Below are positions 1-64,000 of a stretch of DNA of 64,000 nucleotides, one piece after another. The stretch's first letter is position 1. The number at the start of each line of letters is the position of its first letter. This stretch comes from an uncultured Brevinematales bacterium (GTDB lineage: Bacteria > Spirochaetota > Brevinematia > DTOW01): the NCBI GenBank assembly GCA_964475465.1, contig CAYYXA010000068.1, positions 23,811 to 87,810 on the forward strand. The letters are read 5' to 3'. The position numbers and the translations under genes were made by a program. The notes beneath the pieces were generated by a model. It made no database searches and was not told the DNA's origin. It was given only the letters and a program-made list of their open reading frames with translations.

Positions 1-672
1 TTGATACTCTCTCTCATCAAACCTCACATTTGGCTTACCCACACTGTACAAAATGTAAGATAGAGCATATATAACCTCAAAAGTAACTTTATTACCTATT
101 GTACTATATATGACATTTTGTATCTCTTCAACGGACCTAAATGGATATAGAATTACACCTTTAGGTGTAACAAATTTATTACTAACCAATATTCTTACAT
201 TGGTGATCTTCTGCAAATATTCGCTACTCAGAGCATAAGAATCAATAATAACTGTATTTAATAATATTTCCTCAATAAGATTAGTTAGTATCCTTTGGGG
301 AATTCTGGTAAGTATCAAGAAACCAATATCTTTCGTGAATCTAATTTCTTTGATAGAAGTACCAAATTCATTTATAAAACCTACAATTTCCGCAATCTCG
401 TCCTTAATGTTGGTAGCTCTAACGACAATGATAGGTAAATTTCTCTTAATACTGCTTATCTGATACTCGTTCATGAAACGAGTAGTTATTGGAGATATAA
501 CATTTGTAGAAGAAACTTTATTAACTTCTACATACCTTACTAAGTCGTCTAGTCTTTTTGAAATTAACAAATAATCCTCTATAACCAACGGCAAGGAAAG
601 AATAACCAAAATGAAGAATAATTTTTCGTATTTCCTAAGGCTTGCGACAAGCCCTTTACGGAGATAATCCAT
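1..672 (-). CDS. Hypothetical exported or membrane-anchored protein, partial (runs off the window start)
   Basis: Not in the ORF track. Hand translation from ATG at 672, 2 nt after the murC stop, gives MDYLRKGLVASLRKYEKLFFILVILSLPLVIED..., open to position 1, with an N-terminal hydrophobic segment. Confidence 0.8.
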   Translation of the reverse strand, partial: MDYLRKGLVASLRKYEKLFFILVILSLPLVIEDYLLISKRLDDLVRYVEVNKVSSTNVISPITTRFMNEYQISSIKRNLPIIVVRATNIKDEIAEIVGFINEFGTSIKEIRFTKDIGFLILTRIPQRILTNLIEEILLNTVIIDSYALSSEYLQKITNVRILVSNKFVTPKGVILYPFRSVEEIQNVIYSTIGNKVTFEVIYALSYILYSVGKPNVRFDEREYQ

Positions 673-674
673 AA

Positions 675-2051
675 CTACTTTTTAACCAACTCCATAACTT
701 TCTGAAAAACTTTATTTATATCCCCTGCCCCCAAAATCACCAAAACCGAATCATCCACCAACAACCCAGATACCAAATCAAATGCTTCTTCCTTAGTTTT
801 AACAAAGAAAACATCTGTTTCTTTTCTCCCCAATTTGATCAACTCATCAACTATAAACTTCGCTGAAAATCCTTCAATCGGCTCCTCCCTAGCACCATAT
901 ACTTCTGTAACGACTATTTTATCAGCAATGTTCAATGCTAAAGCAAAATCTCTATACAAAGCCCATGTTCTAGACCACAAATGAGGTTGGAATAAAGCTA
1001 TAACGTTTCTCCTACCTAAATTCTTAGCTGAAGTTAAGGTAGCTTTTATTTCAGAAGGATGATGCCCATAATCATCAATCACTGTAAACCTCTCATCCTC
1101 GAACTTGATCTCGAACCTCCTTTCAGCGTTCTTAAAATCCTTAAGACTTTGAGCAACAATCCTTGGATCAATTCCCAAGGATATAGCTACACCCATAGCA
1201 GCTAAAGAATTATAAACATTGTGTATTCCAGGAACATTTATTTTCATTCTAACCAAAAACGAACTGTTAAAAAACACATCAAACTCTGTTGAGAGTTTGT
1301 TAAGACTTATAGCATCAGCAACCAAGTTATTACCATCTCTTATGCCGTACGTAATACAACCAACGCGCCCCGACTTAATCATAGCTTCAAATGCCAAGGG
1401 ATCGTCCCCATTAATTATTACTCTACCTTCAGAATCAACATTATTTATATAAGTTGCAAAAGCATTCATTAGGTTATCCATGGTTCTGTAATACTCTGCA
1501 ACGTGATCATTATCAACGCTAGTCACAACACCTATGAAAGGATGAAAATGCAGAAAACTACCAAAAGCCTCACAAGCTTCATAAACGAAATACTTGCTAT
1601 TGCCTATCCTAGCATTACCACCGATGTACGGCAAATTTCCACCATTTGCTACAGTAGGATCAAATCCAGCATCCAAAAGAACTTTCGATACCATAGATGT
1701 AGTGGTAGTCTTGCCATGGGTTCCAGCAACACCTATGGAAACATACTCTTTTTCCATCTCTGCCAGAAGCTCAGCCCTCGATACTACTCTTTTACCAAGC
1801 CTTCGTGCCTTGGAAAGCTCAGGATTATCATCATTCACAGCATTCGTATAAACAACCACATCAACATCATCTTCTAAGTTCTCCTCCCTGTGGCCGACAA
1901 AAGTCCTTATACCCAACCTCTCAAGCTCTCTAAGCTTGTCACTATCCTGTTTGTCAGAACCCAACACTTCATAGCCCTTACTCCTCAAGATCATTGCAAG
2001 TGCACTCATCCCAATACCACCTATACCAACAAAGAAATACTTCTTAGCCAT
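675..2051 (-). CDS. murC: UDP-N-acetylmuramate--L-alanine ligase
   Basis: GIGGIGMSALA N-terminal motif, VAGTHGKTTTTSM P-loop, YEACE, DDYGHHPSEI and LFQPH are all MurC hallmarks. Confidence 0.97.
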   Translation of the reverse strand: MAKKYFFVGIGGIGMSALAMILRSKGYEVLGSDKQDSDKLRELERLGIRTFVGHREENLEDDVDVVVYTNAVNDDNPELSKARRLGKRVVSRAELLAEMEKEYVSIGVAGTHGKTTTTSMVSKVLLDAGFDPTVANGGNLPYIGGNARIGNSKYFVYEACEAFGSFLHFHPFIGVVTSVDNDHVAEYYRTMDNLMNAFATYINNVDSEGRVIINGDDPLAFEAMIKSGRVGCITYGIRDGNNLVADAISLNKLSTEFDVFFNSSFLVRMKINVPGIHNVYNSLAAMGVAISLGIDPRIVAQSLKDFKNAERRFEIKFEDERFTVIDDYGHHPSEIKATLTSAKNLGRRNVIALFQPHLWSRTWALYRDFALALNIADKIVVTEVYGAREEPIEGFSAKFIVDELIKLGRKETDVFFVKTKEEAFDLVSGLLVDDSVLVILGAGDINKVFQKVMELVKK

Positions 2052-2408
2052 TATACCACCTCTTAAGATTTTCCCAAAAAATTATCGTAAAATTCTACTC
2101 CTCTGAAAAGTAATTCTAACAGATTACACCAACCAAAAACAATATCAAATTCAATAATACCCAAAGGTAAAAATCTACTCACAAAACGAGACATAAATAG
2201 CGTTACTCAGCACAAGGAACCATTCATCACATCCAAAATATTATGATTAGGAATACCTCTCCTAATATCCTGTAAAACACCAAGGCACCTTTTTTATAAC
2301 GTCAGAATTATGATGACTGCAACTCAATTTTAACAACGCAAAGTAAAAAACGATACTTTATTAAGTACAAAAAGAGTTTTTATAATTATTTCTAAGAAGA
2401 GGTAAAGG

Positions 2409-3767
2409 ATGGAGGATATCCTAATATTAGGAGCAATAGCTGCAATAATAATTGGTTTCTTGATTGTGTATCTCTTCAGATCACTTATGCAACCTCTTAG
2501 GCTAGACATAATAAAAAAGAAAATAGATGAAAAAAACTATAACGCTGCAATAGCAGATCTTGAAGAATACATAAAAAAAGACGAAAAGAATGCCTTAGCT
2601 CACCTTTACCTAGCAGACTGCTACTACGCAGTAGGTAAAAAAGATTTAGCACTGGTTGAATACAGGCAGGCATTAGCACTTGGTAAATTTTCCTCTCAAG
2701 CAACAGAAAAGCAAACAAGATATAGAATGGCAGATATATATCTCTCATTCGGGCAGTTAGAAGAAGCTCAAAAGGAATTTCTACTAATATCAAAAATGGA
2801 TCCAAACGATTATAAAGCTCTTTTCAACATAGGTAAAATATTTTATGATAGAGGGATGAGAGAAAACGCTTTAAATTACCTACAAAAGGCAGTAAGAATA
2901 AACTCATCGTATGCTGAAGCTTGGTTCTACATCGGCAAAATATATATGGACATGAACAGGTACGGCGATGCATTGTCAGCCCTTTCCAACTGTGTAAAAA
3001 GTGATCCTAAAAACTTTGAAGCACACTACTACGTCGGACTTATATACAAGTCTATGAACAATTTCTCAAAGGCAATGCAAGAATTCGAAATAGCCGAACG
3101 AACACCCGACAATTCTCTTAAAATCAAAGTCATATACCAAATAGGCCTAATAGCTTCTGAAACAGGAAACCTAGACAAGGCAATCTCAGAATTCCAAAGG
3201 GCGTTAAAATACGCTAACGAGGAGAATAATGTAACAATAGCTATAAGGTATGCCCTAGCATCAGTTTACGAATCAAGAAAACTTATAATTGAGGCAATAG
3301 AACAATGGGAAAGAATAGCTCAATATAGACCTAACTATCTTGATGTACAAGAAAAACTAATGAAATACTCAGACTTGAGAATGGACGATAAACTAAAGGA
3401 CTTTGTCACTTGCTCAACTTCCACTTTTGAAATTCTCTCGCAAAAAGTTGTATCCCAGATGGGATACGACGTGATAGACAGCAAAATAATTAATGATAAC
3501 GTAGTACACATGATAGCACTCGAGAAAGCTGGAAGATGGGCCAACGTTAGGCAGGGTAAGGTATTCGTAGTTGTTTCAAGAAGTGGAGATCCCGTAGATG
3601 ATGATGTTCTATCATTCATCGTCGAAAAGGTTAAAACCTTACACGCCCTAAAGGGAATGTGTATAACTGTATCAAAATTTACCCCAAAAGCAATAAGATA
3701 TGCAGAAAACAGACCTATAATTCTTATCGACAGAAACGAATTGACAAAGTGGCTAAAAGAAATATAA
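2409..3767 (+). CDS. Membrane-anchored TPR protein with C-terminal Mrr-like (restriction endonuclease fold) domain
   Basis: N-terminal TM helix, about 8 TPR-like repeats (ALAHLYLADCYY, AWFYIGKIY, AHYYVGLIY) and an Mrr_cat-like tail GMCITVSKFTPKAIRYAENRPIILIDRNEL. Confidence 0.75.
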   Translation: MEDILILGAIAAIIIGFLIVYLFRSLMQPLRLDIIKKKIDEKNYNAAIADLEEYIKKDEKNALAHLYLADCYYAVGKKDLALVEYRQALALGKFSSQATEKQTRYRMADIYLSFGQLEEAQKEFLLISKMDPNDYKALFNIGKIFYDRGMRENALNYLQKAVRINSSYAEAWFYIGKIYMDMNRYGDALSALSNCVKSDPKNFEAHYYVGLIYKSMNNFSKAMQEFEIAERTPDNSLKIKVIYQIGLIASETGNLDKAISEFQRALKYANEENNVTIAIRYALASVYESRKLIIEAIEQWERIAQYRPNYLDVQEKLMKYSDLRMDDKLKDFVTCSTSTFEILSQKVVSQMGYDVIDSKIINDNVVHMIALEKAGRWANVRQGKVFVVVSRSGDPVDDDVLSFIVEKVKTLHALKGMCITVSKFTPKAIRYAENRPIILIDRNELTKWLKEI

Positions 3768-4889
3768 CTATCTTCTGTATACCCTAGGCACTCTATTTGA
3801 AATGCTGCAGGTGACTTCATACGGTATCATACCTACACTCATAGCAAATTCTTCAACTTTTATACCTCCCTGCTCACTCTCTCCAAATATCAAAACTTCA
3901 TCCCCGACATCTATATTACTAGGTATTAAGACCATCATATAGTCCATAGTTATCCTACCAATGACAGGACACTCTAAACCATTAACTAAAACTCTCATTT
4001 TGTTAGAATGTAAAGTTGTTATGCCATCCGCATATCCGCAAGGTATAACTCCAACAAAACCATCCCTCTCCATAAAGTATGTCCTGTTGTAGCTTATACT
4101 CTCACCCTTTCTGAAAAACTTCTTCAGTGCTATATAAGATTTTAAAGCCATAGAGTTTTTTAAAATCACTCTATCTCTCAAATCAAGATTAGGGTAATAA
4201 CCATAAATCGATAACCCACATCTCGCAAAATCGTATTTTGAAGCCTCAGGTACATTCAAAACTCCTCCACTATTGGAAACATGAGTAAAGAACCCTGGAA
4301 AAACCTTTTTTATCTCCTCCACAACATTATCAAAAATACTAAGTTGGTGAAGTGCAAACTCTCTATCAGAATCAGAGGAAGGAAAATGTGTCATTACGTC
4401 AGTAAGCTCTAAGTTTTTTACACTTCCAAGAACCTCTATAAGCTTTCTTAAATCCCTGTAATGCACACCAAGCCTGCCCATTCCCGTATCTATCTCAATC
4501 CCAAACCTTAACTTTTTACCTAGTGACCTAGCCTTCCTTTCCATCTCTTCAATAAAAGAGATATCACTAACTATAGGTATAAAAACATCATAACGAGCCA
4601 AAAATTCTATATCCCTTGGTGCAAGAGGAGAGAATATAAGAACATCAGCATTCATACCTACTTCAAAAATCTCAATAGCTTCTTCTAGAAATGCTACTGC
4701 AAACCTTCTCACTCCTTTCTTATAAAAATACGAAAAAACTTCAACAGCTCCATGACCGTAAGCATTAGCCTTTATAACAGGAATTATCGGCTTACCATTG
4801 TTCAATCTAATAAGCTTTTTGTAGTTTTCATACATTACCTCCAAATTGATCTCGGCAAACGTTTCCCGAAAATTTCTAATCTCAAGCAT
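3768..4889 (-). CDS. alr: Alanine racemase
   Basis: PLP-lysine motif VIKANAYGHG, IEIDTGMGRLG, MTHF and GYADG. Start moved to MLEIRN at 4889 because the upstream 23 codons do not resemble Alr. Confidence 0.95.
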   Translation of the reverse strand: MLEIRNFRETFAEINLEVMYENYKKLIRLNNGKPIIPVIKANAYGHGAVEVFSYFYKKGVRRFAVAFLEEAIEIFEVGMNADVLIFSPLAPRDIEFLARYDVFIPIVSDISFIEEMERKARSLGKKLRFGIEIDTGMGRLGVHYRDLRKLIEVLGSVKNLELTDVMTHFPSSDSDREFALHQLSIFDNVVEEIKKVFPGFFTHVSNSGGVLNVPEASKYDFARCGLSIYGYYPNLDLRDRVILKNSMALKSYIALKKFFRKGESISYNRTYFMERDGFVGVIPCGYADGITTLHSNKMRVLVNGLECPVIGRITMDYMMVLIPSNIDVGDEVLIFGESEQGGIKVEEFAMSVGMIPYEVTCSISNRVPRVYRR

Positions 4890-4997
4890 GCACTTAATTT
4901 TGTAAAATTCAAACACATCAAAGCAAAAATAGTTCCCAAAGCACATTCTTATAATCAAATGTGAAAAACATACATCTAATTAATTAAGATTTCACTC

Positions 4998-5936
4998 GTG
5001 AAAAGTCCATTACTAAAATTGAGTAATTTCTCAATAATTCATAAAGAAACAAACAAAACGATTGTAAGAGACCTCTCATTCGAAGTTTATGAAAACGAAG
5101 TAGTAGGAATCATAGGTGAAAGCGGATCTGGGAAAAGTTTAACAATGCTTTCAATACTAGGTATTATTCCCGGCTCTCTGGAAATCTCAGGTGAAATATA
5201 CTTCGAAGGAGAAAAGGTAGAAGACACGAAGAACATACGAGGCAAAAAAATATCAATGATCTTCCAAGATCCTCTAACTGCATTAAACCCTGTACTCAAA
5301 ATAATCGACCAAGTCAAGCTGATTTCAAAATCAAACAAAATGGAATTCAGTAGCACATTAGAGGAGTTCAAAAAACTTCTTTTTAGTATGAAGATCCCAA
5401 ATCCTGAAAGAGTACTGAAAAGTTTTCCACACCAGCTTAGCGGTGGAATGCTACAGAGAGTAGCCATAGCACTAGTTCTATTACTTAAGCCTAAGCTAAT
5501 AATAGCTGACGAACCAACTACTTCTCTCGACGTTACCGTACAAAAGGAAATAATAAGTATAATAAAAAAAATAAAGACAACCGAAAGCAAATCTATAATA
5601 TTCGTAACTCACGATATAATGCTAGCTAAAGAGTTAGTAGATAGAATAATAGTTATGTACGCAGGTGAAATAATGGAAATAGGAAGCACAAATAAGATAA
5701 TAGAATCTCCGCTACATCCATACACCAAATTACTCATAGATTCTGTTCCAAAGGTAGACGGTAAACCCGAAAGACTAGCATTTCTCCGAGGTAGAGTCCC
5801 CCATTTCTCAGAGATAACCAGTGGTTGCGTATTTTTCGATAGATGTCCTATAGCAGAATATGGCAAATGTAACGTCTCCAAACCAAACATTCAAAGGAAA
5901 TATGACAACCAGCTAGTAAAGTGCTTTTTCGCTTAG
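4998..5936 (+). CDS. oppD: Oligopeptide/dipeptide ABC transporter ATP-binding subunit (OppD/DppD family)
   Basis: GESGSGKS Walker A, IFQDP, PHQLSGGMLQRV signature, IIADEPTTSLD, and the C-terminal HPYT...GCVFFDRCP Cys motif. Confidence 0.9.
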   Translation: MKSPLLKLSNFSIIHKETNKTIVRDLSFEVYENEVVGIIGESGSGKSLTMLSILGIIPGSLEISGEIYFEGEKVEDTKNIRGKKISMIFQDPLTALNPVLKIIDQVKLISKSNKMEFSSTLEEFKKLLFSMKIPNPERVLKSFPHQLSGGMLQRVAIALVLLLKPKLIIADEPTTSLDVTVQKEIISIIKKIKTTESKSIIFVTHDIMLAKELVDRIIVMYAGEIMEIGSTNKIIESPLHPYTKLLIDSVPKVDGKPERLAFLRGRVPHFSEITSGCVFFDRCPIAEYGKCNVSKPNIQRKYDNQLVKCFFA

Positions 5937-6988
5937 TTCTGCCTTGATTTCTTAGGTGTTGTCTGATGTTTTTCTTTTTCTGCAACCATCTCTTCTTCAT
6001 CAATCTGAGTGAATATTATTCTTCCCGAAGAAGTCTGAAGAATACTAGTCACTTTCACAGGAACTTCCTTATTCATATACTCTTTACCATTCTCCAGAAC
6101 CACCATTGTACCATCAGGCAAATACCCTATTCCCTGATTTTTCTCTTTACCTTCTTTGATTATGTGTATTCTTATCTTTTCTCCAGGCAGATATATCTGC
6201 CTTAAAGCCATAGCTAAATCATTTATGTTAAGAACCTTTATACCTTCTATCTTAGCAACTTTGTTAAGGTTATAATCATTTGTGACAATTGCTCCATTAA
6301 TATCCTTAGCAAGCTTCAAAAGCTTTTCATCAGTCTTGTTTATATTCTCATAGTCCCTAGTTATTATCTTAAGGTTTATATGTGGAATGTCCTTAAGCTC
6401 ATTGAGTATATCCAAACCTCTTCTTGCACGATTTCTTTTCAAATTTTCCTGGGAATCGGCAAGCATCTGTATTTCTGCAAGAACAAACTTAGGAACATAA
6501 ACGATCCCGTCGAGAAAGCCAGTCCTGGCTATTTCCGCTATTCTTCCATCTATTATAACCGAGGTATCGAGAATCTTCACCCTGTAAGGAGAAGAACCTT
6601 CACCTTCACTTTGTTGTACAGACTGTTGAACCGACGACATATAAAAGGGCTTTAGCCCCTGAACAAATATAGGAGCAAAAAAACCTATATAAGAAAACGC
6701 TATCTTCCAGAAAAGACTCAGATCAATATAATTATTCTTGAGAAGTTCCCTAAGCATCTCATCAACTAAAGTACCAAAGTAAAAACCAGCAATACCTCCC
6801 AAAAATGAGTAAATTATGTCAAACTTAACATTAGTTACCACTCTTTCAACAAGCAAAGTTATCAAACCAAACGTAAATCCGACAACCAAGTACTCAATCA
6901 ACTTCCCTCCAATAACCCCGTAAATGATACCAACAGCTAACAAAAGTATAAGGGGTATAAAAATTCTAAAAACTTGTTTCGGTTTCAT
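5933..6988 (-). CDS. Membrane-bound PIN/TRAM domain protein (YacL family)
   Basis: N-terminal TM helices, ILDTSVIIDGRI PIN motif, RARRGLDIL, VTNDYNLNKVA and the TRAM motif QGIGYLPDGTMVVLE. Confidence 0.92.
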   Translation of the reverse strand: MKPKQVFRIFIPLILLLAVGIIYGVIGGKLIEYLVVGFTFGLITLLVERVVTNVKFDIIYSFLGGIAGFYFGTLVDEMLRELLKNNYIDLSLFWKIAFSYIGFFAPIFVQGLKPFYMSSVQQSVQQSEGEGSSPYRVKILDTSVIIDGRIAEIARTGFLDGIVYVPKFVLAEIQMLADSQENLKRNRARRGLDILNELKDIPHINLKIITRDYENINKTDEKLLKLAKDINGAIVTNDYNLNKVAKIEGIKVLNINDLAMALRQIYLPGEKIRIHIIKEGKEKNQGIGYLPDGTMVVLENGKEYMNKEVPVKVTSILQTSSGRIIFTQIDEEEMVAEKEKHQTTPKKSRQN

Positions 6989-7174
6989 AAAACCTCCTTC
7001 CCCCTAAAACCTCAATTTAGATTATGAATGATTGAAGGGTACTTTTTATAACTTATTATGATGTAGGACGAAAAATTTTACACAAAAGCCATAAATTTTA
7101 TAAGAAATCAAATAACCTACAAAGAGTTTTTACCTATAGCACTACAAAAATTGCTCCAAAAGTTTAAAGAGTAA

Positions 7175-7200
7175 TAGAGGTGGCAAATGCGCCACCTCTA
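7175..7200 (-). terminator. Intrinsic terminator hairpin after ilvD
   Basis: Perfect 10-bp inverted repeat TAGAGGTGGC-N6-GCCACCTCTA, 6 nt past the ilvD stop, followed by TTACTCTTT on the - strand. Confidence 0.75.
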
Positions 7201-7206
7201 AATTAC

Positions 7207-8862
7207 CTAATAGTTAACAATTGCACCTTTATCTGCTGAACAAACAAGTTTAGAATACCTAGCCAGATAGCCATGCTTGACTTTTGGTTCTGGCTGTTTC
7301 CATTCTTTTTTCCTTCTCTGAAATTCCTCTTCAGTTATCTTTAAGTCCAATCTTTTAGCGATCATATCAATATGAATTATATCTCCCTCTTTGACGAGAG
7401 CTATAGGACCTCCTGCCATAGCTTCAGGTGAAACATGGCCTATACATGGTCCCCTTGTACCGCCACTGAATCTACCATCTGTTATGAGCGCCACACTATC
7501 ACCAAGCCCCATCCCCATTATTGCTGAAGTAGGTGATAACATTTCCCTCATGCCAGGCCCACCAGCTGGCCCCTCATACCTTATTACAACCACATCACCA
7601 GGTTTTATTTTCTTAGTTAATATCGCCTTAACAGCATCCTCCTCTGAATCAAACACCCTAGCTGGTCCCTCATGCTTATACATCTTGGGGTCAACAGCTG
7701 CTATCTTAACAACCGCACCATCAGGCGCTAAACTACCCCTCAACACTCTTAATCCTGCCTCCTGGTGATACGGGTTATCTATTGGTCTTATAACTTCATA
7801 GTTTATATACTTAACTTGATTAATAATCTCTTTCACCGTTTTACCGCTAACCGTCTTAGTATTTCTCATCTTAGATTCCAAAACTTTCATAACAGCCGGT
7901 ATTCCTCCAGCTCTATGTAAATCAACCATGTAATGCTTACCACCCGGCCTCAAAGATGCTATATGTGGCACCTCAGAACTAAGCCTATCAAAATCATCAA
8001 GAGTTATTAAATCTTTCTCAACCTCATTAGCTATTGCCAATAAGTGCAAAACTGTATTTGTTGAGCCACCAAGTGCCAAATCTATCATTATTGCGTTTTC
8101 AAATGCCTCCTTCGTGAGTATATCTTTCGGCTTAACATTATTTTTTACAAGTTCAACAATTTTCTCACCAACTTTTTTAGCAAGTCTCACTCTTTCAGCT
8201 TCTACTGCAGGTATAGTAGCACCATAAGGTAAGGTTAATCCCAAAGCTTCAACTATGCAAGCCATGCTGTTAGCAGTGAACATACCGGCACAACTGCCTG
8301 GGCCAGGGCAAGCGTAATTCTCTATCTTCTCTAGCTCTTCTTCTTTTATCTTACCTACCTCATACTGCCCAACAGCTTCAAAAACATCTATCAAGTCATA
8401 ATTTTTACCTTCTACCTGACCAGGATACATTGGACCACCAGTTAGTACGATGAAAGGTATATTAAGTCTTATAGCTCCCATCAGCATACCTGGCACTATC
8501 TTGTCGCAAGAAGTTATTAGAACAAGGCCATCGAAAGCATGGGCCATAGCCATAGATTCAACAGAATCGGCAATCAATTCTCTCGAAGGAAGAGAATACT
8601 TCATTCCTTCATGTCCCATCGCAATACCATCATCTATAGCTATAGTGTTAAACTCAAAAGGTGTACCACCAGCAGCATACACACCTTTTTTAACGGCATC
8701 GGCCAGAGTCCTAAGATGGATATGCCCCGGAACAATCTCAGTAAATGAGTTTACAATACCTATAAAAGGCTTACTTAGCTCCTCGTCAGTATATCCATCA
8801 GCTTTAAGCAAAGCTCTATGCGGTGCTCTAATTATACCCCTTTTCACTCGATCACTAATCAT
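7207..8862 (-). CDS. ilvD: Dihydroxy-acid dehydratase
   Basis: [58 protein letters not shown] and DGRFSGGT. Confidence 0.97.
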
Positions 8863-8980
8863 AATACCCTCCGTAAATCTTAGTTAATTTAAATGATAAA
8901 AAACGAGAAAAAGAAAATCAAATACAATCAAAATTCTTGATTTTCAAAGCTCTATAGGAGTATCATATTCAGAAAATATT

Positions 8981-10552
8981 ATGGATAAAACGTTTATAAA
9001 CACAGATGTTCTGATAATTGGTTTAGGAATAGCAGGAGCAACAGTAGCCTACAAACTAGCTGAAGCAGGTCTTAATGTAACAGTAGTACTCAAAGGAACT
9101 TTAGACGATGATGGCAATACCCACTATGCACAAGGTGGAATCGTTTACAAAAGTGATACAGATTCCCCTGAATTATTGTACAGAGACATAATGGAAGCAG
9201 GAAGTTGGGTTAATAACCCAGAAGCAGTAAGAGTTCTAGCTTTCGAGGGTCCCCAAATACTCAAAGAATTCTTAATAGACAAAATAGGAGTGGAATTCTA
9301 CAAAGACGAAAGAGGGAATCTTGAACTTACAGAAGAAGGGGCACACTCTGTAAGAAGAATAATATTTTCTGGCGACAAAACAGGCAAGGTAATAATAACA
9401 AAACTCATAGAATCTCTAAAGAAATTCGAGAACATAACAATCTTAGAAAACCATATAGCTATAGATCTAATAACGTGGCAATTCCACTCCAGAGACCGAC
9501 TAAGAATGTACAAAGACAAAACTTGTTTAGGAGCATACGTATATGACGAAAAAAACAAAACGGTAAGAAACATAACTGCAAAAGCAACTGTTTTAGCAAC
9601 TGGAGGAATGGGGAAAGTATATCTTTTCAATACAAATTCTGAAATAGCAACGGGTGACGGATATGCAATGGCATACAGAGTAGGAGCAGAACTAATAAAC
9701 ATGGAATACACTCAATTCCACCCAACAACCTTATACCACCCTCTAAAGAAAAACTTTTTACTCTCTGAATCGCTAAGAGGAGAAGGAGCAATCATCGTTA
9801 ACCACAAAGGTGAAAGGTTCTTATTCAAGTTTGACCCCAGGGGAGAATTAGCACCGAGAGATATAGTTACCCGCGGGATAATATCAGAACTCACTTCCAC
9901 TGGCCAAGAATGCGTTTTTTTAGACGCCTCCAAGATAGGCTCCAAAGAAAAGATAAGATCGAGATTTCCAACAATATACCAAACTCTAGAAAGCATAGGA
10001 ATTGACATGAGCACTGACCTTATACCGATAGTACCAGCTTTTCACTTTCAGTGCGGTGGAGTGAAAACTGACATCTACGGTAAAACTAACATAAAAAGGC
10101 TATTTGCAGTTGGAGAAGTGGCTTGTAACGGATTACACGGAGCCAACAGATTAGCAAGTACTTCCTTACTCGAAGGTGTTGTATTTGGACATTACCTAGC
10201 CAAATTCATAGTAGAAAACATAGAGAAAGAAATCTTCAAAGAGTTTCCAGAGATAGAACCTTGGGTAGATACAGGTACCGAGGAAGTTGACGCAATTTTG
10301 CTTAAGCAGGACTGGGATACATTGAGAGCAATAATGTGGAATTACGTGGGGCCTATAAGAACTAGAAAAAGACTTAAAAGATCGTTAGTTGATATAAAAA
10401 ACCTCCAGCTGGGAATAGAAGATTTCTACAAAGATGCCAAAATATCCAGAAACATAATAGAACTAAGAAACGCTATACAAACAGGTTACATAGTTGCATT
10501 ATCAGCATGGGCTAACAAAAAAAGTATAGGCGCACACTGCAGAATTGATTAA
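8981..10552 (+). CDS. nadB: L-aspartate oxidase
   Basis: GLGIAG FAD motif, YAQGGI, EGAHSVRRI, QFHPT, LSESLRGEG, ELAPRDIV and GLHGANRLASTSLLEG. Confidence 0.95.
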   Translation: MDKTFINTDVLIIGLGIAGATVAYKLAEAGLNVTVVLKGTLDDDGNTHYAQGGIVYKSDTDSPELLYRDIMEAGSWVNNPEAVRVLAFEGPQILKEFLIDKIGVEFYKDERGNLELTEEGAHSVRRIIFSGDKTGKVIITKLIESLKKFENITILENHIAIDLITWQFHSRDRLRMYKDKTCLGAYVYDEKNKTVRNITAKATVLATGGMGKVYLFNTNSEIATGDGYAMAYRVGAELINMEYTQFHPTTLYHPLKKNFLLSESLRGEGAIIVNHKGERFLFKFDPRGELAPRDIVTRGIISELTSTGQECVFLDASKIGSKEKIRSRFPTIYQTLESIGIDMSTDLIPIVPAFHFQCGGVKTDIYGKTNIKRLFAVGEVACNGLHGANRLASTSLLEGVVFGHYLAKFIVENIEKEIFKEFPEIEPWVDTGTEEVDAILLKQDWDTLRAIMWNYVGPIRTRKRLKRSLVDIKNLQLGIEDFYKDAKISRNIIELRNAIQTGYIVALSAWANKKSIGAHCRID

Positions 10553-12256
10553 CTAAAATTCCTTCAAGTACATCGGCTTTTCTAGTTTAGTATTGACTCC
10601 TCCCAAATCACCATCTGTAAGTAAGAATATTAAACCACTGAAGAATTTGTGAATTTTTACTAAAGCATCTATCACTTTCTCACCTTCAAATATGTTCTTT
10701 TCCTCTTCTATATCTTTAAGAGGCACCTTCTTAAATTCTATTTCTGTTTGGGGGTTGATGAGTATTTTTTGCTCAGTCTTATAATCAGAAAGAATTATTT
10801 CCAGAAGATTCTTCATTCTACCAAAAATCTCAACAGCATTCTTTCTTATTTCATATGAAAGCCTAGATCTCTCGATATTCCTATTGTTAAGTAGGCTAGC
10901 TTTACGAGATAATGGTACCATCGGATCAGATTCTATCGTTTTGCAATCCAAAACAACTTTGTAGTAGTCATTGATTTTCTCTCGTAAAGAAACGACGTTA
11001 ACATATACATCTTCAAATGATTTCTTTACGTCGAGTGTCCTAGCACCATCAAAAATAACAGAATACTTAGCCCTAGAGAATAAAACAGGGAAAATGTGCC
11101 TTTCGAAAAATTCTATAATTGCTTCAAGTATAAATACTTTATCATTCTCTTCTACCTCAAATTCATGTCTTCTTACATTCTTCTGCATCTCCCTAATCCC
11201 TATAGAGTTAATAAACTCCAAACTTTCATCCAGAAAATCTTCTTCCTTTTTCTTTACTTGCTCCTGAGACTCCCTTTTCTCCTCCTTCTCTTGCACCACT
11301 TCAGCAATCCCTTTCTTTTCCGTAAGGTAGCCAATATAATCTTCCTCAGTTACTCCCAAAAACTTCATCAAATACCCAGACGTTAACGGTAATTCCTTAC
11401 CAATAATCAAAGAAATAACCTTATAAATTCTTTCAAAGTAATAACCAAAAACAAAATTCCAAGACCTGAGAAACAGAGAACTCAAATTGTTTACCTCACC
11501 CTTCTGAAGATGCTGCGAAATAGATTTAATTGCTGCCTGAACAAAAAGCTTCGCTGACTCTTTAAATGGATAAAGCATCAACAGTTTTTTGAATATATAC
11601 GATAATTCTTCCTTTAACTCCTCAGGTTCAACACCTTCCCTAGTTTGAACTTCTATCTTATACAATCTTTCCAACTTGCCAAAGATATCCTCTCTATAAA
11701 TTTCTAACAACCTATACAAAACTTCAAATGCAAAAGGATGAATCGGATTAAGAGCTCTTTTAACAGTATTCGTTATGTTTGGATCTTTCGAAGTCATGAT
11801 ATACGATACTAACCTCAAATCGATCAAAGCATCTTTCAATATCTTTGCTGTATCCTCTATAAACTTCATTTTTAAATCTCCCGAGAAGAGCTTAATGAGA
11901 TTCGAAAAATAAGCATTTAAATACACTTTCACTCTGTCCAAAAACGTTATACTCACATTTTCTTCCTTAGGTCTCTGAACAAACTCTCTTTTCAATTGTC
12001 CTTGAGCTAACTGAATAGGCTTTTTGGTGGCCGGATGCTCAACCTTTCGCTTTTTTACAGTTGCAGAAGTCTTCTTTTCTTGAGATAAGACTCCTTGAGA
12101 ATCCGCTCTTTGCCTTAACTTTTGTTTCATCAATTCTCTCTCGCTTAGTACACGCCCTCCACTCCTTTGAAATTCCTTGAACAATTTCTCACGAGTTTCT
12201 TTATCAAGTTGGTAGATACCTATTTTCTCCTTTATCTTCTCCAAATCCTCACTCAC
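10553..12256 (-). CDS. Hypothetical all-alpha / coiled-coil cytoplasmic protein
   Basis: 567-aa ORF with strand-typical codon usage, highly charged, no signal peptide and no motif I recognise. Confidence 0.8.
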   Translation of the reverse strand: MSEDLEKIKEKIGIYQLDKETREKLFKEFQRSGGRVLSERELMKQKLRQRADSQGVLSQEKKTSATVKKRKVEHPATKKPIQLAQGQLKREFVQRPKEENVSITFLDRVKVYLNAYFSNLIKLFSGDLKMKFIEDTAKILKDALIDLRLVSYIMTSKDPNITNTVKRALNPIHPFAFEVLYRLLEIYREDIFGKLERLYKIEVQTREGVEPEELKEELSYIFKKLLMLYPFKESAKLFVQAAIKSISQHLQKGEVNNLSSLFLRSWNFVFGYYFERIYKVISLIIGKELPLTSGYLMKFLGVTEEDYIGYLTEKKGIAEVVQEKEEKRESQEQVKKKEEDFLDESLEFINSIGIREMQKNVRRHEFEVEENDKVFILEAIIEFFERHIFPVLFSRAKYSVIFDGARTLDVKKSFEDVYVNVVSLREKINDYYKVVLDCKTIESDPMVPLSRKASLLNNRNIERSRLSYEIRKNAVEIFGRMKNLLEIILSDYKTEQKILINPQTEIEFKKVPLKDIEEEKNIFEGEKVIDALVKIHKFFSGLIFLLTDGDLGGVNTKLEKPMYLKEF

Positions 12257-12648
12257 AAAAGAATTATGTTACTATCATATCTCATCTTTCAAAAGACTTA
12301 CTCACCAAAAAAATCGCCCCCAACTGAATGAATCCACAGATATACAACTCTTCTCTCATCAACACAAATCAAAAAATGTACCATTTAACCAAAAATGAAA
12401 ATTATACCCCACAAGCGAACAAATGTTATATACTTTAATATTAATTCAAAAATACACATTCTACCCTTTGAAACTAAATAAGCTATAAGCTAATAGATAA
12501 ATAAAAAACTGACTTCTAAGCACCTATATTCACAAAGTTACATTTTTGTATTATAGTACTACCTCCTAAAACTTTTATTTTCAGCAAAGTACCTTCAAGT
12601 TGAATTTTTTTATTTTCCTTCTTCACACTTTAATGATTGGAGGTGCTT

Positions 12649-13683
12649 ATGATAATAGTTCTGACCAGAGACGCAACTCAAGAAGACATAGACCACATAA
12701 TTAGCAAAGTTAAGGAGGTAGGGTTAGAGCCTCATGTATCTACAGGCGTCGAAAAAACAATCATAGGCGTTGTTGGAGACGATAACAAAATGATAAATGT
12801 TCCTGTTGAGAGTTTCAAAGGAGTAGAGCAAGTAATAAGAGTAACAAAACCTTACAAACTTGCAAGTAGAGATTTCCATCCACACAATACAATAATAGAC
12901 ATTGGCACTGTTAAAATAGGTTCAGAAGAATTAGCAATAATGGCAGGTCCTTGCAGCGTAGAAACCAGAGAGCAAATAACCTTAATAGCTAGAGAAGTAA
13001 AAAAATATGGTGCCAATGTGCTAAGAGGAGGAGCATTCAAACCAAGAACTTCTCCATATTCCTTCCAAGGTTTAGGTAAAGAAGGGCTTGAATTACTCAA
13101 ATATGCCAAGGATCAAACAGGTTTGCCAATAGTCACTGAAGTTCTAGATCCTAGGGATGTAGAGTTAGTTGAAGATTATGCAGATATACTTCAAATAGGT
13201 ACCAGAAATGCTCAAAATTTCCCTTTACTAAAGGAAGTTGGAAGAACGAGAAAACCAGTCTTACTAAAGAGAGGGCTAGCCATGCGAGTTGACGAATGGC
13301 TATTGTCAGCTGAATACATAATGTCGGGCGGAAACTATAACGTAATACTATGTGAGAGAGGTATAAGGACATTCGAAACTGCAACAAGGAACACTTTAGA
13401 TATCAATATAATACCAGTTCTAAAGGAAAGAACTCATCTACCAATAGTAATAGATCCCAGTCATGCAACAGGAAAAGCTAAATATGTGCCAAGTATGGCT
13501 CTAGCTGCAGTTGCAGCAGGAGCTGATGGGCTAATAATAGAAGTACACAATGATCCAGAAAACGCCTGGTCCGACGGTGATCAATCAATTACCCCAGAGC
13601 AGTTCAAGGATTTAATGATAAAAATACGGGAAATCGCAAAAATAGTAGGGAGGAAAATACCCGAACTATCAAATGTGTCATGA
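12649..13683 (+). CDS. aroF: 3-deoxy-7-phosphoheptulonate (DAHP) synthase, type I-beta with N-terminal regulatory domain
   Basis: [43 protein letters not shown] and DPSHATG. GGAGGTG Shine-Dalgarno (SD) precedes ATG 12649; the ORF-track TTG start lies within that SD. Confidence 0.95.
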
Positions 13684-13907
13684 AAGATATACTTGTTATA
13701 TCACTCTCAACAATAGGATTCATTCTCGTTCTCCTAAACAGTGCTGTGCTTGTTTTATGTGGTATAATAATAGCGATATTTTCGGTTTTTTTGAGTCTTA
13801 TACTCAAAAGGGAGATAAGTTTAGTTACAAAAGTTTCATCCACGATATTGTCGAGCCTTTCGGTAATCATAGGCATAAGTTGGTTCATAATAGTAAAAGG
13901 CTTATGA
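13680..13907 (+). CDS. Small membrane protein (75 aa, 2-3 TM segments)
   Basis: Almost entirely hydrophobic; its ATG overlaps the aroF TGA (ATGA). Confidence 0.7.
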
Positions 13908-14014
13908 GGCAGAAATTGCTAAAATTAAGTAACGATAGATTAACACACGATTGGCTCAGATACTTTGTTGAGTTAACCAGCACAAAGAAAATTCCGTTAA
14001 TGAAAAATAAATGA
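13904..14014 (+). CDS. Putative 36-aa microprotein [36 protein letters not shown]
   Basis: ATGA overlap with the upstream stop (13904-13907) and with the downstream start (14011-14014); it fills the gap exactly. Confidence 0.5.
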   Translation: MRQKLLKLSNDRLTHDWLRYFVELTSTKKIPLMKNK

Positions 14015-14739
14015 AGATAGCTCTTTTTTCGGATGTACATGCAAACGTAGAAGCTTTAGAGGTTTTTGTCAACTCAACATACGGTAAAGTTGACATGTAT
14101 ATATGCCTCGGAGACATAATTGGTTATGGTCCAGATCCGTCAAAAGCCATATCCATAGTCAAAGCACTTTGCAGAGACGAATTCGCCATAAGAGGCAATC
14201 ATGAAAGGGGGGTACTCGACACATCCAAACTAAAAAGCTTCAACCCCATAGCAGCCGAAGCATTAATATGGACAATGAACAACTTATCACCATCAGATAT
14301 AGACTATTTGGCAAGCCTAAGCGATGTTATTGAGTTTGAAAATTTTCTCTTTGTACACGGCTCACCAAGATCAAGTGACGAGTACATTGTATCTTATAAG
14401 TCAGCTTTGGAAAATATTGAGTTAATAAAAAAGAAAAACAAAAAAATCTGTTTCTTCGGACACACTCATATTGCCGTAATCTGGAAGGAAGAAGGTGGTT
14501 TCATCCCCAAAGTCGATGAAGAAATAGAACTTGATATTAACGAATATTACCTCATAAATCCCGGAAGTATAGGCCAACCTAGAGACGGTGTCCCTCTAGG
14601 AAGCTACGCAATATTTGATGATCAGAAATATTCCGTTGTTTTCAAAAGATTTGAATATGATATCGATAAGGTATACAAGAAAATAGTCGAAAGAGGAATA
14701 CCAGAATACCTAGGCAGAAGGCTTTTTTACGGAGTCTAA
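14011..14739 (+). CDS. Metallophosphoesterase (calcineurin-like, MJ0936/YfcE superfamily)
   Basis: SDVHAN, CLGDIIGYGP, GNHE, HGSP, GHTH and NPGSIGQPRDG motifs. Confidence 0.9.
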   Translation: MKIALFSDVHANVEALEVFVNSTYGKVDMYICLGDIIGYGPDPSKAISIVKALCRDEFAIRGNHERGVLDTSKLKSFNPIAAEALIWTMNNLSPSDIDYLASLSDVIEFENFLFVHGSPRSSDEYIVSYKSALENIELIKKKNKKICFFGHTHIAVIWKEEGGFIPKVDEEIELDINEYYLINPGSIGQPRDGVPLGSYAIFDDQKYSVVFKRFEYDIDKVYKKIVERGIPEYLGRRLFYGV

Positions 14740-15926
14740 CTTTTCTTTCTCACCATTACTCTCTCTATTTTACCTTGTTTCACATCAACAATCCTAACGA
14801 CAAAATCATCAAAATCTATCTCTTCACCTATGTTAGGTATCCTACCCACTTTCTCAATTATAAGTCCAGAAATCGTATGATACGACTTCGAATCTTCATC
14901 AAGATCAAAGTATTCATTAAACTCCTCTATAGCTGTATCACCTTTTAAAACGTAGCTATCACCAACTTTCTCAACTTCGATATCGGAAAACAACTTAAGA
15001 AGTACAGTCCCCTTCTCTATCACTCCAATTATATTGCCATACTCATCAACCACAATAGCAACATTTAATCCTTTATACTTCATTTCCCTAAATAATTCGT
15101 AACTCCCTTTAGTTTCAGCAACAAACATAACAGGTTCCAAGTATTTCCAAACATCCTCTTTTCTATAAATAACGTACAGAAGCTTGGCCATCGATATACA
15201 ACCAACTACATTATTTCTCGAATCTTGGTAAACAACAGCATAGTTACTCTCTACCTTCAAATCTCTAAGCTTTTTCAGAATACTGCTTTGAGTTATATTT
15301 ACGGGAATACAAGGAAAGTCATTATATGGTACCATCAATTCCTTAACATCAGAATTAACTATGTTGGCTATTTTTTGTAACTTTGAGCCTCTGAGATTCC
15401 TTTTCAGTATCTCCGGTAATTTACTTGTATACGACTTTATACTCTTTCTAGGATTACTCAAAGTACGAGACAATGGATTTATTATCCCCTTATTCAACAA
15501 AAGTACAATAGGTTTTAAGAAAATACTTACGAAATAAATTATCTTCGAAACAGTAATAACCGATGCTTCAGCTAAAGAAAATAAGCCCACCTTTGGTAAA
15601 ACTTCACCAAAAAGAGTTAGAATAAGTGCTATCAAAATTGTTGAAACTATAGCAGAAGTGGTTATCCTCCAATCACTTATCAGGTTTTGAGCAAATATAG
15701 ATAAACTAACATTAAAAAGAAGATTCATGAAAAGTATGACAACCAATGTCTCTCTATGAGCCTTTAAAAGTTTTTTCAGATACCTTCCTTCTTTGCTCTT
15801 CCTAACTATCCTATAAAGTTTGATCTTGTCTACAGTAAAAATTGACAGCTCCGAGAACGAAAAGAAAATCGATCCCAAAAGAGAAAAAATACTTAACCCC
15901 AAATCCCAAACGCTACTTTCCCACAT
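14736..15926 (-). CDS. CNNM (DUF21)-CBS-CorC/HlyC family membrane protein, Mg2+/Co2+ transport-related
   Basis: FFSFSELSIF, LFGEVLPK, degenerate CBS pair, IVVDEYG and C-terminal YHTISGLI...IPNIGE. Confidence 0.85.
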   Translation of the reverse strand: MWESSVWDLGLSIFSLLGSIFFSFSELSIFTVDKIKLYRIVRKSKEGRYLKKLLKAHRETLVVILFMNLLFNVSLSIFAQNLISDWRITTSAIVSTILIALILTLFGEVLPKVGLFSLAEASVITVSKIIYFVSIFLKPIVLLLNKGIINPLSRTLSNPRKSIKSYTSKLPEILKRNLRGSKLQKIANIVNSDVKELMVPYNDFPCIPVNITQSSILKKLRDLKVESNYAVVYQDSRNNVVGCISMAKLLYVIYRKEDVWKYLEPVMFVAETKGSYELFREMKYKGLNVAIVVDEYGNIIGVIEKGTVLLKLFSDIEVEKVGDSYVLKGDTAIEEFNEYFDLDEDSKSYHTISGLIIEKVGRIPNIGEEIDFDDFVVRIVDVKQGKIERVMVRKKS

Positions 15927-15973
15927 TACTAGAATAATTTTGAGAAAAAAAACAGATCCTATTCAAGATACAT

Positions 15974-16684
15974 CTAAACTTTACTCAATCTCCTAAATAG
16001 CCCTACCTTTCCATTTTCCTCGATGAAGAATTTCCCATCTTTTATATAGGCCAGCTTATTAGAAAACTCCATAACATCCATGCGGTGAGTAACAAATATA
16101 ACCCCTACGTTCATTTCTTTATTTATCCTCTCAAGAAGTTTTACGATCTCAACCGCATTCTTCTCGTCTAAGTTAGCAGTAGGTTCATCAGCAAATATGT
16201 ATTTAGGATTCATAACCAAAGCTCTAGCAAGCGCAACCCTTTGCTTCTGCCCCCCTGAAAGAATCCTAACATCAGAGTTAACATACTCGTCCATACCTAC
16301 ATACCTCAATATCTCTTTAGCTCTATCTCTATACTTAGAGATACTAACACCTGCCAAATAAACAGGCATCAAAACGTTATCTAAGACCGAAATGCTCTCT
16401 ATTAACTCAAAAGTTTGAAAGACAAAACCTATATTCTTATTCCTAAACTTAGAAATAACGTGATCCTTGAAAAAAGAAGGTTTAACACCATCGTAAACTA
16501 TGTAGCCTTCCGAAGGGCTTTCTATACCTGCTATTATTTTAATTAAAGTAGTCTTACCACATCCAGACTCACCGGTTAAAGAAATGAAATCTCCTTCCTT
16601 CAAAACAAAATTAACTCCTTCAAAAAGAACTTTTTTTCTTCCATTAGTATAAAAGTATTTAGCTAAGCCAACTATTTCTATCAT
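15974..16684 (-). CDS. ABC transporter ATP-binding protein (LolD/FtsE/MacB-type)
   Basis: GESGCGKTT, GFVFQTFELI, LSGGQKQRVALARAL and ADEPTANLD. Confidence 0.9.
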   Translation of the reverse strand: MIEIVGLAKYFYTNGRKKVLFEGVNFVLKEGDFISLTGESGCGKTTLIKIIAGIESPSEGYIVYDGVKPSFFKDHVISKFRNKNIGFVFQTFELIESISVLDNVLMPVYLAGVSISKYRDRAKEILRYVGMDEYVNSDVRILSGGQKQRVALARALVMNPKYIFADEPTANLDEKNAVEIVKLLERINKEMNVGVIFVTHRMDVMEFSNKLAYIKDGKFFIEENGKVGLFRRLSKV

Positions 16685-16689
16685 TAAAT

Positions 16690-16905
16690 TTACTTTCTTA
16701 TACCCAATTCTTTTTCTCTCAGTATGGTTTTAAGAAGGGCTATCAACCTTCTAGTATTCCTTATCTTCATTGGGTTATCTGGCTGTTTAATAGACCTCTG
16801 GATAATCATGCTCTGATACTCTCTTTCGTATTTCTCTATCTCCTTCTTTAGTTCATCAACAGACATTGAAGCATAAATACTTTTGACTTTCTTAGAGAAA
16901 GCCAT
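16690..16905 (-). CDS. rpmC: 50S ribosomal protein L29
   Basis: Position after rplP; NPMKIRNTRRLIALLKTILRE matches the L29 C-terminal helix. Confidence 0.9.
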   Translation of the reverse strand: MAFSKKVKSIYASMSVDELKKEIEKYEREYQSMIIQRSIKQPDNPMKIRNTRRLIALLKTILREKELGIRK

Positions 16906-16915
16906 TTTACCCTCC

Positions 16916-17335
16916 TTAGAATATAGGATCCCTCTTTAGTAACCTAACTTTTATACCAATCTTTGCTGAAATCTTTCTAGCTAATTCCTTAGAAAACTCC
17001 TCATCAACACCTATCCACTCAAATAAAACCTTCCCTCTTTTAACAGGTGCTTCCCAATGATCAACATCAGCTTTACCTTTACCCATCCTCGTCTCCAAAG
17101 GTCTTTTGGTATACGACATATCTGGGAAAACTCTAATCCAATACTTGCCATTCTTCGGTACGTTTCTAGACAAAAGTATCCTTACAGTTTCTATTTGCCT
17201 ATCGGTAAGATATGTTGGCTCCTCTGCTATTACCCCATATTCGCCGAAAGCCAAAAAAGTATCAGTTGCAACTCCCTTAAGCTTGACAGTATGTGGCTTC
17301 CTAAATTTTGGATTTGCTGGACTTAACAAAGCCAT
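16916..17335 (-). CDS. rplP: 50S ribosomal protein L16
   Basis: KFRKPH, WIRVFPD and RMGKGK motifs. Confidence 0.97.
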   Translation of the reverse strand: MALLSPANPKFRKPHTVKLKGVATDTFLAFGEYGVIAEEPTYLTDRQIETVRILLSRNVPKNGKYWIRVFPDMSYTKRPLETRMGKGKADVDHWEAPVKRGKVLFEWIGVDEEFSKELARKISAKIGIKVRLLKRDPIF

Positions 17336-17347
17336 AAAATCACCTCC

Positions 17348-17974
17348 TTACTCATAAATCCAAACCTTTATACCAACAATTCCAACAGTACTATGTGCTT
17401 CAGCGAAACCATAACTAATTCTAGCTGTCAAAGTGCTCAAAGGCACAGTACCAAACTTTATCTCTTCTGACCTAGCAATATCGGCTCCCCCTAATCTTCC
17501 AGAACATCTTATCTTAACACCTTTCGCTCCCGCCTCGACAGCTCTCTGCAAAGCTCTTCTCATAGCCCTCTTATACGGCATCCTCATCTCTATTTGCTTA
17601 GCAATGCTTTCAGCAACAATCTGTGCATCCAACTCTGGCTTCTTAACTTCAACAACAGATATGTTCAACTCCTTATCCTGCAAGTTCAAATTCCTCTTTA
17701 TTTCCTCTTCTAACAACTTTATCTCTGTTCCTTTCTTACCTATTATGACACCAGGCTGAGAAGTATAAATTATCAAATCTATCCTAGAAGCAAACCTAGA
17801 AATTTCTATTTTAGAAATACCAGAAAACTTATACCTATCACTTATAAACTTCCTTATTTTGGCATCCTCTATGACATTATTCACTTGTTCCTGCCTACTC
17901 GATGCTATCCAATTTGACACCCACTTTTCAGAAATACCTAACCTTAAACCAAACGGATGAACCTTCTGCCCCAT
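17348..17974 (-). CDS. rpsC: 30S ribosomal protein S3
   Basis: MGQKVHPFGLRLGI, PGVIIGKKG, SGRLGGADIAR and GIVGIKVWIY. Confidence 0.98.
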   Translation of the reverse strand: MGQKVHPFGLRLGISEKWVSNWIASSRQEQVNNVIEDAKIRKFISDRYKFSGISKIEISRFASRIDLIIYTSQPGVIIGKKGTEIKLLEEEIKRNLNLQDKELNISVVEVKKPELDAQIVAESIAKQIEMRMPYKRAMRRALQRAVEAGAKGVKIRCSGRLGGADIARSEEIKFGTVPLSTLTARISYGFAEAHSTVGIVGIKVWIYE

Positions 17975-17982
17975 ACACCCTC

Positions 17983-18339
17983 CTAACCTTTAACAGAATT
18001 CAATTCATCAGAAACAACTACGTACAAACTACAAAATCTTCTTCTAATTATATCAGCACTACCCCTAGCCCTCGGCATAACCCTCTTAAGCGAAAAAGCT
18101 TGATTAACAGCTATGTCCTTGACGAAAACCTCACTCATCTTAGCCTTAGAACCTTTATTATTGACTAGATTGGCATAAGCGGACTTTAAAGCTTTAGCAA
18201 GATACTTTGCACCCTTGTGCGGCAAAGTGTCCAAATATTCCAAAACTAAATCAAGCCTCCTACCCCTAACAACATTTATGAACCTTATCATTTTCTTCTG
18301 TGAAATTTTCAGATACCTAGCTCTACAAATTGCTTCCAT
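17983..18339 (-). CDS. rplV: 50S ribosomal protein L22
   Basis: ISQKK..VRG, ALKSAYAN and LKRVMPRARG. Confidence 0.95.
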   Translation of the reverse strand: MEAICRARYLKISQKKMIRFINVVRGRRLDLVLEYLDTLPHKGAKYLAKALKSAYANLVNNKGSKAKMSEVFVKDIAVNQAFSLKRVMPRARGSADIIRRRFCSLYVVVSDELNSVKG

Positions 18340-18349
18340 AAATACCCCC

Positions 18350-18631
18350 CTATTTCCTCATCATTTCCGCTTTTTTACCACCATGAGCCCTGAAAGTTCT
18401 AGTTGGAGCAAACTCACCAAGCTTATGCCCAACCATCTGGTCCGTAATATAAACTGGCACAAATGTCTTACCATTATAAACAGAAATAGTAAGGCCAACC
18501 ATCTCTGGTATTATCGTAGATCTTCTAGACCATGTCTTTATAGGTGTCCTCTCTCTCTTCTCTAACATCTCCAAAACTTTCTTATATAAATGCTTGTCCA
18601 CAAACGGGCCTTTCTTAACCGATCTAGGCAT
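18350..18631 (-). CDS. rpsS: 30S ribosomal protein S19
   Basis: [22 protein letters not shown] and [13 protein letters not shown]; GGAGG SD. Confidence 0.98.
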
Positions 18632-18662
18632 ACAATAAAAACCTCCACTAAGGTTAAGGATT

Positions 18663-18692
18663 ATTTTAAATATGAATACAAATTCTTTTCAA
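18663..18692 (-). promoter_or_regulatory. Candidate sigma70 promoter for the rpsS block
   Basis: - strand TTGAAA-N18-TAAAAT, ending 31 nt upstream of the rpsS ATG. Confidence 0.4.
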
Positions 18693-18990
18693 GAAACGAA
18701 GATTTCCTGAAAAATTTAACCCTATTTTTCTCAACTACAAAGGTATCAACAATTACCTGCCTCATTAAAATCCCAAAAGAACCGCAACTCTCCTCACTCT
18801 CAAAGAATATCATCAAAAATTTAAGATCTCGAAGCTAATGTATAAAAATTACACATTCAGCGAAAATACTTCATTCCCATTAACAGCCTATAGTCCTATT
18901 AAGCATAAAGTACTACTAGCACAAAGATTTCTCCAATAAAACCTCCACAACTTTGCCTATAGTAAGGAGTTTTGTTAATATTACTAAAAC

Positions 18991-20184
18991 ATGACAAAAA
19001 AAGTATTCTTTAAAAAAGATAGTGTATCAATAATATTTAACGAAAACAGCGAAAACATATACTTCTCAGTATTTGACTACGAATTTAGGTTGATAACTTC
19101 GTTCAAAAATCCAAATCTTTATAGAAGAGGTTTCGACAATAGAGTTATACTGGGGAATATCTTTTCTAATGAAGCAATATTCCTACAAGAAAAAGAAGCC
19201 AATAAGGTACTGAGTAAAATCTACGAAGATTCAATAGAAGTTTTTTCTTCTAAAAACTTCCAGGTAGAAATGAAAGCCCAAACCGATGAAATAATTGACT
19301 ACTTTATTGAAAAAGCTCAAAACACAACCTTTGAGAATGTTATCTCAGATTCCCAAAACTTCAAAAAACTCTATAAACCCGTTAGTATAGTACCGCCAGA
19401 TCAATACTTAGCATTGTACATTCCAATAACCGAAGGATGCTCTTACAACAAATGTAGCTTTTGCAACCTATACAAAGACAGAACTTTCAGAATAAAAAAA
19501 CCTGAAGAAATCAATAACTTCTTGGACGATATAACAAGCTACTTCGGTAAAAGTTTGCTTACCCGAAAAGGTATATTCTTAGGTGAGGGTAATGTATTCG
19601 TTGAAAAAACAAACGACATAATCAGTGCCGTAAGAATCATAAAAAACAAACTTAGTCAGAACGACTACATAACATTTGAACTTGGAAACTCATTTTCTGG
19701 CTTCATGGACACATTCCACACCAAAAAAGAACTAGATGAACTAATACAACTAAAAAACGAAGGTATAAACAAAATTTTCATAGGGCTGGAAAGTGGCAAC
19801 GAAGAAATACTAGATAAGCTTCTTCAAAAACCTTTAAATACCTCTAATTTAATCACAACAGTAAACAACATAAAAAAAGCCGGAATAAATGTAGGAATTA
19901 CAGTATTAGTTGGAGTAGGCGGTAGGGAACTAGAAAAAAAACATATCGAAGACACAATACAAACACTTCTTGAACTAAGGCTAAATGAGAACGACATAAT
20001 ATACTTATCACCAATAGTAGAGTACCCAAATCTACCATATTCAACATTAATTAGCAAATTCGGTTTAACTAGGCTAAATAACGAGGAGATAAATGAACAA
20101 ATAAGAACATTCAAAGAATCTCTTTCACCAAGATTCCCAAAAACAAAAATAAGTATTTACAGAGTAGACAAGTTTGTATATTAG
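18991..20184 (+). CDS. Radical SAM protein with N-terminal extension, substrate unknown
   Basis: CxxxCxxC motif GCSYNKCSFCNLY, FLGEGN and IGLESG. Confidence 0.88.
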   Translation: MTKKVFFKKDSVSIIFNENSENIYFSVFDYEFRLITSFKNPNLYRRGFDNRVILGNIFSNEAIFLQEKEANKVLSKIYEDSIEVFSSKNFQVEMKAQTDEIIDYFIEKAQNTTFENVISDSQNFKKLYKPVSIVPPDQYLALYIPITEGCSYNKCSFCNLYKDRTFRIKKPEEINNFLDDITSYFGKSLLTRKGIFLGEGNVFVEKTNDIISAVRIIKNKLSQNDYITFELGNSFSGFMDTFHTKKELDELIQLKNEGINKIFIGLESGNEEILDKLLQKPLNTSNLITTVNNIKKAGINVGITVLVGVGGRELEKKHIEDTIQTLLELRLNENDIIYLSPIVEYPNLPYSTLISKFGLTRLNNEEINEQIRTFKESLSPRFPKTKISIYRVDKFVY

Positions 20185-21110
20185 GGAAGGTAACTTATAA
20201 CTGAAGAAATTTTTTCCAAATCTGGCGGATAAAAGGAAACTCTTCTTCTATTCTTGATAAAGTTCCTTATCTCCGAAAATATATACGATATCTCTTTGAA
20301 CCTAAAGGCAATTAGATAAAAAGGAACCTTTCCCAAGTCTTTTAGCATCTCCAATATAGGTCTCCTAGCTAAGAGATACTTGAATATTGGCTTTGATTGA
20401 TCAAATAAGGAAACATCTATCATTTCTTCTACATCAGCGATCTTGTCAACAAGAATTTGGCCATTAGATACAATCATACAACCACTACTCCAAGCTCTTA
20501 TGCCAAATTCTATTTCGGAAAGTACACTAGGGAGTTCAGCATTATATCCACCTAATGAAAGAAAAAGATTTTTATTGTATACTCCAAGGAATTCGTTAGG
20601 CGTCAGCGTCGCAGGATTTTTCGAACTTTCAACAACCATCCACTCAATTCTATCCTTTGTTACCCCAAACTTAACTAAATTAGCGTATTTCTTACCTCTA
20701 TTTACGATGTACGGAGTCATACAAACTAATGAGGGCTCCCGCATAAAAAATTCCTTTGTTTCATTCAAATTAAACGCAACAAGTCTATAATTAACAGGAA
20801 GAACAAACACAAAACTTGAGCTTGACACCTCCAGAGCAGTATTTACAGCCTTCGGAATAGATATACTCTCATTCGGAATTATTATCCTAGAATAATCAGC
20901 TAACTCTGAAACATCGAAAATCTCGGTTTTATCAGCATCTACATAAATCACCTCTATACTAGAGAGATTACCGAAGAACGATATCAGATCCTGCAATCTA
21001 TTTTTGAAAGCAAACAAGCTTTTTCTACCAAAGTATGCTATAGTAAAAGAGAATTTCTTTGACGGATCCTTTTGAATTCTATTTGTTATATCTAGGTATC
21101 CTTCTAGCAT
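20181..21110 (-). CDS. Divergent glycosyltransferase family 2-like protein
   Basis: Weak GT2 cues: EVIYVD, NTALEVS, VYNKNLFLSLGGYN and EIEFGIRAWSSG. No clear DxD motif. Confidence 0.5.
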   Translation of the reverse strand: MLEGYLDITNRIQKDPSKKFSFTIAYFGRKSLFAFKNRLQDLISFFGNLSSIEVIYVDADKTEIFDVSELADYSRIIIPNESISIPKAVNTALEVSSSSFVFVLPVNYRLVAFNLNETKEFFMREPSLVCMTPYIVNRGKKYANLVKFGVTKDRIEWMVVESSKNPATLTPNEFLGVYNKNLFLSLGGYNAELPSVLSEIEFGIRAWSSGCMIVSNGQILVDKIADVEEMIDVSLFDQSKPIFKYLLARRPILEMLKDLGKVPFYLIAFRFKEISYIFSEIRNFIKNRRRVSFYPPDLEKISSVISYLP

Positions 21111-21146
21111 TAACTCTAATATTTTCGGATACCTAAAACTCTATTT

Positions 21147-22928
21147 TTAACTTTCCTCGACATCAACAGTTATACCTAACTCATCAAGCTGTCTTTTCTG
21201 TAAGAATGAAGGTGCACCACTTAGCAAACATTGAGCTTTCTGTGTCTTAGGGAATGCTATAACATCTCTAATACTCTCCATACCTTGCAATATTGCAACA
21301 AATCTGTCAAGCCCTATAGCAAGCCCACCATGCGGTGGTGCCCCATACTTGAAAGCCTCAAGCAAGAAACCAAACTTCTCACTCGCTTCATCATCAGAAA
21401 GCCCTATCAAATTAAATATCTTCTTCTGTAACTCCCGATTATGTATTCTTATGCTACCACCACCAATCTCAGTACCATTCAAAACTATATCATAACTCTG
21501 AGCTCTAACTTTAAGAGGGTCAGTATCAAGTAAAGGTATATCCTCATACACAGGTGCAGTAAACGGGTGATGTAAAGGATCATACCTATTTTCTTCCTCA
21601 TTCCACTCAACCAATGGGAAATTAACAACCCAACAAAACTTTAAAGTATTATCATTAGGTATAAGATTGAGCTTATTAGCCATTCTAAGCCTTATTTGCC
21701 CTAGTGTATTAGTAGCAATCTCCCATCTATCAGCAACAATTAGCAACAAATTCCCTTCTCTAGCGTTCGTCTTAGCTATTATCTTCTTTCTTATCTCCTC
21801 AGAGAAGAACTTAGTTATGTTAGATTCGAGGTCTCCATTTCTGAGTCTGAACCAAGCAACACCCTTAGCACCAAACTCCTGAACCCAATCCCTAAGGAAA
21901 TCTAATTCGCTCCTCGATACCTCATCACCTCTTTCAACAACTATACACTTAACAACTCCTCCTCTATCCAAAACCTCAGAAAACACCTTAAATTCACACC
22001 CTCTAACTTCTTCAGAAATATCAATTATCTCCATACCAAATCTTAAATCAGGGCTATCCGAACCAAACCTATTCATTGCCTCCTCATACGATAGAACAGG
22101 GAATTTCTCCTCAATCTTGATTCCATAAACTTTGTCAAGAACCCTTTTTATCATACCCTCAACTATACTCATTACTGTATCCATATCAACAAATGACATC
22201 TCTAAGTCAACTTGCGTAAACTCAGGCTGTCTGTCAGCTCTCAAATCTTCATCCCTAAAACACCTAGCAATCTGATAATACCTATCAAAACCCGAAACCA
22301 TTAAAATCTGCTTAAACAATTGCGGTGATTGCGGTAGTGCATAAAATTTCCCTTTATTCAACCTACTAGGTACAACAAAATCTCTGGCTCCCTCAGGGGT
22401 TGATTTTATTAACATCGGAGTTTCTATCTCTATGAAGTTGTGCTCATCCAAATAGTTTCTTATCACTTTCGTTATCTCATATCTCTTTATTATGTTATTC
22501 TTCATCATTTCGGACCTAAGGTCCAAGAATCTATATCTCAACCTCTTATCTTCAGAAACAACTTTAGGATTCTCAAACGGTATAGGTGGAGTCTCTGAAG
22601 TATTCAGAACCTCAAACTCAGTAGCCCATATCTCAACATTACCTGTTTTTATGTTAGGATTGACACTCTCAGCAGGCCTGAGTTTGACAACACCCCTAAC
22701 GGCCAAAACATATTCATCCCTAATTTTTGAAGCACGCTCGTGTAACTCTTTGCTTACCTCAGGGCTAAAAACTACTTGAACTATCCCCCTGATATCCCTC
22801 AAATCTACAAATATAACACCACCGTGATCCCTAACTGACTTAACCCAGCCATTCACAACAACTTCCCTACCAAGATATTTATCAGTTATCTCACCACAAT
22901 AATCAGTTCTGAGCCACTTTGATTCCAT
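21147..22928 (-). CDS. aspS: Aspartate--tRNA ligase (bacterial type with GAD insert)
   Basis: RDHGGVIFVDLRD, RYRFLDLR, STPEGARDF, LPQSPQLFKQ, FRDEDLRADRQPEFTQ and PPHGGLAIGLDR. Confidence 0.97.
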   Translation of the reverse strand: MESKWLRTDYCGEITDKYLGREVVVNGWVKSVRDHGGVIFVDLRDIRGIVQVVFSPEVSKELHERASKIRDEYVLAVRGVVKLRPAESVNPNIKTGNVEIWATEFEVLNTSETPPIPFENPKVVSEDKRLRYRFLDLRSEMMKNNIIKRYEITKVIRNYLDEHNFIEIETPMLIKSTPEGARDFVVPSRLNKGKFYALPQSPQLFKQILMVSGFDRYYQIARCFRDEDLRADRQPEFTQVDLEMSFVDMDTVMSIVEGMIKRVLDKVYGIKIEEKFPVLSYEEAMNRFGSDSPDLRFGMEIIDISEEVRGCEFKVFSEVLDRGGVVKCIVVERGDEVSRSELDFLRDWVQEFGAKGVAWFRLRNGDLESNITKFFSEEIRKKIIAKTNAREGNLLLIVADRWEIATNTLGQIRLRMANKLNLIPNDNTLKFCWVVNFPLVEWNEEENRYDPLHHPFTAPVYEDIPLLDTDPLKVRAQSYDIVLNGTEIGGGSIRIHNRELQKKIFNLIGLSDDEASEKFGFLLEAFKYGAPPHGGLAIGLDRFVAILQGMESIRDVIAFPKTQKAQCLLSGAPSFLQKRQLDELGITVDVEES

Positions 22929-23118
22929 ACTACACCCCTGGACTTTAAGCAGTAATTATAATTAAGAAGACAGAAACTTTTGAACTTAACGAACTCAAGG
23001 ATAAACTAATCATGAGAAGTTCTACTCCATGATTCCATAACTTAAACGAAAAAGTATTTCTAACAAAAGTAGCACAAAGCACTTGAAAATTTTTTACTTC
23101 GTGTGTTAATCTTCTCTC

Positions 23119-24447
23119 ATGACCAGAAAATTCACAAGAATCCTGATAATGATTACTCTAGCATCCGCGTTAAGCGGATGTGATTTTTACTCCCTCTACT
23201 TTCTAAAGAAAACACTTGACAACGACTTCAGCTTCATCGAAAAAACTAAAAACAAATACAAACTAAAAGGTGAAAGCTATTACGACATACCTGTATCTGA
23301 AGAAGAAAAAATAACTCCAGAATTCATAGAAGACAAAATCTCATTACTAGAAACCGAAAAAGACCTATTTCCGCTTAACCAGGAAAAAGTCTCTGAAGTA
23401 TCAAACATGTTTGTTTCAAAAGGAGACAAAATAAATATCTCGCTACCTACTCATACCCAAGGCACATGGATTATAAAAAAATACCCCATCAAAGTTGCTG
23501 AACTAATACCCAATAAAAAACAAGTAAACACATTTTCTTTCTCCATAAACTCAACAGGTGAAGATAATGCAATCTTCCAATTGATAGACAAAAAAGGAAA
23601 CATCATATCAACAATTAATTACAGAATAATTTCTTCTCAAGGCTCAACCAAAGTAGCCACTCCAACCAAAAGAGAAAACTCTCTAAAGATAAGTTCACCT
23701 TCATCAATGGGTAACTCAACCACTAACCAAAATCTCAGTTCACAAACAAACAATTTTGATGTAGTAGATGAAGAGAGAAGTGCTCAAATTACAGAACCTA
23801 TACCACCATCAACACCAGGAAAACTCGATATAAAATCCTTAGTGGGCGACGAGAGAAGATTCTTCGAAAACATTGACAACATAGCTAAGAAGTACGGTTA
23901 CTACAGAGCACTAAAAGAAATTGAAAGTTTAGAAACAAACGTTTCTGAATCAGACCTACCAAAGCTGAAGCTGAAAAAAATAGAATACCTCGAAAAACTC
24001 GGCAAGTATACAGATGCACTGAAAGAAGCAGAATCAATAAGCCTGAAAGAACCTGTTGGTAAACTGTACGTTGGTATATTTCTAGGAACCATGGGTAAAA
24101 ATGAACTTTCAGAGAAAAATATAAAAGAAGCTCTAAACTCTATAACAACACCTCAGGAAATAAAAAGTGCACTGGAAAAAGTTCTAAACTTCTACCTTTC
24201 AAGTGAAGAATTACCAACCAAGGAAATGGTGAATCTCTTACTCCAAAGGAATGAACTCATCCAAAAAGATTTTAAAAAAGACTATTTACTTAACTTGATT
24301 AGCATAGGTAACTTATACGAAAGAGTTGGAGAATTCTACAAGGCAAAATCTTTGTATAATTTCGTTCTAAATAGTGAAGATGAAGAAGCCAAAAGACTAG
24401 CAGAAACAAACATAAGCAAACTCAACAAAATTTTGGACTATAAGTGA
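23119..24447 (+). CDS. Lipoprotein with Ser/Thr/Asn-rich linker and C-terminal TPR-like helices
   Basis: Lipobox LSGC at residue 21, a low-complexity linker and TPR-like segments (LYVGIFLGTMG, IGNLYERVGEFYKAKSLY). Confidence 0.75.
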   Translation: MTRKFTRILIMITLASALSGCDFYSLYFLKKTLDNDFSFIEKTKNKYKLKGESYYDIPVSEEEKITPEFIEDKISLLETEKDLFPLNQEKVSEVSNMFVSKGDKINISLPTHTQGTWIIKKYPIKVAELIPNKKQVNTFSFSINSTGEDNAIFQLIDKKGNIISTINYRIISSQGSTKVATPTKRENSLKISSPSSMGNSTTNQNLSSQTNNFDVVDEERSAQITEPIPPSTPGKLDIKSLVGDERRFFENIDNIAKKYGYYRALKEIESLETNVSESDLPKLKLKKIEYLEKLGKYTDALKEAESISLKEPVGKLYVGIFLGTMGKNELSEKNIKEALNSITTPQEIKSALEKVLNFYLSSEELPTKEMVNLLLQRNELIQKDFKKDYLLNLISIGNLYERVGEFYKAKSLYNFVLNSEDEEAKRLAETNISKLNKILDYK

Positions 24448-24507
24448 TAAACATAATTGAAAAGAATTGTCTTAGTATTTTATAAGTTTTCTAGGTGGGG
24501 GTCAATT

Positions 24508-24999
24508 ATGCTTATAGCAATAATGTCAGATTCTCATGATAACTTAGATAACCTAAAAAAAGCTTTAAAAATAATTGAAGAGCGAAATTGCCAAGTTATA
24601 ATCCATGCAGGTGACTTTGTATCGCCATTTACATGGCGAGTACTAGGCCAATTCAAAGGAGAGATATACGGGGTATTCGGTAATAATGACGGAGACAGAG
24701 TAATGCTAAAGAGGTTCTACGAAGACAGAATCAAAGTCCAGCCCATAGAGGTAAAAGTAGAAAATATCAGAATAGCAGTCATGCACGAGCCAGCATTTAT
24801 AGAGGAATTAGCAAAATCCGGTGGTTTCAATGTAATTGTATATGGTCACACACATCAGCTGGATAATAGAAAGATTGGCAACACTCTAGTAATAAATCCT
24901 GGTGAGCTATGTGGCTGGCTCTACAATGACCCCACTTTCGTAATACTAAATACGGACACACTTAACGTAGAAATAATCCACTTAAAAGAAGTATCTTAA
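24508..24999 (+). CDS. YfcE/MJ0936-family metallophosphoesterase
   Basis: MSDSHDN, HAGDFVSP, GNND, YGHTH and INPGE. Start moved to MLIAIMSD. Confidence 0.92.
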   Translation: MLIAIMSDSHDNLDNLKKALKIIEERNCQVIIHAGDFVSPFTWRVLGQFKGEIYGVFGNNDGDRVMLKRFYEDRIKVQPIEVKVENIRIAVMHEPAFIEELAKSGGFNVIVYGHTHQLDNRKIGNTLVINPGELCGWLYNDPTFVILNTDTLNVEIIHLKEVS

Positions 25000-25110
25000 T
25001 CTTACAAATAAAGAGGGACATATTTCTTCTCGCTCTTTGCGCCAAAACGGAAAATGAGCACTTATCTCACTATAGGAATAGGCTTAGCAATGCTAAGCAC
25101 CCCTGAAGAA

Positions 25111-27660
25111 TCAGTTATGTGTTATATTGAACATTTTGATATCTTTGCTATTTCCCTTGTTTTTTCTTTCTTTCTTAGACAAGCTCAATACCTTCAATCT
25201 CATTTTAACAACATCATCCTCAACATCATAACATGTTACTTTAAGAATTTTATTATCTTTGCCTAAGTTAGATATATCTATCTTCTCTTCAACAACTCTC
25301 TGAGACACAACATCTTCCACATACTTCCTTATGGTCTTCCTCAGAGGTCTAGCACCCATCTTGGGATCAAATCCTTTCTCAGCCAAAAATTCCCTAACTT
25401 TATCAGATATGGATATAGTTATATTGTTATGGACAAGATCTTTATTTATCTCTGCTATCATTTTATCTACTATCCTCTTTATCACATCTTTAGACAATGG
25501 TCTAAACACAACTACTTCATCAAGCCTATTCAAGAACTCAGGACTAAAGTATCTCTTAACTTCATCCAATAACTTCTGCTTCATGTTGTCGTATTCAAAC
25601 ATCTTATCAACTGATTCTTTAGCAAAGCCAAGTGTTCCCTTAGTTGTTATTTCTCTAACTCCTAAGTTAGAAGTCATTATTATCACAGTATTAGAAAAGT
25701 TAACAACGTTGTTGAGACTATCGGTTAACCTACCATCATCCATTACCTGGAGCAGTATATTAAAAACATCTGGATGAGCTTTCTCTATCTCATCAAACAA
25801 TATAACCGAATAAGGTTTCCTCCTTACCGCTTCTGTAAGCTGACCACCTTCCTGATATCCAACGTACCCCGGTGGTGCACCTATAAGCCTAGAGACATTG
25901 AACTTTTCCATGAACTCACTCATATCTATTCTTATTAAGTTATCCTCACTACCAAACAAAAACTCAGCCAAAGCTTTAGCTAACTCTGTCTTACCCACTC
26001 CAGTCGGCCCCAAGAACAAAAACGAACCTATAGGTTTATTTTTAGGTTTAAGCCCTATTCTTGCCCTTCTTATAGCTTTTGAAACTACCTCAACAGCTTC
26101 ATCCTGCCCAATAACTCTCTTCTTAAGCTCTTCTTCCATATTTGCTAGTTTGGATATCTCCATTCCGCCAAGCTTCTGGACAGGGATACCTGTCATCGCT
26201 GAAAGAGTTTCTCTTATATCATCAACAGTAACAGGTATCACAATTGAAGAAGTTGAATCAAGCCATTTATCTCTAAGCATCTCGTACTTACTTCTCAACT
26301 CATTAAGTTCATCTCGATAAATTGCAGCCTCTTCATAACTTTGCCTTGCAACAGCATCTTTTTTTTTATTCTCCAATTCCTCTATTTTGATCTCTAACTC
26401 TAAAAGCTCTTTAGGTTTCGAGAACGCTTTTATTCTAGCTCTAGCACCGCTTTCGTCAATCAAATCTATAGCCTTATCAGGTAGATACCTACCCTGAATA
26501 TACTGTTTAGACAAATAAACCGCCTGTACAAGAGCTTCATCATCATACCTAACTTTATGGAAATCCTCGTATTTCTTTCTCAATCCTTTCAGGATCTCAA
26601 TAGTGACATCAACAGAAGGCTCATCAACAATGACCATCTGGAACCTTCTCTCTAGTGCCTTATCTTTCTCTATAAACTTCCTATAATCATCAAGTGTAGT
26701 AGCTCCAATAAACTGTATATCTCCTCTTGATAATTCTGGCTTGAGGATATTAGCTGCATCTATAGCACCTTCTGCAGCCCCGGCACCTATAACAGTATGA
26801 ATCTCATCAATGAAAACAATAACATCCCCCGAGTTTTTGACTTCGGTTATTATGTTTCTTAACCTATCTTCGAACTCACCCCTGTATTTAGTACCGGCAA
26901 CGATCGCCGGAATGTTCAATTGGATAATCCTCTTGTCAAGCAAATACGCTGGAACCTGCCCCTTAACTATTCTCTGAGCTAACCCCTCAACTATTGATGT
27001 CTTACCTACGCCTGGCAATCCAACAAGAACAGGGTTATTCTTTTTCCTCCTTACAAGAATTTGTATTACCCTTTCTATCTCCACCTCTCTACCTATTACA
27101 GGGTCTAATTTACCTTCTGCTGCCAACTTGCATAAATCTGTACCAAATTCATCCAGAAGAGGAGTTCTAATTTTTTTCCTTGCTTTTTCTTTTTGTTCCT
27201 GAGGCTTGCTGAAAGGAATAACGTTCGACAACCTAGCAACTGTTCTTCTAACTGCATCGGCAGTTATTCCACTGTTTTCCAACATTATAGTAGCTATTCC
27301 TGTATAAGATGAAAGTATAGCTATGAGTATATGCTCAGGACCTATATAATTATGCCCTAGCCTTCTGGCTTCTTCTACCGAAGCATCTAAAACCTTTTTA
27401 ACATTGTGGCTGAATGGCAAAGCCCCCATGCCAAAAGGTCCCGTTGGGTTCCTCATCGCATTCTCCAGATCCAACTTGACCTTCTCGACATCAACCCCTA
27501 ACTCCCTCAAAGCAGCTACGGCTCTATTATCGTTATCCATTATTATACCTATCAGTATGTGCTCAACCTCTATTTTGTCATTCCTTAGCTTTTTAGCACT
27601 CTCCTGAGAATAAATATTCAAAACTTTCTTAGCACTAGGCGTCAATCCTTCTGGAAACAT
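25111..27660 (-). CDS. clpC: ATP-dependent Clp protease ATP-binding subunit ClpC
   Basis: Two Clp-N repeats, NNPVLVGLPGVGKT, IDEIHT, LPDKAIDLIDE, a UVR-like middle domain (AVARQSYEEAAIYRD), GPTGVGKTE and FDEIEKAHPDVFN. Confidence 0.95.
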   Translation of the reverse strand: MFPEGLTPSAKKVLNIYSQESAKKLRNDKIEVEHILIGIIMDNDNRAVAALRELGVDVEKVKLDLENAMRNPTGPFGMGALPFSHNVKKVLDASVEEARRLGHNYIGPEHILIAILSSYTGIATIMLENSGITADAVRRTVARLSNVIPFSKPQEQKEKARKKIRTPLLDEFGTDLCKLAAEGKLDPVIGREVEIERVIQILVRRKKNNPVLVGLPGVGKTSIVEGLAQRIVKGQVPAYLLDKRIIQLNIPAIVAGTKYRGEFEDRLRNIITEVKNSGDVIVFIDEIHTVIGAGAAEGAIDAANILKPELSRGDIQFIGATTLDDYRKFIEKDKALERRFQMVIVDEPSVDVTIEILKGLRKKYEDFHKVRYDDEALVQAVYLSKQYIQGRYLPDKAIDLIDESGARARIKAFSKPKELLELEIKIEELENKKKDAVARQSYEEAAIYRDELNELRSKYEMLRDKWLDSTSSIVIPVTVDDIRETLSAMTGIPVQKLGGMEISKLANMEEELKKRVIGQDEAVEVVSKAIRRARIGLKPKNKPIGSFLFLGPTGVGKTELAKALAEFLFGSEDNLIRIDMSEFMEKFNVSRLIGAPPGYVGYQEGGQLTEAVRRKPYSVILFDEIEKAHPDVFNILLQVMDDGRLTDSLNNVVNFSNTVIIMTSNLGVREITTKGTLGFAKESVDKMFEYDNMKQKLLDEVKRYFSPEFLNRLDEVVVFRPLSKDVIKRIVDKMIAEINKDLVHNNITISISDKVREFLAEKGFDPKMGARPLRKTIRKYVEDVVSQRVVEEKIDISNLGKDNKILKVTCYDVEDDVVKMRLKVLSLSKKERKNKGNSKDIKMFNITHN

Positions 27661-27714
27661 ACCCTTCCTCTAGTTTAAAAATTTAAGAAGACAAAGTACA
27701 AAAATCAAATAAAC

Positions 27715-28137
27715 TTAGACCTTAACTCTTTTTAAAAACTTCACTCTATTCCCATCTTTTAATTCATGGTCATATATTATATCGTCAACAAAGGTAAGTA
27801 TCATAACCAAGCCTCTACCCCTAAAACTTCTGTTATTCACTTCTTTTATTATCTTTTCCTTATCTATTACAAACTTAGGTGCATAATCCCTAATCTCCAC
27901 CTCAATATTAAACTTCTTGCTCTGGTCAAAACTAACATCAACAGCTACCTCTATAACACCATCAGGAGCCCAATGATACCCATGTTCCATTATGTTAAGA
28001 ACGTATTCATGCAAAGCAATTTTTAAATCGTATATTGCCTCACTGGGCACCCTGTTTACTTCAAGAAAACTAACAAAATCATTTTCCAATTCTCTAAGAT
28101 CAGAAAATGTCGAGTAAATTTTTCTTTCAAATCTCAT
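27715..28137 (-). CDS. Anti-sigma factor / Ser kinase (RsbW/SpoIIAB-like HATPase)
   Basis: N-box ALHEYVLNIMEHGY, G1-like IRDYAPKF and G2 box RGRGL. Start set at MRFERK, 1 nt after the STAS stop. Confidence 0.85.
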   Translation of the reverse strand: MRFERKIYSTFSDLRELENDFVSFLEVNRVPSEAIYDLKIALHEYVLNIMEHGYHWAPDGVIEVAVDVSFDQSKKFNIEVEIRDYAPKFVIDKEKIIKEVNNRSFRGRGLVMILTFVDDIIYDHELKDGNRVKFLKRVKV

Positions 28138-28138
28138 C

Positions 28139-28483
28139 TTAGTTTCCTTCAAAAACTTTAAGAGCATCCTCCTCAGTCTCAACAATCACCATAACATCGT
28201 GCAACCTAGAAACATTAAGAGTATATTTAACTTTAGGATTCGTCACTATTACCGCTATCTTATGACCCTTTTGGGAAGCACTATTGCCAGCTATCGATAA
28301 AAGACCTATTCCCATCGAGTCAATATACGTCACATCTCTAAAATCAAATATAAACTTCGATTTACCATCAACTATATATTTCTGAACTACACTTTCGAAA
28401 GGATCTATGTAAAATATACTAAGTTCTCCACTAACTTTTATTTTCACAATATCACCTGGCAAAACCTCAGCGCTAACCTGCAT
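28139..28483 (-). CDS. Anti-anti-sigma factor (STAS domain, RsbV/SpoIIAA-like)
   Basis: VSGEL, FDFRDVTYIDSMGIGLL containing the phospho-acceptor Ser motif; AGGAGG SD before ATG 28483. Confidence 0.9.
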   Translation of the reverse strand: MQVSAEVLPGDIVKIKVSGELSIFYIDPFESVVQKYIVDGKSKFIFDFRDVTYIDSMGIGLLSIAGNSASQKGHKIAVIVTNPKVKYTLNVSRLHDVMVIVETEEDALKVFEGN

Positions 28484-28577
28484 ACGGTTTCCTCCTACAA
28501 CCAATATTTTATAATAACGGAAAACTAGAAACAATATTTTAAAGAAAAGGCTAATAGAAAAGCTTGAACTAAAAACT

Positions 28578-28604
28578 CAAAGTTATTCAGAATTGTACCG
28601 ATAA
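28578..28604 (+). promoter_or_regulatory. Sigma28 (FliA)-type promoter of flgM
   Basis: CAAAGTTA-N11-ACCGATAA versus consensus TAAAGTTT-N11-GCCGATAA, with exact spacing, 19 nt upstream of the flgM ATG. Confidence 0.75.
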
Positions 28605-28623
28605 TATTGTCAAGAGGTGTCTT

Positions 28624-28956
28624 ATGGTTATAAGAGGAGTAGGAGGCCCAGAACCAATAAAGCCTAATAAAGATCAAGAGATCAGAAAACTTCACCAAAA
28701 AGGTTTCAACAAACCTATAGAAGATGAAGTCTCTATTTCCGAAAGCGCCAAAAATGTTTTTCAAAAAAACCTAGAAAAGGAAACAGCCCTAAACATCATA
28801 AAAAACACCCCCGAAATCAGGCCAGAAGCAATACAAAGAGGGAAAGAGTTTATTGAATCAGGCAGGTACAAAAGCGAAGAAGCAATAAACAAAGTAGCCC
28901 AGAAAATTTCCGAAGAAATAATAGCAAAACTTATTGTAGACGAGGAGGATAAGTAA
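28624..28956 (+). CDS. flgM: Flagellar anti-sigma28 factor FlgM
   Basis: DEVSISESAK and PEIRPEAIQRGKEFIESGRY match the FlgM C-terminal pattern; sigma28-like promoter and GAGGTG SD upstream. Confidence 0.8.
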   Translation: MVIRGVGGPEPIKPNKDQEIRKLHQKGFNKPIEDEVSISESAKNVFQKNLEKETALNIIKNTPEIRPEAIQRGKEFIESGRYKSEEAINKVAQKISEEIIAKLIVDEEDK

Positions 28957-29424
28957 CTACCCTCCTATTAACCTCTGATGCTCTATCTTGATACACTTAT
29001 CTTGAACAAAGAAAATCCCATTCTTCTCCGCTAACTCTTTGGCTTCGTCATTCACTATTCCTAGCTGTAACCATATACACTTAGGTTTAAGCTTTATAGC
29101 TTCCTCAACTACAGGTAGAACCTCTGATGACTTTCTAAATATATCAACTACATCAACTCTCTCAGGTATAGAAGATAACGAAGGATAACTCTTTTCACCA
29201 AGTATCTCATCGTGTCCAGGATTCACAGGTATTATCTTATAACCTTTTTCTTTCAAATACCTAGCAACCATGTTACTAGGTCTATCCTCTTTAGGTGATA
29301 AACCTACTATAGCTATCACTTTAACACTCTTTAAAAGCTCTTTAATCTCATCATCCAACTTGGTATTCGTTATCTTTACAGAGAATATATCACCACTATC
29401 ACTAACTTTACACTGATCAGCCAT
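28957..29424 (-). CDS. CoA-binding protein (YccU family)
   Basis: IAIVGLSPKEDRPS, IIPVNP, VDVVDIFR, IWLQLGI and QDKCIKIEH. Confidence 0.93.
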   Translation of the reverse strand: MADQCKVSDSGDIFSVKITNTKLDDEIKELLKSVKVIAIVGLSPKEDRPSNMVARYLKEKGYKIIPVNPGHDEILGEKSYPSLSSIPERVDVVDIFRKSSEVLPVVEEAIKLKPKCIWLQLGIVNDEAKELAEKNGIFFVQDKCIKIEHQRLIGG

Positions 29425-29613
29425 AAAACCCCCATAAAACAAAAACTAATAAAAGTTTACCAAATTAGTAGAGAAAAATTCAACTCATAATAATAATCAT
29501 TGTTAGAATAATTGCAACTCCAAACCTTGAGTAAATAGCAATCATAACCAACCACAAAATTACATTTTATAGATGTTGAAAAAGAAAACTAGACCCTCTG
29601 AGAATTATTCAAT

Positions 29614-31044
29614 ATGAAGAGGCAAGTATTCATAGTAATACTGGTTTCTCTTTTCTTTACACTAGCCATAGTTTTATCGCTAGTAATAAGGATTCCGGTA
29701 GGGAGCACTACTACTTCGTATATAAACGAAAAGATCGTAAAGCTAGTAGGTATAGGTGTGAACATAAAAAACATCACTACTGGACTTATCGGAATGAGAA
29801 TAGAAGAATTATCATACGCTCCTGATTTCTACGCAAAAGACATAAGAGTAGATTATAACGAATTTATAATGTTTTTTGAAGGGAAAAATAACTCTATAAC
29901 TTTCTTAGTGTCTTCAAACAGCTTTGATTTTTCATCCTTCTCAAAAGAAATTTCTACTCTAGGGATAGAAGAAGAAATAGGAATAAACGTAGCCACAAAC
30001 CTGTTACCCACTTATATCGACAAAATCGACTATAGAATAAGCAACCTCATAAGAAGCTATGAACAGAATAAAGATATACTCCTAAAGTACCCCGAGAAAT
30101 TTACAACCTACTGGTTAGATGCAAGCTACGAAATAAGCAAAATGTCTCTAGAACTAAACAAAGAGGTCAGTAAAAGAAAACAAAAGATATACAAACTCCT
30201 AAAGGACTTTGAAAACGAAGTACCTAAGGAATACTTTAAACTTGCGAATAAAGGCAAAGCTAAAGAGCCTTCTTACGTATTTGCTAAGAACTTTGACAAA
30301 AAACTAGCAGAAATTAGAGCCAGTATAACAAACTACGAAAAGGAAATAGATAATATCCTATCAAAAATTTCGTTATTAAATGAAGGATATAAAATAGCAT
30401 GGGAAGAAAAAACAAAAATGATCAAACAAAAACCAGAATCTTACTTCCAGAGATACATTTCAACATTTCCATATTACTTAGCAATGGAATTAGCAAATTA
30501 CAAGTTTATAGATCTACCTGACAGACTAAACATGAAAAACGTAAGCTATACCTTTAGAAAGGAAAGTGAAGGAATGACCGTAAAAATAGAAGGGCACATG
30601 CTAGATGGAAGGAAAGTATACGCTGAGTTTAAAACTTCAGACCAGGACAAAACATGGAAAGGGATATTAAAGATCTTAAAAACAAAAAGTGAAACTACAA
30701 CGATAAAGGACGGGAAAGCAGAAAACTTAGTACTTCACTTCTCATTCACTCCAATTTCCTCACTAAGCGGTGAAATAAAAGTACAACTAGTTCCTGAAAT
30801 CAACAAGTACGAACTCCTTTACAATACTCTGACAAACGAAACAGTAATCAATAAAATACTAACCAAAATGACAGATTTAGAAAATATAATCGACATAATA
30901 CTTACGGCAGAAGTAGACAACCTACTTAGAAGCTATAAGGAACAGTACAAAAGATACTACAACGGTATTTTAAAAGATGTTGACAAAGTTGTCTTAAGCT
31001 TTGAAAAATACATCCAAAAATCAAAAGAAGAAATTCTCCACTAA
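29614..31044 (+). CDS. Hypothetical protein with N-terminal anchor and central coiled coil (AsmA/TIGR03545-like architecture possible)
   Basis: Hydrophobic N-terminus, beta-rich segment, long helical K/E-rich middle, then a beta segment. The family guess is weak. Confidence 0.6.
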   Translation: MKRQVFIVILVSLFFTLAIVLSLVIRIPVGSTTTSYINEKIVKLVGIGVNIKNITTGLIGMRIEELSYAPDFYAKDIRVDYNEFIMFFEGKNNSITFLVSSNSFDFSSFSKEISTLGIEEEIGINVATNLLPTYIDKIDYRISNLIRSYEQNKDILLKYPEKFTTYWLDASYEISKMSLELNKEVSKRKQKIYKLLKDFENEVPKEYFKLANKGKAKEPSYVFAKNFDKKLAEIRASITNYEKEIDNILSKISLLNEGYKIAWEEKTKMIKQKPESYFQRYISTFPYYLAMELANYKFIDLPDRLNMKNVSYTFRKESEGMTVKIEGHMLDGRKVYAEFKTSDQDKTWKGILKILKTKSETTTIKDGKAENLVLHFSFTPISSLSGEIKVQLVPEINKYELLYNTLTNETVINKILTKMTDLENIIDIILTAEVDNLLRSYKEQYKRYYNGILKDVDKVVLSFEKYIQKSKEEILH

Positions 31045-31128
31045 CTCCAAGTATCAAGAAGTATCAAACCATAAGCAAGCCTCTACAAGAACATTATTCT
31101 CCTCAAACTCCAAAAACTCGGGAAAGTA

Positions 31129-33039
31129 CTATTTCATGAAAATATAACCACTATAAGGAGGAATTTGCCATGATGCAGTAGTACTGCTAATGTTCGTTGT
31201 CTCCGTTCCTCTACTTGTGTATGGATCAACCACAATTGTCCAAGTACCTGTCTCAAAGAATGGATAAATTGTTTGAGTTGAGCCACTAAAGTTAACAGCA
31301 ACAACAAACTTATTATCACTCAAAGTACCATTGTAATTTAATGCATACACAATATGCTTACTAGTACTCCAATTAAAGTTAGCTGGATTCCATTCATTCC
31401 CCCACTTAAACAGTCCAACTGAAGAAGGATCAGGATGAGTAAGCCTCAAAGCAGGATGGTTTTTCCTAAGATGTATAAGTCCCGAGTAATATTCGTAAAT
31501 GTTAGTATTTGTTGTGAGCCAACTCCAATCAATATTACCGTTAGTTTCGTGTGTGTTTTGCCCTATTCTCGGCCTAACAAATTCCTGTCCTGCCATTATC
31601 ATAGGTATGCCCATAGAGGTAAAAAGAACGATTGCACCAAGTTTTGAAGCATTTGTTGCATCCGTCAATGTAAGCCCGCTATATGTAACAAGCTCAGTGT
31701 AAACAGAATTCTCGTCATGCGATTCAAAGTAATTCACTCCTTCTAGTGGTGAAGCAAAATTACCGCTATCCTTATCATAATATATCATCCTACCAACTCT
31801 ACTAACATTATCATATAACTCCCCCTCAAATGGTCCTCTCCTTAGCATTGCCTTCATCTTATCATGAAAAATTTGCTGCCATTGCGCTATGCCAGTATTT
31901 TTAAAATCTTGAGAATTCGGTAATTGTTCTACTATCCATATCTTGTTGGGATATTGTGCCTTCAAAGAGTTAATAACTTCTATAAGTGCTGGCCTAGCAT
32001 TCTTATAAGGATTTCCTCCCTCCATAGCAAAAGTACCATCAAACCTAAATCCATCTATATGAAATTCTTCTATGAAGTACTTAAGAGTATCATAAACAAG
32101 CTTCTTAGCCACCGGTTTCCAGAGAGCAAACTTGTTCCCCCAAGGTGTTGAGTCATCACCACCAGGACTTGCCTCAACAACACCATCACCATCGAAATCA
32201 AAGTAATACTTGTTGTCTATCATCCATAAGTAGTTATTGTCGTTCCCAGTATGATTAAAAACAACATCAAGGATAACCGCTATACCTACTTTATGTAGTT
32301 CGTTTACCAACGTCTTTAAGTCCTGAATAGTACCGTAATCACTATGTATACCCATGAATAAGACAGGATTATAGCCCCATGTATAGCCAGAATAGAATTC
32401 TTGTACATGTATTGGCATGAGCTCTATAGCATTTATTCCAAGGTGTAGTAAATAGTTTGTCTTTTCAAGAATACCTAAAAATTTACCTCTATTTGCTGCT
32501 GAAACAGTAGTATCATTCCTTGTAAAACTCCAAGTATGCAACTCATATATAACTAAGTTACTAGGATGCGGTGGCGTATAGCTACCATCCTCCCAATTGA
32601 ATGCCTGTAAGTTGGTAAAAATACTATTGAATCCACCAAAACCGTCATCAGTGACCATTTTAGAATAAGGATCTGCAACCCAAGTTGAACCATTTATAAC
32701 GTACTTGTACTTCTTACCATTAACTGAGCTTAAAGGTAAAGACGTCACCCAAATAGGCACCTTTTCACCATATATCTCCGTATATACAGTTGTCATAGGG
32801 TTAGCAGTCTTATTCCAAGAATTAAAATCTCCTGCAATAGACACAGAAGTCGCCGAAGGTGCAAAGAAATAGAAATAAACATTGCCATCATTTGACACTA
32901 CAGCCCCCAAAGTAGGAGGAGTCGGGTAAAGCTGCTCTTGAATTGAATCATCACCACTTTGAGGTCTCGGAGAACAAAAAGTCAAAGCGATAAATGAAAC
33001 AAGAACTACTAATACCAACCACAAATTTCCAATCTTCAT
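31129..33039 (-). CDS. Exported GH13 alpha-amylase-family glucanase with CBM48-like domain, probable lipoprotein
   Basis: Signal ending ALTFC; SVSIAGDFNSW; GH13 regions DVVFNH, DGFRFD (nucleophile), VEQ (acid/base) and ESHD; WGYNP. Confidence 0.88.
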   Translation of the reverse strand: MKIGNLWLVLVVLVSFIALTFCSPRPQSGDDSIQEQLYPTPPTLGAVVSNDGNVYFYFFAPSATSVSIAGDFNSWNKTANPMTTVYTEIYGEKVPIWVTSLPLSSVNGKKYKYVINGSTWVADPYSKMVTDDGFGGFNSIFTNLQAFNWEDGSYTPPHPSNLVIYELHTWSFTRNDTTVSAANRGKFLGILEKTNYLLHLGINAIELMPIHVQEFYSGYTWGYNPVLFMGIHSDYGTIQDLKTLVNELHKVGIAVILDVVFNHTGNDNNYLWMIDNKYYFDFDGDGVVEASPGGDDSTPWGNKFALWKPVAKKLVYDTLKYFIEEFHIDGFRFDGTFAMEGGNPYKNARPALIEVINSLKAQYPNKIWIVEQLPNSQDFKNTGIAQWQQIFHDKMKAMLRRGPFEGELYDNVSRVGRMIYYDKDSGNFASPLEGVNYFESHDENSVYTELVTYSGLTLTDATNASKLGAIVLFTSMGIPMIMAGQEFVRPRIGQNTHETNGNIDWSWLTTNTNIYEYYSGLIHLRKNHPALRLTHPDPSSVGLFKWGNEWNPANFNWSTSKHIVYALNYNGTLSDNKFVVAVNFSGSTQTIYPFFETGTWTIVVDPYTSRGTETTNISSTTASWQIPPYSGYIFMK

Positions 33040-33220
33040 ACATCCTCCTCAAATCTTCTAGATCTAGTTTAGATTCTATAAAATATACCCAAAACTTTCA
33101 ACTAAAATTATAGATTCATATAAAACTCGGGCTCTACCTTTAAGAAGCTTAACAGCACAATTTTTTGTAACCTAAAATGTCATCTTCTCTAAAAAATATT
33201 TCTTAGCATTAGGCGCAAAA

Positions 33221-33685
33221 TTATTCTACTCTCAATGTTCTCTTTATATCCTCAACAAAAGTCCTGTATTCCAGAGTATCACCTATTTTCACAGAATCTC
33301 TGAAAAACTGAGGCATTTTAACAACTCTACCACTTTTTGCATCCATAAAAACAAGATCCGTTAACCCTATAAAAACCAATTCCTTACCAACCTCAGAAAC
33401 TCTATAGATCTTGTAACCTATCCTTATTTTCGTCAAAGTTGTTTCCATAAGAGCACTCTGGACAATAACTTCATCATCATAATAACAAGGTTTTATATAC
33501 CTGCCGGCAACATAAACTACAGGAAGGATGTATCCTTTACTTTCCAGTTCCTTGTAGGTAATCCCGTATTCTCTTATTAGGTTCGTTCTTCCTACTTCCA
33601 TCCAAACCAGGTAATTAGCATAGTAAACAACTCCCATCTGATCCGTTTCAGAATACCTCACCCTCAAGATAGTTTCGTTAATCAT
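33221..33685 (-). CDS. Acyl-CoA thioesterase (YbgC/FadM hot-dog family)
   Basis: VRYSETDQMGVVYYANYLVWMEVGR. Confidence 0.92.
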   Translation of the reverse strand: MINETILRVRYSETDQMGVVYYANYLVWMEVGRTNLIREYGITYKELESKGYILPVVYVAGRYIKPCYYDDEVIVQSALMETTLTKIRIGYKIYRVSEVGKELVFIGLTDLVFMDAKSGRVVKMPQFFRDSVKIGDTLEYRTFVEDIKRTLRVE

Positions 33686-33694
33686 AACACCTCC

Positions 33695-34546
33695 CTATAG
33701 AGTTACTTGGGTGCCAATACCTTCATCAGTGAATAACTCTATAAGTAAAGAATGCGGAACCGTACCGTTTATTATATGGACCTTGCTAACACCTCTTTCT
33801 ATAGCTTTGATTATTGAAGTTAACTTTGGTACCATACCACCTGTAGCAACACCTGAATCTATCAAACTTTGAAGCTCTGTAATAGTTATAGAAGAAATCA
33901 ATGAGTTTTTATCGTTTATGTCTCTATATATTCCATCAACATCAGTAAGGTATATCAACTTCTCAGCTTTCAGACTAACTGCTATCTCTGCTACAACATC
34001 ATCAGCATTGATGTTATAGGAATTCCCATCATCATCCACACCTAAAGGAGATATAACAGGTATATATCCATCCTCAATGAGTGAAACGATAAGTTCATTA
34101 TTTATTTTCTCAACCTGTCCAACAAAACCGATATCAATGCCTTTATAGAGTTTTTTCTTAGCCTTGATGGTAAAATTATCCTTCCCCGAAATACCTACTG
34201 CTTTACCACCGTTTTTTATTATATTCGCTACTATCTCTTTATTGACTACGCCACTGAGTACCATCTCAACTATCTCGACTGTTTCTGAATCAGTGATTCT
34301 ATGCCCTTCAACGAATTCCGGTTTCTTACCCAATTTCTCCATCAGCTCAGAAATTCTCTTACCACCTCCATGAACTATAACAGGATGCATTCCCAGGTGT
34401 TTGAGAAGAACAACATCTTTAGCAAAGGAAACTTTAAGGTCCTCCTTAACCATGGCACTACCGCCATACTTTATAACTATTACACTACCCTTAAACTTAA
34501 TGATGTACGGTAGAGCTTCTATGAGAACCCCTACTTTATCCCTCAT
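33695..34546 (-). CDS. argB: Acetylglutamate kinase
   Basis: EALPYI, VIKYGGSAM, VHGGG, YNINAD and GGMVPKL. Confidence 0.96.
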   Translation of the reverse strand: MRDKVGVLIEALPYIIKFKGSVIVIKYGGSAMVKEDLKVSFAKDVVLLKHLGMHPVIVHGGGKRISELMEKLGKKPEFVEGHRITDSETVEIVEMVLSGVVNKEIVANIIKNGGKAVGISGKDNFTIKAKKKLYKGIDIGFVGQVEKINNELIVSLIEDGYIPVISPLGVDDDGNSYNINADDVVAEIAVSLKAEKLIYLTDVDGIYRDINDKNSLISSITITELQSLIDSGVATGGMVPKLTSIIKAIERGVSKVHIINGTVPHSLLIELFTDEGIGTQVTL

Positions 34547-35727
34547 AAGCTTTCACAAAACTCCTTAAATCTCTTTATACCCTCTTTTATGTTCTCCATT
34601 GAACAGGCAAAAGACAACCTTACATACCTATCATCGCCGAAAGCAACTCCTGGAACCAAAGAAAGGAGTTTCTTATCTAGCAACTCCTCACAGAAATCAA
34701 CAGAGTTCCTTATTTTATCATTGTAAAATCTTGAGACATCAATGAAGTAATAGAACGCACCCTTAGGAACATAAGAACAAATATCCTTCAGCTCATTTGC
34801 TATGTAATCCCTCCTTTCCCTAAACACATAAAGACTCTTAATATCTTCCTCGTAATGATCTAAGAAACCTAAGAAAGCATATTGAACAAGTGAAGATGTA
34901 CCCGAAGATATATGACTTTGTATTGAATCCATGAGCTTGATTATTTCACTACTAGCACAGGCATAACCTATTCTCCAACCAGTTACTGAATGAGATTTTG
35001 AAAAACCATTTATGACTATTGTCATATCCTTAGCCTTCTCATCAATTGAAGCAAAACTAACGAAATCCCCCTCATATACAAAGCTTTCATATATTTCATC
35101 AGAAATAACATAAACACCATTAGTATATGCTATCTCAAAAATTGCTTTTAATACTTCAACAGGGTAAACAGCACCTGTTGGATTGTTTGGCGAATTAACA
35201 ATTATAGCTTTAGTTCTAGCACTTACAAGCTCTTTTAACTTACTTATGTCAGGTATAAAACCGTCTCGGCTATCAGTTTCTAGAACAACAGGTTTAGCAC
35301 CAACAATTTTAACTTGTTCAAGATAGCTTACCCAGTAGGGCGAAATGATTATTACCTCGTCACCATCATTACATAATGAGGCTAAAGCTAGATATATAGC
35401 ATGTTTACCACCTATCGTTATTATTACCTCGTCTTTAGAATAATTTACACCATTATACTTCTGGTACTTTTTCGCTATCTCCTCCCTAAGCTCAGGTATA
35501 CCAGCAGTAGGCTTATACAGATTAACGCCAGGCTTAGAGGAATAAAGCTTCAAATTCTCAACTAACCATTGAGGTGGCAGTAAGTCAGACTCACCAGCTG
35601 TCATGTTTATAACATCTAATCCTTTGCTTTTCAGCTCCTTTGTTTTTGCATTTACCTTAAGTGTTGCCGAAGGTTCTATACTAAGAACCTTTGAATTGAA
35701 AGGCTTAAAATTACTTGTATAAGACAT
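34543..35727 (-). CDS. aspC: PLP-dependent class I/II aminotransferase (aspartate aminotransferase-like)
   Basis: NSPNNPTGAVY, SDEIYE, FSKSHSVTGWRIGY (PLP Lys) and VPGVAFG. Confidence 0.88.
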   Translation of the reverse strand: MSYTSNFKPFNSKVLSIEPSATLKVNAKTKELKSKGLDVINMTAGESDLLPPQWLVENLKLYSSKPGVNLYKPTAGIPELREEIAKKYQKYNGVNYSKDEVIITIGGKHAIYLALASLCNDGDEVIIISPYWVSYLEQVKIVGAKPVVLETDSRDGFIPDISKLKELVSARTKAIIVNSPNNPTGAVYPVEVLKAIFEIAYTNGVYVISDEIYESFVYEGDFVSFASIDEKAKDMTIVINGFSKSHSVTGWRIGYACASSEIIKLMDSIQSHISSGTSSLVQYAFLGFLDHYEEDIKSLYVFRERRDYIANELKDICSYVPKGAFYYFIDVSRFYNDKIRNSVDFCEELLDKKLLSLVPGVAFGDDRYVRLSFACSMENIKEGIKRFKEFCESL

Positions 35728-35929
35728 TGCCTAAACCTCTCAATGATATAAATATTAAATTCTAAAAGATACAAAGTTATACCCTTCAAGTTAGAAGAAA
35801 CACATTGAAAAATTGCCAGTAAGCCTAAAATTCTTCTTTAACCTAGAATAATTTTTAAGCTGAGCTACTATACAATGGAACGTTAATACATTACAATACC
35901 ATTATTAGGCACCTAAGAATGGAGGAGGT

Positions 35930-37366
35930 CTATCTGAAAAACCACTTAATAGCAAGTAAGAGAACAATAATTAGCATCAAGAGCCACCATTGAGAAATAT
36001 TCTCCTCCTTGATCACAATAGTAGGAACACTAAGCTTATAGTTAGTTTTTACCCAATTCGGCAAGTCCTCTAATGAAACTACCCTACCCTTCGGTATAAT
36101 TCCCCCCTCAAATGCACTCTCAGAAAGTACTATCTCATTAATTTCCTCACTGCCTTTACCTAAAACAAATTTAAAGGCATTTCTGTAAATGTCTTCAGAA
36201 AAAGAATAAACAACTCCCTCCTTAGCAAGTTGCTTATCAAATCTACTTATATTTCTCAACATGATAACCAAAAATTCAACACCTTTATACCGGAAATATA
36301 CCGAATACCCAGCACTATCAAAAGTCTCAACATCATCAAGTTCAATGATAGGATAGTGATACCTAAACGCCAAATCAACCGTTCCCTCATATCCCTTCAC
36401 AAGCTCAAAAATCTCCTTTTCGTTTGAGTAAAGAAAAGAAGAAGTAGAAATTCTAGCATTCTGCACAGCAGATACTCTAAATATTTTCCTTATGAAAGAT
36501 TCATCAGGAGAAACAACAAAAACTCTACCTCCCACCTCAACAATATCAACTATATCATCCAGCTTAATTTCAACGCCAGGATACCCAACAATTAACCCTT
36601 TAAATTTTCTGTCAAAATGGAAATTTGTAGATTTTGTCATCTTTATGAAGTACTCACACCTAAGTGAAAAATCCTTAATAACCTGGTTAAGTCTAGAAAA
36701 ATCAGCATTCAAATCAAACCACAAAACACCTATATCTGAGTATAATTTTGTTTTCAAAGCTATATTTGTATTAACCGATCGAACCAAAATCTCTTCAGGT
36801 AAAGACGTAGCAGGAATGAAATAATTAGTTGAAAGGTCTTTGGATCGGTACAAAATCTTATTACCTCCATATATCTCTATTGGATCTTTGGCCAATAGCT
36901 CAACAACTAGATAGTCAATCTGAGAGATATTAGTAAAGTATATTTTCCTAATCAAGTGATTTGTTTTTATAAATGTATAAACAGGTACAAAAACTGTATT
37001 TTCTGAGATTACATTCACCGGAATATCAAAAAGGAAATCTGAAACAATAATGTTAAGTCTATTTGTCTCAAAGCTTCTAAAATCCTCATCAGGGTTATTA
37101 ACAGGAGAACCGAAAAACCTTACCCTATCAGGATTAACTAGAGAAATAATTTCTTTAACATTTCGCAACTTATCTTTCATGCTTTGAGAATTGTCAATCC
37201 AAAGTACTGTTTCAATAGGCTCATTACTAACAATACTATACTTAAGTGTTACAGGAAGAGCTACGAGAAACATTAGCAAAACAACAACAGAATAGACATA
37301 TTCCCTTCTCAAGAGCAGAAAAATCAAAGCCAAAATTCCAACTACCAGTGCTACTAAAAACATCAT
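35930..37366 (-). CDS. Hypothetical membrane protein with short vWA-like MIDAS segment and C-terminal anchor
   Basis: Two N-terminal TM helices, LWIDNSQSM (DxSxS), IIVSD and a C-terminal TM helix (WWLLMLIIVLLLAIKWFFR). Confidence 0.7.
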   Translation of the reverse strand: MMFLVALVVGILALIFLLLRREYVYSVVVLLMFLVALPVTLKYSIVSNEPIETVLWIDNSQSMKDKLRNVKEIISLVNPDRVRFFGSPVNNPDEDFRSFETNRLNIIVSDFLFDIPVNVISENTVFVPVYTFIKTNHLIRKIYFTNISQIDYLVVELLAKDPIEIYGGNKILYRSKDLSTNYFIPATSLPEEILVRSVNTNIALKTKLYSDIGVLWFDLNADFSRLNQVIKDFSLRCEYFIKMTKSTNFHFDRKFKGLIVGYPGVEIKLDDIVDIVEVGGRVFVVSPDESFIRKIFRVSAVQNARISTSSFLYSNEKEIFELVKGYEGTVDLAFRYHYPIIELDDVETFDSAGYSVYFRYKGVEFLVIMLRNISRFDKQLAKEGVVYSFSEDIYRNAFKFVLGKGSEEINEIVLSESAFEGGIIPKGRVVSLEDLPNWVKTNYKLSVPTIVIKEENISQWWLLMLIIVLLLAIKWFFR

Positions 37367-37687
37367 AACATGTTAATCAAAAAATCAATCACTTTTCATC
37401 TTACAAAAAATTTGATACCTAAAGTGCTTATAATACTCATTTAAACCAATGAGAGCAAATAAATACTCAAGCCCACACCCAAACAACCAGGGAACTAAAT
37501 AGAATTTTATCGAATTACCAACTAAAAGCACTTATAAGAATATCTAAAGCATATTGCACTACATAGTACATATTCTAGGTGCTTAGGAGAGCTTCTTGAA
37601 AAGTATACAAAAATGTTGAGATACTTGGCATTACAAAATCATCCGTAATCTTTGACTAACAGTATCCGATTTTATAGAATATAGTAT

Positions 37688-38617
37688 ATGGAAGAAAAAA
37701 ATTTCATAACGATTGCAGCCAAGAAAGTAGTAACCAACGAAGAGTACGAGATAGATGATAAATCCAAGTTCCGCCTAGAACCTCCAAAATTTCTAAAGAA
37801 AAAGTTAGAAATAAAAATAATGGAAGAAGAACAGAAACTAAAAGCACTAGAAGAAGAAATCGAAAGACTCAATGAGGAGATAAGCAAAAAGCAAGAAGAA
37901 CTCAGTAAACTACAAGAAAAGTTTTTAGAAGATGCAAACGAAAAAGCCTCTGAAATAATAGAGGAAGCCGAGAAAGTAGCATTCAATAAGATAAAATCAT
38001 ACATTGAAGAAAAAAATAGGATAATAGAAGAAACGAACAAAGAAAAAGAAAATATCTTAGCAGAAGCTAGAAAAGAAGCCCAAGAAATAATTTCCGAAGC
38101 AAAAGCTGAAGCTGAAGAAATAAAGAAAAAAGCATATAACGAAGGATACAAACTAGGCTTAGAAGATGGCTTCAAAGAAGGGAAAAAAGAGCTAGAAGTA
38201 TTAGCTACGAGATTACACGAAATAACATCTTACATTGTCAGAAAAAGAGAAGAAATAATACAGAAATCAGAAAGAGAAGTTGTAGAGCTAGCTCTAGAAA
38301 TAGTAAAAAAAATACTTAAGGAAATCACAGAGAACGAAAAAGAAATAGTACTAAGGCAAATAAAGTACGCTCTATCCAAATTGGCAGGTGAAACAAAGTT
38401 TATCATAAGGGTAAACCCAAGAGATTTAGAAATCACAACAAGCCACAAAGAAGAATTTATAAATCTTCTGGAAAAGAATGGAGACATAAAAATATTTGAA
38501 GATCCATTCGTTGAACCCGGCGGATGCGTAATAGAGACAGATACAACCACCATAGACTTAAAAATATTCTCACAACTTCAAGAAATAGAAGAGAAAATAA
38601 AATCAATGTTACCATAA
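37688..38617 (+). CDS. fliH: Flagellar export apparatus regulator FliH
   Basis: Long charged coiled coil, GxxxG repeats EGYKLGLEDGFKEG, IIRVNPRDL and the C-terminal motif VEPGGCVIETDTTTID. Confidence 0.85.
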   Translation: MEEKNFITIAAKKVVTNEEYEIDDKSKFRLEPPKFLKKKLEIKIMEEEQKLKALEEEIERLNEEISKKQEELSKLQEKFLEDANEKASEIIEEAEKVAFNKIKSYIEEKNRIIEETNKEKENILAEARKEAQEIISEAKAEAEEIKKKAYNEGYKLGLEDGFKEGKKELEVLATRLHEITSYIVRKREEIIQKSEREVVELALEIVKKILKEITENEKEIVLRQIKYALSKLAGETKFIIRVNPRDLEITTSHKEEFINLLEKNGDIKIFEDPFVEPGGCVIETDTTTIDLKIFSQLQEIEEKIKSMLP

Positions 38618-38621
38618 GCAT

Positions 38622-39194
38622 ATGAAAGTATCCTCACTACACGACGTTATAAACTACCTTTTCAGATATTCATCTGACTTTCTACTAGTCTCACAAAAAG
38701 GTGCACTGATAGGGTTCATAGAGACTCCGGAAGTTATAGCTCTAAGCAACATATACTCAAGTATCTCCGAAATAGAAGAAAAAGATATCAAAGATATTAA
38801 GAAGCTAAAAAATTCAAAATTCGAAGGGAAGATTTTCCCCTTGCTAGATATACATGACTTCTCGATCGATTTTATTTCAAGAAATGAACTACTGTATCTC
38901 ACAGGAAATTCAGACTTAAATATTAACTTCGAAGCAGTTTTAAAAAATTTCCCTTTGCCTGTACTAATCTCAGATAGATTCGGCAAAATAGTCTTTGCTA
39001 ACTTAAAGTTTCTCGAGATAATGAAGGTCTATGAAGAAGAAATACTCGGTATAGACACAAACCTGATAGTTCCTTCATCCTCAAGCAAAGCTAAAGTAAA
39101 AGGGAAAGATTTTCTTGTAAATAAGAAAACAATGATTGTCGGAGACATAAAAATAAATGTCATCATCTTGATTCCGATTGAGAATTCTCGCTAA
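38622..39194 (+). CDS. Small PAS-domain protein, possibly with a degenerate CBS N-terminus
   Basis: PAS-like segment VLKNFPLPVLISDRFGKIVFANLKFLEIMKVYEEEILG; starts 4 nt after the fliH stop. Confidence 0.6.
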   Translation: MKVSSLHDVINYLFRYSSDFLLVSQKGALIGFIETPEVIALSNIYSSISEIEEKDIKDIKKLKNSKFEGKIFPLLDIHDFSIDFISRNELLYLTGNSDLNINFEAVLKNFPLPVLISDRFGKIVFANLKFLEIMKVYEEEILGIDTNLIVPSSSSKAKVKGKDFLVNKKTMIVGDIKINVIILIPIENSR

Positions 39195-39639
39195 TTATCT
39201 TTTCTATTATTATTTGCATTCTATCGGTATGCGTTGAGTGCCAATAAACCTTCTTACAGTTATCACAAACATAGAATTCATCAAATGAGTTAAAAGTGAC
39301 CTCATCTACCAATTGCTTTACCTCGTCCTTAGCAACTCCCCTTAAAACTGAATTACATATAAGGCACCTGCTGAGAGGATTCACCTGAGACCTTAAATTA
39401 AACTTATCTAAAACTTCTTTTGTTTGTTCTATAGTGTGATTAGCCTCAACTATATAGACATTTCTAGGATTAAGTTCCTTAACCATTTTTTTATCTTTTG
39501 TAAGAATTATTCTATTCTCCTCCTCCGAAATCTTAACCATAGATTTGTCATCTATGTTTTTGTAATACTTAGTGTCAATGCCTAACATCCTTAAGTATTT
39601 AGCTAAGCCACCTAGCATTACATCAGCAATAAACTTCAT
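39163..39639 (-). CDS. Mut7-C RNase domain protein (DUF82; PIN-like plus Zn ribbon)
   Basis: FIADVMLGGLAKYLRMLG, ILTKD, SRCLICN and CDNCKKVYW. Confidence 0.92.
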   Translation of the reverse strand: MKFIADVMLGGLAKYLRMLGIDTKYYKNIDDKSMVKISEEENRIILTKDKKMVKELNPRNVYIVEANHTIEQTKEVLDKFNLRSQVNPLSRCLICNSVLRGVAKDEVKQLVDEVTFNSFDEFYVCDNCKKVYWHSTHTDRMQIIIEKIISENSQSESR

Positions 39640-39642
39640 ACC

Positions 39643-40074
39643 TTAAGCAAGTATTGACATTACTATACCCCTAAGTTCAGATGATAAATTGATCAAAGCC
39701 GCTCTCGTAATATGTTCTCTCAGCAACTTTTCTAACATTTCCCTAAGTCTGGTATCTGCAAACACTATAACCCTTAACTTTTTATCCTTTGATCTCAAAG
39801 AAGACTTTTCGATAACCCTAGCCAAGTTAGATAGCTTCACTACTAAATCCCCTATAAGTTTCTTGTACTCCTCAACCAGTTCATTAGAAAACTCTTTTTC
39901 TAATCTACTTTCCAATTCATCAAGCTTTTTACTTACTTTGTTTATCTCCTCATTCTCAGCTATTGAAGAAAAAATAATTTCTTCAAAGCTTCTTGAGTGA
40001 GTTCCTACGGATTTTTTAGTCTGAAGCCCCCTTCTAGGGTATAACTTATAGTCACCATCTACTCTTATAATCAT
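39643..40074 (-). CDS. YaaR / DUF327 family protein
   Basis: F..I..., ELVEEYKKLI, IVFADTRL.EM and GIVMSI fit the DUF327 pattern. Start set at ATG 40074, since the ORF-track start lies inside the tRNA. Confidence 0.7.
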   Translation of the reverse strand: MIIRVDGDYKLYPRRGLQTKKSVGTHSRSFEEIIFSSIAENEEINKVSKKLDELESRLEKEFSNELVEEYKKLIGDLVVKLSNLARVIEKSSLRSKDKKLRVIVFADTRLREMLEKLLREHITRAALINLSSELRGIVMSILA

Positions 40075-40078
40075 TATT

Positions 40079-40152
40079 CGTGCCTGAGGGGACTTGAACC
40101 CCTGACCACCGGACTCGCATTCCGGTGCTCTATCCACCTGAGCTACAGGCAC
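40079..40152 (-). tRNA. tRNA-Arg(GCG), CCA not encoded
   Basis: Cloverleaf GTGCCTG/CAGGCAC acceptor, GCTC/GAGC D-stem with GG and A20, CCGGA-ATGCGAG-TCCGG anticodon arm, AGGGG-TTCAAGT-CCCCT T-arm, discriminator G followed by AATA. Confidence 0.95.
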
Positions 40153-40166
40153 TTTGTAAAAATCTA

Positions 40167-40913
40167 CTACATTACCATTCCACCATCAACAACTATCACT
40201 TGTCCAGTTATGTAAGATGACATATCAGAACACAAGAAAGCTACAACATTAGCAACTTCTTCAGGTTGCCCCATTCTGCCAAGAGGTATAAGCTTCAACA
40301 TTCCTTGCTTTATGTCATCAGGTAAAACCCTAGTCATATCAGTATCTATATATCCCGGAGCAACAGCATTAACATTTATATTCCTTGATGCAACCTCTTT
40401 TGCTAGTGCTTTCGTTAGAGCTATAACACCACCTTTTGAAGCAGCATAATTAACTTGCCCTGCATTTCCGACTATACCAACAATAGAACTAATATTTACT
40501 ATCTTACCATATTGCTGCTTCAACATATACTTAACAACGGCTTTACACCCATTGAAAACACCCTTTAAGTTAGTATTCATAACAGCATCCCAATCCTCCT
40601 CCTTCATCCTCATTATCAATGTGTCTCTAGTTATACCAGCATTGTTAACCAAAATATCAATTCTACCAAAATCATTAATAACGTTATCAACTAGATTAAT
40701 AAACTCTGCTAAGTTGCTAACATCCAGAGCAAAACCTTTTGCCTCAACACCATATTTCTGCGCAATTTCATTAGCTACAGCTACGGAAACATCTTCTTTA
40801 GTCGATGTTATAACAACATTCACGCCAAATTCTGCCAACTTCTCGGCTACCGCCCTACCTATACCTCTCGAAGAACCAGTAATTATTGCTATCTTACCTT
40901 TTAAATCTTTCAT
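40167..40913 (-). CDS. fabG: 3-oxoacyl-ACP reductase
   Basis: [31 protein letters not shown] and VIVVDGGM. Confidence 0.95.
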
Positions 40914-41335
40914 AAATACCTCCTACAATGAAATTTTATCATAGAACGCACTTCTTACACAATTTAGCCAAAACTTTTCAAAAAGCAACCTAAGAGTCAA
41001 TTTTGCTAAAAATCTTGCACCTTAAGCACATACGCCTTATAGTAGCCTATTTAGCAATACCCTCAGAATAAAGAGTAACACTTCTTTATTAATACATACT
41101 TTATAAATCTGCTAAAAGAACTCACCAAATATATTTTGAAGAGAGGTATAGCTTTCTAATCAGAACGTGAGAAAGTACTTAAAGCAAACATTTCAAAAGA
41201 TAAAGAAAATTACTGTCCCAGGTACAAAATTAAACGTGTCAAACTCGAAAATTTTTCAAAACAACCTAAAAGAATTGAAAATACTACGTTGCATCTTTAA
41301 GAATAGCAGAAGCTAGAGTTTTGGGGAGATAGAAG

Positions 41336-42472
41336 ATGAAAGTAGTTATAATGTATGTAAAGGCAGGAGCAGGACATATATCAGCTGCAAGAGCATTGGC
41401 AGACGAATTAAAAGCTCTTTATACCGACGTTGAACCCATACTATACGATGGGTTAACAGGTGCCCCAAATTTTGTAGTAGATATAATAGAAAAAGGCTAC
41501 TCAATAGCATCAAACTTCTTCCCACCAATATGGAACCTAATTTACCTAAAAAGTAAGCTAGGCTTCATAAGATCCCTAGAAGTAAACTTAGTTTCACTCT
41601 ATATAAAGAAACATCTGAAAAACTACATACTCTCAGAAAAACCTGACAAGATAGTGATAGACCACTTCTTTTTAATAAAGCCTGTCACCGAAATAGTGAA
41701 AGAAGAAAAATTAAGAATTCCGGTACTTGTAATAGCGACTGACCCATTCACTTGCCATCCCATATGGTTCACTTACAAGGACATGTACCTAGTAGTATTT
41801 AGCGAAAGAATGAAAAAGTACGCTATGAAACACGGAATAAGAGAAGACAGAATAACAGTTCTTCCTATAATACTTAACAGAAAATTCAACTCAAAGTTGA
41901 GTCAAGAAGAAGTCATAGAGCTTAAGAAAAAATACGGTTTCTCACCAGAAAAACACATGGTACTAATAGCTGGAGGCGGTGAAGGATTACCAAGAGGCGA
42001 TGAATTTCTAGAAGAGCTAGCGAAATCTGACATGGATATAGAACTAGCAATAGTTTGTGGAAGAAACGAAATACTCAAATCGAAGTCTGAAGCCATAAGA
42101 GATAAGTACAAAAACAAAAAAATAGTAGTTTACGGTTTCGTTGATTTCATGTACGAGCTAATGAACATGTCAAGTGTAGTAATAACGAAAGGTGGCCCAG
42201 CAACTGTAATGGAAGCACTAATTCTCGAAAAACCAATAATAATAACTTCCTACATATGGGAACAAGAAAAAGGAAACGTTGAATTCGTAGAACAAAACCA
42301 TCTAGGATTCTACGAAACAAACCCGAAAAAAGCAGTCAACAAAGTAAGAACGTTGCTCTTCGATGAAAACCAAGTGAAAATATTCAAAGAGAACATAGCA
42401 AAAGCTAACATAAAAAATGGAACAACGGACATAGCAAAATTTATCTACTCATTTGATAAGGTACTAATATAA
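41336..42472 (+). CDS. Diacylglycerol glycosyltransferase (UgtP / MGDG synthase family, GT28-like)
   Basis: GAGHISAARAL, IATD, AGGGEG, ITKGGPAT and QEKGN. Confidence 0.88.
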   Translation: MKVVIMYVKAGAGHISAARALADELKALYTDVEPILYDGLTGAPNFVVDIIEKGYSIASNFFPPIWNLIYLKSKLGFIRSLEVNLVSLYIKKHLKNYILSEKPDKIVIDHFFLIKPVTEIVKEEKLRIPVLVIATDPFTCHPIWFTYKDMYLVVFSERMKKYAMKHGIREDRITVLPIILNRKFNSKLSQEEVIELKKKYGFSPEKHMVLIAGGGEGLPRGDEFLEELAKSDMDIELAIVCGRNEILKSKSEAIRDKYKNKKIVVYGFVDFMYELMNMSSVVITKGGPATVMEALILEKPIIITSYIWEQEKGNVEFVEQNHLGFYETNPKKAVNKVRTLLFDENQVKIFKENIAKANIKNGTTDIAKFIYSFDKVLI

Positions 42473-42646
42473 ACATAACTCACATTAAAAGGATTCACCA
42501 TAGCATTTACCCATACCTCGCATAATACTTTAATATACTATAGGTACTTCCTGAAGCATCTACACGATTAACTCACTTTCTGTGTAGGCTACTCAAAAAC
42601 TACATATTGAAAAAAATACTACTGAAGGCTTCCACCTTGGCTATTT

Positions 42647-43462
42647 TCACTCCTTATTACCTAAAAGCTTTTTTATGCTTTCCTGGACATCTGCAGGTAT
42701 AACCAAAATAGTTGCATTATTCGACTTTGATATCTCCGAAAGTGCTTTGATGTACTCCTTGGCAATGAAGTACATCATGGGGTAAACTCCACCAGAAGCT
42801 ATTGCTTCGGAAACAAACCTTATAGCATTGGCATCGGCTTGAGCCAATCTTTCCCTAGCTTCTGCTTCCCTCTGAGCAGCTTCCTTAACAGCCTCAGCCT
42901 GAAGAATCGTAGCTCTTTTCTCTCTCTCAGCTTTCATCTGGAGCGTCATAGCATTCTGAATATCTGCTGGCGGGGAAATATCTTTTATCTCTACCCTAGT
43001 TATTTTTGTTCCCCACTCATCAGTAGCCAAATCTAACTCCCTACTCAACTCTTCATTTATCTGAGATCTAGAAGATAAACTCTCATCCAAAGTGAGCTTA
43101 CCCATTATCGATCTAAGATTTGTCATCGTAAGCTGCTCTATAGCCTTATTCAAATTAGAAACACCATATGCAGCCTTCCTAGGATCAACAACTTTATAAA
43201 ACACAACAGCATCAACTCCAACTGTAGCATTATCCTTGGTTATTATAGTCTGCTTGGGCAAATCCAAAACTTGCTCTCTAACGCTAATTTTGTAAGCAAC
43301 CTTATCAAAAATGGGAATTATAAAATTCAACCCTGGCATAAGCACCTTGTGGAACTTGCCAAACCTCTCAACAATGTAATTATACCCCTGCGGCACAGTC
43401 TTAACACCAGAAAGAATAACTATAGCAACAAATACAATAAGAACAATTAAAAAACTTTCCAT
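42647..43462 (-). CDS. SPFH / stomatin-like (QmcA/paraslipin) protein
   Basis: IVERFGKF, PGLNFIIP, ITKDNATV.VD, RSIMGKLTLDE.LS.R and QMKAERE. Confidence 0.93.
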   Translation of the reverse strand: MESFLIVLIVFVAIVILSGVKTVPQGYNYIVERFGKFHKVLMPGLNFIIPIFDKVAYKISVREQVLDLPKQTIITKDNATVGVDAVVFYKVVDPRKAAYGVSNLNKAIEQLTMTNLRSIMGKLTLDESLSSRSQINEELSRELDLATDEWGTKITRVEIKDISPPADIQNAMTLQMKAEREKRATILQAEAVKEAAQREAEARERLAQADANAIRFVSEAIASGGVYPMMYFIAKEYIKALSEISKSNNATILVIPADVQESIKKLLGNKE

Positions 43463-43595
43463 AAATCCTCCTTTATAGTCAAATCTAAATCAAAGAAACA
43501 AAACTTTCAACATACATAAGAGCTATAGCACTAGTGCCTATAATAGAACCTAAACAACAAAAACAACTAACCCACTAATTTATCAACAACTTCTC

Positions 43596-43645
43596 TTGAC
43601 TTGCAAAAAATTCATTATTATTTTAATTATACTGACTGGTCAGTA
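43596..43645 (+). promoter_or_regulatory. Sigma70 promoter plus TetR-type palindromic operator
   Basis: TTGACT-N17-TATTTT (43596-43624) followed by the perfect palindrome TACTGAC-TG-GTCAGTA (43630-43645), 12 nt before the TetR ATG. Confidence 0.75.
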
Positions 43646-43657
43646 AAGAGATCAACC

Positions 43658-44248
43658 ATGGAGCAGACTAAAGAGAGAATAATAAAATCAGCCATCAAGC
43701 TATTCGCTGATAAAGGTTTTCATGAAACTAAAGTTGAGGAAATAGCTACAGAAAGCGGTGTAGCAAAAGGAACGGTATATCTCTACTTTAGAAGCAAAGA
43801 AGAAATAATGATGTCTTGCTTTGAGTTTATATTCTCTAGAGCACTGAAAAATTACGAAATCCCTGACGAACTAAACTTCTACGATAGCATTAAGATGATT
43901 GTTGAAAATAATTTCAAATTTGTAGACGAAAACATGGACTTTTACAGAATGCTCCTCAAAGGGTTATATTCGACAAACAGAGATATAAAGAAGGAAAAGG
44001 TAATTTGTGAAAAAGAACTTTTTGAAATAGCTGTAGGCTCTATGGAAAAAATCATTCTCAAAGGTATCAACGAGGGTAAAATAAAAAAAGATGTCTCACT
44101 AAAGCATCTCGCTGTAACTTTCCTAAACACAATCATATCATCTCTTATAATGATCGTCAACTCAAGAATTAGAGGCTTCAAACTAGATGAAAATGAGTAC
44201 AAAGAAGAAATAATAAATTTCTTAACTGGAGGCATTTATGAAAAGTAA
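43658..44248 (+). CDS. TetR/AcrR family transcriptional regulator
   Basis: KERIIKSAIKLFADKGFHETKVEEIATESGVAKGTVYLYFRSKEE helix-turn-helix. Confidence 0.95.
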   Translation: MEQTKERIIKSAIKLFADKGFHETKVEEIATESGVAKGTVYLYFRSKEEIMMSCFEFIFSRALKNYEIPDELNFYDSIKMIVENNFKFVDENMDFYRMLLKGLYSTNRDIKKEKVICEKELFEIAVGSMEKIILKGINEGKIKKDVSLKHLAVTFLNTIISSLIMIVNSRIRGFKLDENEYKEEIINFLTGGIYEK

Positions 44249-45701
44249 GCTTATAGTTTTAATAATGTTAACTTTTATCATTAACGCTTACTCAATCAGT
44301 GAGGCAAACCAAAGAATTATAATAAGCAATGTTAACGATGCAATAAAAATAGGCCTCCAGAACAATAAAGATCTAAGAAAAAAGGCAATTGAGATAATGT
44401 CTGCAAATGCCAATTTAAAATCGAGTCTAGCAGATTTAATACTACCAAACGTTAGTGCCTCTCTGAGATTCTCGACCTTAGACCCTAAGACATTAGAAAA
44501 CTCCATATCTAAGGTTTCAAGCCTCAGGTTAGAAACAAACGTTATAATGGGATTCACCAACATATCATTTGCAACTGAAGAAAAAACAATCACCAACGCT
44601 TTTTGGGACAATTACTCGTTAGCTATATCAGCAAGCTATAGGATACCTTACTTATTACCTTTTGGCTTGGACATAGGATATAACTCCTATCTACTACAAT
44701 CAAAAAACGTTGAGTTAGCTAAACTACAATATCAAAAAGCACTAAACGATTACATATACAACGTAAAAATTGCCTATTATAACTATCTATTCGCAAAAGA
44801 GTTTGCCAAGGTAGCCGTCGAAGCAGACAAAAGATATCAAGAAAATGTTAAAATAGCAGAGGCAAACTATGCCTCTGGTATATTTTCAGATTTAGAACTT
44901 ATAAGAGCTAGAGTCCAGTTAATAAACAATCAACCGAATCTATACTCAGCACTCAACAATGTGGAAATTCAGAAATTCAATCTACTCACAACCTTGGGCA
45001 TCGAACTTTCAATGATATCCAATGTAGAGATACTAGGTAGCTTTGAGGAAATAAAAAACGAATTCCGTAATCTATCTATCGATCAAGAAGAGTTGAAGAA
45101 AAAGGTATTATCCAACAATCCCGATTTGAAAATTCTTTCAAAATTAGTAGAACTTTCAGGGACATCAAAAAATGTCTCCCTCTCTGCAAATAAACCTACT
45201 CTATCTGCTTTCTTCAACTTTAACTATGATTTCAAGAAAACAAACTCTATGGAAAACGAAAGGCACTGGGTAGATAGCTGGAATGCTGGAATACAAATAA
45301 CTATTCCTATTTCCGAGCTTCTACCGATATCAAAAAGCTACGCAAACATGGAAAATGCCGACTATTCTATAACTAAAGCACGCCTAGACTACGAGAACTT
45401 CCTAAATTTAACGATGAGCCAAATGAATCAGCTTATACTCAAGTTAGAAGAAAACAAAAAGAATATTCTAGCCCAGGAAGCCAACGTCGACCAAGCTAAA
45501 AGATCATTAGACATTGTAACTCAGAGATACTCTCTAGGTAGTGCTACTAGTGTTGATCTGCTTGATGCACAACTAGCATATCAACAAGCAGAAATAAACT
45601 ATCTGAGTTCATGGCTCTCTTACATTGGCAACTTCCTTCTGGCACAAAAACTATCAGGAGAACTAATAAATGAAGGAGGAATATATGAAAGGAAAAACTA
45701 A
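44238..45701 (+). CDS. TolC family outer-membrane efflux channel
   Basis: Signal peptide, AIKIGLQNN.DL, VKIAYYNY, G..S.LEL..A.VQL repeated as GSATSVDLLDAQLAY. Confidence 0.88.
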   Translation: MKSKLIVLIMLTFIINAYSISEANQRIIISNVNDAIKIGLQNNKDLRKKAIEIMSANANLKSSLADLILPNVSASLRFSTLDPKTLENSISKVSSLRLETNVIMGFTNISFATEEKTITNAFWDNYSLAISASYRIPYLLPFGLDIGYNSYLLQSKNVELAKLQYQKALNDYIYNVKIAYYNYLFAKEFAKVAVEADKRYQENVKIAEANYASGIFSDLELIRARVQLINNQPNLYSALNNVEIQKFNLLTTLGIELSMISNVEILGSFEEIKNEFRNLSIDQEELKKKVLSNNPDLKILSKLVELSGTSKNVSLSANKPTLSAFFNFNYDFKKTNSMENERHWVDSWNAGIQITIPISELLPISKSYANMENADYSITKARLDYENFLNLTMSQMNQLILKLEENKKNILAQEANVDQAKRSLDIVTQRYSLGSATSVDLLDAQLAYQQAEINYLSSWLSYIGNFLLAQKLSGELINEGGIYERKN

Positions 45702-46626
45702 AAAAGCAATAATAATTATAACTGCACTAATTGCAATACTCGTAATAGCAAGAATAGCAATAGTAGTAGTTTCTTCTAATAAAGACAATAAGAAAGATTT
45801 TTCCAAAATAAAAAATTTCGTTAACATAACTGTTGTAGGAACAAAAGTCAAAAAGGGAGATATACAAAAGTATATAACCCTCTCAGGTGATATAAAGGGT
45901 ATAAGCGAAGCACAAGTCTTTCCTGACGTGCCTGGCAAAGTAGCCAAAATATCTGTTGTCGAAGGACAGTATGTTAAGAAAAACGAACCTATTATGTATA
46001 TAGATAGATCACTAGTTGGCTACCAATACAATCTATCACCCGTTAGAGCACCTATAGACGGTAGAGTCGGCAGTATAAACGTTTCAGAAGGGCAATTCGT
46101 TTCTCAAACTACTCCCGTAGCCGTAGTCGTTGATAATAGAATAATGGAGATAATACTACTACTCCCAGAAAGTTATATAAGTCAGATAAAAAGAGGAGCT
46201 AAAACAATAGTCGAAGTTCCTTCCTTAGACAATGAGAAATTCATAGGATACGTATACTCATCGGATCTAGTCATAGACAGAGGCACTAGAACATTAAAGA
46301 TAAGAGTTAGAGTCAACAACCCTAGTAGTAAACTCATTTCAGGCATGTACGCAAATGTTAAAATACCTGTAGAAACCGAATATAATACCACATATGTACC
46401 TATAACGTCTATAAGGGAAATAGAAGGTAAAACGTTTGTATACATTTTATCAGAAACAAATATAAGCGACCAAAAACTCTATTATACATCGCTTAGAAGG
46501 GTATATACTGGTGTATCTGATGGTGAAAAAATAGCTGTAAAAGGCGTAAAAGAAGGTGAAATAGTTGTATCTCTAGGAGCCGAATACCTCAAAGATGAAA
46601 TAATAGTAAGAGCAATAATTCAATAG
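45685..46626 (+). CDS. Efflux periplasmic adaptor (membrane fusion protein)
   Basis: TM anchor, VPGKVAKISVVEGQYVKK, VRAPIDGRVG, TRTLKIRV and LISGMYANV; GGAGG SD before ATG 45685. Confidence 0.9.
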   Translation: MKGKTKKAIIIITALIAILVIARIAIVVVSSNKDNKKDFSKIKNFVNITVVGTKVKKGDIQKYITLSGDIKGISEAQVFPDVPGKVAKISVVEGQYVKKNEPIMYIDRSLVGYQYNLSPVRAPIDGRVGSINVSEGQFVSQTTPVAVVVDNRIMEIILLLPESYISQIKRGAKTIVEVPSLDNEKFIGYVYSSDLVIDRGTRTLKIRVRVNNPSSKLISGMYANVKIPVETEYNTTYVPITSIREIEGKTFVYILSETNISDQKLYYTSLRRVYTGVSDGEKIAVKGVKEGEIVVSLGAEYLKDEIIVRAIIQ

Positions 46627-46660
46627 AAATACGAACTTCTTTTCTAGCTAATTTTCATCG

Positions 46661-46681
46661 CAGAGAAGCCATGCTTCTCTG
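46661..46681 (+). terminator. Hairpin closing the tetR-tolC-adaptor operon
   Basis: Perfect 9-bp stem CAGAGAAGC-CAT-GCTTCTCTG followed by ATAAATTTT; the U-tract is weak. Confidence 0.55.
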
Positions 46682-46703
46682 ATAAATTTTAAACATAAAA
46701 AGT

Positions 46704-47366
46704 TTGAAGAGGCTAGCACGAGTAAAGTATAATTCAGAGGTGTTAACAGTTCATCAGTATAGAAAAATTGGGAAAAAGAAAAAGAGGCTAAGAAGCTGGG
46801 TAGTGGTAGCACTGGCACTAATTTTTTCATCTCTTATTACTTTGGTAACATACGAAATCATAAGAAACATAGAAAGCAAAAAGGTTTACGAGGTATCCCT
46901 AAACAATATAGTAATAAAAGATAAAGAAATGGTTCTGAAAGTTAACTCACTAGAATATCCCTTATCAAACGATATAGAGAAACTCAGGGAATTAGCAAAA
47001 AAATTTGAAATCTCCTACTTCAGCATTTACCACAGCACAGAACTAATAACAAAAGCCTCACTCGTGAATCCCGAAGTGGTAATATTTAACGGCAAAGGTG
47101 AAAAAAACTTAGCCATGAACCTATCAGTAATACTGATCACTAATAACTTAAACATTATAAACTACGGAAATACCATAAAACCATCTAAAAAATCATTCAT
47201 ACTAATAAGAGCACCAATAAATGACGAATATACAAAAAAACTTAGTTCACTTATAGGAATAACCAACATAGTCGTATCGCTAAACTCCGATGTAATACCC
47301 CCAACAACAGCACCAATAATCATAGTCCTAGGTAAAGATTATAACACAACTTACATTTGGCATTAG
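46704..47366 (+). CDS. Membrane protein with LytR C-terminal domain
   Basis: Basic N-terminus and TM helix, then PEVVIFNGKGEKNLA...NYGN and IIIVLGKDY. No LCP catalytic domain is visible. Confidence 0.7.
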   Translation: MKRLARVKYNSEVLTVHQYRKIGKKKKRLRSWVVVALALIFSSLITLVTYEIIRNIESKKVYEVSLNNIVIKDKEMVLKVNSLEYPLSNDIEKLRELAKKFEISYFSIYHSTELITKASLVNPEVVIFNGKGEKNLAMNLSVILITNNLNIINYGNTIKPSKKSFILIRAPINDEYTKKLSSLIGITNIVVSLNSDVIPPTTAPIIIVLGKDYNTTYIWH

Positions 47367-47630
47367 TACATCCTGAAGTAATCGGAAAACTCCTAAACAA
47401 TTATAACCAGGTTTTATCACTTTTTTCATAGGAATAATCTGAATAACAGAACACCTTTATTATTTAGTTACACACCTCAATAACTACTCAAACACAATCA
47501 GAAAGTACTTACAGCACATTATAGCACTTTTAAATCAATCAATACTTCAATTACAAAGGAAATAAGCTCAGGCTCTAAACTCTACAAGCTTCAATCAATA
47601 GTTAAAACTTGCTAGTTTCTAAAACAGAAT

Positions 47631-48821
47631 CTACACATCTCTAAAAACCCTCTCTAAATTACTAATGAAAATATCAACATCTTTTTCCGTTATTACAAAA
47701 GGCGGTAATAATCTAAGAACATTTTCCCCAGATCTCAAAGTCAACACACCTCTCTCCATAAGTTTTTTGATTACACTTATAACCTCTACTTTATCATCTA
47801 AATCCACTCCTATCATTAACCCCCTACCTCTTACCTCTCTTATAAAGTTGTACCTACTTTTTAGAGTTTCTAGTTCTCTCATTATCAACTCACCTATTTT
47901 ATTAACGTGTTTAAGTACATCATCAGAAAGTAATTCCAGAACTTTTAAAGAAACTGCTGAAGCTAACTGGTTACCTCCCATTGTTGAAGCATGCATCCCC
48001 GGCTCACACACGTCAAAGTACTCTCTCCTAAGAACTGTAACACCAACCGGCAATCCACCACCAATAGCTTTAGCTAAAGTTATCATATCAGGCTCTATAT
48101 CGAGATTCATATATCCAAAGTACTTACCTGTCCTACCTACACCTGTCTGCACTTCATCAAAAACTATAAGAAAGTTATATTTCTTTTTTAATTCTTTAAC
48201 CTTACTAACAAATTCATTACTCAAAGGTCTAATTCCGCCTTCTCCTTGAATTGCCTCAAGAAAAATAGCACAAACATTCTCATCTACCTTGCTTTCTAAA
48301 TTTTCAACATCATTGTATTCAACATACTCAAAACCTTCAGGTAAAGGTTCCAAATTCTTTTGATACTTTTTCTGAGCTGTTGCCGTTATTGTAGCCAATG
48401 TTCTACCATGAAATGAACCTGTAAGTGATAATATCTTGTACTTATTCTTCGATATCGTTTTACCAAAAAACCTAGCTATCTTTATAGCTGCTTCATTTGC
48501 TTCTGCACCACTATTCGAGAAAAACACACCACCATCAAATGTTATATCTATAAGCTTTTTCGCCAGCTTTACCCTCTCTTCAGAATAAAAGAGATTCGAA
48601 GTAGTCACAAGTTTACCAGCTTGCTTCTTTATCTCTTTGGTTATAGCTGGATGCGAATGACCAAAATTCAAAACTCCTATTCCCGAAGTAAAATCCAAAT
48701 ATTTCCTACCATCGTACCCGTACAGATACGCACCTTTACCTTTATAAAACCCTATTCCAAACCTTAAATAGAAAGGCAAAATATAAGTCTTATCCAAATT
48801 TATTATCTCGTCCATCAACAT
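47631..48821 (-). CDS. argD: Acetylornithine / succinyldiaminopimelate aminotransferase
   Basis: YLDFTSGIG, FSNSGAEANE, FHGRT, EAIQGEGG, DEVQTGVGRTG and AKAIGGG. Confidence 0.93.
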   Translation of the reverse strand: MLMDEIINLDKTYILPFYLRFGIGFYKGKGAYLYGYDGRKYLDFTSGIGVLNFGHSHPAITKEIKKQAGKLVTTSNLFYSEERVKLAKKLIDITFDGGVFFSNSGAEANEAAIKIARFFGKTISKNKYKILSLTGSFHGRTLATITATAQKKYQKNLEPLPEGFEYVEYNDVENLESKVDENVCAIFLEAIQGEGGIRPLSNEFVSKVKELKKKYNFLIVFDEVQTGVGRTGKYFGYMNLDIEPDMITLAKAIGGGLPVGVTVLRREYFDVCEPGMHASTMGGNQLASAVSLKVLELLSDDVLKHVNKIGELIMRELETLKSRYNFIREVRGRGLMIGVDLDDKVEVISVIKKLMERGVLTLRSGENVLRLLPPFVITEKDVDIFISNLERVFRDV

Positions 48822-49045
48822 AGTGTAAAATTCTAAATGTCAACCACCAACTAATAGCAAGTGAAGTAGTTTCGCTTAAAAAACTTTATGCTTTATAACA
48901 CCTCCCAGCACTTAACACTTCAATACCTCATAGCACTTTCCCATCTAAACACCTTCAAAAAGTAAAAAGCGATTTACTCTTTGTTTAAAATTAAGAAAAG
49001 AAGGCAAAAGCACCTCAAGTCTAGCCACTCTCCGAAAGCAAGTAT

Positions 49046-49130
49046 CACCTGAGCAGACAATAACCTGAACAGTTTAACCACCTGAACATGTAACCTGAAT
49101 GGCCAACCACTTGAACATGTAATTGTCTGC
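49046..49130. repeat. Tandem 30/29-bp repeat enclosed by a 9-bp inverted repeat
   Basis: TAACCTGAACAGTTTAACCACCTGAACATG (49061-49090) and TAACCTGAATGGCCAACCACTTGAACATG (49091-49119), flanked by GCAGACAAT (49053-49061) and ATTGTCTGC (49122-49130). Confidence 0.85.
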
Positions 49131-49139
49131 CGGCAAAAA

Positions 49140-50876
49140 TTACTTTTTGCTTCCTAAAGTTGGGAAGAGAATAACTTCTCTTATAGAGTGCGAATTTGTT
49201 AGTATCATTACCAACCTATCGATACCAATTCCCTGCCCTGCCGTTGGCGGTAGTCCATACTCAAGTGCCGTTATAAAATCATCATCTTTCATTTGTGCTT
49301 CCTCATCTCCCATCTTCCTTTCCTTAAGCTGTTCGTCAAACCTCTTACTTTGCTCCTCCGGGTCATTTAACTCAGTATACGCATTTGAAACCTCAAACCC
49401 TGCTATAAAAAGTTCAAATCTTTCAACTAGATCACTATCTTCCCTATGTGTTTTCGCCAAAGGCGAAAGTATTTTAGGAAAGTCAATTACAAAAGTAGGA
49501 TTGATAAAATCTCCTTCTGAAACACGGTCAAATATTTTATCTATAACTTTGGGGTGTGTGAGTCTCTCTTCGTTTATCCCCAATTCCCTAGCAAGTTCCC
49601 TCGCCCTCTTCTCATCAAGGAAAAATTCCTTTCCCTTACCTGTCTTCTCCTTAAGATAATCAAAGTACCTAACCTTCCTAAACGGTGGTGTAAAATCTAT
49701 CTCATATTCACCGAATTCAACTTTATAACTTCCTCTTATTTCCTTAGCTAAGTATGAAAATAGATCCTCAGAAAATTTCATAAGGTCATTGTAATCCCAA
49801 TAGGCAACATAGAATTCCATCATCGTAAACTCAGGGTTATGATGTATATCTATACCCTCATTTCTAAAGTTTTTACCTATCTCGTAAACTCTATTAAAGC
49901 CACCAACAACCAACTTCTTAAGAAATAGTTCAGGCGCTATTCTTAAATAAAGCTGCTCATCAAGAGCATTATGATAAGTAACAAAAGGTTTAGCAGAAGC
50001 ACCACTAGCAATTTGATGAAGTATAGGTGTCTCAACCTCAATGAATCCCATTGAATTAAAGTAATCTCTTATCTTTTGTATTATCCTAGTCCTATTCACA
50101 AACACCTTAGCAACATCAGGGTTAGCTATCAAGTCTAAATATCTTTGTCTATACCTAACCTCAGGATCCTTAATACCATGCCACTTCTCAGGTAACTCAT
50201 GTAAAGATTTTGCTAAAATCTCAAATTTTTCGACTTCTACAGTCAGTTCACCCGTTTTCGTCCTAAACAATCTACCCTTAACGCCCAGTATATCACCAAC
50301 ATCTACGAAATCTTTAAAGAACGTGAATTTCTCTTCTCCAATAACATCAATCTTCACATATATCTGAATTCTACTTTCAGCATCCTTTATATGTGCGAAA
50401 ACAGCCTTACCTTGATCCCTTATAGTAACCACCCTACCAGCCAAAGAAATATGTTCATAATTTGGGTCAATGTCAAAAAGATTACAAACTTCACTTATTT
50501 TCTTAGAAGGGATATTTTCAAGGCTAGGGTCGTATTCCAAAGTCAAAACATCGTTCATTCTCTTCAGTCTACCCTTTACAGTTACAAAATCATTAGGTTT
50601 CACACTTTCAAAATCTTTCAAGAAATCATTCCTAACGAGCACCAAGATACTCTTCTCATCCTCAAGCCTAATTACTATCCCCTCGTCTGTTTTTGAGACT
50701 CTCTTTACAGTACCACCAAGGGCAATAGGAAAATCGTTCGTATCTAGTTCGTACTTTTGCCTAACCTCTGCTATTGAAGACTTAACATCAAATTTGTATG
50801 GGTATGGGTTTATCCCCATCTCTCTCAATTTCCTTATCTTCTCCTTTCTTATCAATGTTGTCTCCCTTTCACTCAT
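49140..50876 (-). CDS. lysS: Lysine--tRNA ligase, class II, with duplicated N-terminal OB-fold
   Basis: RYRQRYLDLI, FIEVETP, YLRIAPEL, FRNEGID..HNPEFT, ERFELF and GLPPTAGQGIGIDRL; extra 92-aa segment at the N-terminus. Confidence 0.96.
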   Translation of the reverse strand: MSERETTLIRKEKIRKLREMGINPYPYKFDVKSSIAEVRQKYELDTNDFPIALGGTVKRVSKTDEGIVIRLEDEKSILVLVRNDFLKDFESVKPNDFVTVKGRLKRMNDVLTLEYDPSLENIPSKKISEVCNLFDIDPNYEHISLAGRVVTIRDQGKAVFAHIKDAESRIQIYVKIDVIGEEKFTFFKDFVDVGDILGVKGRLFRTKTGELTVEVEKFEILAKSLHELPEKWHGIKDPEVRYRQRYLDLIANPDVAKVFVNRTRIIQKIRDYFNSMGFIEVETPILHQIASGASAKPFVTYHNALDEQLYLRIAPELFLKKLVVGGFNRVYEIGKNFRNEGIDIHHNPEFTMMEFYVAYWDYNDLMKFSEDLFSYLAKEIRGSYKVEFGEYEIDFTPPFRKVRYFDYLKEKTGKGKEFFLDEKRARELARELGINEERLTHPKVIDKIFDRVSEGDFINPTFVIDFPKILSPLAKTHREDSDLVERFELFIAGFEVSNAYTELNDPEEQSKRFDEQLKERKMGDEEAQMKDDDFITALEYGLPPTAGQGIGIDRLVMILTNSHSIREVILFPTLGSKK

Positions 50877-51121
50877 TCCTTCCTCCTCAACATTTTGAAA
50901 GGAAATTTTAAAAGATTAAAAGCCTTACTTTTAACTTACTGGGATCCAGGATGCTACCGAAAAATTCATAGCAAACTACTCAACTCTTCGGAACACATGA
51001 AAGCAAATAAATTAAGACACTATTAGATACAAACCTAAAGATATCAAGGCTTTCACATAATCACAGATTTATTGAATATCTTCGACTAGTTCTTTAAAAT
51101 ACACCTAGAAAGGGGGATTCT

Positions 51122-53659
51122 ATGAGATTAGACAAATTTCTTTTGATGCTTGCCGTAGGGTTATTCGCCGTAGTAAGCTGTGTACCTCCTGAGGTAGAAA
51201 AAAAGGAAGCCAAGGAGGAAAAAAAAGAATACGTACCTCAAGTAGTCATCGCTTCAGCTTTAAACGAAACAAATATTAGCGTTATTCTAAAATTCACACC
51301 ACCAGAAGACTTTGAATTCAAACCTGACATGTTCTTAATAAGGTCTGAAGTAGACACAAACAAAGTCATAAAAGTTATAGACGTAAAGAGATCTAAGAAA
51401 AAAGAACTACTCCTTACTCTTGAAAAACCAATAGATATTGTAGATATATGGGCAATAACATCCTACAAAGATCCTACATTCAAAAACAAAAGGTTCATAA
51501 ACTACGAAAGACTTCTCTACAAGTTCTATTCGGACAAACCTTTAGGGCATAACATCGAAAATGGTAAGAATGTTTTTAGAGTCTTTTCACCTAGAGCAAC
51601 AAAAGTATGGCTCGTCATTGCTGATGATCCCATTACAATGAAAAATAAGGTTGAGTACGAAATGAATAGGGATGAAAACGGAGTTTGGGAAGTAGCTGTT
51701 GAAGGTAAACTTTGGGGAAAGTACTACGGCTATAGAGCTGATGGTCCTAAGCATTTCACAGAAGCATTCGACCCTGAGCTCATAGTCTTTGATCCATATT
51801 CAAAAGCAGTTGCAGTTGAAAATTCTTACAAGCAAAAGGGTATGACTGTTATCATTGATACCTCCAAATATAACTGGGAAGGTGATACATTTGTAGGATT
51901 AAAGGCCGAGGATGCAATAATATACGAATCGCACATAAGAGACTTTACAGCTCATCCTTCTTCTGGTGTTCCCGAAAACATAAGGGGAACATATAAGGGA
52001 TTCATATACAAGGGTAAGGATGTAATTGGAGGTATAAACTGGCTTAAGTATCTAGGCGTAAATGCCGTTGAGTTCTTACCTATACATGAATCTGGAACAT
52101 ACGAACCACCATTTGGTGAACAAGTTGAGCACGCAGGTGCTGAAAAAGGTGCTACAATCGTCAACACATGGAACGCACACAGTAGGAATCATTGGGGATA
52201 CATGACATCTTGCTTCTTCGCTCCCGAATCTTATTACTCTTCTGGTGATTTAACTCCCGGTAAATACAGCGGATTAGGAGGCACTCAAGTAAACGAGTTT
52301 AAAGATGTAGTCAAAGCACTACACAAAGAAAAAATAGCTGTACTTCTCGACGTTGTCTACAACCACGTCTCCCAATATGACTACAATCCCCTAAAGAGAC
52401 TTGGAAAGAAATATTACTTCTTCTTGAATGATTTCCACGGATACGATGCTAGAAGTGGTTGCGGCAATGACTTTGACACTGCTAAACCTATGGCTAGCAG
52501 ACTAGTTGTTGACAGTGTCAAGTACTGGATGATCGATTACCACATTGACGGATTTAGGTTTGACTTAGCTACAATAATTGACTGGAAAACACATGAGAAG
52601 ATCATAAAAGAAGCCAAGAAAATTAACCCTGATGTTATATTAATCGCCGAGCCTTGGGGTGGTGGTAGAGGTGAGCCAAGAGATGGTGGTGGCTACACTC
52701 TTGAAGGATTCTCCAAAAGAGGAATGGGAGCATGGAACGATAGAATAAGAAACTTCATAAGAGGTGGTGCTTCAGCTTCAGCTAACCCATCTTCTGGCCT
52801 TGTTTTTGGAAAGGGTAATAACGATGAAATGAAAAAATATGTTCTCGGTTTCCTAAAGAAGCACGGTGGAGATTTCTATGAGAAAGGGCATAACGTCAAT
52901 TACGCAGAATCACACGATAACGAAACACTAGGAGACTTCATAAGAATAGGTACAGGTTATTATAAGCATAACCAAATAATAACTAACCGAACTGAGTTCG
53001 TAAAACTAACTGAGAAGCAACTTGCTCAGAACAAAATTGCTGCTCTTTTCCTTTTCACAGTTCAAGGAGCTATAATGATACACCAAGGGCAAGAATTTGC
53101 AAGAAGCAAGATAGTTGATCCCAACAGCCAGTGGCTAAAAGATTTCAAAGTAGATGAAAAAGGTAGATGGTACAGAGAAGTTACACTACCAAATGGAAAA
53201 ACAAAAAAGGTCATGTGGCCAGGTGGCAAAGCAAAACCAAATACCATTGACCATGACAGCTACGAAAAAGACGACGACACCAATTGGATCAATTATAACG
53301 AAGCTCTAAAGTTAGAAACTAACAAAGAATTAGTAGAATACTACAGAGGACTCATAGCAATAAGAAAGAATTTCAACGCATTCAGGAAAACACCTACTGA
53401 GAGTATCACATTCATAAACGCTAACGAAAAAATTTCACCAGCTCTAGGCTGGATATTACCCGGAAATGTAAACGATGACGGGAAAGATATAATTGTCTTA
53501 ATAAACGGCAACCAAACCTCTCAAGCAACTTTCACATTGCCAGAAGGTGAATGGGAAGTAATAGCAAATGACAAATCAGCAGGCTTAAAAAGTTTGGGTA
53601 CAGTTTCAGGTACAGTGTCTCTCAATCCTATTAGTGGAATGATATTAGTCAAGAAATAA
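51122..53659 (+). CDS. Lipoprotein pullulanase type I (GH13 debranching enzyme)
   Basis: Lipobox FAVVSC; FRVFSPRATKV; HWGY; DVVYNH; DGFRFDL; IAEPW; YAESHDN. Confidence 0.9.
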   Translation: MRLDKFLLMLAVGLFAVVSCVPPEVEKKEAKEEKKEYVPQVVIASALNETNISVILKFTPPEDFEFKPDMFLIRSEVDTNKVIKVIDVKRSKKKELLLTLEKPIDIVDIWAITSYKDPTFKNKRFINYERLLYKFYSDKPLGHNIENGKNVFRVFSPRATKVWLVIADDPITMKNKVEYEMNRDENGVWEVAVEGKLWGKYYGYRADGPKHFTEAFDPELIVFDPYSKAVAVENSYKQKGMTVIIDTSKYNWEGDTFVGLKAEDAIIYESHIRDFTAHPSSGVPENIRGTYKGFIYKGKDVIGGINWLKYLGVNAVEFLPIHESGTYEPPFGEQVEHAGAEKGATIVNTWNAHSRNHWGYMTSCFFAPESYYSSGDLTPGKYSGLGGTQVNEFKDVVKALHKEKIAVLLDVVYNHVSQYDYNPLKRLGKKYYFFLNDFHGYDARSGCGNDFDTAKPMASRLVVDSVKYWMIDYHIDGFRFDLATIIDWKTHEKIIKEAKKINPDVILIAEPWGGGRGEPRDGGGYTLEGFSKRGMGAWNDRIRNFIRGGASASANPSSGLVFGKGNNDEMKKYVLGFLKKHGGDFYEKGHNVNYAESHDNETLGDFIRIGTGYYKHNQIITNRTEFVKLTEKQLAQNKIAALFLFTVQGAIMIHQGQEFARSKIVDPNSQWLKDFKVDEKGRWYREVTLPNGKTKKVMWPGGKAKPNTIDHDSYEKDDDTNWINYNEALKLETNKELVEYYRGLIAIRKNFNAFRKTPTESITFINANEKISPALGWILPGNVNDDGKDIIVLINGNQTSQATFTLPEGEWEVIANDKSAGLKSLGTVSGTVSLNPISGMILVKK

Positions 53660-53667
53660 AAAATTAA

Positions 53668-53684
53668 AGGGGGGCTATCCCCCT
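53668..53684. terminator. GC hairpin after the pullulanase gene
   Basis: AGGGGG-GCTAT-CCCCCT, 8 nt after the stop, in A/T-rich flanks. Confidence 0.55.
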
Positions 53685-53818
53685 ATAAACTTAATAATCT
53701 AAAAACATTTTTAACACCCTTACCAACTACCGTAAGGCTAGGTAAAGATTACCTAAAGTTCACTTAACCTGCAAATCTTTCGCTGTTCTCTCCGAAAATT
53801 GAAGTAGGAGATGCAATT

Positions 53819-55384
53819 ATGATAACTTTTAAGTGTATGAAAAGTTTAAAAAAATCAACAATTCTCCTTTCCCTGCTTTTAGTAGCCTTTCCTTTATATG
53901 CTCAAATAGGAATATCTTCAAAATACCTAGAAGTTATAATGGACAACGCAAGTGGGAGATTTTTTGTTAAAACGCTAATAGGTGATCCTGACAACCCTAA
54001 TGATGATAAAAAGATAATTCTTTTCGACAAAATTCCACCTACAAGTTACCCCACACTATTCGTCGATGGTGATGGATTTGAGGTAGGCACAGAAGATGGA
54101 TACTTTGAGAATAGACCTTCAATTTCAAAAAACAAATTAACATGGGCATGGAGACCTAACAAGTACAGTAAAATAAAACTAATCCAGATAGTAGAAATTG
54201 TTACGAATATATTCACATTAAGAGATGATATCCTAAGAATAACATTTCTAGTTGTTAACGAAGATATTAAAGAACACGATGTTAACATCAGATTCATTTT
54301 TGATACTGTCCTAGGTGAATCGGAAAAAGCTCCATTTTTCATTCCTCCTTATGGCAAGATAGACAAAGAAACAGTCTTCTACGAAAACAACATGCCCACA
54401 ATTTGGTACTCATTTGATAAAATCGATAAACCTAAAATAAAAACGATGGGAATCTTATCAGGGTTAGAAGACGTAACAACTCCATCAATGGTAGTATTTG
54501 CTAACTGGAGAAAACTTAGCAAAACAAAATGGGATTATATACCTGAAGTCGGTTCAAGCTTCAGTGAGGGAATATTCGGCGTAAAAGATACAGCAGTAGC
54601 AGTATACTTTAAAAAGACAAGGCTTAAACCCCAAGAGATAGCAATATACTCAACAATGTATGGACTTTTTGGCGATACCATAAAAAAGATAGGAAACGTT
54701 TCTTTTTCCCTCTCCGTTCCTGAAATCGTCAAAAGCTTCCCCATAACAGTTTCTCTAACTGTAGAAAACAAAAGTCCAATAAAACTAAAAGACATCATAG
54801 CTAAGCTAATAATAGATACTAACACATTTTATACATCAAACTACATATTTACTCTATCAAACCTACCTAACGAGGATTATGCCTCTTTTTCGTGGAACAT
54901 ATTTCCCATAGGACAAGTTCAAGACGGTGAATATATGGCAAAAGTGTCATTTGAAGCTCTAGCTCTTTCTACCAACTTGTATGAGGAAATAAGTAAAAAG
55001 TTCACTGTTAGCTCAAGAACCCAAGAACAGGTAAAAACAGAAAATTTACAAGAAATAGGAATAAAACAAACAAAAATCTCAACAAATTACCAACTAGCTG
55101 AAACAAATTTTATTTTCGTTACCAATGTAGTAATGATAACTAATACAGTCACAGTAACCAACGAACTTGAAGATTGGAGTTACAAGGTCGGAGTAAAAAA
55201 GATAAACACACTGCTGGAAATGTTAAACGAAGAACTAGATAACTTAATCACAACATACCATTTAGCCACCTCAGAAGAAAATAAAAAAATAATTCAAGAA
55301 AAAATCAACCTAATAAAAAAACAAATAGAAATCGAGAAATCAAAAATAAAAGCTAAAGAACAAAAAGTTACCAATACCAAATAG
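53819..55384 (+). CDS. Exported hypothetical protein: beta-rich N-domain, Ig-like domain, TN-repeat linker, C-terminal coiled coil
   Basis: AGGAG SD, signal peptide ending PLYA-Q, beta-rich body, linker STNYQLAETNFIFVTNVVMITNTVTVTN and a helical tail. Confidence 0.8.
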   Translation: MITFKCMKSLKKSTILLSLLLVAFPLYAQIGISSKYLEVIMDNASGRFFVKTLIGDPDNPNDDKKIILFDKIPPTSYPTLFVDGDGFEVGTEDGYFENRPSISKNKLTWAWRPNKYSKIKLIQIVEIVTNIFTLRDDILRITFLVVNEDIKEHDVNIRFIFDTVLGESEKAPFFIPPYGKIDKETVFYENNMPTIWYSFDKIDKPKIKTMGILSGLEDVTTPSMVVFANWRKLSKTKWDYIPEVGSSFSEGIFGVKDTAVAVYFKKTRLKPQEIAIYSTMYGLFGDTIKKIGNVSFSLSVPEIVKSFPITVSLTVENKSPIKLKDIIAKLIIDTNTFYTSNYIFTLSNLPNEDYASFSWNIFPIGQVQDGEYMAKVSFEALALSTNLYEEISKKFTVSSRTQEQVKTENLQEIGIKQTKISTNYQLAETNFIFVTNVVMITNTVTVTNELEDWSYKVGVKKINTLLEMLNEELDNLITTYHLATSEENKKIIQEKINLIKKQIEIEKSKIKAKEQKVTNTK

Positions 55385-55463
55385 GAGGCTTTCAATACTA
55401 TCTCCCTTCTTTGAAAAATGATGAGAAAAAAAGTTAAAATTTCTAGCGTTTTTGGAGGTTTTA

Positions 55464-56270
55464 ATGGATATACTCAAATCCATTGTTATGGGAATTGTCC
55501 AAGGAGTAGCAGAATTTCTACCTATAAGTAGCTCGGGACACTTGGTTCTGGTTGACCATTATCTAAAAAACATGGGTAAAGCCACATTATGGTTCGATAT
55601 ATTACTCCACATAGCCACTCTTTTTGTAGTAATAACTTTCTTCTTCAATGAATTCATCATGTTACTCAAAGGAATGACAAAGTTTTACAAATTTTTTGAT
55701 GATTCCGAAAGCAAACTTTTTTGGCTAGTAGTTATAGCAACAATCTTTACAGTAATAGTAGCACTATTAGTCGAACCAATTGTGTCAGATATCGTCGAAT
55801 CCAATTACAAACTGGTTGGTGTAACTCTAATAATAAACGCTTTTATACTTCTGATACCGTACCTAATCTTCAACAAATCCCCCAAAGATTTAAACAACAT
55901 AAGTATATTAGATAGCGCTATCATAGGGATATTCCAAGGTATAGGAGTCATACCAGGAATATCAAGGTCAGGCATAACAATCTCCACTAGCTTATTAATG
56001 GGATTAGATAGAACAACAGCAGGTATATTCAGCTTCCTAATCTTCATACCTACAACAATAGGTGCTTTCGTTTATGAAACTTATAAATCCATAAGAGCCG
56101 AAGCTCACATAAATTTAGAATTCCAATTATCCTACATTATAGGTTTCGCAGTAGCATTTGCCGTAGGTTACCTATCTCTAGGATTACTCATGAAATTCTT
56201 AAAAGAAGGCAAACTATACATATTCTCAATATATTCATTCATTGTCGGTTTACTCGTACTAATCTTCTAA
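55464..56270 (+). CDS. uppP: Undecaprenyl-diphosphate phosphatase (BacA)
   Basis: GIVQGVAEFLPISSSGHL, LHIATL and PGISRSGITI; GGAGG SD before ATG 55464. Confidence 0.95.
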   Translation: MDILKSIVMGIVQGVAEFLPISSSGHLVLVDHYLKNMGKATLWFDILLHIATLFVVITFFFNEFIMLLKGMTKFYKFFDDSESKLFWLVVIATIFTVIVALLVEPIVSDIVESNYKLVGVTLIINAFILLIPYLIFNKSPKDLNNISILDSAIIGIFQGIGVIPGISRSGITISTSLLMGLDRTTAGIFSFLIFIPTTIGAFVYETYKSIRAEAHINLEFQLSYIIGFAVAFAVGYLSLGLLMKFLKEGKLYIFSIYSFIVGLLVLIF

Positions 56271-56335
56271 AAGAGGCTATACCTCTTCTTATAAAATAGA
56301 TTTTCTATTTACAAAAAAATTAAAATTCTTGATCT

Positions 56336-56989
56336 ATGAAAGACTTTGACAGGTTAGTTGAGATAGTGAAAGTTCTAAGATCTCCCAATGGATGCCCATG
56401 GGACAGAGCCCAAACACTTGAGAGTATTGTAGAAAACATAATAGAAGAAGCTTACGAAGTTGTCGACGGAATAAACAATAAAGATTACCATAAGATAAAG
56501 GAAGAAGTGGGGGATCTAATACTTCAAGGTGTATTCATATCTCAAATTGCAGAAGAGGAAAACAAATTTTCGTTAGAAGAAGTTCTCAAAGAACTTAACG
56601 GAAAGCTAATCAACAGACATCCCCATGTCTTTAAAAACGAAACTCTACCATCAACTACAGAAGAAGCTTTAAAGGTTTGGGAATCGAAGAAGAACGAAGA
56701 CGGAGATATATTCTCTCTCGTTCCTAATTCTTTACCCACTCTACTATACATATATAAAGTAACACAAAAAGCAAAGAGGAAAAACTTACTCAAGGTAAGT
56801 GAAAATGAGATTGTCAGTGAAATAAAAAGCAGAATACAAAACCTTGACATAAACAATAACGACGAGATAAGAGAACTAATTCTATATCTAGCTGTTTTAC
56901 TCGGTATAAGGAATGAGAGATCTGAAACAAAGATAAAAGAGAAATTCAAAAAAAATTTTTCAGTCTTATTAAGTAGGGAAGATGGGTAA
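56336..56989 (+). CDS. mazG: MazG family nucleoside triphosphate pyrophosphohydrolase with degenerate second domain
   Basis: LRSPNGCPWDRAQT, EEAYEV, EEVGDL, KLINRHPHVF and WESKK. Confidence 0.9.
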   Translation: MKDFDRLVEIVKVLRSPNGCPWDRAQTLESIVENIIEEAYEVVDGINNKDYHKIKEEVGDLILQGVFISQIAEEENKFSLEEVLKELNGKLINRHPHVFKNETLPSTTEEALKVWESKKNEDGDIFSLVPNSLPTLLYIYKVTQKAKRKNLLKVSENEIVSEIKSRIQNLDINNNDEIRELILYLAVLLGIRNERSETKIKEKFKKNFSVLLSREDG

Positions 56990-57758
56990 AATTGTATTTT
57001 TAGGCACCGGAACATCAACAGGAGTTCCATTAATAGGCTGCAAATGTGACGTTTGCACTTCTCAAAATCCCAAGAATAAAAGATTAAGAACATCATTATA
57101 CTTCGAGGACAAAGGCAAGAAAGTTTTAATAGATGTCACTCCCGATTTCAGAACACAAGCTTTGAATAATAACATAACCTACCTAGACGCTGTACTTATA
57201 ACCCACAGTCACGCTGACCATATAAATGGATTTGATGACATAAGGCAAATAAATTACTTGATGAAATGGAAAGAAATACCTGTTTTTCTAAACTTACCAT
57301 CATCACTAGAACTACAAATGAGATTTGATTACATATTCCGGGATACACCACAGTTAGGTGGTGGTAAACCAATAGTTAGGATACATGTATTAGAAGATTA
57401 CGATGAAATAATCCTAGACGAACTAAAAATAAAAGCATTTGTCTACTTCCACGGCAAAATCAAAGTTAGCGGTTTCCAAACAGATTTATTTACATACATA
57501 ACAGACTGTAGTTTCATACCTTTAGAAAGCTTGAAAATAATAAAAAATACTAAAATTCTCATCCTTGGTGCACTCAGATATTTACCTCACTCAACACATC
57601 TAACTATATCAGAAGCCATCAACTTAGTAAAGTACATAAAACCTGAAATAACATACTTAACACACATGGGACACGATATTGATTATGACAAACTTTACAA
57701 CGAACTAAAAGACAAAAACATATTTCCTGCATACGATGGACTAACAATAGAAATTTAA
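56982..57758 (+). CDS. MBL-fold metallo-hydrolase (PhnP-like)
   Basis: LGTGTSTGVP.IGC.C.VC, THSHADHING, YITDCS, HSTHL and THMGH. Confidence 0.92.
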   Translation: MGKIVFLGTGTSTGVPLIGCKCDVCTSQNPKNKRLRTSLYFEDKGKKVLIDVTPDFRTQALNNNITYLDAVLITHSHADHINGFDDIRQINYLMKWKEIPVFLNLPSSLELQMRFDYIFRDTPQLGGGKPIVRIHVLEDYDEIILDELKIKAFVYFHGKIKVSGFQTDLFTYITDCSFIPLESLKIIKNTKILILGALRYLPHSTHLTISEAINLVKYIKPEITYLTHMGHDIDYDKLYNELKDKNIFPAYDGLTIEI

Positions 57759-57805
57759 CAAAAACTAAAAGTTTTAAAGCACCTAACGAAAATTAATGTT
57801 GTTGG

Positions 57806-57831
57806 AAAGTAGGTACCGCATCTCCTACTTT
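57806..57831. terminator. Possible bidirectional terminator between convergent genes
   Basis: AAAGTAGG-N10-CCTACTTT(T) inverted repeat. Confidence 0.5.
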
Positions 57832-57841
57832 TGAGGGCTAC

Positions 57842-59011
57842 TTAAGGGATTAAGTAGCCCTCTACCCTTTTTAATCTATCCGCCTCCTGAGAATTCAAGT
57901 GTATACCTCCATTTTTTACCTTCGTAAACCTATTAATTATACTTAAGGTTAGCAATTTTATTTCGTCAACATCAGATGAGGTATTGATCACCCAAAGTAA
58001 AACTGCACAAAGATTCTTTATTTTAGCATCGAAGTAGTTCTTAGTTAGAATGTTTTTCATTATTTCCTCTGCCTTTAGTAAATTACCTTCAAAAATTGAA
58101 ATGACAGCCTGCGAAAATTGCCTGAAAGGTTCATCCAGGTATATAACCATATTCTTAGCAGATTGTAAGTCTGATTTATTGAGAAATAAAACAAAAACAA
58201 CCCTAGCATTAACTCCTATGATCCTTAGTTCCCTTGCTTCCGCTAAAGCACCGTCTATATCCCCCAGCATAGCCAAAGATTTAATTCTAATAACTCTAGC
58301 ACTCATGGTATCAGCACTAGAAACCAATTCTAAAGCTTCACCAGGTCTACCCACATCAACCAAAGCATTTGCTACTATCTCTTTCTGAAACTCAACGAAA
58401 CTCAAATAATTCCTGTAGGTATAGTAAATAACTAAAATTTCTTCACTCATTTTGTAATAATCTAACTTTTGTAACAATGAATCAACAATATCGGAATACA
58501 CTTCTTTAAACTCGTTAGTCACCTTCACATTAGTAAGGAAAAACACAAGAGCATTGAGAGAGTTATTCAAAAGGCACATTCTCGAATAGTTAATCAATAC
58601 GTTCCTTGATATTTCTTTCGTAGCTATGTATCTTCCTACTTCACCAATTAGCTTCTCATCTTTGCCAATAGTTAAAATGAGCTGAGAAATATTTGGTGAA
58701 GGAATATCTAAAAACCTATAGATATCGTCAATTAGGCCGTCTTTACCAAGAGAGTAAGAAAGCTTAACCTTTTCAATTAGAATCGTTTCGCTATTAGTAA
58801 GCTTAGAAAGCTTATAAACTATATCGTAAAGTTCTTGGTACTTACCGTTAGAGTAAAATTCAGCAACTATACTATCAAATGTTCTCCTCCCACTTAAGAT
58901 ATCCTCAACATAATCAGAAAAACAAAAACCTGTAGCCAAAAGAATCATTAATACTGGGAAAACCAATCTCAAAACCATCAAGCAATATATTACTATCTTC
59001 AGTAGCCCCAA
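57842..59011 (-). CDS. Exported hypothetical helical-repeat (TPR-like) protein
   Basis: Hydrophobic N-terminal signal and TPR-like segments (NALVDVGRPGEALELV, SLAMLGDIDGALAEA). Confidence 0.7.
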   Translation of the reverse strand: MGLLKIVIYCLMVLRLVFPVLMILLATGFCFSDYVEDILSGRRTFDSIVAEFYSNGKYQELYDIVYKLSKLTNSETILIEKVKLSYSLGKDGLIDDIYRFLDIPSPNISQLILTIGKDEKLIGEVGRYIATKEISRNVLINYSRMCLLNNSLNALVFFLTNVKVTNEFKEVYSDIVDSLLQKLDYYKMSEEILVIYYTYRNYLSFVEFQKEIVANALVDVGRPGEALELVSSADTMSARVIRIKSLAMLGDIDGALAEARELRIIGVNARVVFVLFLNKSDLQSAKNMVIYLDEPFRQFSQAVISIFEGNLLKAEEIMKNILTKNYFDAKIKNLCAVLLWVINTSSDVDEIKLLTLSIINRFTKVKNGGIHLNSQEADRLKRVEGYLIP

Positions 59012-59300
59012 CTCAAGAAAAAAATCTACTTACCTTAAGACTTATCTTCTAAATTCAACTAAGCGAACAATATTCGTATCCGAACTAAGCTTTATTAAAC
59101 AATAATGGATGACACCCCTATATGGTATAAAAAATTAACATTTCCACCTGAAGACGATTAAAGCACTTCTCAAACCAAAATAGATACCACCGAACACCTA
59201 ATAACTCCGTACCCAACGGCATTATTTTAATTGAATTCTTCAACAAGTCATTCCTCTCCTGAAGGTGAACTGTACATATTAAATTACTCATAATTTTCTT

Positions 59301-60170
59301 ATGAGGCCTCTAATAATAGGTGCTAGCGGACAGTTAGGAAACGAGTTTGTAAGGTACTTCAGTAATAAAGGTATTAATCCCATATGTACGACTTCGTCAG
59401 GGAAAAGTAATTTTTTTAGTTTAGACATCACGGACCTAAGGTCCGTGTTAGAATTTATTAATGAAATGAAACCTACGGTTGTTATTAATTGCTCGGCCTA
59501 CAACCTTGTTGACAAAGCTGAAGAAGACTGGCAAACAGCATTTTGCGTGAATGGCTTGGGGGTGAGGAATCTAGCAATCGCATGTCAAGAGCATAAAATA
59601 CCTCTTGTTCACTACTCAACCGACTATGTTTTTGACGGCACAAAAAAAGAACCTTACACAATAGCAGATAAAGAAAACCCATTGTCAAAGTACGGCCAAA
59701 GTAAAGTTCTAGGAGAACAATTTTTAAAGTCTCTTAATGATAGGTATATCCTAATAAGGGTAAGTTGGGTATTCGGCAAAAGCGAATATAGCACAAACTT
59801 TATAAAGAAATTTTTGAGTTGGGCAGGAAAAGGTGAAGTCAGAGTAGCAATCGATGAAATCTCAGCACCAACATACACCAATGATATTGTCAAAGTAACA
59901 ACGAAATTACTGGAAGTTGGGGCTTTCGGATTCTATCACCTCTCAAACGAAGGCGAATGCTCAAGGTTCGAATACGCAAAGTTTATAACCGAGACATTAA
60001 AGCTGAAGGTAAAACTCTACGAAGCACATCAAGAAGATTTTAATTTACCAGCTAAGAGGCCTAAATACTCAAAGTTAAGCAATTTCGGTATATACCAAAC
60101 CATTCGCTTTGAGGTTAGGCACTGGAAAGAAGCAGTTCTAGAATATCTAAATGAGGAGGGAATGTTATGA
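59301..60170 (+). CDS. rfbD: dTDP-4-dehydrorhamnose reductase
   Basis: IGASGQLG, NCSAYNLVDKAE, HYSTDYVFDG, YGQSK and RPKYS. Confidence 0.95.
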   Translation: MRPLIIGASGQLGNEFVRYFSNKGINPICTTSSGKSNFFSLDITDLRSVLEFINEMKPTVVINCSAYNLVDKAEEDWQTAFCVNGLGVRNLAIACQEHKIPLVHYSTDYVFDGTKKEPYTIADKENPLSKYGQSKVLGEQFLKSLNDRYILIRVSWVFGKSEYSTNFIKKFLSWAGKGEVRVAIDEISAPTYTNDIVKVTTKLLEVGAFGFYHLSNEGECSRFEYAKFITETLKLKVKLYEAHQEDFNLPAKRPKYSKLSNFGIYQTIRFEVRHWKEAVLEYLNEEGML

Positions 60171-61228
60171 GGCTATTGGTAACCGGATGCGCTGGATTCA
60201 TCGGATCAAACTTTGTTTACTACTACCTACGAAAATACAAAGATTCTCTCATAGTAGGCTTAGACAAACTGACATATGCCGGCAACCTTGAAAACCTATC
60301 AAAGCTAACAGAAGAAGAAAAAGAGAGATTTGTTTTCATAAGAGGTGATATAAACAACGCCGAGCTATTGAATTATATATTCGAAAAGTATGATATAGAT
60401 GTTGTTGTTAACTTTGCTGCAGAATCACACGTCGATAGGTCAATATTCGAGCCTCATGTATTCATAAAAACAAACATTCTCGGAGTACAATCTCTTCTTA
60501 GCGTAGCAATGGAATACTGGTTCAAAGGTGATAAATGGCTAGAAGGTAAGAAATTCATTCAAATCTCCACCGATGAAGTATACGGTTCACTAGGGCCGGA
60601 AGGATATTTCACGGAGAATACCCCATTAGATCCCCACAGCCCTTACTCTGCAAGTAAAGCAGGAGGCGACCTCATAGCAAAAGCATACTATGACACGTTT
60701 AAAATGCCTGTAATAATAACTAGATGCTCAAACAACTACGGACCTTACCAATTCCCCGAGAAACTCATACCACTCATGATATGGAACGCCCTTAATCACA
60801 AAGAACTACCTGTTTACGGAGATGGCAAAAACATAAGAGATTGGATATACGTTGAAGACCACTGTAAAGCTATTGACTTAGTAATAGAAAAAGGTAGAAT
60901 AGGAGAAGTTTACAACATAGGGGGACATAACGAAAGGGAAAACATATACGTTGTCAAAAAAATAATAGAGATTCTCAGAAGGAAAACGGGAGATGACAAA
61001 ATAAGTGAGGATTTAATAAGGTTTGTAAAAGATAGGCCAGGACATGACAGAAGATACGCAATGGACACAACAAAGATACAAACAGAACTCGGATGGAAAC
61101 ATACATATTCCTTTGAAGAAGGATTGGAGATAACCATTGACTGGTACTTAAATAACCTCAACTGGTTAAGAAACACAATATCCGGCGAATATCTAAAGTT
61201 CTACGAGAAAAACTACCTACAAAGATAA
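60167..61228 (+). CDS. rfbB: dTDP-glucose 4,6-dehydratase
   Basis: VTGCAGFIGSN, FAAESHVDRS, STDEVYG, PYSASKA, CSNNYGP and RPGHDRRY. Confidence 0.97.
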   Translation: MRLLVTGCAGFIGSNFVYYYLRKYKDSLIVGLDKLTYAGNLENLSKLTEEEKERFVFIRGDINNAELLNYIFEKYDIDVVVNFAAESHVDRSIFEPHVFIKTNILGVQSLLSVAMEYWFKGDKWLEGKKFIQISTDEVYGSLGPEGYFTENTPLDPHSPYSASKAGGDLIAKAYYDTFKMPVIITRCSNNYGPYQFPEKLIPLMIWNALNHKELPVYGDGKNIRDWIYVEDHCKAIDLVIEKGRIGEVYNIGGHNERENIYVVKKIIEILRRKTGDDKISEDLIRFVKDRPGHDRRYAMDTTKIQTELGWKHTYSFEEGLEITIDWYLNNLNWLRNTISGEYLKFYEKNYLQR

Positions 61229-61250
61229 CTTTAAGTTTTATAATTCTACC

Positions 61251-61910
61251 ATGACCAAAAATGAGAAATTAAATCTTCTTTACGAGACACATATTTACTG
61301 TATAACTGCTGAGGAATACTCTTTAGGTAGAAGCAATATAGAAGTTGTCAAAGAAATGCTGGAAGCAGGCATAAAAGTAGTACAGTACCGTGAAAAGAAG
61401 AAGAAAGGGCTATATAGATACCAAGAGGCAAAAGAGATAAGGAAAATAACAAAAGATTACGGTGCAATACTTATAATAGATGACTATGTTGATCTAGCTC
61501 TTTTAGTGGAAGCAGATGGTGTACATCTGGGGCACGAGGATTATCCCGTTAGCGAAGTCAGGAAATTAGTAGGAGAAGAAATGATAATAGGTGGTTCGAC
61601 ACATTGGCCTCATCAAATGTTTGAAATGATAAACTCAGGTGTTGACTATATTGGTGCCGGACCAATATTTGAAACCCACACAAAGGAAGACGTAATTCCT
61701 CCAGTTGGACTTGAATACTTAGATTTTGCACTTAAAAATTCCACAGTTCCAGTAGTAGCCATCGGCGGCATAAAGGAACATAACCTAAGGGAAGTAATAA
61801 AGAGAGGAGCAAAATGTGCTTGCTTGGTTACAGAAATAGTAGGTGCTCCTGACATAAAAGCCAAAATAAAAAGGCTTATGGAAATATGGGAAGAAGAAAC
61901 TAGAACCTAA
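61251..61910 (+). CDS. thiE: Thiamine-phosphate synthase
   Basis: VVQYREK, ADGVHLG, IGGSTH, DYIGAGPIFETHTK and VAIGGI. Confidence 0.95.
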   Translation: MTKNEKLNLLYETHIYCITAEEYSLGRSNIEVVKEMLEAGIKVVQYREKKKKGLYRYQEAKEIRKITKDYGAILIIDDYVDLALLVEADGVHLGHEDYPVSEVRKLVGEEMIIGGSTHWPHQMFEMINSGVDYIGAGPIFETHTKEDVIPPVGLEYLDFALKNSTVPVVAIGGIKEHNLREVIKRGAKCACLVTEIVGAPDIKAKIKRLMEIWEEETRT

Positions 61911-62946
61911 CCTCTCCTGACAACACAACTTTATAAAACTGCTGAACCTGACTACTCCTAGTATTCATGAAAACAAACAAAGGCGTGATATTCAAGCTAA
62001 CATTATTATCAAGGATTCCGATTACCGGACCTGCCCAAGCCTCAACATGAAGCTGGGTTACCGCCCCCGTGAGATCGTAAACATATATAAGTCCCTCAGC
62101 CCCCACAAGCAATTTATTCAAAAACCTCAATACACCTGTAAGCCTAAGATCAATATCAGATATATCACTAGATTTCATAAGTCCATTATAAAACTGCGGC
62201 TTAAGCATAATAGAAAATATCTGTTCCAATCCCCAGCTATTGTCAAAAGACGACACAGAAACTCTTTCCTCACCCAAAGCATAAATATTAGCAAAAGTTA
62301 CATTGATGTTTGTTAATGGTACTCCGTCTACTCCGAGAACAAAAACAGCGTTTACAGTCCTGAAAAGAGTTCTAAGCATCAAGCCTCCCCTTAAGTTCAC
62401 TTCAGAAATTCCAAAAAATCCAGATAAAAGAACATCTCTGTATAAACCTAAAATCTCAAGGTCAGCAGAAATACCACCTTCATTTGTCAAAACTGGCCTA
62501 TACACATATAGGTTCACATTAAGTTTCCTATCGAAGAAAGAAAAATCCAAGTCAATGCCAGTACCAGATATCCACCTCCAACCCTTGAACGAAAATTCTC
62601 TAGATGGATGATAAATATACCCTTGATACGTTGCCTCATAACCTACATATTTCCTCACACCATACCAAAAGTAAACATCGAGGAAATCAAAAGGTCTTGT
62701 AAAAAATTCTACTTTCTCCAAGCTCATTTGAACATCTTGGAAGTTACTCGAAGATGAAGGTGAAAAAACTATACCAGCTCCATACTTGTTTCCCCCATAA
62801 ATCGATAAAAGTATCTCAGAAAAAAACATAGTATGAGTAGGATATATGAAAGAAACGCTCTTGAAATTGTCAATAACTACAATTTCGCCCCATGAAAAAG
62901 AAACAATTGAAACTAAAACAAAAAAGATCAAAAACACTTTCTTCAT
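61900..62946 (-). CDS. Exported beta-rich hypothetical protein, possible outer-membrane beta-barrel
   Basis: Signal peptide MKKVFLIF...SFS, alternating aromatic/hydrophobic strands and a C-terminal Phe (GEVRF); GGAGG SD before ATG 62946. Confidence 0.65.
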   Translation of the reverse strand: MKKVFLIFFVLVSIVSFSWGEIVVIDNFKSVSFIYPTHTMFFSEILLSIYGGNKYGAGIVFSPSSSSNFQDVQMSLEKVEFFTRPFDFLDVYFWYGVRKYVGYEATYQGYIYHPSREFSFKGWRWISGTGIDLDFSFFDRKLNVNLYVYRPVLTNEGGISADLEILGLYRDVLLSGFFGISEVNLRGGLMLRTLFRTVNAVFVLGVDGVPLTNINVTFANIYALGEERVSVSSFDNSWGLEQIFSIMLKPQFYNGLMKSSDISDIDLRLTGVLRFLNKLLVGAEGLIYVYDLTGAVTQLHVEAWAGPVIGILDNNVSLNITPLFVFMNTRSSQVQQFYKVVLSGEVRF

Positions 62947-63044
62947 ACACCCTCCCATGATTATTATAATTCATATCTACCTAGTTTCAAAAAATAATTT
63001 CTTGCCTTTTCCAAGCAAGTCAGGATAAAATTTATAGAATTACC

Positions 63045-64000
63045 ATGAATCTGAATAAACTAAACAATTTCAAAGGTATAAATCTCCTAGACATAGCCAA
63101 TGAATACGGAACACCAATCTACGTATACAACCTAGACAAGATAAAAGAAAACTACCAAAGACTATTTAATTCTATTCCTTACGAAAACAAGAAAATACTT
63201 TTTGCTATGAAATCGAACTTTAACGCAGACATACTAAAGACACTTAGATACCTAAACTGCGGAATTGACGCTGTCTCAATTGAAGAAATATCTTTTGCGA
63301 TGGACCTAGGCTTTAAAAGTGAAGATATTCTTTTCACTGGTATAGGAATATCCAACGAAGATGTAAAGTACTGTATTTCCAGAGGTATAGTACCAAACGT
63401 AGGATCCATAGATTTACTAGAAAGGATTTCCCAGAATTACCCAGGTATAAGCATTAGCATTAGGATAAATCCTGATTTTGGGCATGGCCACCATGAACAT
63501 GTGATAACTGGCGGACCTCATAGCAAATTTGGAATATACGAATCATACCTTGAAGAAGTAAAAAGGATATCAGCGAAATACAAAGTAAACATCATCGGAA
63601 TACATTTCCATATAGGCTCAGGAATCCTTGATTTTGAACCTTATATAAAAGGTATTAAAAAAGCACTGGATATATCCAGAATTTTCAAAACTATTGAATT
63701 CGTAGATATCGGTGGAGGTATAGGAATACCATACAGGGAAAACGATAAAAACTTCGACTTAGAGAAATTCGGGGAATCCATATCAAAACTTATGAATGAG
63801 TTTTCAGAAGCTGAAGGTCGCAACGTAAAGCTCCTACTCGAACCTGGCAGATTCTTAGTAGCTGAAAGCGGTGTCCTACTAACTAAAGTTGTAGAGACTA
63901 AATATACTCCCCTTTACAAATTCGCAATAGTAAACACAGGGTTTAATCACTTAGCTAGGCCTGTGATGTATGGAAGCTACCACGAGATAATAAACATTTC
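63045..64000 (+). CDS. lysA: Diaminopimelate decarboxylase, partial (runs off the window end)
   Basis: Not in the ORF track. Hand translation gives YGTPIYVY, FAMKSN (PLP Lys), IRINP, SKFGI, HFHIGS, DIGGGIG and EPGRFLVA. Confidence 0.95.
   Translation, partial: MNLNKLNNFKGINLLDIANEYGTPIYVYNLDKIKENYQRLFNSIPYENKKILFAMKSNFNADILKTLRYLNCGIDAVSIEEISFAMDLGFKSEDILFTGIGISNEDVKYCISRGIVPNVGSIDLLERISQNYPGISISIRINPDFGHGHHEHVITGGPHSKFGIYESYLEEVKRISAKYKVNIIGIHFHIGSGILDFEPYIKGIKKALDISRIFKTIEFVDIGGGIGIPYRENDKNFDLEKFGESISKLMNEFSEAEGRNVKLLLEPGRFLVAESGVLLTKVVETKYTPLYKFAIVNTGFNHLARPVMYGSYHEIINI

Follow-up and report, generated by a model that had tools for sequence, protein, structure and literature searches.

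The window analysed here, a 64,000-nucleotide stretch of DNA assigned to the class Brevinematia (Spirochaetota), raises the question of why its exported proteins carry so many Thr-Asn (TN) dipeptides, and whether the pair is read by a factor acting beyond the cytoplasmic membrane. An initial annotation had counted these dipeptides by hand and had proposed that a periplasmic modifier recognizes T-N. All of its tallies hold on recomputation: the 12 exported open reading frames (ORFs; Table 1) comprise 5,388 aa with 51 TN (9.5 per 1000) and 19 NT, which confirms the directional bias, and ClpC (25111-27660) has no TN over 849 aa. The remaining 46 ORFs of the window comprise 14,016 aa and contain 30 TN (2.1 per 1000), against 27.1 expected, and 28 NT.

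Table 1. Exported ORFs of the window and TN-bearing segments within them, with observed and expected TN counts.
Feature	Position	Strand	TN observed	TN expected	Remarks
N-terminally membrane-anchored protein, 5′ part of ORF	1..672	-	4	0.75	No family match
Predicted lipoprotein	23119..24447	+	4	2.0	Lipobox LSGC; no family match
Signal-anchored protein	29614..31044	+	3	1.8	No family match
Exported GH13 enzyme, pullulanase-like	31129..33039	-	7	4.0	CBM48 and alpha-amylase catalytic domain
Membrane protein, N- and C-terminal TM segments	35930..37366	-	7	1.0	DxSxS (MIDAS-like) motif
TolC-family outer-membrane channel	44238..45701	+	4	1.9	0 TN in helical periplasmic domain
TolC residues 100-120	44535..44597	+	3		ETNV, FTNIS, ITNA
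TolC T335-N336	45240..45245	+			Start of second extracellular loop
HlyD-type membrane-fusion protein	45670..46626	+	1	0.8	ETNIS
LytR_C-domain protein, N-terminal anchor	46704..47366	+	2	1.1	
Pullulanase-like lipoprotein	51122..53659	+	5	2.7	CBM48, GH13, pulA all-beta
Secreted protein, large unannotated family (53819 family)	53819..55384	+	9	2.8	
53819 protein residues 422-448, linker	55082..55162	+			STNYQLAETNFIFVTNVVMITNTVTVTN
Signal-anchored protein	57842..59011	-	3	0.8	TPR_4 and POC1 matches sub-threshold only
Secreted protein	61900..62958	-	2	0.8	No family match

The exported proteins are truly richer in both residues than the other ORFs (Thr 5.7 vs. 4.1%, Asn 6.7 vs. 4.8%), and the excess might therefore be an artefact of composition, or of a protein set and a dipeptide picked post hoc. 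As the winner's curse predicts, the ratio in independent families (1.57) is lower than that in the window (2.1–2.5). However, composition accounts for only 20.5 of the 51 TN (observed/expected, o/e, 2.5; p = 1e-8), the highest total in 5,000 per-protein shuffles was 37, and the count exceeded expectation in every one of the 12 exported ORFs. After correction for composition the ratio stayed at 2.0–2.5 rather than near 1, and NT was not equally enriched (o/e 0.7–1.0). TN was the strongest outlier among 329 testable dipeptides (p = 1e-8; runner-up 7e-3), so that it still stands out after correction for the look-elsewhere effect. An automatic signal-peptide rule that is blind to TN content reproduced the contrast in the window, with 42 TN against 19.5 in signal-peptide proteins and 27 against 23.6 in cytoplasmic ones, and independent families and genomes replicated it. 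Composition, shuffles, dipeptide ranking, automatic classes and replication all being against it, an artefact was rejected as extremely improbable.

The TN excess arises at the level of the protein. TN sites use all eight ACN-AAY codon pairs, and ACNAAY was enriched in exported genes in frame 0 only (51 against 20.7±4.2); in frames 1 and 2, and in cytoplasmic genes, it was at expectation. The signal is also specific to Thr followed directly by Asn. Gapped T..N and N..T pairs with gaps of 1–6 gave o/e values of 0.84–1.42, compared to 2.58 for adjacent TN, and NT stayed at about 1.0 in exported proteins. In Brevinematia exported proteins SN was depleted (62 against 89.8), whereas TN was doubled.

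The same pattern was observed in 441 kb of DNA from about ten relatives. With 66.2 TN expected, non-redundant Brevinematia signal-peptide families contained 114; for cytoplasmic families the observed number was 74 and the expected one 69.9. The exported ratio was above the cytoplasmic one in nine of ten genome groups, and the cytoplasmic proteins of these genomes showed no excess (o/e 0.97–1.06). A replication set of 32 exported families absent from the window gave 75 TN against 47.8 (1.57, p = 2e-4), with NT at 0.97. For exported proteins of other phyla (83 loci) the values were 0.68 for TN and 1.52 for NT. Beyond the clade of the window the excess was weaker, at 1.27 in signal-peptide proteins of other Brevinematales/Spirochaetota loci vs. 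0.76 in cytoplasmic ones (p = 0.09). The TN excess is seen only in exported proteins and only in the Brevinematia lineage.

It is very unlikely that this excess comes mainly from the 53819 linker family and a few large surface proteins rich in repeats. The 53819 family alone gives 9–14 TN in each of 13 Brevinematia members, two proteins of roughly 1,000 aa each (L083:1324-4239 and L098:17020-20016) account for 32 of the 75 TN of the replication families, and homologues from other Spirochaetota also have linkers rich in TN. Nevertheless, the excess extends to every exported ORF of the window, and with the 53819 family left out the exported ratio was still 1.2–2.0, and hence above 1, in all ten genome groups (cytoplasmic 0.64–1.30). 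Moreover, 25 of the 34 signal-peptide families were above expectation, and a single 1.72-fold ratio fits them with no overdispersion (deviance 32.9, df 33).

Conservation of TN as a unit was analysed in two deep families, 53819 and TolC, closer orthologue sets being too little diverged. In the 53819 family TN was matched by TN at 90 sites, both residues were changed at 17 and one at 1; the corresponding numbers for the TolC family were 76, 8 and 0. Across the two families, with 166 sites conserved and 26 changed or deleted, there was no S-N or T-D replacement and no Gly in place of Asn. The Thr and Asn inside TN were 92–93% conserved in the 53819 family, compared to 57–62% for other Thr, other Asn and the remaining residues. 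These alignments indicate that purifying selection acts on the TN pair as a whole, Thr and Asn being retained or lost together. In the outgroup homologues of both families the pair is replaced wholesale. In the membrane protein at 35930..37366, where 7 of 18 Thr precede Asn as had been counted by hand, three of the seven TN are invariant in a 33%-identical homologue.

The 53819 protein consists of beta-supersandwich domains, a TN-repeat linker and a long C-terminal helix, and eight of its nine TN are kept in 10–12 of 12 orthologues. A homologue at 29% identity has one TN, and four Treponema/Salinispira homologues have 0–1. Within the linker, four of the five TN (T429-T447) are spaced exactly six residues apart, with T422 seven before; the segment has a pLDDT <50, and its repeat number differs between orthologues. 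At the same place, GC-rich Spirochaetota homologues carry a Pro/Ala-rich linker with TN about every 7 aa, in which TN is the sole constant element and the rest is variable. In the TolC model (pLDDT 84), all four TN lie no more than two residues from an extracellular strand end, as do 15% of the residues overall, and none lies in a helix, though helices make up 68% of the protein. The three TN of residues 100-120 are in or adjoin a beta-hairpin that is inserted on the extracellular side and specific to Brevinematia, and T335-N336 is invariant across 21 Brevinematia orthologues. The initial annotation had named burial as evidence against its proposal; with secondary structure read from the models, the placeable sites, including those of the 53819 protein, are at strand ends, in loops and in the low-confidence linker, not in cores.

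This placement could have a purely structural cause. A possible but doubtful explanation is that T-N is how this lineage prefers to pass from a beta-strand into a turn or loop: Asn would adopt the left-handed conformation seen for Gly elsewhere, the beta-branched Thr would close the strand, and the pair would have been selected for folding or stability in an external, probably hot, milieu with no reading factor involved. The strand-terminal position of TN in both models, the beta-formers that flank it, the exclusion of Gly at −1 and the high positional conservation agree with this, as do turn-type residues aligned in outgroups at two TN sites, one per family: PG or GG in the two closest outgroup homologues of TolC at T335-N336, and KG in the outgroup P0014 at T129-N130 of the 53819 protein. 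In its strand-end position and in these aligned outgroup residues TN resembles the Asn/Gly turn motifs at beta-hairpin tips. However, such turn motifs are found universally, whatever the compartment, whereas TN belongs to one lineage, to exported proteins only, and admits no conservative substitution. Cytoplasmic proteins also have hairpins yet no TN excess, the beta-rich exported proteins of other phyla show a TN deficit, and neither Ser for Thr nor Asp or Gly for Asn is seen at the aligned sites. TN also punctuates Pro/Ala-rich linkers, which cannot be hairpins, and the other Asn of exported proteins show no bias against deamidation-prone neighbours.

Alternatively, a Phi-T-N-Phi motif might be bound non-covalently by a lineage-specific periplasmic chaperone, by a factor for sorting or assembly, or by an envelope polymer, much as aromatic-x-aromatic motifs mark outer-membrane proteins for SurA. 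The specificity of the excess for one compartment and one lineage, the repeated occurrence of TN within single proteins, in extended or hydrophobic surroundings, and the regular spacing in the 53819-family linker across GC-rich relatives are consistent with such binding. It is nonetheless unlikely: motifs recognized by chaperones tend to be degenerate, but TN is strict, with no S-N and all-or-none conservation, and no candidate binder was found.

The pair is preferentially preceded by I, V, S or T and followed by I, V, T or Y, and Pro follows it at none of 106 non-redundant sites. The fuller motif is roughly [not G]-T-N-[I/V/T/Y], often E-T-N-I/V-S. The extended form (E)-T-N-(I/V)-S occurs far more often than expected in Brevinematia exported proteins (TNIS 7 against 0.4; TN[IV]S 9 against 0.8; [DE]TNx[ST] 6 against 0.8; TNx[ST] 24 against 7.7, or 3.1-fold), and the sites of the lipoprotein at 23119..24447 include ETNVS and ETNIS. 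[DE]TN is enriched as well (15 against 5.6, 2.7-fold), though most TN sites have no acidic residue before them (D/E at 12 of 51 in the window). In cytoplasmic proteins neither the excess of TNIS, TN[IV]S, [DE]TNx[ST] and TNx[ST] nor the lack of Pro after TN was seen.

The PglB/STT3-type sequon N-X-S/T (X not Pro) was rejected as a description of these sites. Ser or Thr is at +2 in exactly 10 of the 51 window sites, the figure given in the initial annotation, and in 24 of the 106 non-redundant sites, leaving about 77% without. N-x-S/T overall was at 1.02, with Ser favoured over Thr at +2, and where the residue at −1 is not Thr neither N-x-S/T (0.90) nor D/E-x-N-x-S/T (0.79) was enriched. Since most sites lack a +2 hydroxyl residue, N-x-S/T is at expectation and Ser is preferred over Thr, the motif is unlike any known N-sequon, and we know of no N-glycosylation sequon that requires Thr at −1. 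One likeness is to the Campylobacter-type PglB sequon D/E-X-N-X-S/T, for which the acceptor Asn lies in periplasmic and outer-membrane proteins, on exposed and flexible segments. This extended bacterial sequon accommodates the sub-motif E-T-N-I/V-S, and Pro never follows the Asn of TN, but only about 20–23% of TN sites have S/T at +2.

A second likeness is to the general O-glycosylation motif of Bacteroidota, D-(S/T)-(A/I/L/V/M/T), in which a polar residue, an acceptor and a methyl-bearing or hydrophobic residue follow one another in many extracytoplasmic proteins lineage-wide (PMC8550257). TN, likewise, shows a preference for I, T, V or Y at the next position, and its excess is found in exported proteins only. 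The invariant pair is T-N, however, not D-S/T, and the Brevinematia motif is known from sequence alone. The D-(S/T) motif itself is at expectation in Brevinematia (exported 37 against 37.2, cytoplasmic 49 against 58.5), and the use of both Ser and Thr as acceptors was rejected given the depletion of S-N and the lack of T-to-S changes at conserved sites. T9SS-type C-terminal domains are present in Brevinematia proteins too.

As for the enzyme, the initial annotation had suggested that rmlBD, uppP and a GT2-like gene in the window could supply lipid-linked donors. The GT2-like gene is absent; the sole glycosyltransferase of the window is an MGDG/diglucosyl-DAG-synthase-like GT28/GT4 enzyme (41336-42472), and rmlBD and uppP are ordinary cell-envelope genes, which leaves the donor link unsupported. 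A search of the window and 307 kb of Brevinematia DNA found neither the WWDxG motif of STT3/PglB nor any large ORF of the multi-TM, GT-C-like type; as 307 kb is part of several genomes, this search is no test of absence.

What was observed stands by itself: TN is in directional excess, only in exported proteins and only in one lineage, is conserved as a unit, and is found at strand ends, in loops and in linkers. Excess in one compartment, directionality, replication and conservation as a unit are what marks a generic compartment-specific short linear motif. The proposal of a periplasmic modifier reading T-N was partly supported: a compartment- and lineage-bound motif conserved as a unit fits it, while covalent modification and a transferase found no support. 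The reading that we tentatively prefer is that TN is a selected short linear motif, probably read by a lineage-specific extracytoplasmic factor, perhaps a modifying enzyme. In extracytoplasmic Brevinematia proteins, positive as well as purifying selection would then act on TN, and a lineage-specific factor beyond the cytoplasmic membrane would read it. The leading candidate for this factor would be a general protein-modification enzyme, with a hypothetical transferase placing a hypothetical glycan on Asn or Thr, which might act on flexible linkers and beta-strand ends before or after folding.

The sequon idea is plausible as a hypothesis. More specifically, T-N could be the acceptor motif of a previously unknown extracytoplasmic general modification system of Brevinematia, a possibility that we hold with doubt. 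Such a system might, for example, employ an Asn- or Thr-directed glycosyltransferase keyed on Thr at −1 (or Asn at +1) rather than on Ser/Thr at +2, and its marks would fall on periplasmic, outer-membrane and surface proteins, at hairpin tips and in linkers. The strong positional conservation counts against glycosylation, being commoner for structural residues than for glycosylation sites, and the outgroup PG/GG and KG alignments, as turn-type residues, count against a sequon too. Most of these data would also be explained if TN were a structural turn idiom or were recognized non-covalently.

In the literature searched, no counterpart was found for a direction-specific, unit-conserved two-residue motif that is doubled in exported proteins. 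If TN is structural, it would be an unusual folding idiom specific to one lineage and one compartment. If a modifying enzyme reads it, TN would be a new bacterial sequon discovered from sequence statistics alone, and the TolC loops, the pullulanases and the TN-repeat linker family would be ready-made predicted substrate sites.

The 12 open reading frames (ORFs) of the window that had been selected as exported on the basis of a signal peptide (SP), lipobox or exported domain comprise 5,388 aa, with 51 occurrences of Thr directly followed by Asn (TN) and 19 of the reverse order (NT), exactly as counted by hand in the initial annotation. Its counts of no TN in ClpC, of 7 TN among the 18 Thr of ORF 35930 (ORFs are named by their start in the window) and of 10 out of 51 sites fitting T-N-x-S/T were also reproduced. 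Thr and Asn are both more common in the exported proteins than in the remaining ones, but the excess persists after correction for per-protein composition: only 20.5 TN were expected (observed/expected ratio, o/e, 2.49; Poisson p=1e-8), the highest count in 5,000 shuffles of the exported set was 37, and all 12 ORFs were above their own expectation. The other 46 ORFs of the window (14,016 aa) contain 30 TN and 28 NT, and their TN count is as chance predicts (27.1 expected). When the classes were assigned by a crude signal-peptide and transmembrane (TM) classifier that is blind to TN content, the SP proteins of the window had 42 TN vs 19.5 expected and the cytoplasmic proteins 27 vs 23.6. None of the other dipeptides among the 329 that could be tested came near TN, the runner-up reaching p=7e-3. 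Chance or composition as the origin of the signal can be regarded as excluded.

The enrichment is limited to adjacent residues in one order. The direction bias proposed earlier holds, with an NT o/e of about 1.0, and T..N and N..T pairs at gaps of 1-6 gave o/e values of 0.84-1.42 vs 2.58 for adjacent TN; local T/N-rich low complexity was therefore rejected. S-N is depleted in exported proteins of the non-redundant Brevinematia sets, window and related loci combined (62 vs 89.8, z=-3.1). At the DNA level, all eight ACN-AAY codon pairs are present about in proportion to codon usage, and only in frame 0 of exported genes does the hexamer ACNAAY exceed expectation (51 vs 20.7±4.2), its counts in frames 1 and 2 and in cytoplasmic genes, and those of the reversed AAYACN, being as expected. 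A scan of the window for repeated DNA found none able to account for the TN excess. Because a repeat, a codon-pair effect and mutational context are thereby excluded, the signal resides in the protein sequence.

Replication was assessed in 441 kb from about 10 Brevinematia genomes, with ORFs clustered into families; searches of genomes and metagenomes for members of the 53819 and TolC families yielded just 4-7 lineage loci each. Non-redundant SP families contained 114 TN vs 66.2 expected (1.72-fold), and cytoplasmic families of the same sample 74 vs 69.9. In the 32 exported families that the window lacks there were 75 TN vs 47.8 (p=2e-4) with an NT o/e of 0.97, and cytoplasmic families outside the window had a TN o/e of 1.11. 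The independent estimate of about 1.6-1.7 is below the window's 2.1-2.5, as is expected because the finding was selected for standing out. An effect of a few families appears improbable. The counts of the SP families, 25 of 34 of which lie above expectation, are consistent with one shared ratio (deviance 32.9, df 33), and exported TN o/e exceeds cytoplasmic in 9 of 10 genome groups, the one contrary group being a genome whose 53819 homologue was scored cytoplasmic by the classification rule. With the 53819 family removed, exported o/e was 1.2-2.0 in every genome group vs 0.64-1.30 for cytoplasmic proteins. In the control, 83 loci of other phyla (Clostridia, Planctomycetota, Nitrospirota, Treponema and others) run through the same pipeline, exported proteins had a TN o/e of 0.68 and an NT o/e of 1.52, and cytoplasmic proteins a TN o/e of 0.81. 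Loci of less closely related Brevinematales and of GC-rich Spirochaetota gave a weaker contrast (SP 1.27 vs cytoplasmic 0.76, p=0.09).

The residues around TN are also constrained. I, T, V and Y are favoured immediately after TN and D, N, G and M disfavoured, Pro follows at 0 of 106 sites, Gly is excluded immediately before, and Ser is enriched at N+2 (18 vs 9.4). Other Asn in the same exported proteins have none of these neighbour preferences, and a general anti-deamidation context for exported Asn was rejected, the I/V/T/Y preference being confined to the Asn of TN. The extended forms TNx[ST] (24 observed, 7.7 expected), TNIS (7, 0.4), TN[IV]S (9, 0.8), [DE]TN (15, 5.6) and [DE]TNx[ST] (6, 0.8) were all in excess, and cytoplasmic proteins had no TN-based excess of any of them. 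Canonical N-x-S/T had an overall o/e of 1.02, or 0.90 with a residue other than Thr at -1, and neither it nor D/E-x-N-x-S/T nor the Bacteroidota D-S/T-Phi motif is enriched alone, so these were rejected as the source of the signal. In cytoplasmic proteins of the non-redundant sets, [DE]-x-N-x-[ST] is depleted (9 vs 19.0, z=-2.3). Among known systems, those that come closest are the O-glycosylation motif of Bacteroidota, D-(S/T)-(A/I/L/V/M/T) (PMC8550257), and the bacterial D/E-X-N-X-S/T (PglB) sequon. TN fits neither: the former has an o/e of 0.99 in Brevinematia exported proteins, and the latter is matched by the fullest form, E-T-N-I/V-S, but not by some three quarters of the TN sites.

Conservation was resolved best in the 53819 family, for which 12 Brevinematia orthologues were available (51-81% identical to 53819 in the alignment). 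Eight of its nine window TN are retained as TN in 10-12 of the 12 orthologues, and the T and N within TN are 92-93% conserved vs 57-62% for Thr elsewhere, Asn elsewhere and the rest of the protein. Across 21 TolC orthologues (58-91% identical), three of the TN vary little or not at all, while the remaining one is retained in 14 of them. The two residues share their fate: TN was kept, changed at both residues or changed at one in 90, 17 and 1 cases in the 53819 family and in 76, 8 and 0 in the TolC family. Gaps make up part of the class with both lost, and neither family ever shows S-N or T-D at TN sites. In the 35930 family, at 33% identity, 3 of 7 TN survive but none of the 11 Thr outside TN. 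The rest of the window families had close orthologues only (at least 80% identical), and no difference was resolved in them. Outside the lineage, a 29%-identical 53819 homologue has one TN where 2.5 were expected, four homologues from Treponema/Salinispira have 0-1 each, and the more distant TolC homologues in the alignment (23-33% identical) are without the hairpin insertion bearing two TN; in the two nearest of these, the other two TolC sites are occupied by DT or QS and by PG or GG.

In the AlphaFold model of the TolC homologue (mean pLDDT 84), all four TN are within two residues of an extracellular-side beta-strand end, positions that make up just 15% of the protein: two are around the tip of the lineage-specific hairpin, one is atop strand 2 and one opens the second loop. 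The helices, 68% of the protein with 8 Thr and 34 Asn, contain no TN. The 53819 model (pLDDT 75) is made up of beta-supersandwich domains, a linker whose pLDDT is <50 and, at the C-terminus, a long helix. Its structured TN directly follow strands, lie between them or stand where one starts; placement in both models was read from secondary structure only. A fold search with the 53819 model returned generic beta-supersandwich matches only, the YidC P1 domain, the GH94 N-domain and OpgD being nearest to the beta domains, and no lead on function. When the GH13 enzyme was aligned to solved pullulanases, no consistent residue class faced its TN sites. A purely structural strand-end idiom, which accounts for this placement, is possible but doubtful, as it leaves unexplained the lack of excess in cytoplasmic proteins, the deficit in other phyla, the absence of conservative substitutions and the TN in Pro-rich linkers.

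Five TN are located in the 53819 linker, STNYQLAETNFIFVTNVVMITNTVTVTN, at a spacing of 7-6-6-6 residues. A profile search showed 53819 to be one member of an extensive family that has no annotation, with 2,512 cluster representatives at E<=1e-3 and 605 at E<=1e-30. The best 149 of the 2,512 have an overall TN o/e of 1.04 but are split, many having 0-1 TN and 14 an o/e of at least 2.5. The TN-rich members include GC-rich "Spirochaetota bacterium" proteins, in which Pro, Ala and Val dominate the linker that leads from the beta domains to the C-terminal helix; TN is its sole constant element and recurs about every 7 residues, e.g. ...VTNRPAKRTNAVVKLTNKPAQLTNRVPAVTNRPAGFTNRPLSVTN... From these sequences, a TN fixed amid a drifting, non-hairpin linker looks more like a read site than a fold element.

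The window (GC 35-36%, about 58 genes) has the gene content of a diderm, flagellated bacterium, encoding MurC, alanine racemase, IlvD, an L-aspartate-oxidase-like flavoprotein, DAHP synthase, AspRS, LysRS, ClpC, ArgB/ArgD-type enzymes, FliH, FabG, UppP, MazG, RmlD/RmlB, ThiE and LysA, together with an MGDG-synthase-like glycosyltransferase, a TetR-TolC-HlyD efflux unit and two exported GH13/pullulanase enzymes. The nearest AspRS are those of "Spirochaetes bacterium RSWP19" (94% identical) and one MAG (79%), the next matches being at 56%, and homologues of lineage-specific window proteins are labelled Brevinematia or Brevinematales in the databases, which assigns the window to an uncultured member of class Brevinematia, phylum Spirochaetota. 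Searches aimed at extending its contig located MurC on a 2-kb contig only and no database entry for the product of ORF 61900. Irrespective of gene orientation, all 4-kb bins have a negative GC skew (-0.006 to -0.31) and AT skew is mostly positive; given the monotonic course of the cumulative skew, the window contains neither a replication origin nor a terminus. Six exported ORFs have no Pfam or NCBIfam match. Other features are listed in the table. Since the ribosomal block and its ABC ATPase also occur together in GCA_026415355.1, the operon break is conserved in the lineage. Por_Secre_tail, the T9SS C-terminal sorting domain, was found at the cut-off (27 bits) in two Brevinematia exported proteins; this domain is usually viewed as confined to Bacteroidota/FCB.

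Coordinates of features in the window and in related loci (L-numbers)
Feature	Location	Strand	Observation
53819	window 53819-55384	+	gene adjoins a GH13 enzyme in the window and L091
TolC	window 44238-45701	+	
TolC residues 90-119	window 44505-44594		extra beta-hairpin (E90-103 + E106-119, pLDDT ~60) between barrel strands 1 and 2; in all Brevinematia orthologues, missing from more distant homologues
35930	window 35930-37366	-	TN-richest ORF; no Pfam/NCBIfam match; motif DxSxS (WIDNSQSM) similar to the MIDAS site of vWA domains; three TM segments, two of them N-terminal and one C-terminal; resembles BatA/BatB-type proteins; only three homologues in a word-indexed search of 5.8 billion clustered proteins
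Ribosomal block	window 16690-18631	-	isolated S19-L22-S3-L16-L29 without the remaining S10/spc operon; ABC-transporter ATPase directly after
Same five genes and ABC ATPase	L091 6046-8729		GCA_026415355.1, 53%-level relative
Anti-sigma cluster	window 27715-28956		SpoIIAB-like anti-sigma kinase (HATPase_c_2), STAS-domain antagonist and FlgM anti-sigma-28 factor, just upstream of ClpC
TPR-Mrr_cat protein	window 2409-3767	+	N-terminal hydrophobic segment, long TPR array, C-terminal Mrr_cat restriction-endonuclease-like domain (E=2e-13); unusual pairing
ORF of 567 aa	window 10553-12256	-	apparently cytoplasmic; no Pfam/NCBIfam match
ORF of 309 aa	window 20181-21110	-	apparently cytoplasmic; no Pfam/NCBIfam match
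Por_Secre_tail protein	L098 17020-20016	-	998 aa, 17 TN
Por_Secre_tail protein	L083 7183-9312	+	S8 subtilase

As for enzymes that might act on TN, the GT2-like gene named in the initial annotation as a possible donor supplier is absent, the sole glycosyltransferase in the window being of the cytoplasmic glycolipid-synthase type, and rmlB/rmlD and uppP, proposed for the same role, are ordinary envelope genes that lend the proposal no support. In two distant relatives (L092 and L102) the 53819 homologue has a generic GT2 two genes upstream. Searches of the literature for glycosylation in Brevinema and for Thr-Asn motifs returned nothing relevant and no published account of such a motif.

TN is established as a short linear motif selected in extracytoplasmic proteins of one lineage. 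The best explanation would be that it is read by a lineage-specific factor outside the cytoplasmic membrane, and our tentative first choice is that this reader would carry out a covalent modification, namely glycosylation of Asn or Thr. Such a reader is favoured because the motif is limited to one compartment, is strict and all-or-none, is located in linkers and at strand ends, excludes Pro after Asn and partly overlaps the N-sequon. Against modification, no transferase was found in the window or in 307 kb of Brevinematia loci from partial genomes, which contain no WWDxG motif of an OST and no GT-C-like ORF; TN lacks the defining feature of every known sequon; its positional conservation is unusually high for glycosites; and at two TN sites, one each in the 53819 and TolC families, the outgroup residues are of the turn type (PG/GG, KG). 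Recognition of the motif by non-covalent binding is rather unlikely. A general modification system of a new type, keyed on T-N, is conceivable, though we hold it with some doubt. The TN motif may be described as a compartment-specific short motif or a candidate sequon.

Follow-up and report, generated by a model that had tools for sequence, protein, structure and literature searches.

Bacterial aminoacyl-tRNA synthetases are commonly seen as pared-down enzymes, appended tRNA-binding modules being considered mostly eukaryotic. Borrelia and Treponema use a class I lysyl-tRNA synthetase (LysRS). The canonical class IIb LysRSs (G. stearothermophilus, 3a74 and 3e9h; E. coli, 1bbu and 1e1o) have an N-terminal helix, an OB domain carrying Arg, Phe and Gln, and a class II core, and all three are matched by the LysRS encoded in the 64,000-nucleotide stretch of DNA from an uncultured Brevinematales bacterium that was analysed here (the window). 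The canonical enzymes lack, however, the helix-plus-OB unit of some 92 residues that the window enzyme has between its N-terminal helix and its canonical OB domain. The features are listed below; residue n of the protein corresponds to positions 50876-3n+1 to 50876-3(n-1).

49140..50876, minus strand: lysS, class II (IIb) lysyl-tRNA synthetase, an open reading frame of 578 aa plus stop (TIGR00499, NF001756, PF00152)
50784..50876, minus strand: residues 1-31, canonical LysRS N-terminal helix and PYPYKF motif (aligned to solved LysRS chains)
50508..50783, minus strand: OB1, residues 32-123, diverged extra copy (repeat, conservation, model, Foldseek, PF01336, dN/dS)
50214..50507, minus strand: OB2, residues 124-221, assigned as the canonical anticodon-binding OB domain (PF01336, solved structures, invariant columns, hhalign)
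49158..50165, minus strand: residues 238-573, class II catalytic core (PF00152, 3a74 alignment)

The whole protein scores 634.9 bits against TIGR00499 (lysS_bact; cutoff 427.6) and 669.5 bits against NF001756 (cutoff 468), and PF00152 spans residues 238-573 (E = 4.8e-95), showing that the class II core of the Asp/Asn/Lys subclass is present. Residues 1-31 align with residues 10-40 of 3a74 and 18-56 of 6o3f, and the predicted structure has a helix at 3-19. Further along, residues 140-574 align with residues 56-490 of 3a74 (E = 2e-153), with conservation of catalytic motif regions, among them FRNEG (337-341) and GIGIDR (549-554). By these sequence models the window protein is predicted to be a functional class II LysRS; the AspRS, AsnRS, EpmA and LysX models all fell under their cutoffs for it. 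Two related proteins were considered and rejected. The EF-P lysyl ligase paralogue EpmA/PoxA (GenX) is represented by TIGR00462, which gives 233.6 against a cutoff of 286.9; EpmA consists of the catalytic core and lacks an anticodon-binding domain, and the window protein has two OB domains. For LysX, an MprF-LysRS fusion that carries a lysyl-phosphatidylglycerol synthase domain, NF002821 reaches 492 bits where 742 are required; the LysRS half alone is matched, and the window protein has no additional Pfam domain. No tRNA-Lys gene was found within the window or in the lysS loci examined.

The original prediction had this LysRS carrying a tandem duplication of its anticodon-binding OB domain, with residues 32-123 repeated at an offset of 92 as residues 124-221, to give 578 aa as against about 500 for a typical LysS. 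The length holds: the reading frame has 578 codons before the stop, and LysS proteins of other phyla are typically 477-520 aa. So does the repeat. At a fixed offset of 92, which is the only one between 80 and 104 with a positive BLOSUM62 sum, the two copies agree at 15 of 92 positions; indels account for the secondary peaks at 93, 99 and 101. Gapped Smith-Waterman comparison of residues 28-127 with residues 121-232 gives a score of 82, against 28.2 +/- 5.1 for shuffled sequences (z = 10.5; none of 2000 shuffles reaches 82), and hhalign aligns the OB1 and OB2 family profiles over 78 columns at 31% identity (probability 94.4%, E = 8.5e-8). BLASTP with default heuristics finds no match between OB1 and OB2; with the rigorous alignment positive, this means that the repeat is real but weak, at about 25-30% identity. 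Pfam PF01336 likewise matches two stretches of the protein. These comparisons confirm two tandem units, each a short helix followed by an OB barrel, at residues 32-123 and 124-221; together (residues 32-221) they occupy exactly positions 50214-50783. A recent duplication was rejected: repeats at the DNA level amount to stretches of 23-26 nt at 73-78% identity, and the duplication is therefore not recent.

Is OB1 a copy of the enzyme's own OB domain, or did it come from elsewhere? Sequence comparison marks it as homologous to the LysRS anticodon-binding domain, but its source could have been a separate LysRS or AsxRS gene, or some other PF01336-type OB protein, captured by fusion. On this question hhalign separates poorly, since OB1 fits its own OB2 (P = 2e-7) and the canonical LysRS OB domains (P = 2.5e-8) roughly equally well. 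The OB1 profile also matches archaeal RPA14, its best PDB match at a marginal E of 0.018, and long multi-OB PF01336 repeat proteins. The latter, however, match by adding up many weak stretches, and pairwise scores favour the clade's own OB2 (mean Smith-Waterman score 51) over canonical OB domains from other phyla (35, with 26 for shuffled sequences). Moreover, the duplicated unit is not the barrel alone: both copies include the short helix ahead of it, which ends Y/F-E/D-x-D-P (YExDP vs FDxDP), both have the strand-4 motif VKGRLxR, and at spacings of 297 and 303 nt the DNA of the copies shows weak similarity in register. Capture therefore appears improbable, and duplication within the gene is the reading followed below. 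A profile HMM search of 1.84 billion representatives with OB1 recovered only Aquificae-type LysRS N-terminal fragments and the multi-OB repeat proteins; full-length double-OB enzymes were absent, presumably because they lie in clusters with other representatives, and the search is uninformative on distribution. Two word-indexed searches, one started from a divergent fragment and the other from the OB1 profile, recovered almost nothing and missed already-known relatives as well.

Which of the two copies reads the anticodon? The best PF01336 stretch of the protein, 144-221, falls in OB2, the alignments to all solved LysRS chains begin near residue 140, and hhalign of OB2 against canonical OB domains gives E = 4.7e-45. 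OB2 carries R148, R153, G156, K157, F160, I170/Q171 and G209/E210, all invariant across a 15-sequence family alignment except I170, which is nearly so. The OB1 counterparts are T56, S61, D64, E65, V68 and I77/L78, so that the anticodon-reading R148/F160/Q171 of OB2 become T56/V68/L78. This alignment bears out the earlier observation that the second copy keeps the R..GK..F, IQ and GE pattern and that the first has lost it. It supports the assignment of OB2 as the probable canonical anticodon reader of LysRS, and OB1 as a domain without the anticodon-reading residues.

OB1 is confidently predicted to be a five-stranded OB barrel in which a helix separates strands 3 and 4. In the full-length AlphaFold model it comprises a helix (35-42), strands 50-63, 66-72 and 76-82, a second helix (83-89) and strands 97-107 and 110-115, with pLDDT 81-93; modelled alone, it gives a barrel of pLDDT > 90 with elements E22-35, E39-45, E49-55, H56-62, E70-80 and E83-88. 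Foldseek searches with the OB1 model return as top matches LysRS N-domains (1bbw, 3e9h, PfKRS, human) and the OB domains of RPA32 and Stn1, with probability 1.00 and TMq 0.5-0.6 for the LysRS N-domains and RPA32. The models thus agree with the expectation that the insert folds as an OB domain. Taken alone, OB1 scores 23.3 bits against PF01336 (E = 6.4e-5), short of the cutoff of 27; in the family, 9 of 13 OB1 sequences match at E <= 1 (best E = 1.1e-5) and none was seen at the cutoff. OB1 thus lies just under the Pfam threshold and is missed by standard annotation. PF01588 (tRNA_bind) had no match at E <= 1 in the whole protein or in the 13 OB1 sequences.

Eight OB1 residues are invariant in 15 sequences from two phyla: K58, R59, S61, R70, G102, L104, R106 and L111. 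The four basic ones (K58, R59, R70, R106) are placed by the alignment on strands 1, 2 and 4 and align beside the anticodon-contact positions of OB2. OB1 is clearly under purifying selection, with dN/dS of 0.11-0.16; OB2 is at about 0.06 and the catalytic core at 0.02. Even so, no other part of the protein evolves as fast as OB1 (dN/dS 2-7x that of the other domains), its identity between the two phyla is about 33% as against 57% for OB2, and in the Aquificaceae it has no helix segment between strands 3 and 4, as would be seen if OB1 were a functionless relic of the duplication, tolerated and slowly decaying. The purifying selection itself, the eight invariant residues and the confident predicted fold all argue against a relic, as does its retention: OB1 is lost from none of the intact full-length members, whether among the 120 homologue clusters listed or in 10 complete double-OB genome loci, and the short or broken forms seen are all partial, contig-end or apparently frameshifted fragments. 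We consider decay highly improbable.

A maintained OB1 could serve as a structural or protein-protein module, stabilizing the N-terminal domain or dimer or acting as a docking site, with the invariant basic residues engaged in salt bridges. RPA14 is mainly a protein-protein interaction OB. It is the best PDB match of the OB1 profile, and RPA32 and Stn1, among the top Foldseek matches, are OBs that work partly by protein contacts. The net charge of OB1 is about neutral (-4 to +3), its anticodon-reading triad is gone, and the OB1-OB2 linker is confidently modelled (pLDDT about 90), which would suggest a rigid tandem unit, the inter-domain geometry of this full-length model being unreliable (pTM 0.51, from a 15-sequence alignment). 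The RPA14 match is marginal, however; OB2, which is established as an RNA binder, is just as close to neutral and no less basic; and the invariant residues are mostly Lys or Arg adjoining, in the alignment, the anticodon-contact positions of OB2. A structural or protein-protein role is possible but rather unlikely.

The double-OB layout is not a one-off, and comparison lends no support to reading it as a peculiarity of this genome. Among the matches listed, 119 of 120 homologue clusters are full-length enzymes of 562-613 aa sharing an architecture of ~570 aa, and the remaining one is a 466-aa partial. Their sources are MAGs of hot-spring Brevinematia/Spirochaetota and members of the Aquificaceae (Hydrogenobacter, Thermocrinis, Hydrogenivirga and Aquifex MAGs). 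Misassembly or faulty gene calling as the origin of the extra length is thereby left with a negligible chance, and nothing that we found speaks for it. The same architecture recurs in > 100 independent protein clusters; the contigs that carry it include one of 1.75 Mb from the named isolate Hydrogenivirga caldilitoris, one of 1.37 Mb from the named isolate Thermocrinis minervae and a syntenic 1.5-Mb JGI contig; and in the window the reading frame is uninterrupted and begins with the canonical LysRS helix.

On a shared 427-column core from which OB1 was left out, the double-OB clade and both of its subclades have neighbor-joining bootstrap support of 100/100. A single clade implies that the duplication happened once, long ago, and that transfer between phyla came afterwards, and its occurrence in Aquificaceae and in hot-spring Brevinematia points to horizontal acquisition by one lineage or both. 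Judged from its sequence, the window enzyme is an Aquificaceae-type class II LysRS in a spirochaete lineage, and horizontal transfer is the relevant story. The layout is standard throughout the clade and confined to that clade in two lineages. It had been considered that the architecture might already be a widespread, annotated LysS variant. Widespread it is among the listed clusters, which include cultured Aquificaceae, but it belongs to one clade in two lineages and nothing that we found flags it as a variant: the Aquificaceae members are annotated as plain lysine--tRNA ligase. We found no description of a double-OB LysRS in the literature searched, although an earlier one is possible, and no solved LysRS chain covering OB1. 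The double-OB enzyme is thus an overlooked natural variant.

A suggestion that the extra domain is a thermal adaptation fared less well. All double-OB carriers seen are from hot environments, the gene is present in hot-springs metagenome runs, and the IVYWREL fraction of the proteins encoded in the window is 0.4375, which we take to correspond to roughly 75 C by the Zeldovich relation. On the other hand, three sampled MAG loci labelled Thermotogae or Mesoaciditoga have a LysRS of canonical length, in a genome scan made by the pattern NPYPY[KR]F[ED] alone and hence taxonomically biased. The double OB is therefore not needed for thermophily as such, and the data show no evident temperature-related benefit; the suggestion retains weak support from the habitats.

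The account we propose is as follows. The N-terminal anticodon-binding unit, a short helix plus five-stranded OB barrel of about 92-99 aa, underwent a single ancient tandem duplication. OB2, the copy downstream, would still read the tRNA-Lys anticodon through the class IIb Arg/Phe/Gln residues. The upstream copy, OB1, lying between the canonical N-terminal helix and OB2, has diverged and lost its base-reading residues, but is retained under purifying selection as a folded barrel with four invariant basic residues. The most likely role of OB1, we infer, is auxiliary non-specific tRNA binding: it may act in cis as a sequence-independent module that binds and positions tRNA and raises affinity for tRNA-Lys, from which a kinetic benefit would be expected. 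In OB proteins, strands 1, 2 and 4 are usually part of the ligand-binding face. We count the invariant K58/R59/R70/R106 and the dN/dS of 0.11-0.16 for RNA binding by OB1, and the near-neutral net charge, the loss of base-contacting residues and the RPA14 profile match against it. Taken as a whole, the account (a duplicated LysRS OB, OB2 as reader, OB1 as auxiliary tRNA binder, one clade with transfer) has in our judgement an even chance of being right. More tentatively, and with some doubt, OB1 might be a second RNA site that has switched from the anticodon bases to the stem backbone or elbow of tRNA-Lys by way of K58/R59/R70/R106. Such a two-point capture would be new among solved class IIb synthetases, and might be the reason why the gene spread across unrelated hot-spring phyla, displacing the resident LysRS.

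An OB duplication that selection maintains throughout a clade of bacterial LysRSs would exemplify how a domain of a synthetase is copied in nature and given a new use. The double-OB clade also appears to mark cross-phylum transfer of an essential translation gene among hot-spring bacteria, and it exposes a blind spot of routine annotation, the extra domain scoring just below the Pfam threshold. The finding offers structural and kinetic work a defined target rather than opening a long-standing question.

Among known systems, the Aquificaceae LysRSs have the double OB in common with the window enzyme. Over 96-99% of the length they are 57-61% identical to it, and their invariant OB1 residues are identical to those of the window enzyme, but they belong to another phylum and their OB1 is 5-7 residues shorter, with most of the strand 3-4 helix missing. 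Canonical LysRSs are typically 477-520 aa long, against 562-594 aa for the double-OB enzymes of the genome loci compared. The tandem OB arrays of RPA and Stn1 offer a likeness at the level of fold only (11-21% identity): Foldseek pairs the OB1 model with RPA32 and Stn1 (E about 1e-4), the profile match to RPA14 is weak, and two tandem OBs are RPA-like, yet those proteins bind single-stranded DNA whereas OB1 sits in a tRNA synthetase, and the likeness is no pointer to DNA binding. For function, an analogy would be with the N-terminal extension of eukaryotic LysRS or with appended domains of the Trbp111 type. The eukaryotic extension is a lysine-rich helical segment with no OB barrel and is unrelated in sequence to OB1. 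It reportedly binds tRNA (work ascribed to Francin and colleagues, 2002), and the proposed logic is the same, an appended module that adds non-specific tRNA affinity in cis, the role of OB1 being the inferred one. Trbp111 was described in Aquifex, a lineage with double-OB LysRS. Like OB1, the Trbp111/EMAPII/Arc1p domains are OB modules; they add structure-specific tRNA binding to synthetases, either free-standing, as in Aquifex, or appended to MetRS and others. They are, however, of the PF01588 type, whereas the sole family signal of OB1 is PF01336, the anticodon-binding type of synthetases, so that OB1 would have originated by duplication of a LysRS module rather than by recruitment of a Trbp111-type domain.

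The lysS gene of this Brevinematales bacterium encodes a class II lysyl-tRNA synthetase (LysRS) with two OB-folds, OB1 (residues 32-123) and OB2 (residues 124-221), corresponding exactly to 50214-50783, where the original prediction had placed a 92-aa tandem duplication. The protein passes the NCBI lysine-specific equivalog TIGR00499 (634.9 bits; cutoff 427.6), the alignment being confined to residues 140-576. The features of the gene and its surroundings are as follows.

49140-50876, minus strand: lysS, a long open reading frame of 578 aa
LysRS residues 238-573, minus strand: class II core (PF00152)
LysRS residues 144-221, minus strand: the better of two stretches matching the synthetase-type OB fold PF01336
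Downstream of lysS: class III aminotransferase
Beside lysS, divergently transcribed: pullulanase-like glycosidase
Beside lysS: undecaprenyl-diphosphatase and MazG
43601-46626, plus strand: TetR regulator, OEP outer-membrane efflux protein and HlyD-type membrane-fusion protein in a row

These neighbours, annotated at the Pfam level, are ordinary genes, and a 1.5-Mb JGI contig shows synteny with the arrangement; at the edge of the related locus there, the OEP and membrane-fusion genes recur. The TetR-OEP-HlyD row is apparently an efflux operon. Neither a 521-aa ORF (53819-55384, plus strand), which lies 3' of the pullulanase-like gene and on the same strand, nor a 220-aa ORF (46704-47366, plus strand) matched a Pfam family at E <= 1e-5; a relative's contig has 517-aa and 208-aa gene calls at the matching positions. 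The sole RNA gene detected in the window is a tRNA-Arg(GCG) (40079-40152, minus strand), and a mechanical 169-aa ORF overlapping it (39643-40152) is probably no gene. GC content is ~33-38%. GC skew is negative in 30 of 32 2-kb windows (cumulative -5.4) and does not switch across positions 1-64000, so that the plus strand looks like the lagging strand throughout.

The repeat is old and weak, since BLASTP of copy 1 against copy 2 misses it. Aligned without gaps at an offset of 92, the copies are identical at 15 of 92 positions, and among offsets 80-104 the BLOSUM62 sum is positive at this one only, the offset first proposed. Smith-Waterman with gaps, applied to residues 28-127 and 121-232, gives a score of 82, a value reached by none of 2000 shuffles (28.2 +/- 5.1; z = 10.5), and hhalign joins profiles of the two copies (13 homologues each) over 78 columns with a probability of 94.4% and E = 8.5e-8. 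These scores bear out a tandem OB repeat. What is repeated is a short helix together with the barrel: copy 1 reads SIAEVRQKYELD...VKGRLKR and copy 2 KISEVCNLFDIDP...VKGRLFR. At the DNA level the traces of the repeat are limited to 23-26-nt matches of 73-78% identity, whose spacings, 297 and 303 nt, keep register with the repeat in the protein.

Is the extra domain peculiar to this genome? The best 120 homologue clusters (57-92% identity, 96-100% coverage) are all 562-613 aa long save one 466-aa sequence annotated as partial. One group comprises Brevinematia, Brevinematales and Spirochaetota MAGs (66-92% identity) and a second Aquificota (57-61%), among them Hydrogenivirga caldilitoris, Hydrogenobacter hydrogenophilus and Thermocrinis minervae, so the listed clusters of both phyla have the architecture. 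Together with the syntenic 1.5-Mb contig, they exclude an artefact as its source. When GTDB species genomes were scanned for lysS loci with a limiting sequence pattern and the ORFs then measured, 12 double-OB-type loci emerged (one Spirochaetes MAG and 11 Aquifex, Aquificaceae or Aquificota MAGs), 10 of them with complete ORFs of 567-594 aa. More than 60 loci in other phyla, including Fidelibacterota, WOR-3, Calditrichota, Fibrobacterota, Thermotogae and several archaea, encode 477-520-aa enzymes, to whose N-helix and single canonical OB the N-helix plus OB1 of the query aligns at ~30-37% identity. None of the solved LysRS chains aligned covers OB1.

The double OB is therefore the norm for an enzyme clade common to Aquificaceae and hot-spring Brevinematia. 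As to whether it is a widespread annotated variant, it is already public as plain LysS but is confined to that clade. Source annotations of the homologues say lysine--tRNA ligase or lysyl-tRNA synthetase and nothing more, probably because OB1 alone scores 23.3 bits with PF01336, below the gathering cutoff of 27. Full-text literature searches returned no description of a duplicated OB domain in LysRS, although classic comparative papers may hold an earlier notice; the duplication is real and well-defined, and apparently undescribed.

Two metagenomic N-terminal fragments of Aquificae-type LysRS, P0121 (173 aa) and P0124 (134 aa), run into unrelated sequence (GRGDNPSPYGESPV... and NTTLSQSQKRFL, respectively) that begins shortly after, or within, the start of OB2; they seem to be gene calls with a frameshift or truncation rather than free-standing OB1 proteins. 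The OB1 profile also matches very long metagenomic proteins (P0123, P0126, P0128, P0129, P0132 and P0133; 679-2423 aa) built of 4-9 repeated PF01336-type OB domains, P0128 having atrophied bacterial Ig domains as well.

On a neighbor-joining tree of 427 columns from the shared OB2 and catalytic core (OB1 excluded), the 25 double-OB sequences all fall into one clade, made up of reciprocally monophyletic Brevinematia-type and Aquificaceae-type subclades; the clade and each subclade have 100/100 bootstrap support. The window's genome, of Spirochaetota (Brevinematia) lineage, thus has an Aquificaceae-type class II LysRS (49140-50876, considered with loci L001-L012 and L081), which points to horizontal movement of an essential translation gene from one phylum of hot-spring bacteria to another. 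From these sequences the simplest history would be a single duplication, then transfer between the two phyla in either direction. OB1 might instead have been captured from another LysRS-type OB, and profile comparison does not separate this from internal duplication. However, the mean Smith-Waterman score of OB1 is 51 against its own clade's OB2 and 35 against canonical OBs elsewhere (shuffled, 26), and the helix preceding the barrel was duplicated along with it; both favor an internal tandem duplication.

For the full LysRS, AlphaFold had a shallow alignment of 15 sequences to work from and gave residues 31-130 pLDDT values of 81-93. The OB1 elements, which match those of copy 2 one for one, are:

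Residues 35-42: helix
Residues 50-63, 66-72 and 76-82: strands
Residues 83-89: helix
Residues 97-107 and 110-115: strands

Inter-domain geometry is not trusted because the catalytic core is poorly modelled and the pTM is 0.51. Modelled alone, OB1 has a mean pLDDT of 83.7, with the barrel above 90. Its Foldseek matches in the PDB are the LysRS N-domains of E. coli LysS (1bbw), G. stearothermophilus, Plasmodium, M. tuberculosis and human, and also the RPA32 and Stn1 OB domains, each with a probability of 1.00 and a TMq of 0.5-0.6. Model and matches argue that the insert folds as an OB domain, as originally supposed. Aquificaceae copies of OB1 lack 5-7 residues, most of the strand 3-4 helix (columns ~88-100 of family alignment A1; window residues 83-96), which Brevinematia-type copies retain; the extra barrel has thus been trimmed differently in the two lineages.

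OB2 matches canonical LysRS OB domains (hhalign E = 4.7e-45) and in the 15-sequence family alignment has invariant R148, R153, G156, K157, F160, Q171 and FRTxTGELT loop. In class IIb synthetase-tRNA complexes, recognition of the central anticodon base falls to the Arg, Phe and Gln of strands 1-3. R148, F160 and Q171 are invariant, whereas their OB1 counterparts T56, V68 and L78 vary across the family, in agreement with the prediction that only copy 2 keeps the anticodon-reading pattern. The invariant set of OB1 is K58, R59, S61, R70, G102, L104, R106 and L111.

Between-phyla identity, and dN/dS for the window LysRS versus its 92%-identical relatives
OB1: 33%; dN/dS 0.11-0.16
OB2: 57%; dN/dS about 0.06
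Catalytic core: 66%; dN/dS 0.02

By these measures OB1 is the least constrained part of LysRS, yet is clearly maintained by selection. That it is a neutral relic is unlikely, given its dN/dS and its universal retention.

The proposal of a thermal adaptation found weak support. The gene is present in several runs labelled hot-springs metagenome, and the window's predicted proteins have an IVYWREL fraction of 0.4375, which by the Zeldovich relation corresponds to about 75 C; this composition suggests a thermophile. Aquificaceae are thermophiles. The extra OB thus correlates with two hot-spring lineages, but loci from MAGs labelled Thermotogae or Mesoaciditoga in the pattern-limited scan have canonical LysRS, as does G. 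stearothermophilus (3a74, 493 aa), so it is not a general requirement of high-temperature life.

As modelled, OB1 is an additional, folded OB barrel kept by selection, without base-reading residues and with four invariant Lys/Arg. The surface these occupy would be the one with which OB folds usually bind their ligands, and they may touch the RNA backbone; OB1 would in that case contribute, in cis, to the affinity for tRNA-Lys or its positioning, independently of sequence. The main rival, a structural or protein-interaction module, draws support from its near-zero net charge (the same as that of OB2) and its marginal likeness to RPA14 and RPA32, but we consider it rather improbable. We tentatively regard OB1 as an auxiliary, sequence-independent tRNA-binding or positioning module. 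PF01588 had no match in the window LysRS or the OB1 sequences. Such a role would follow the same logic as the N-terminal extension of eukaryotic LysRS and Trbp111-type appended domains, although OB1 lies outside both of those families.
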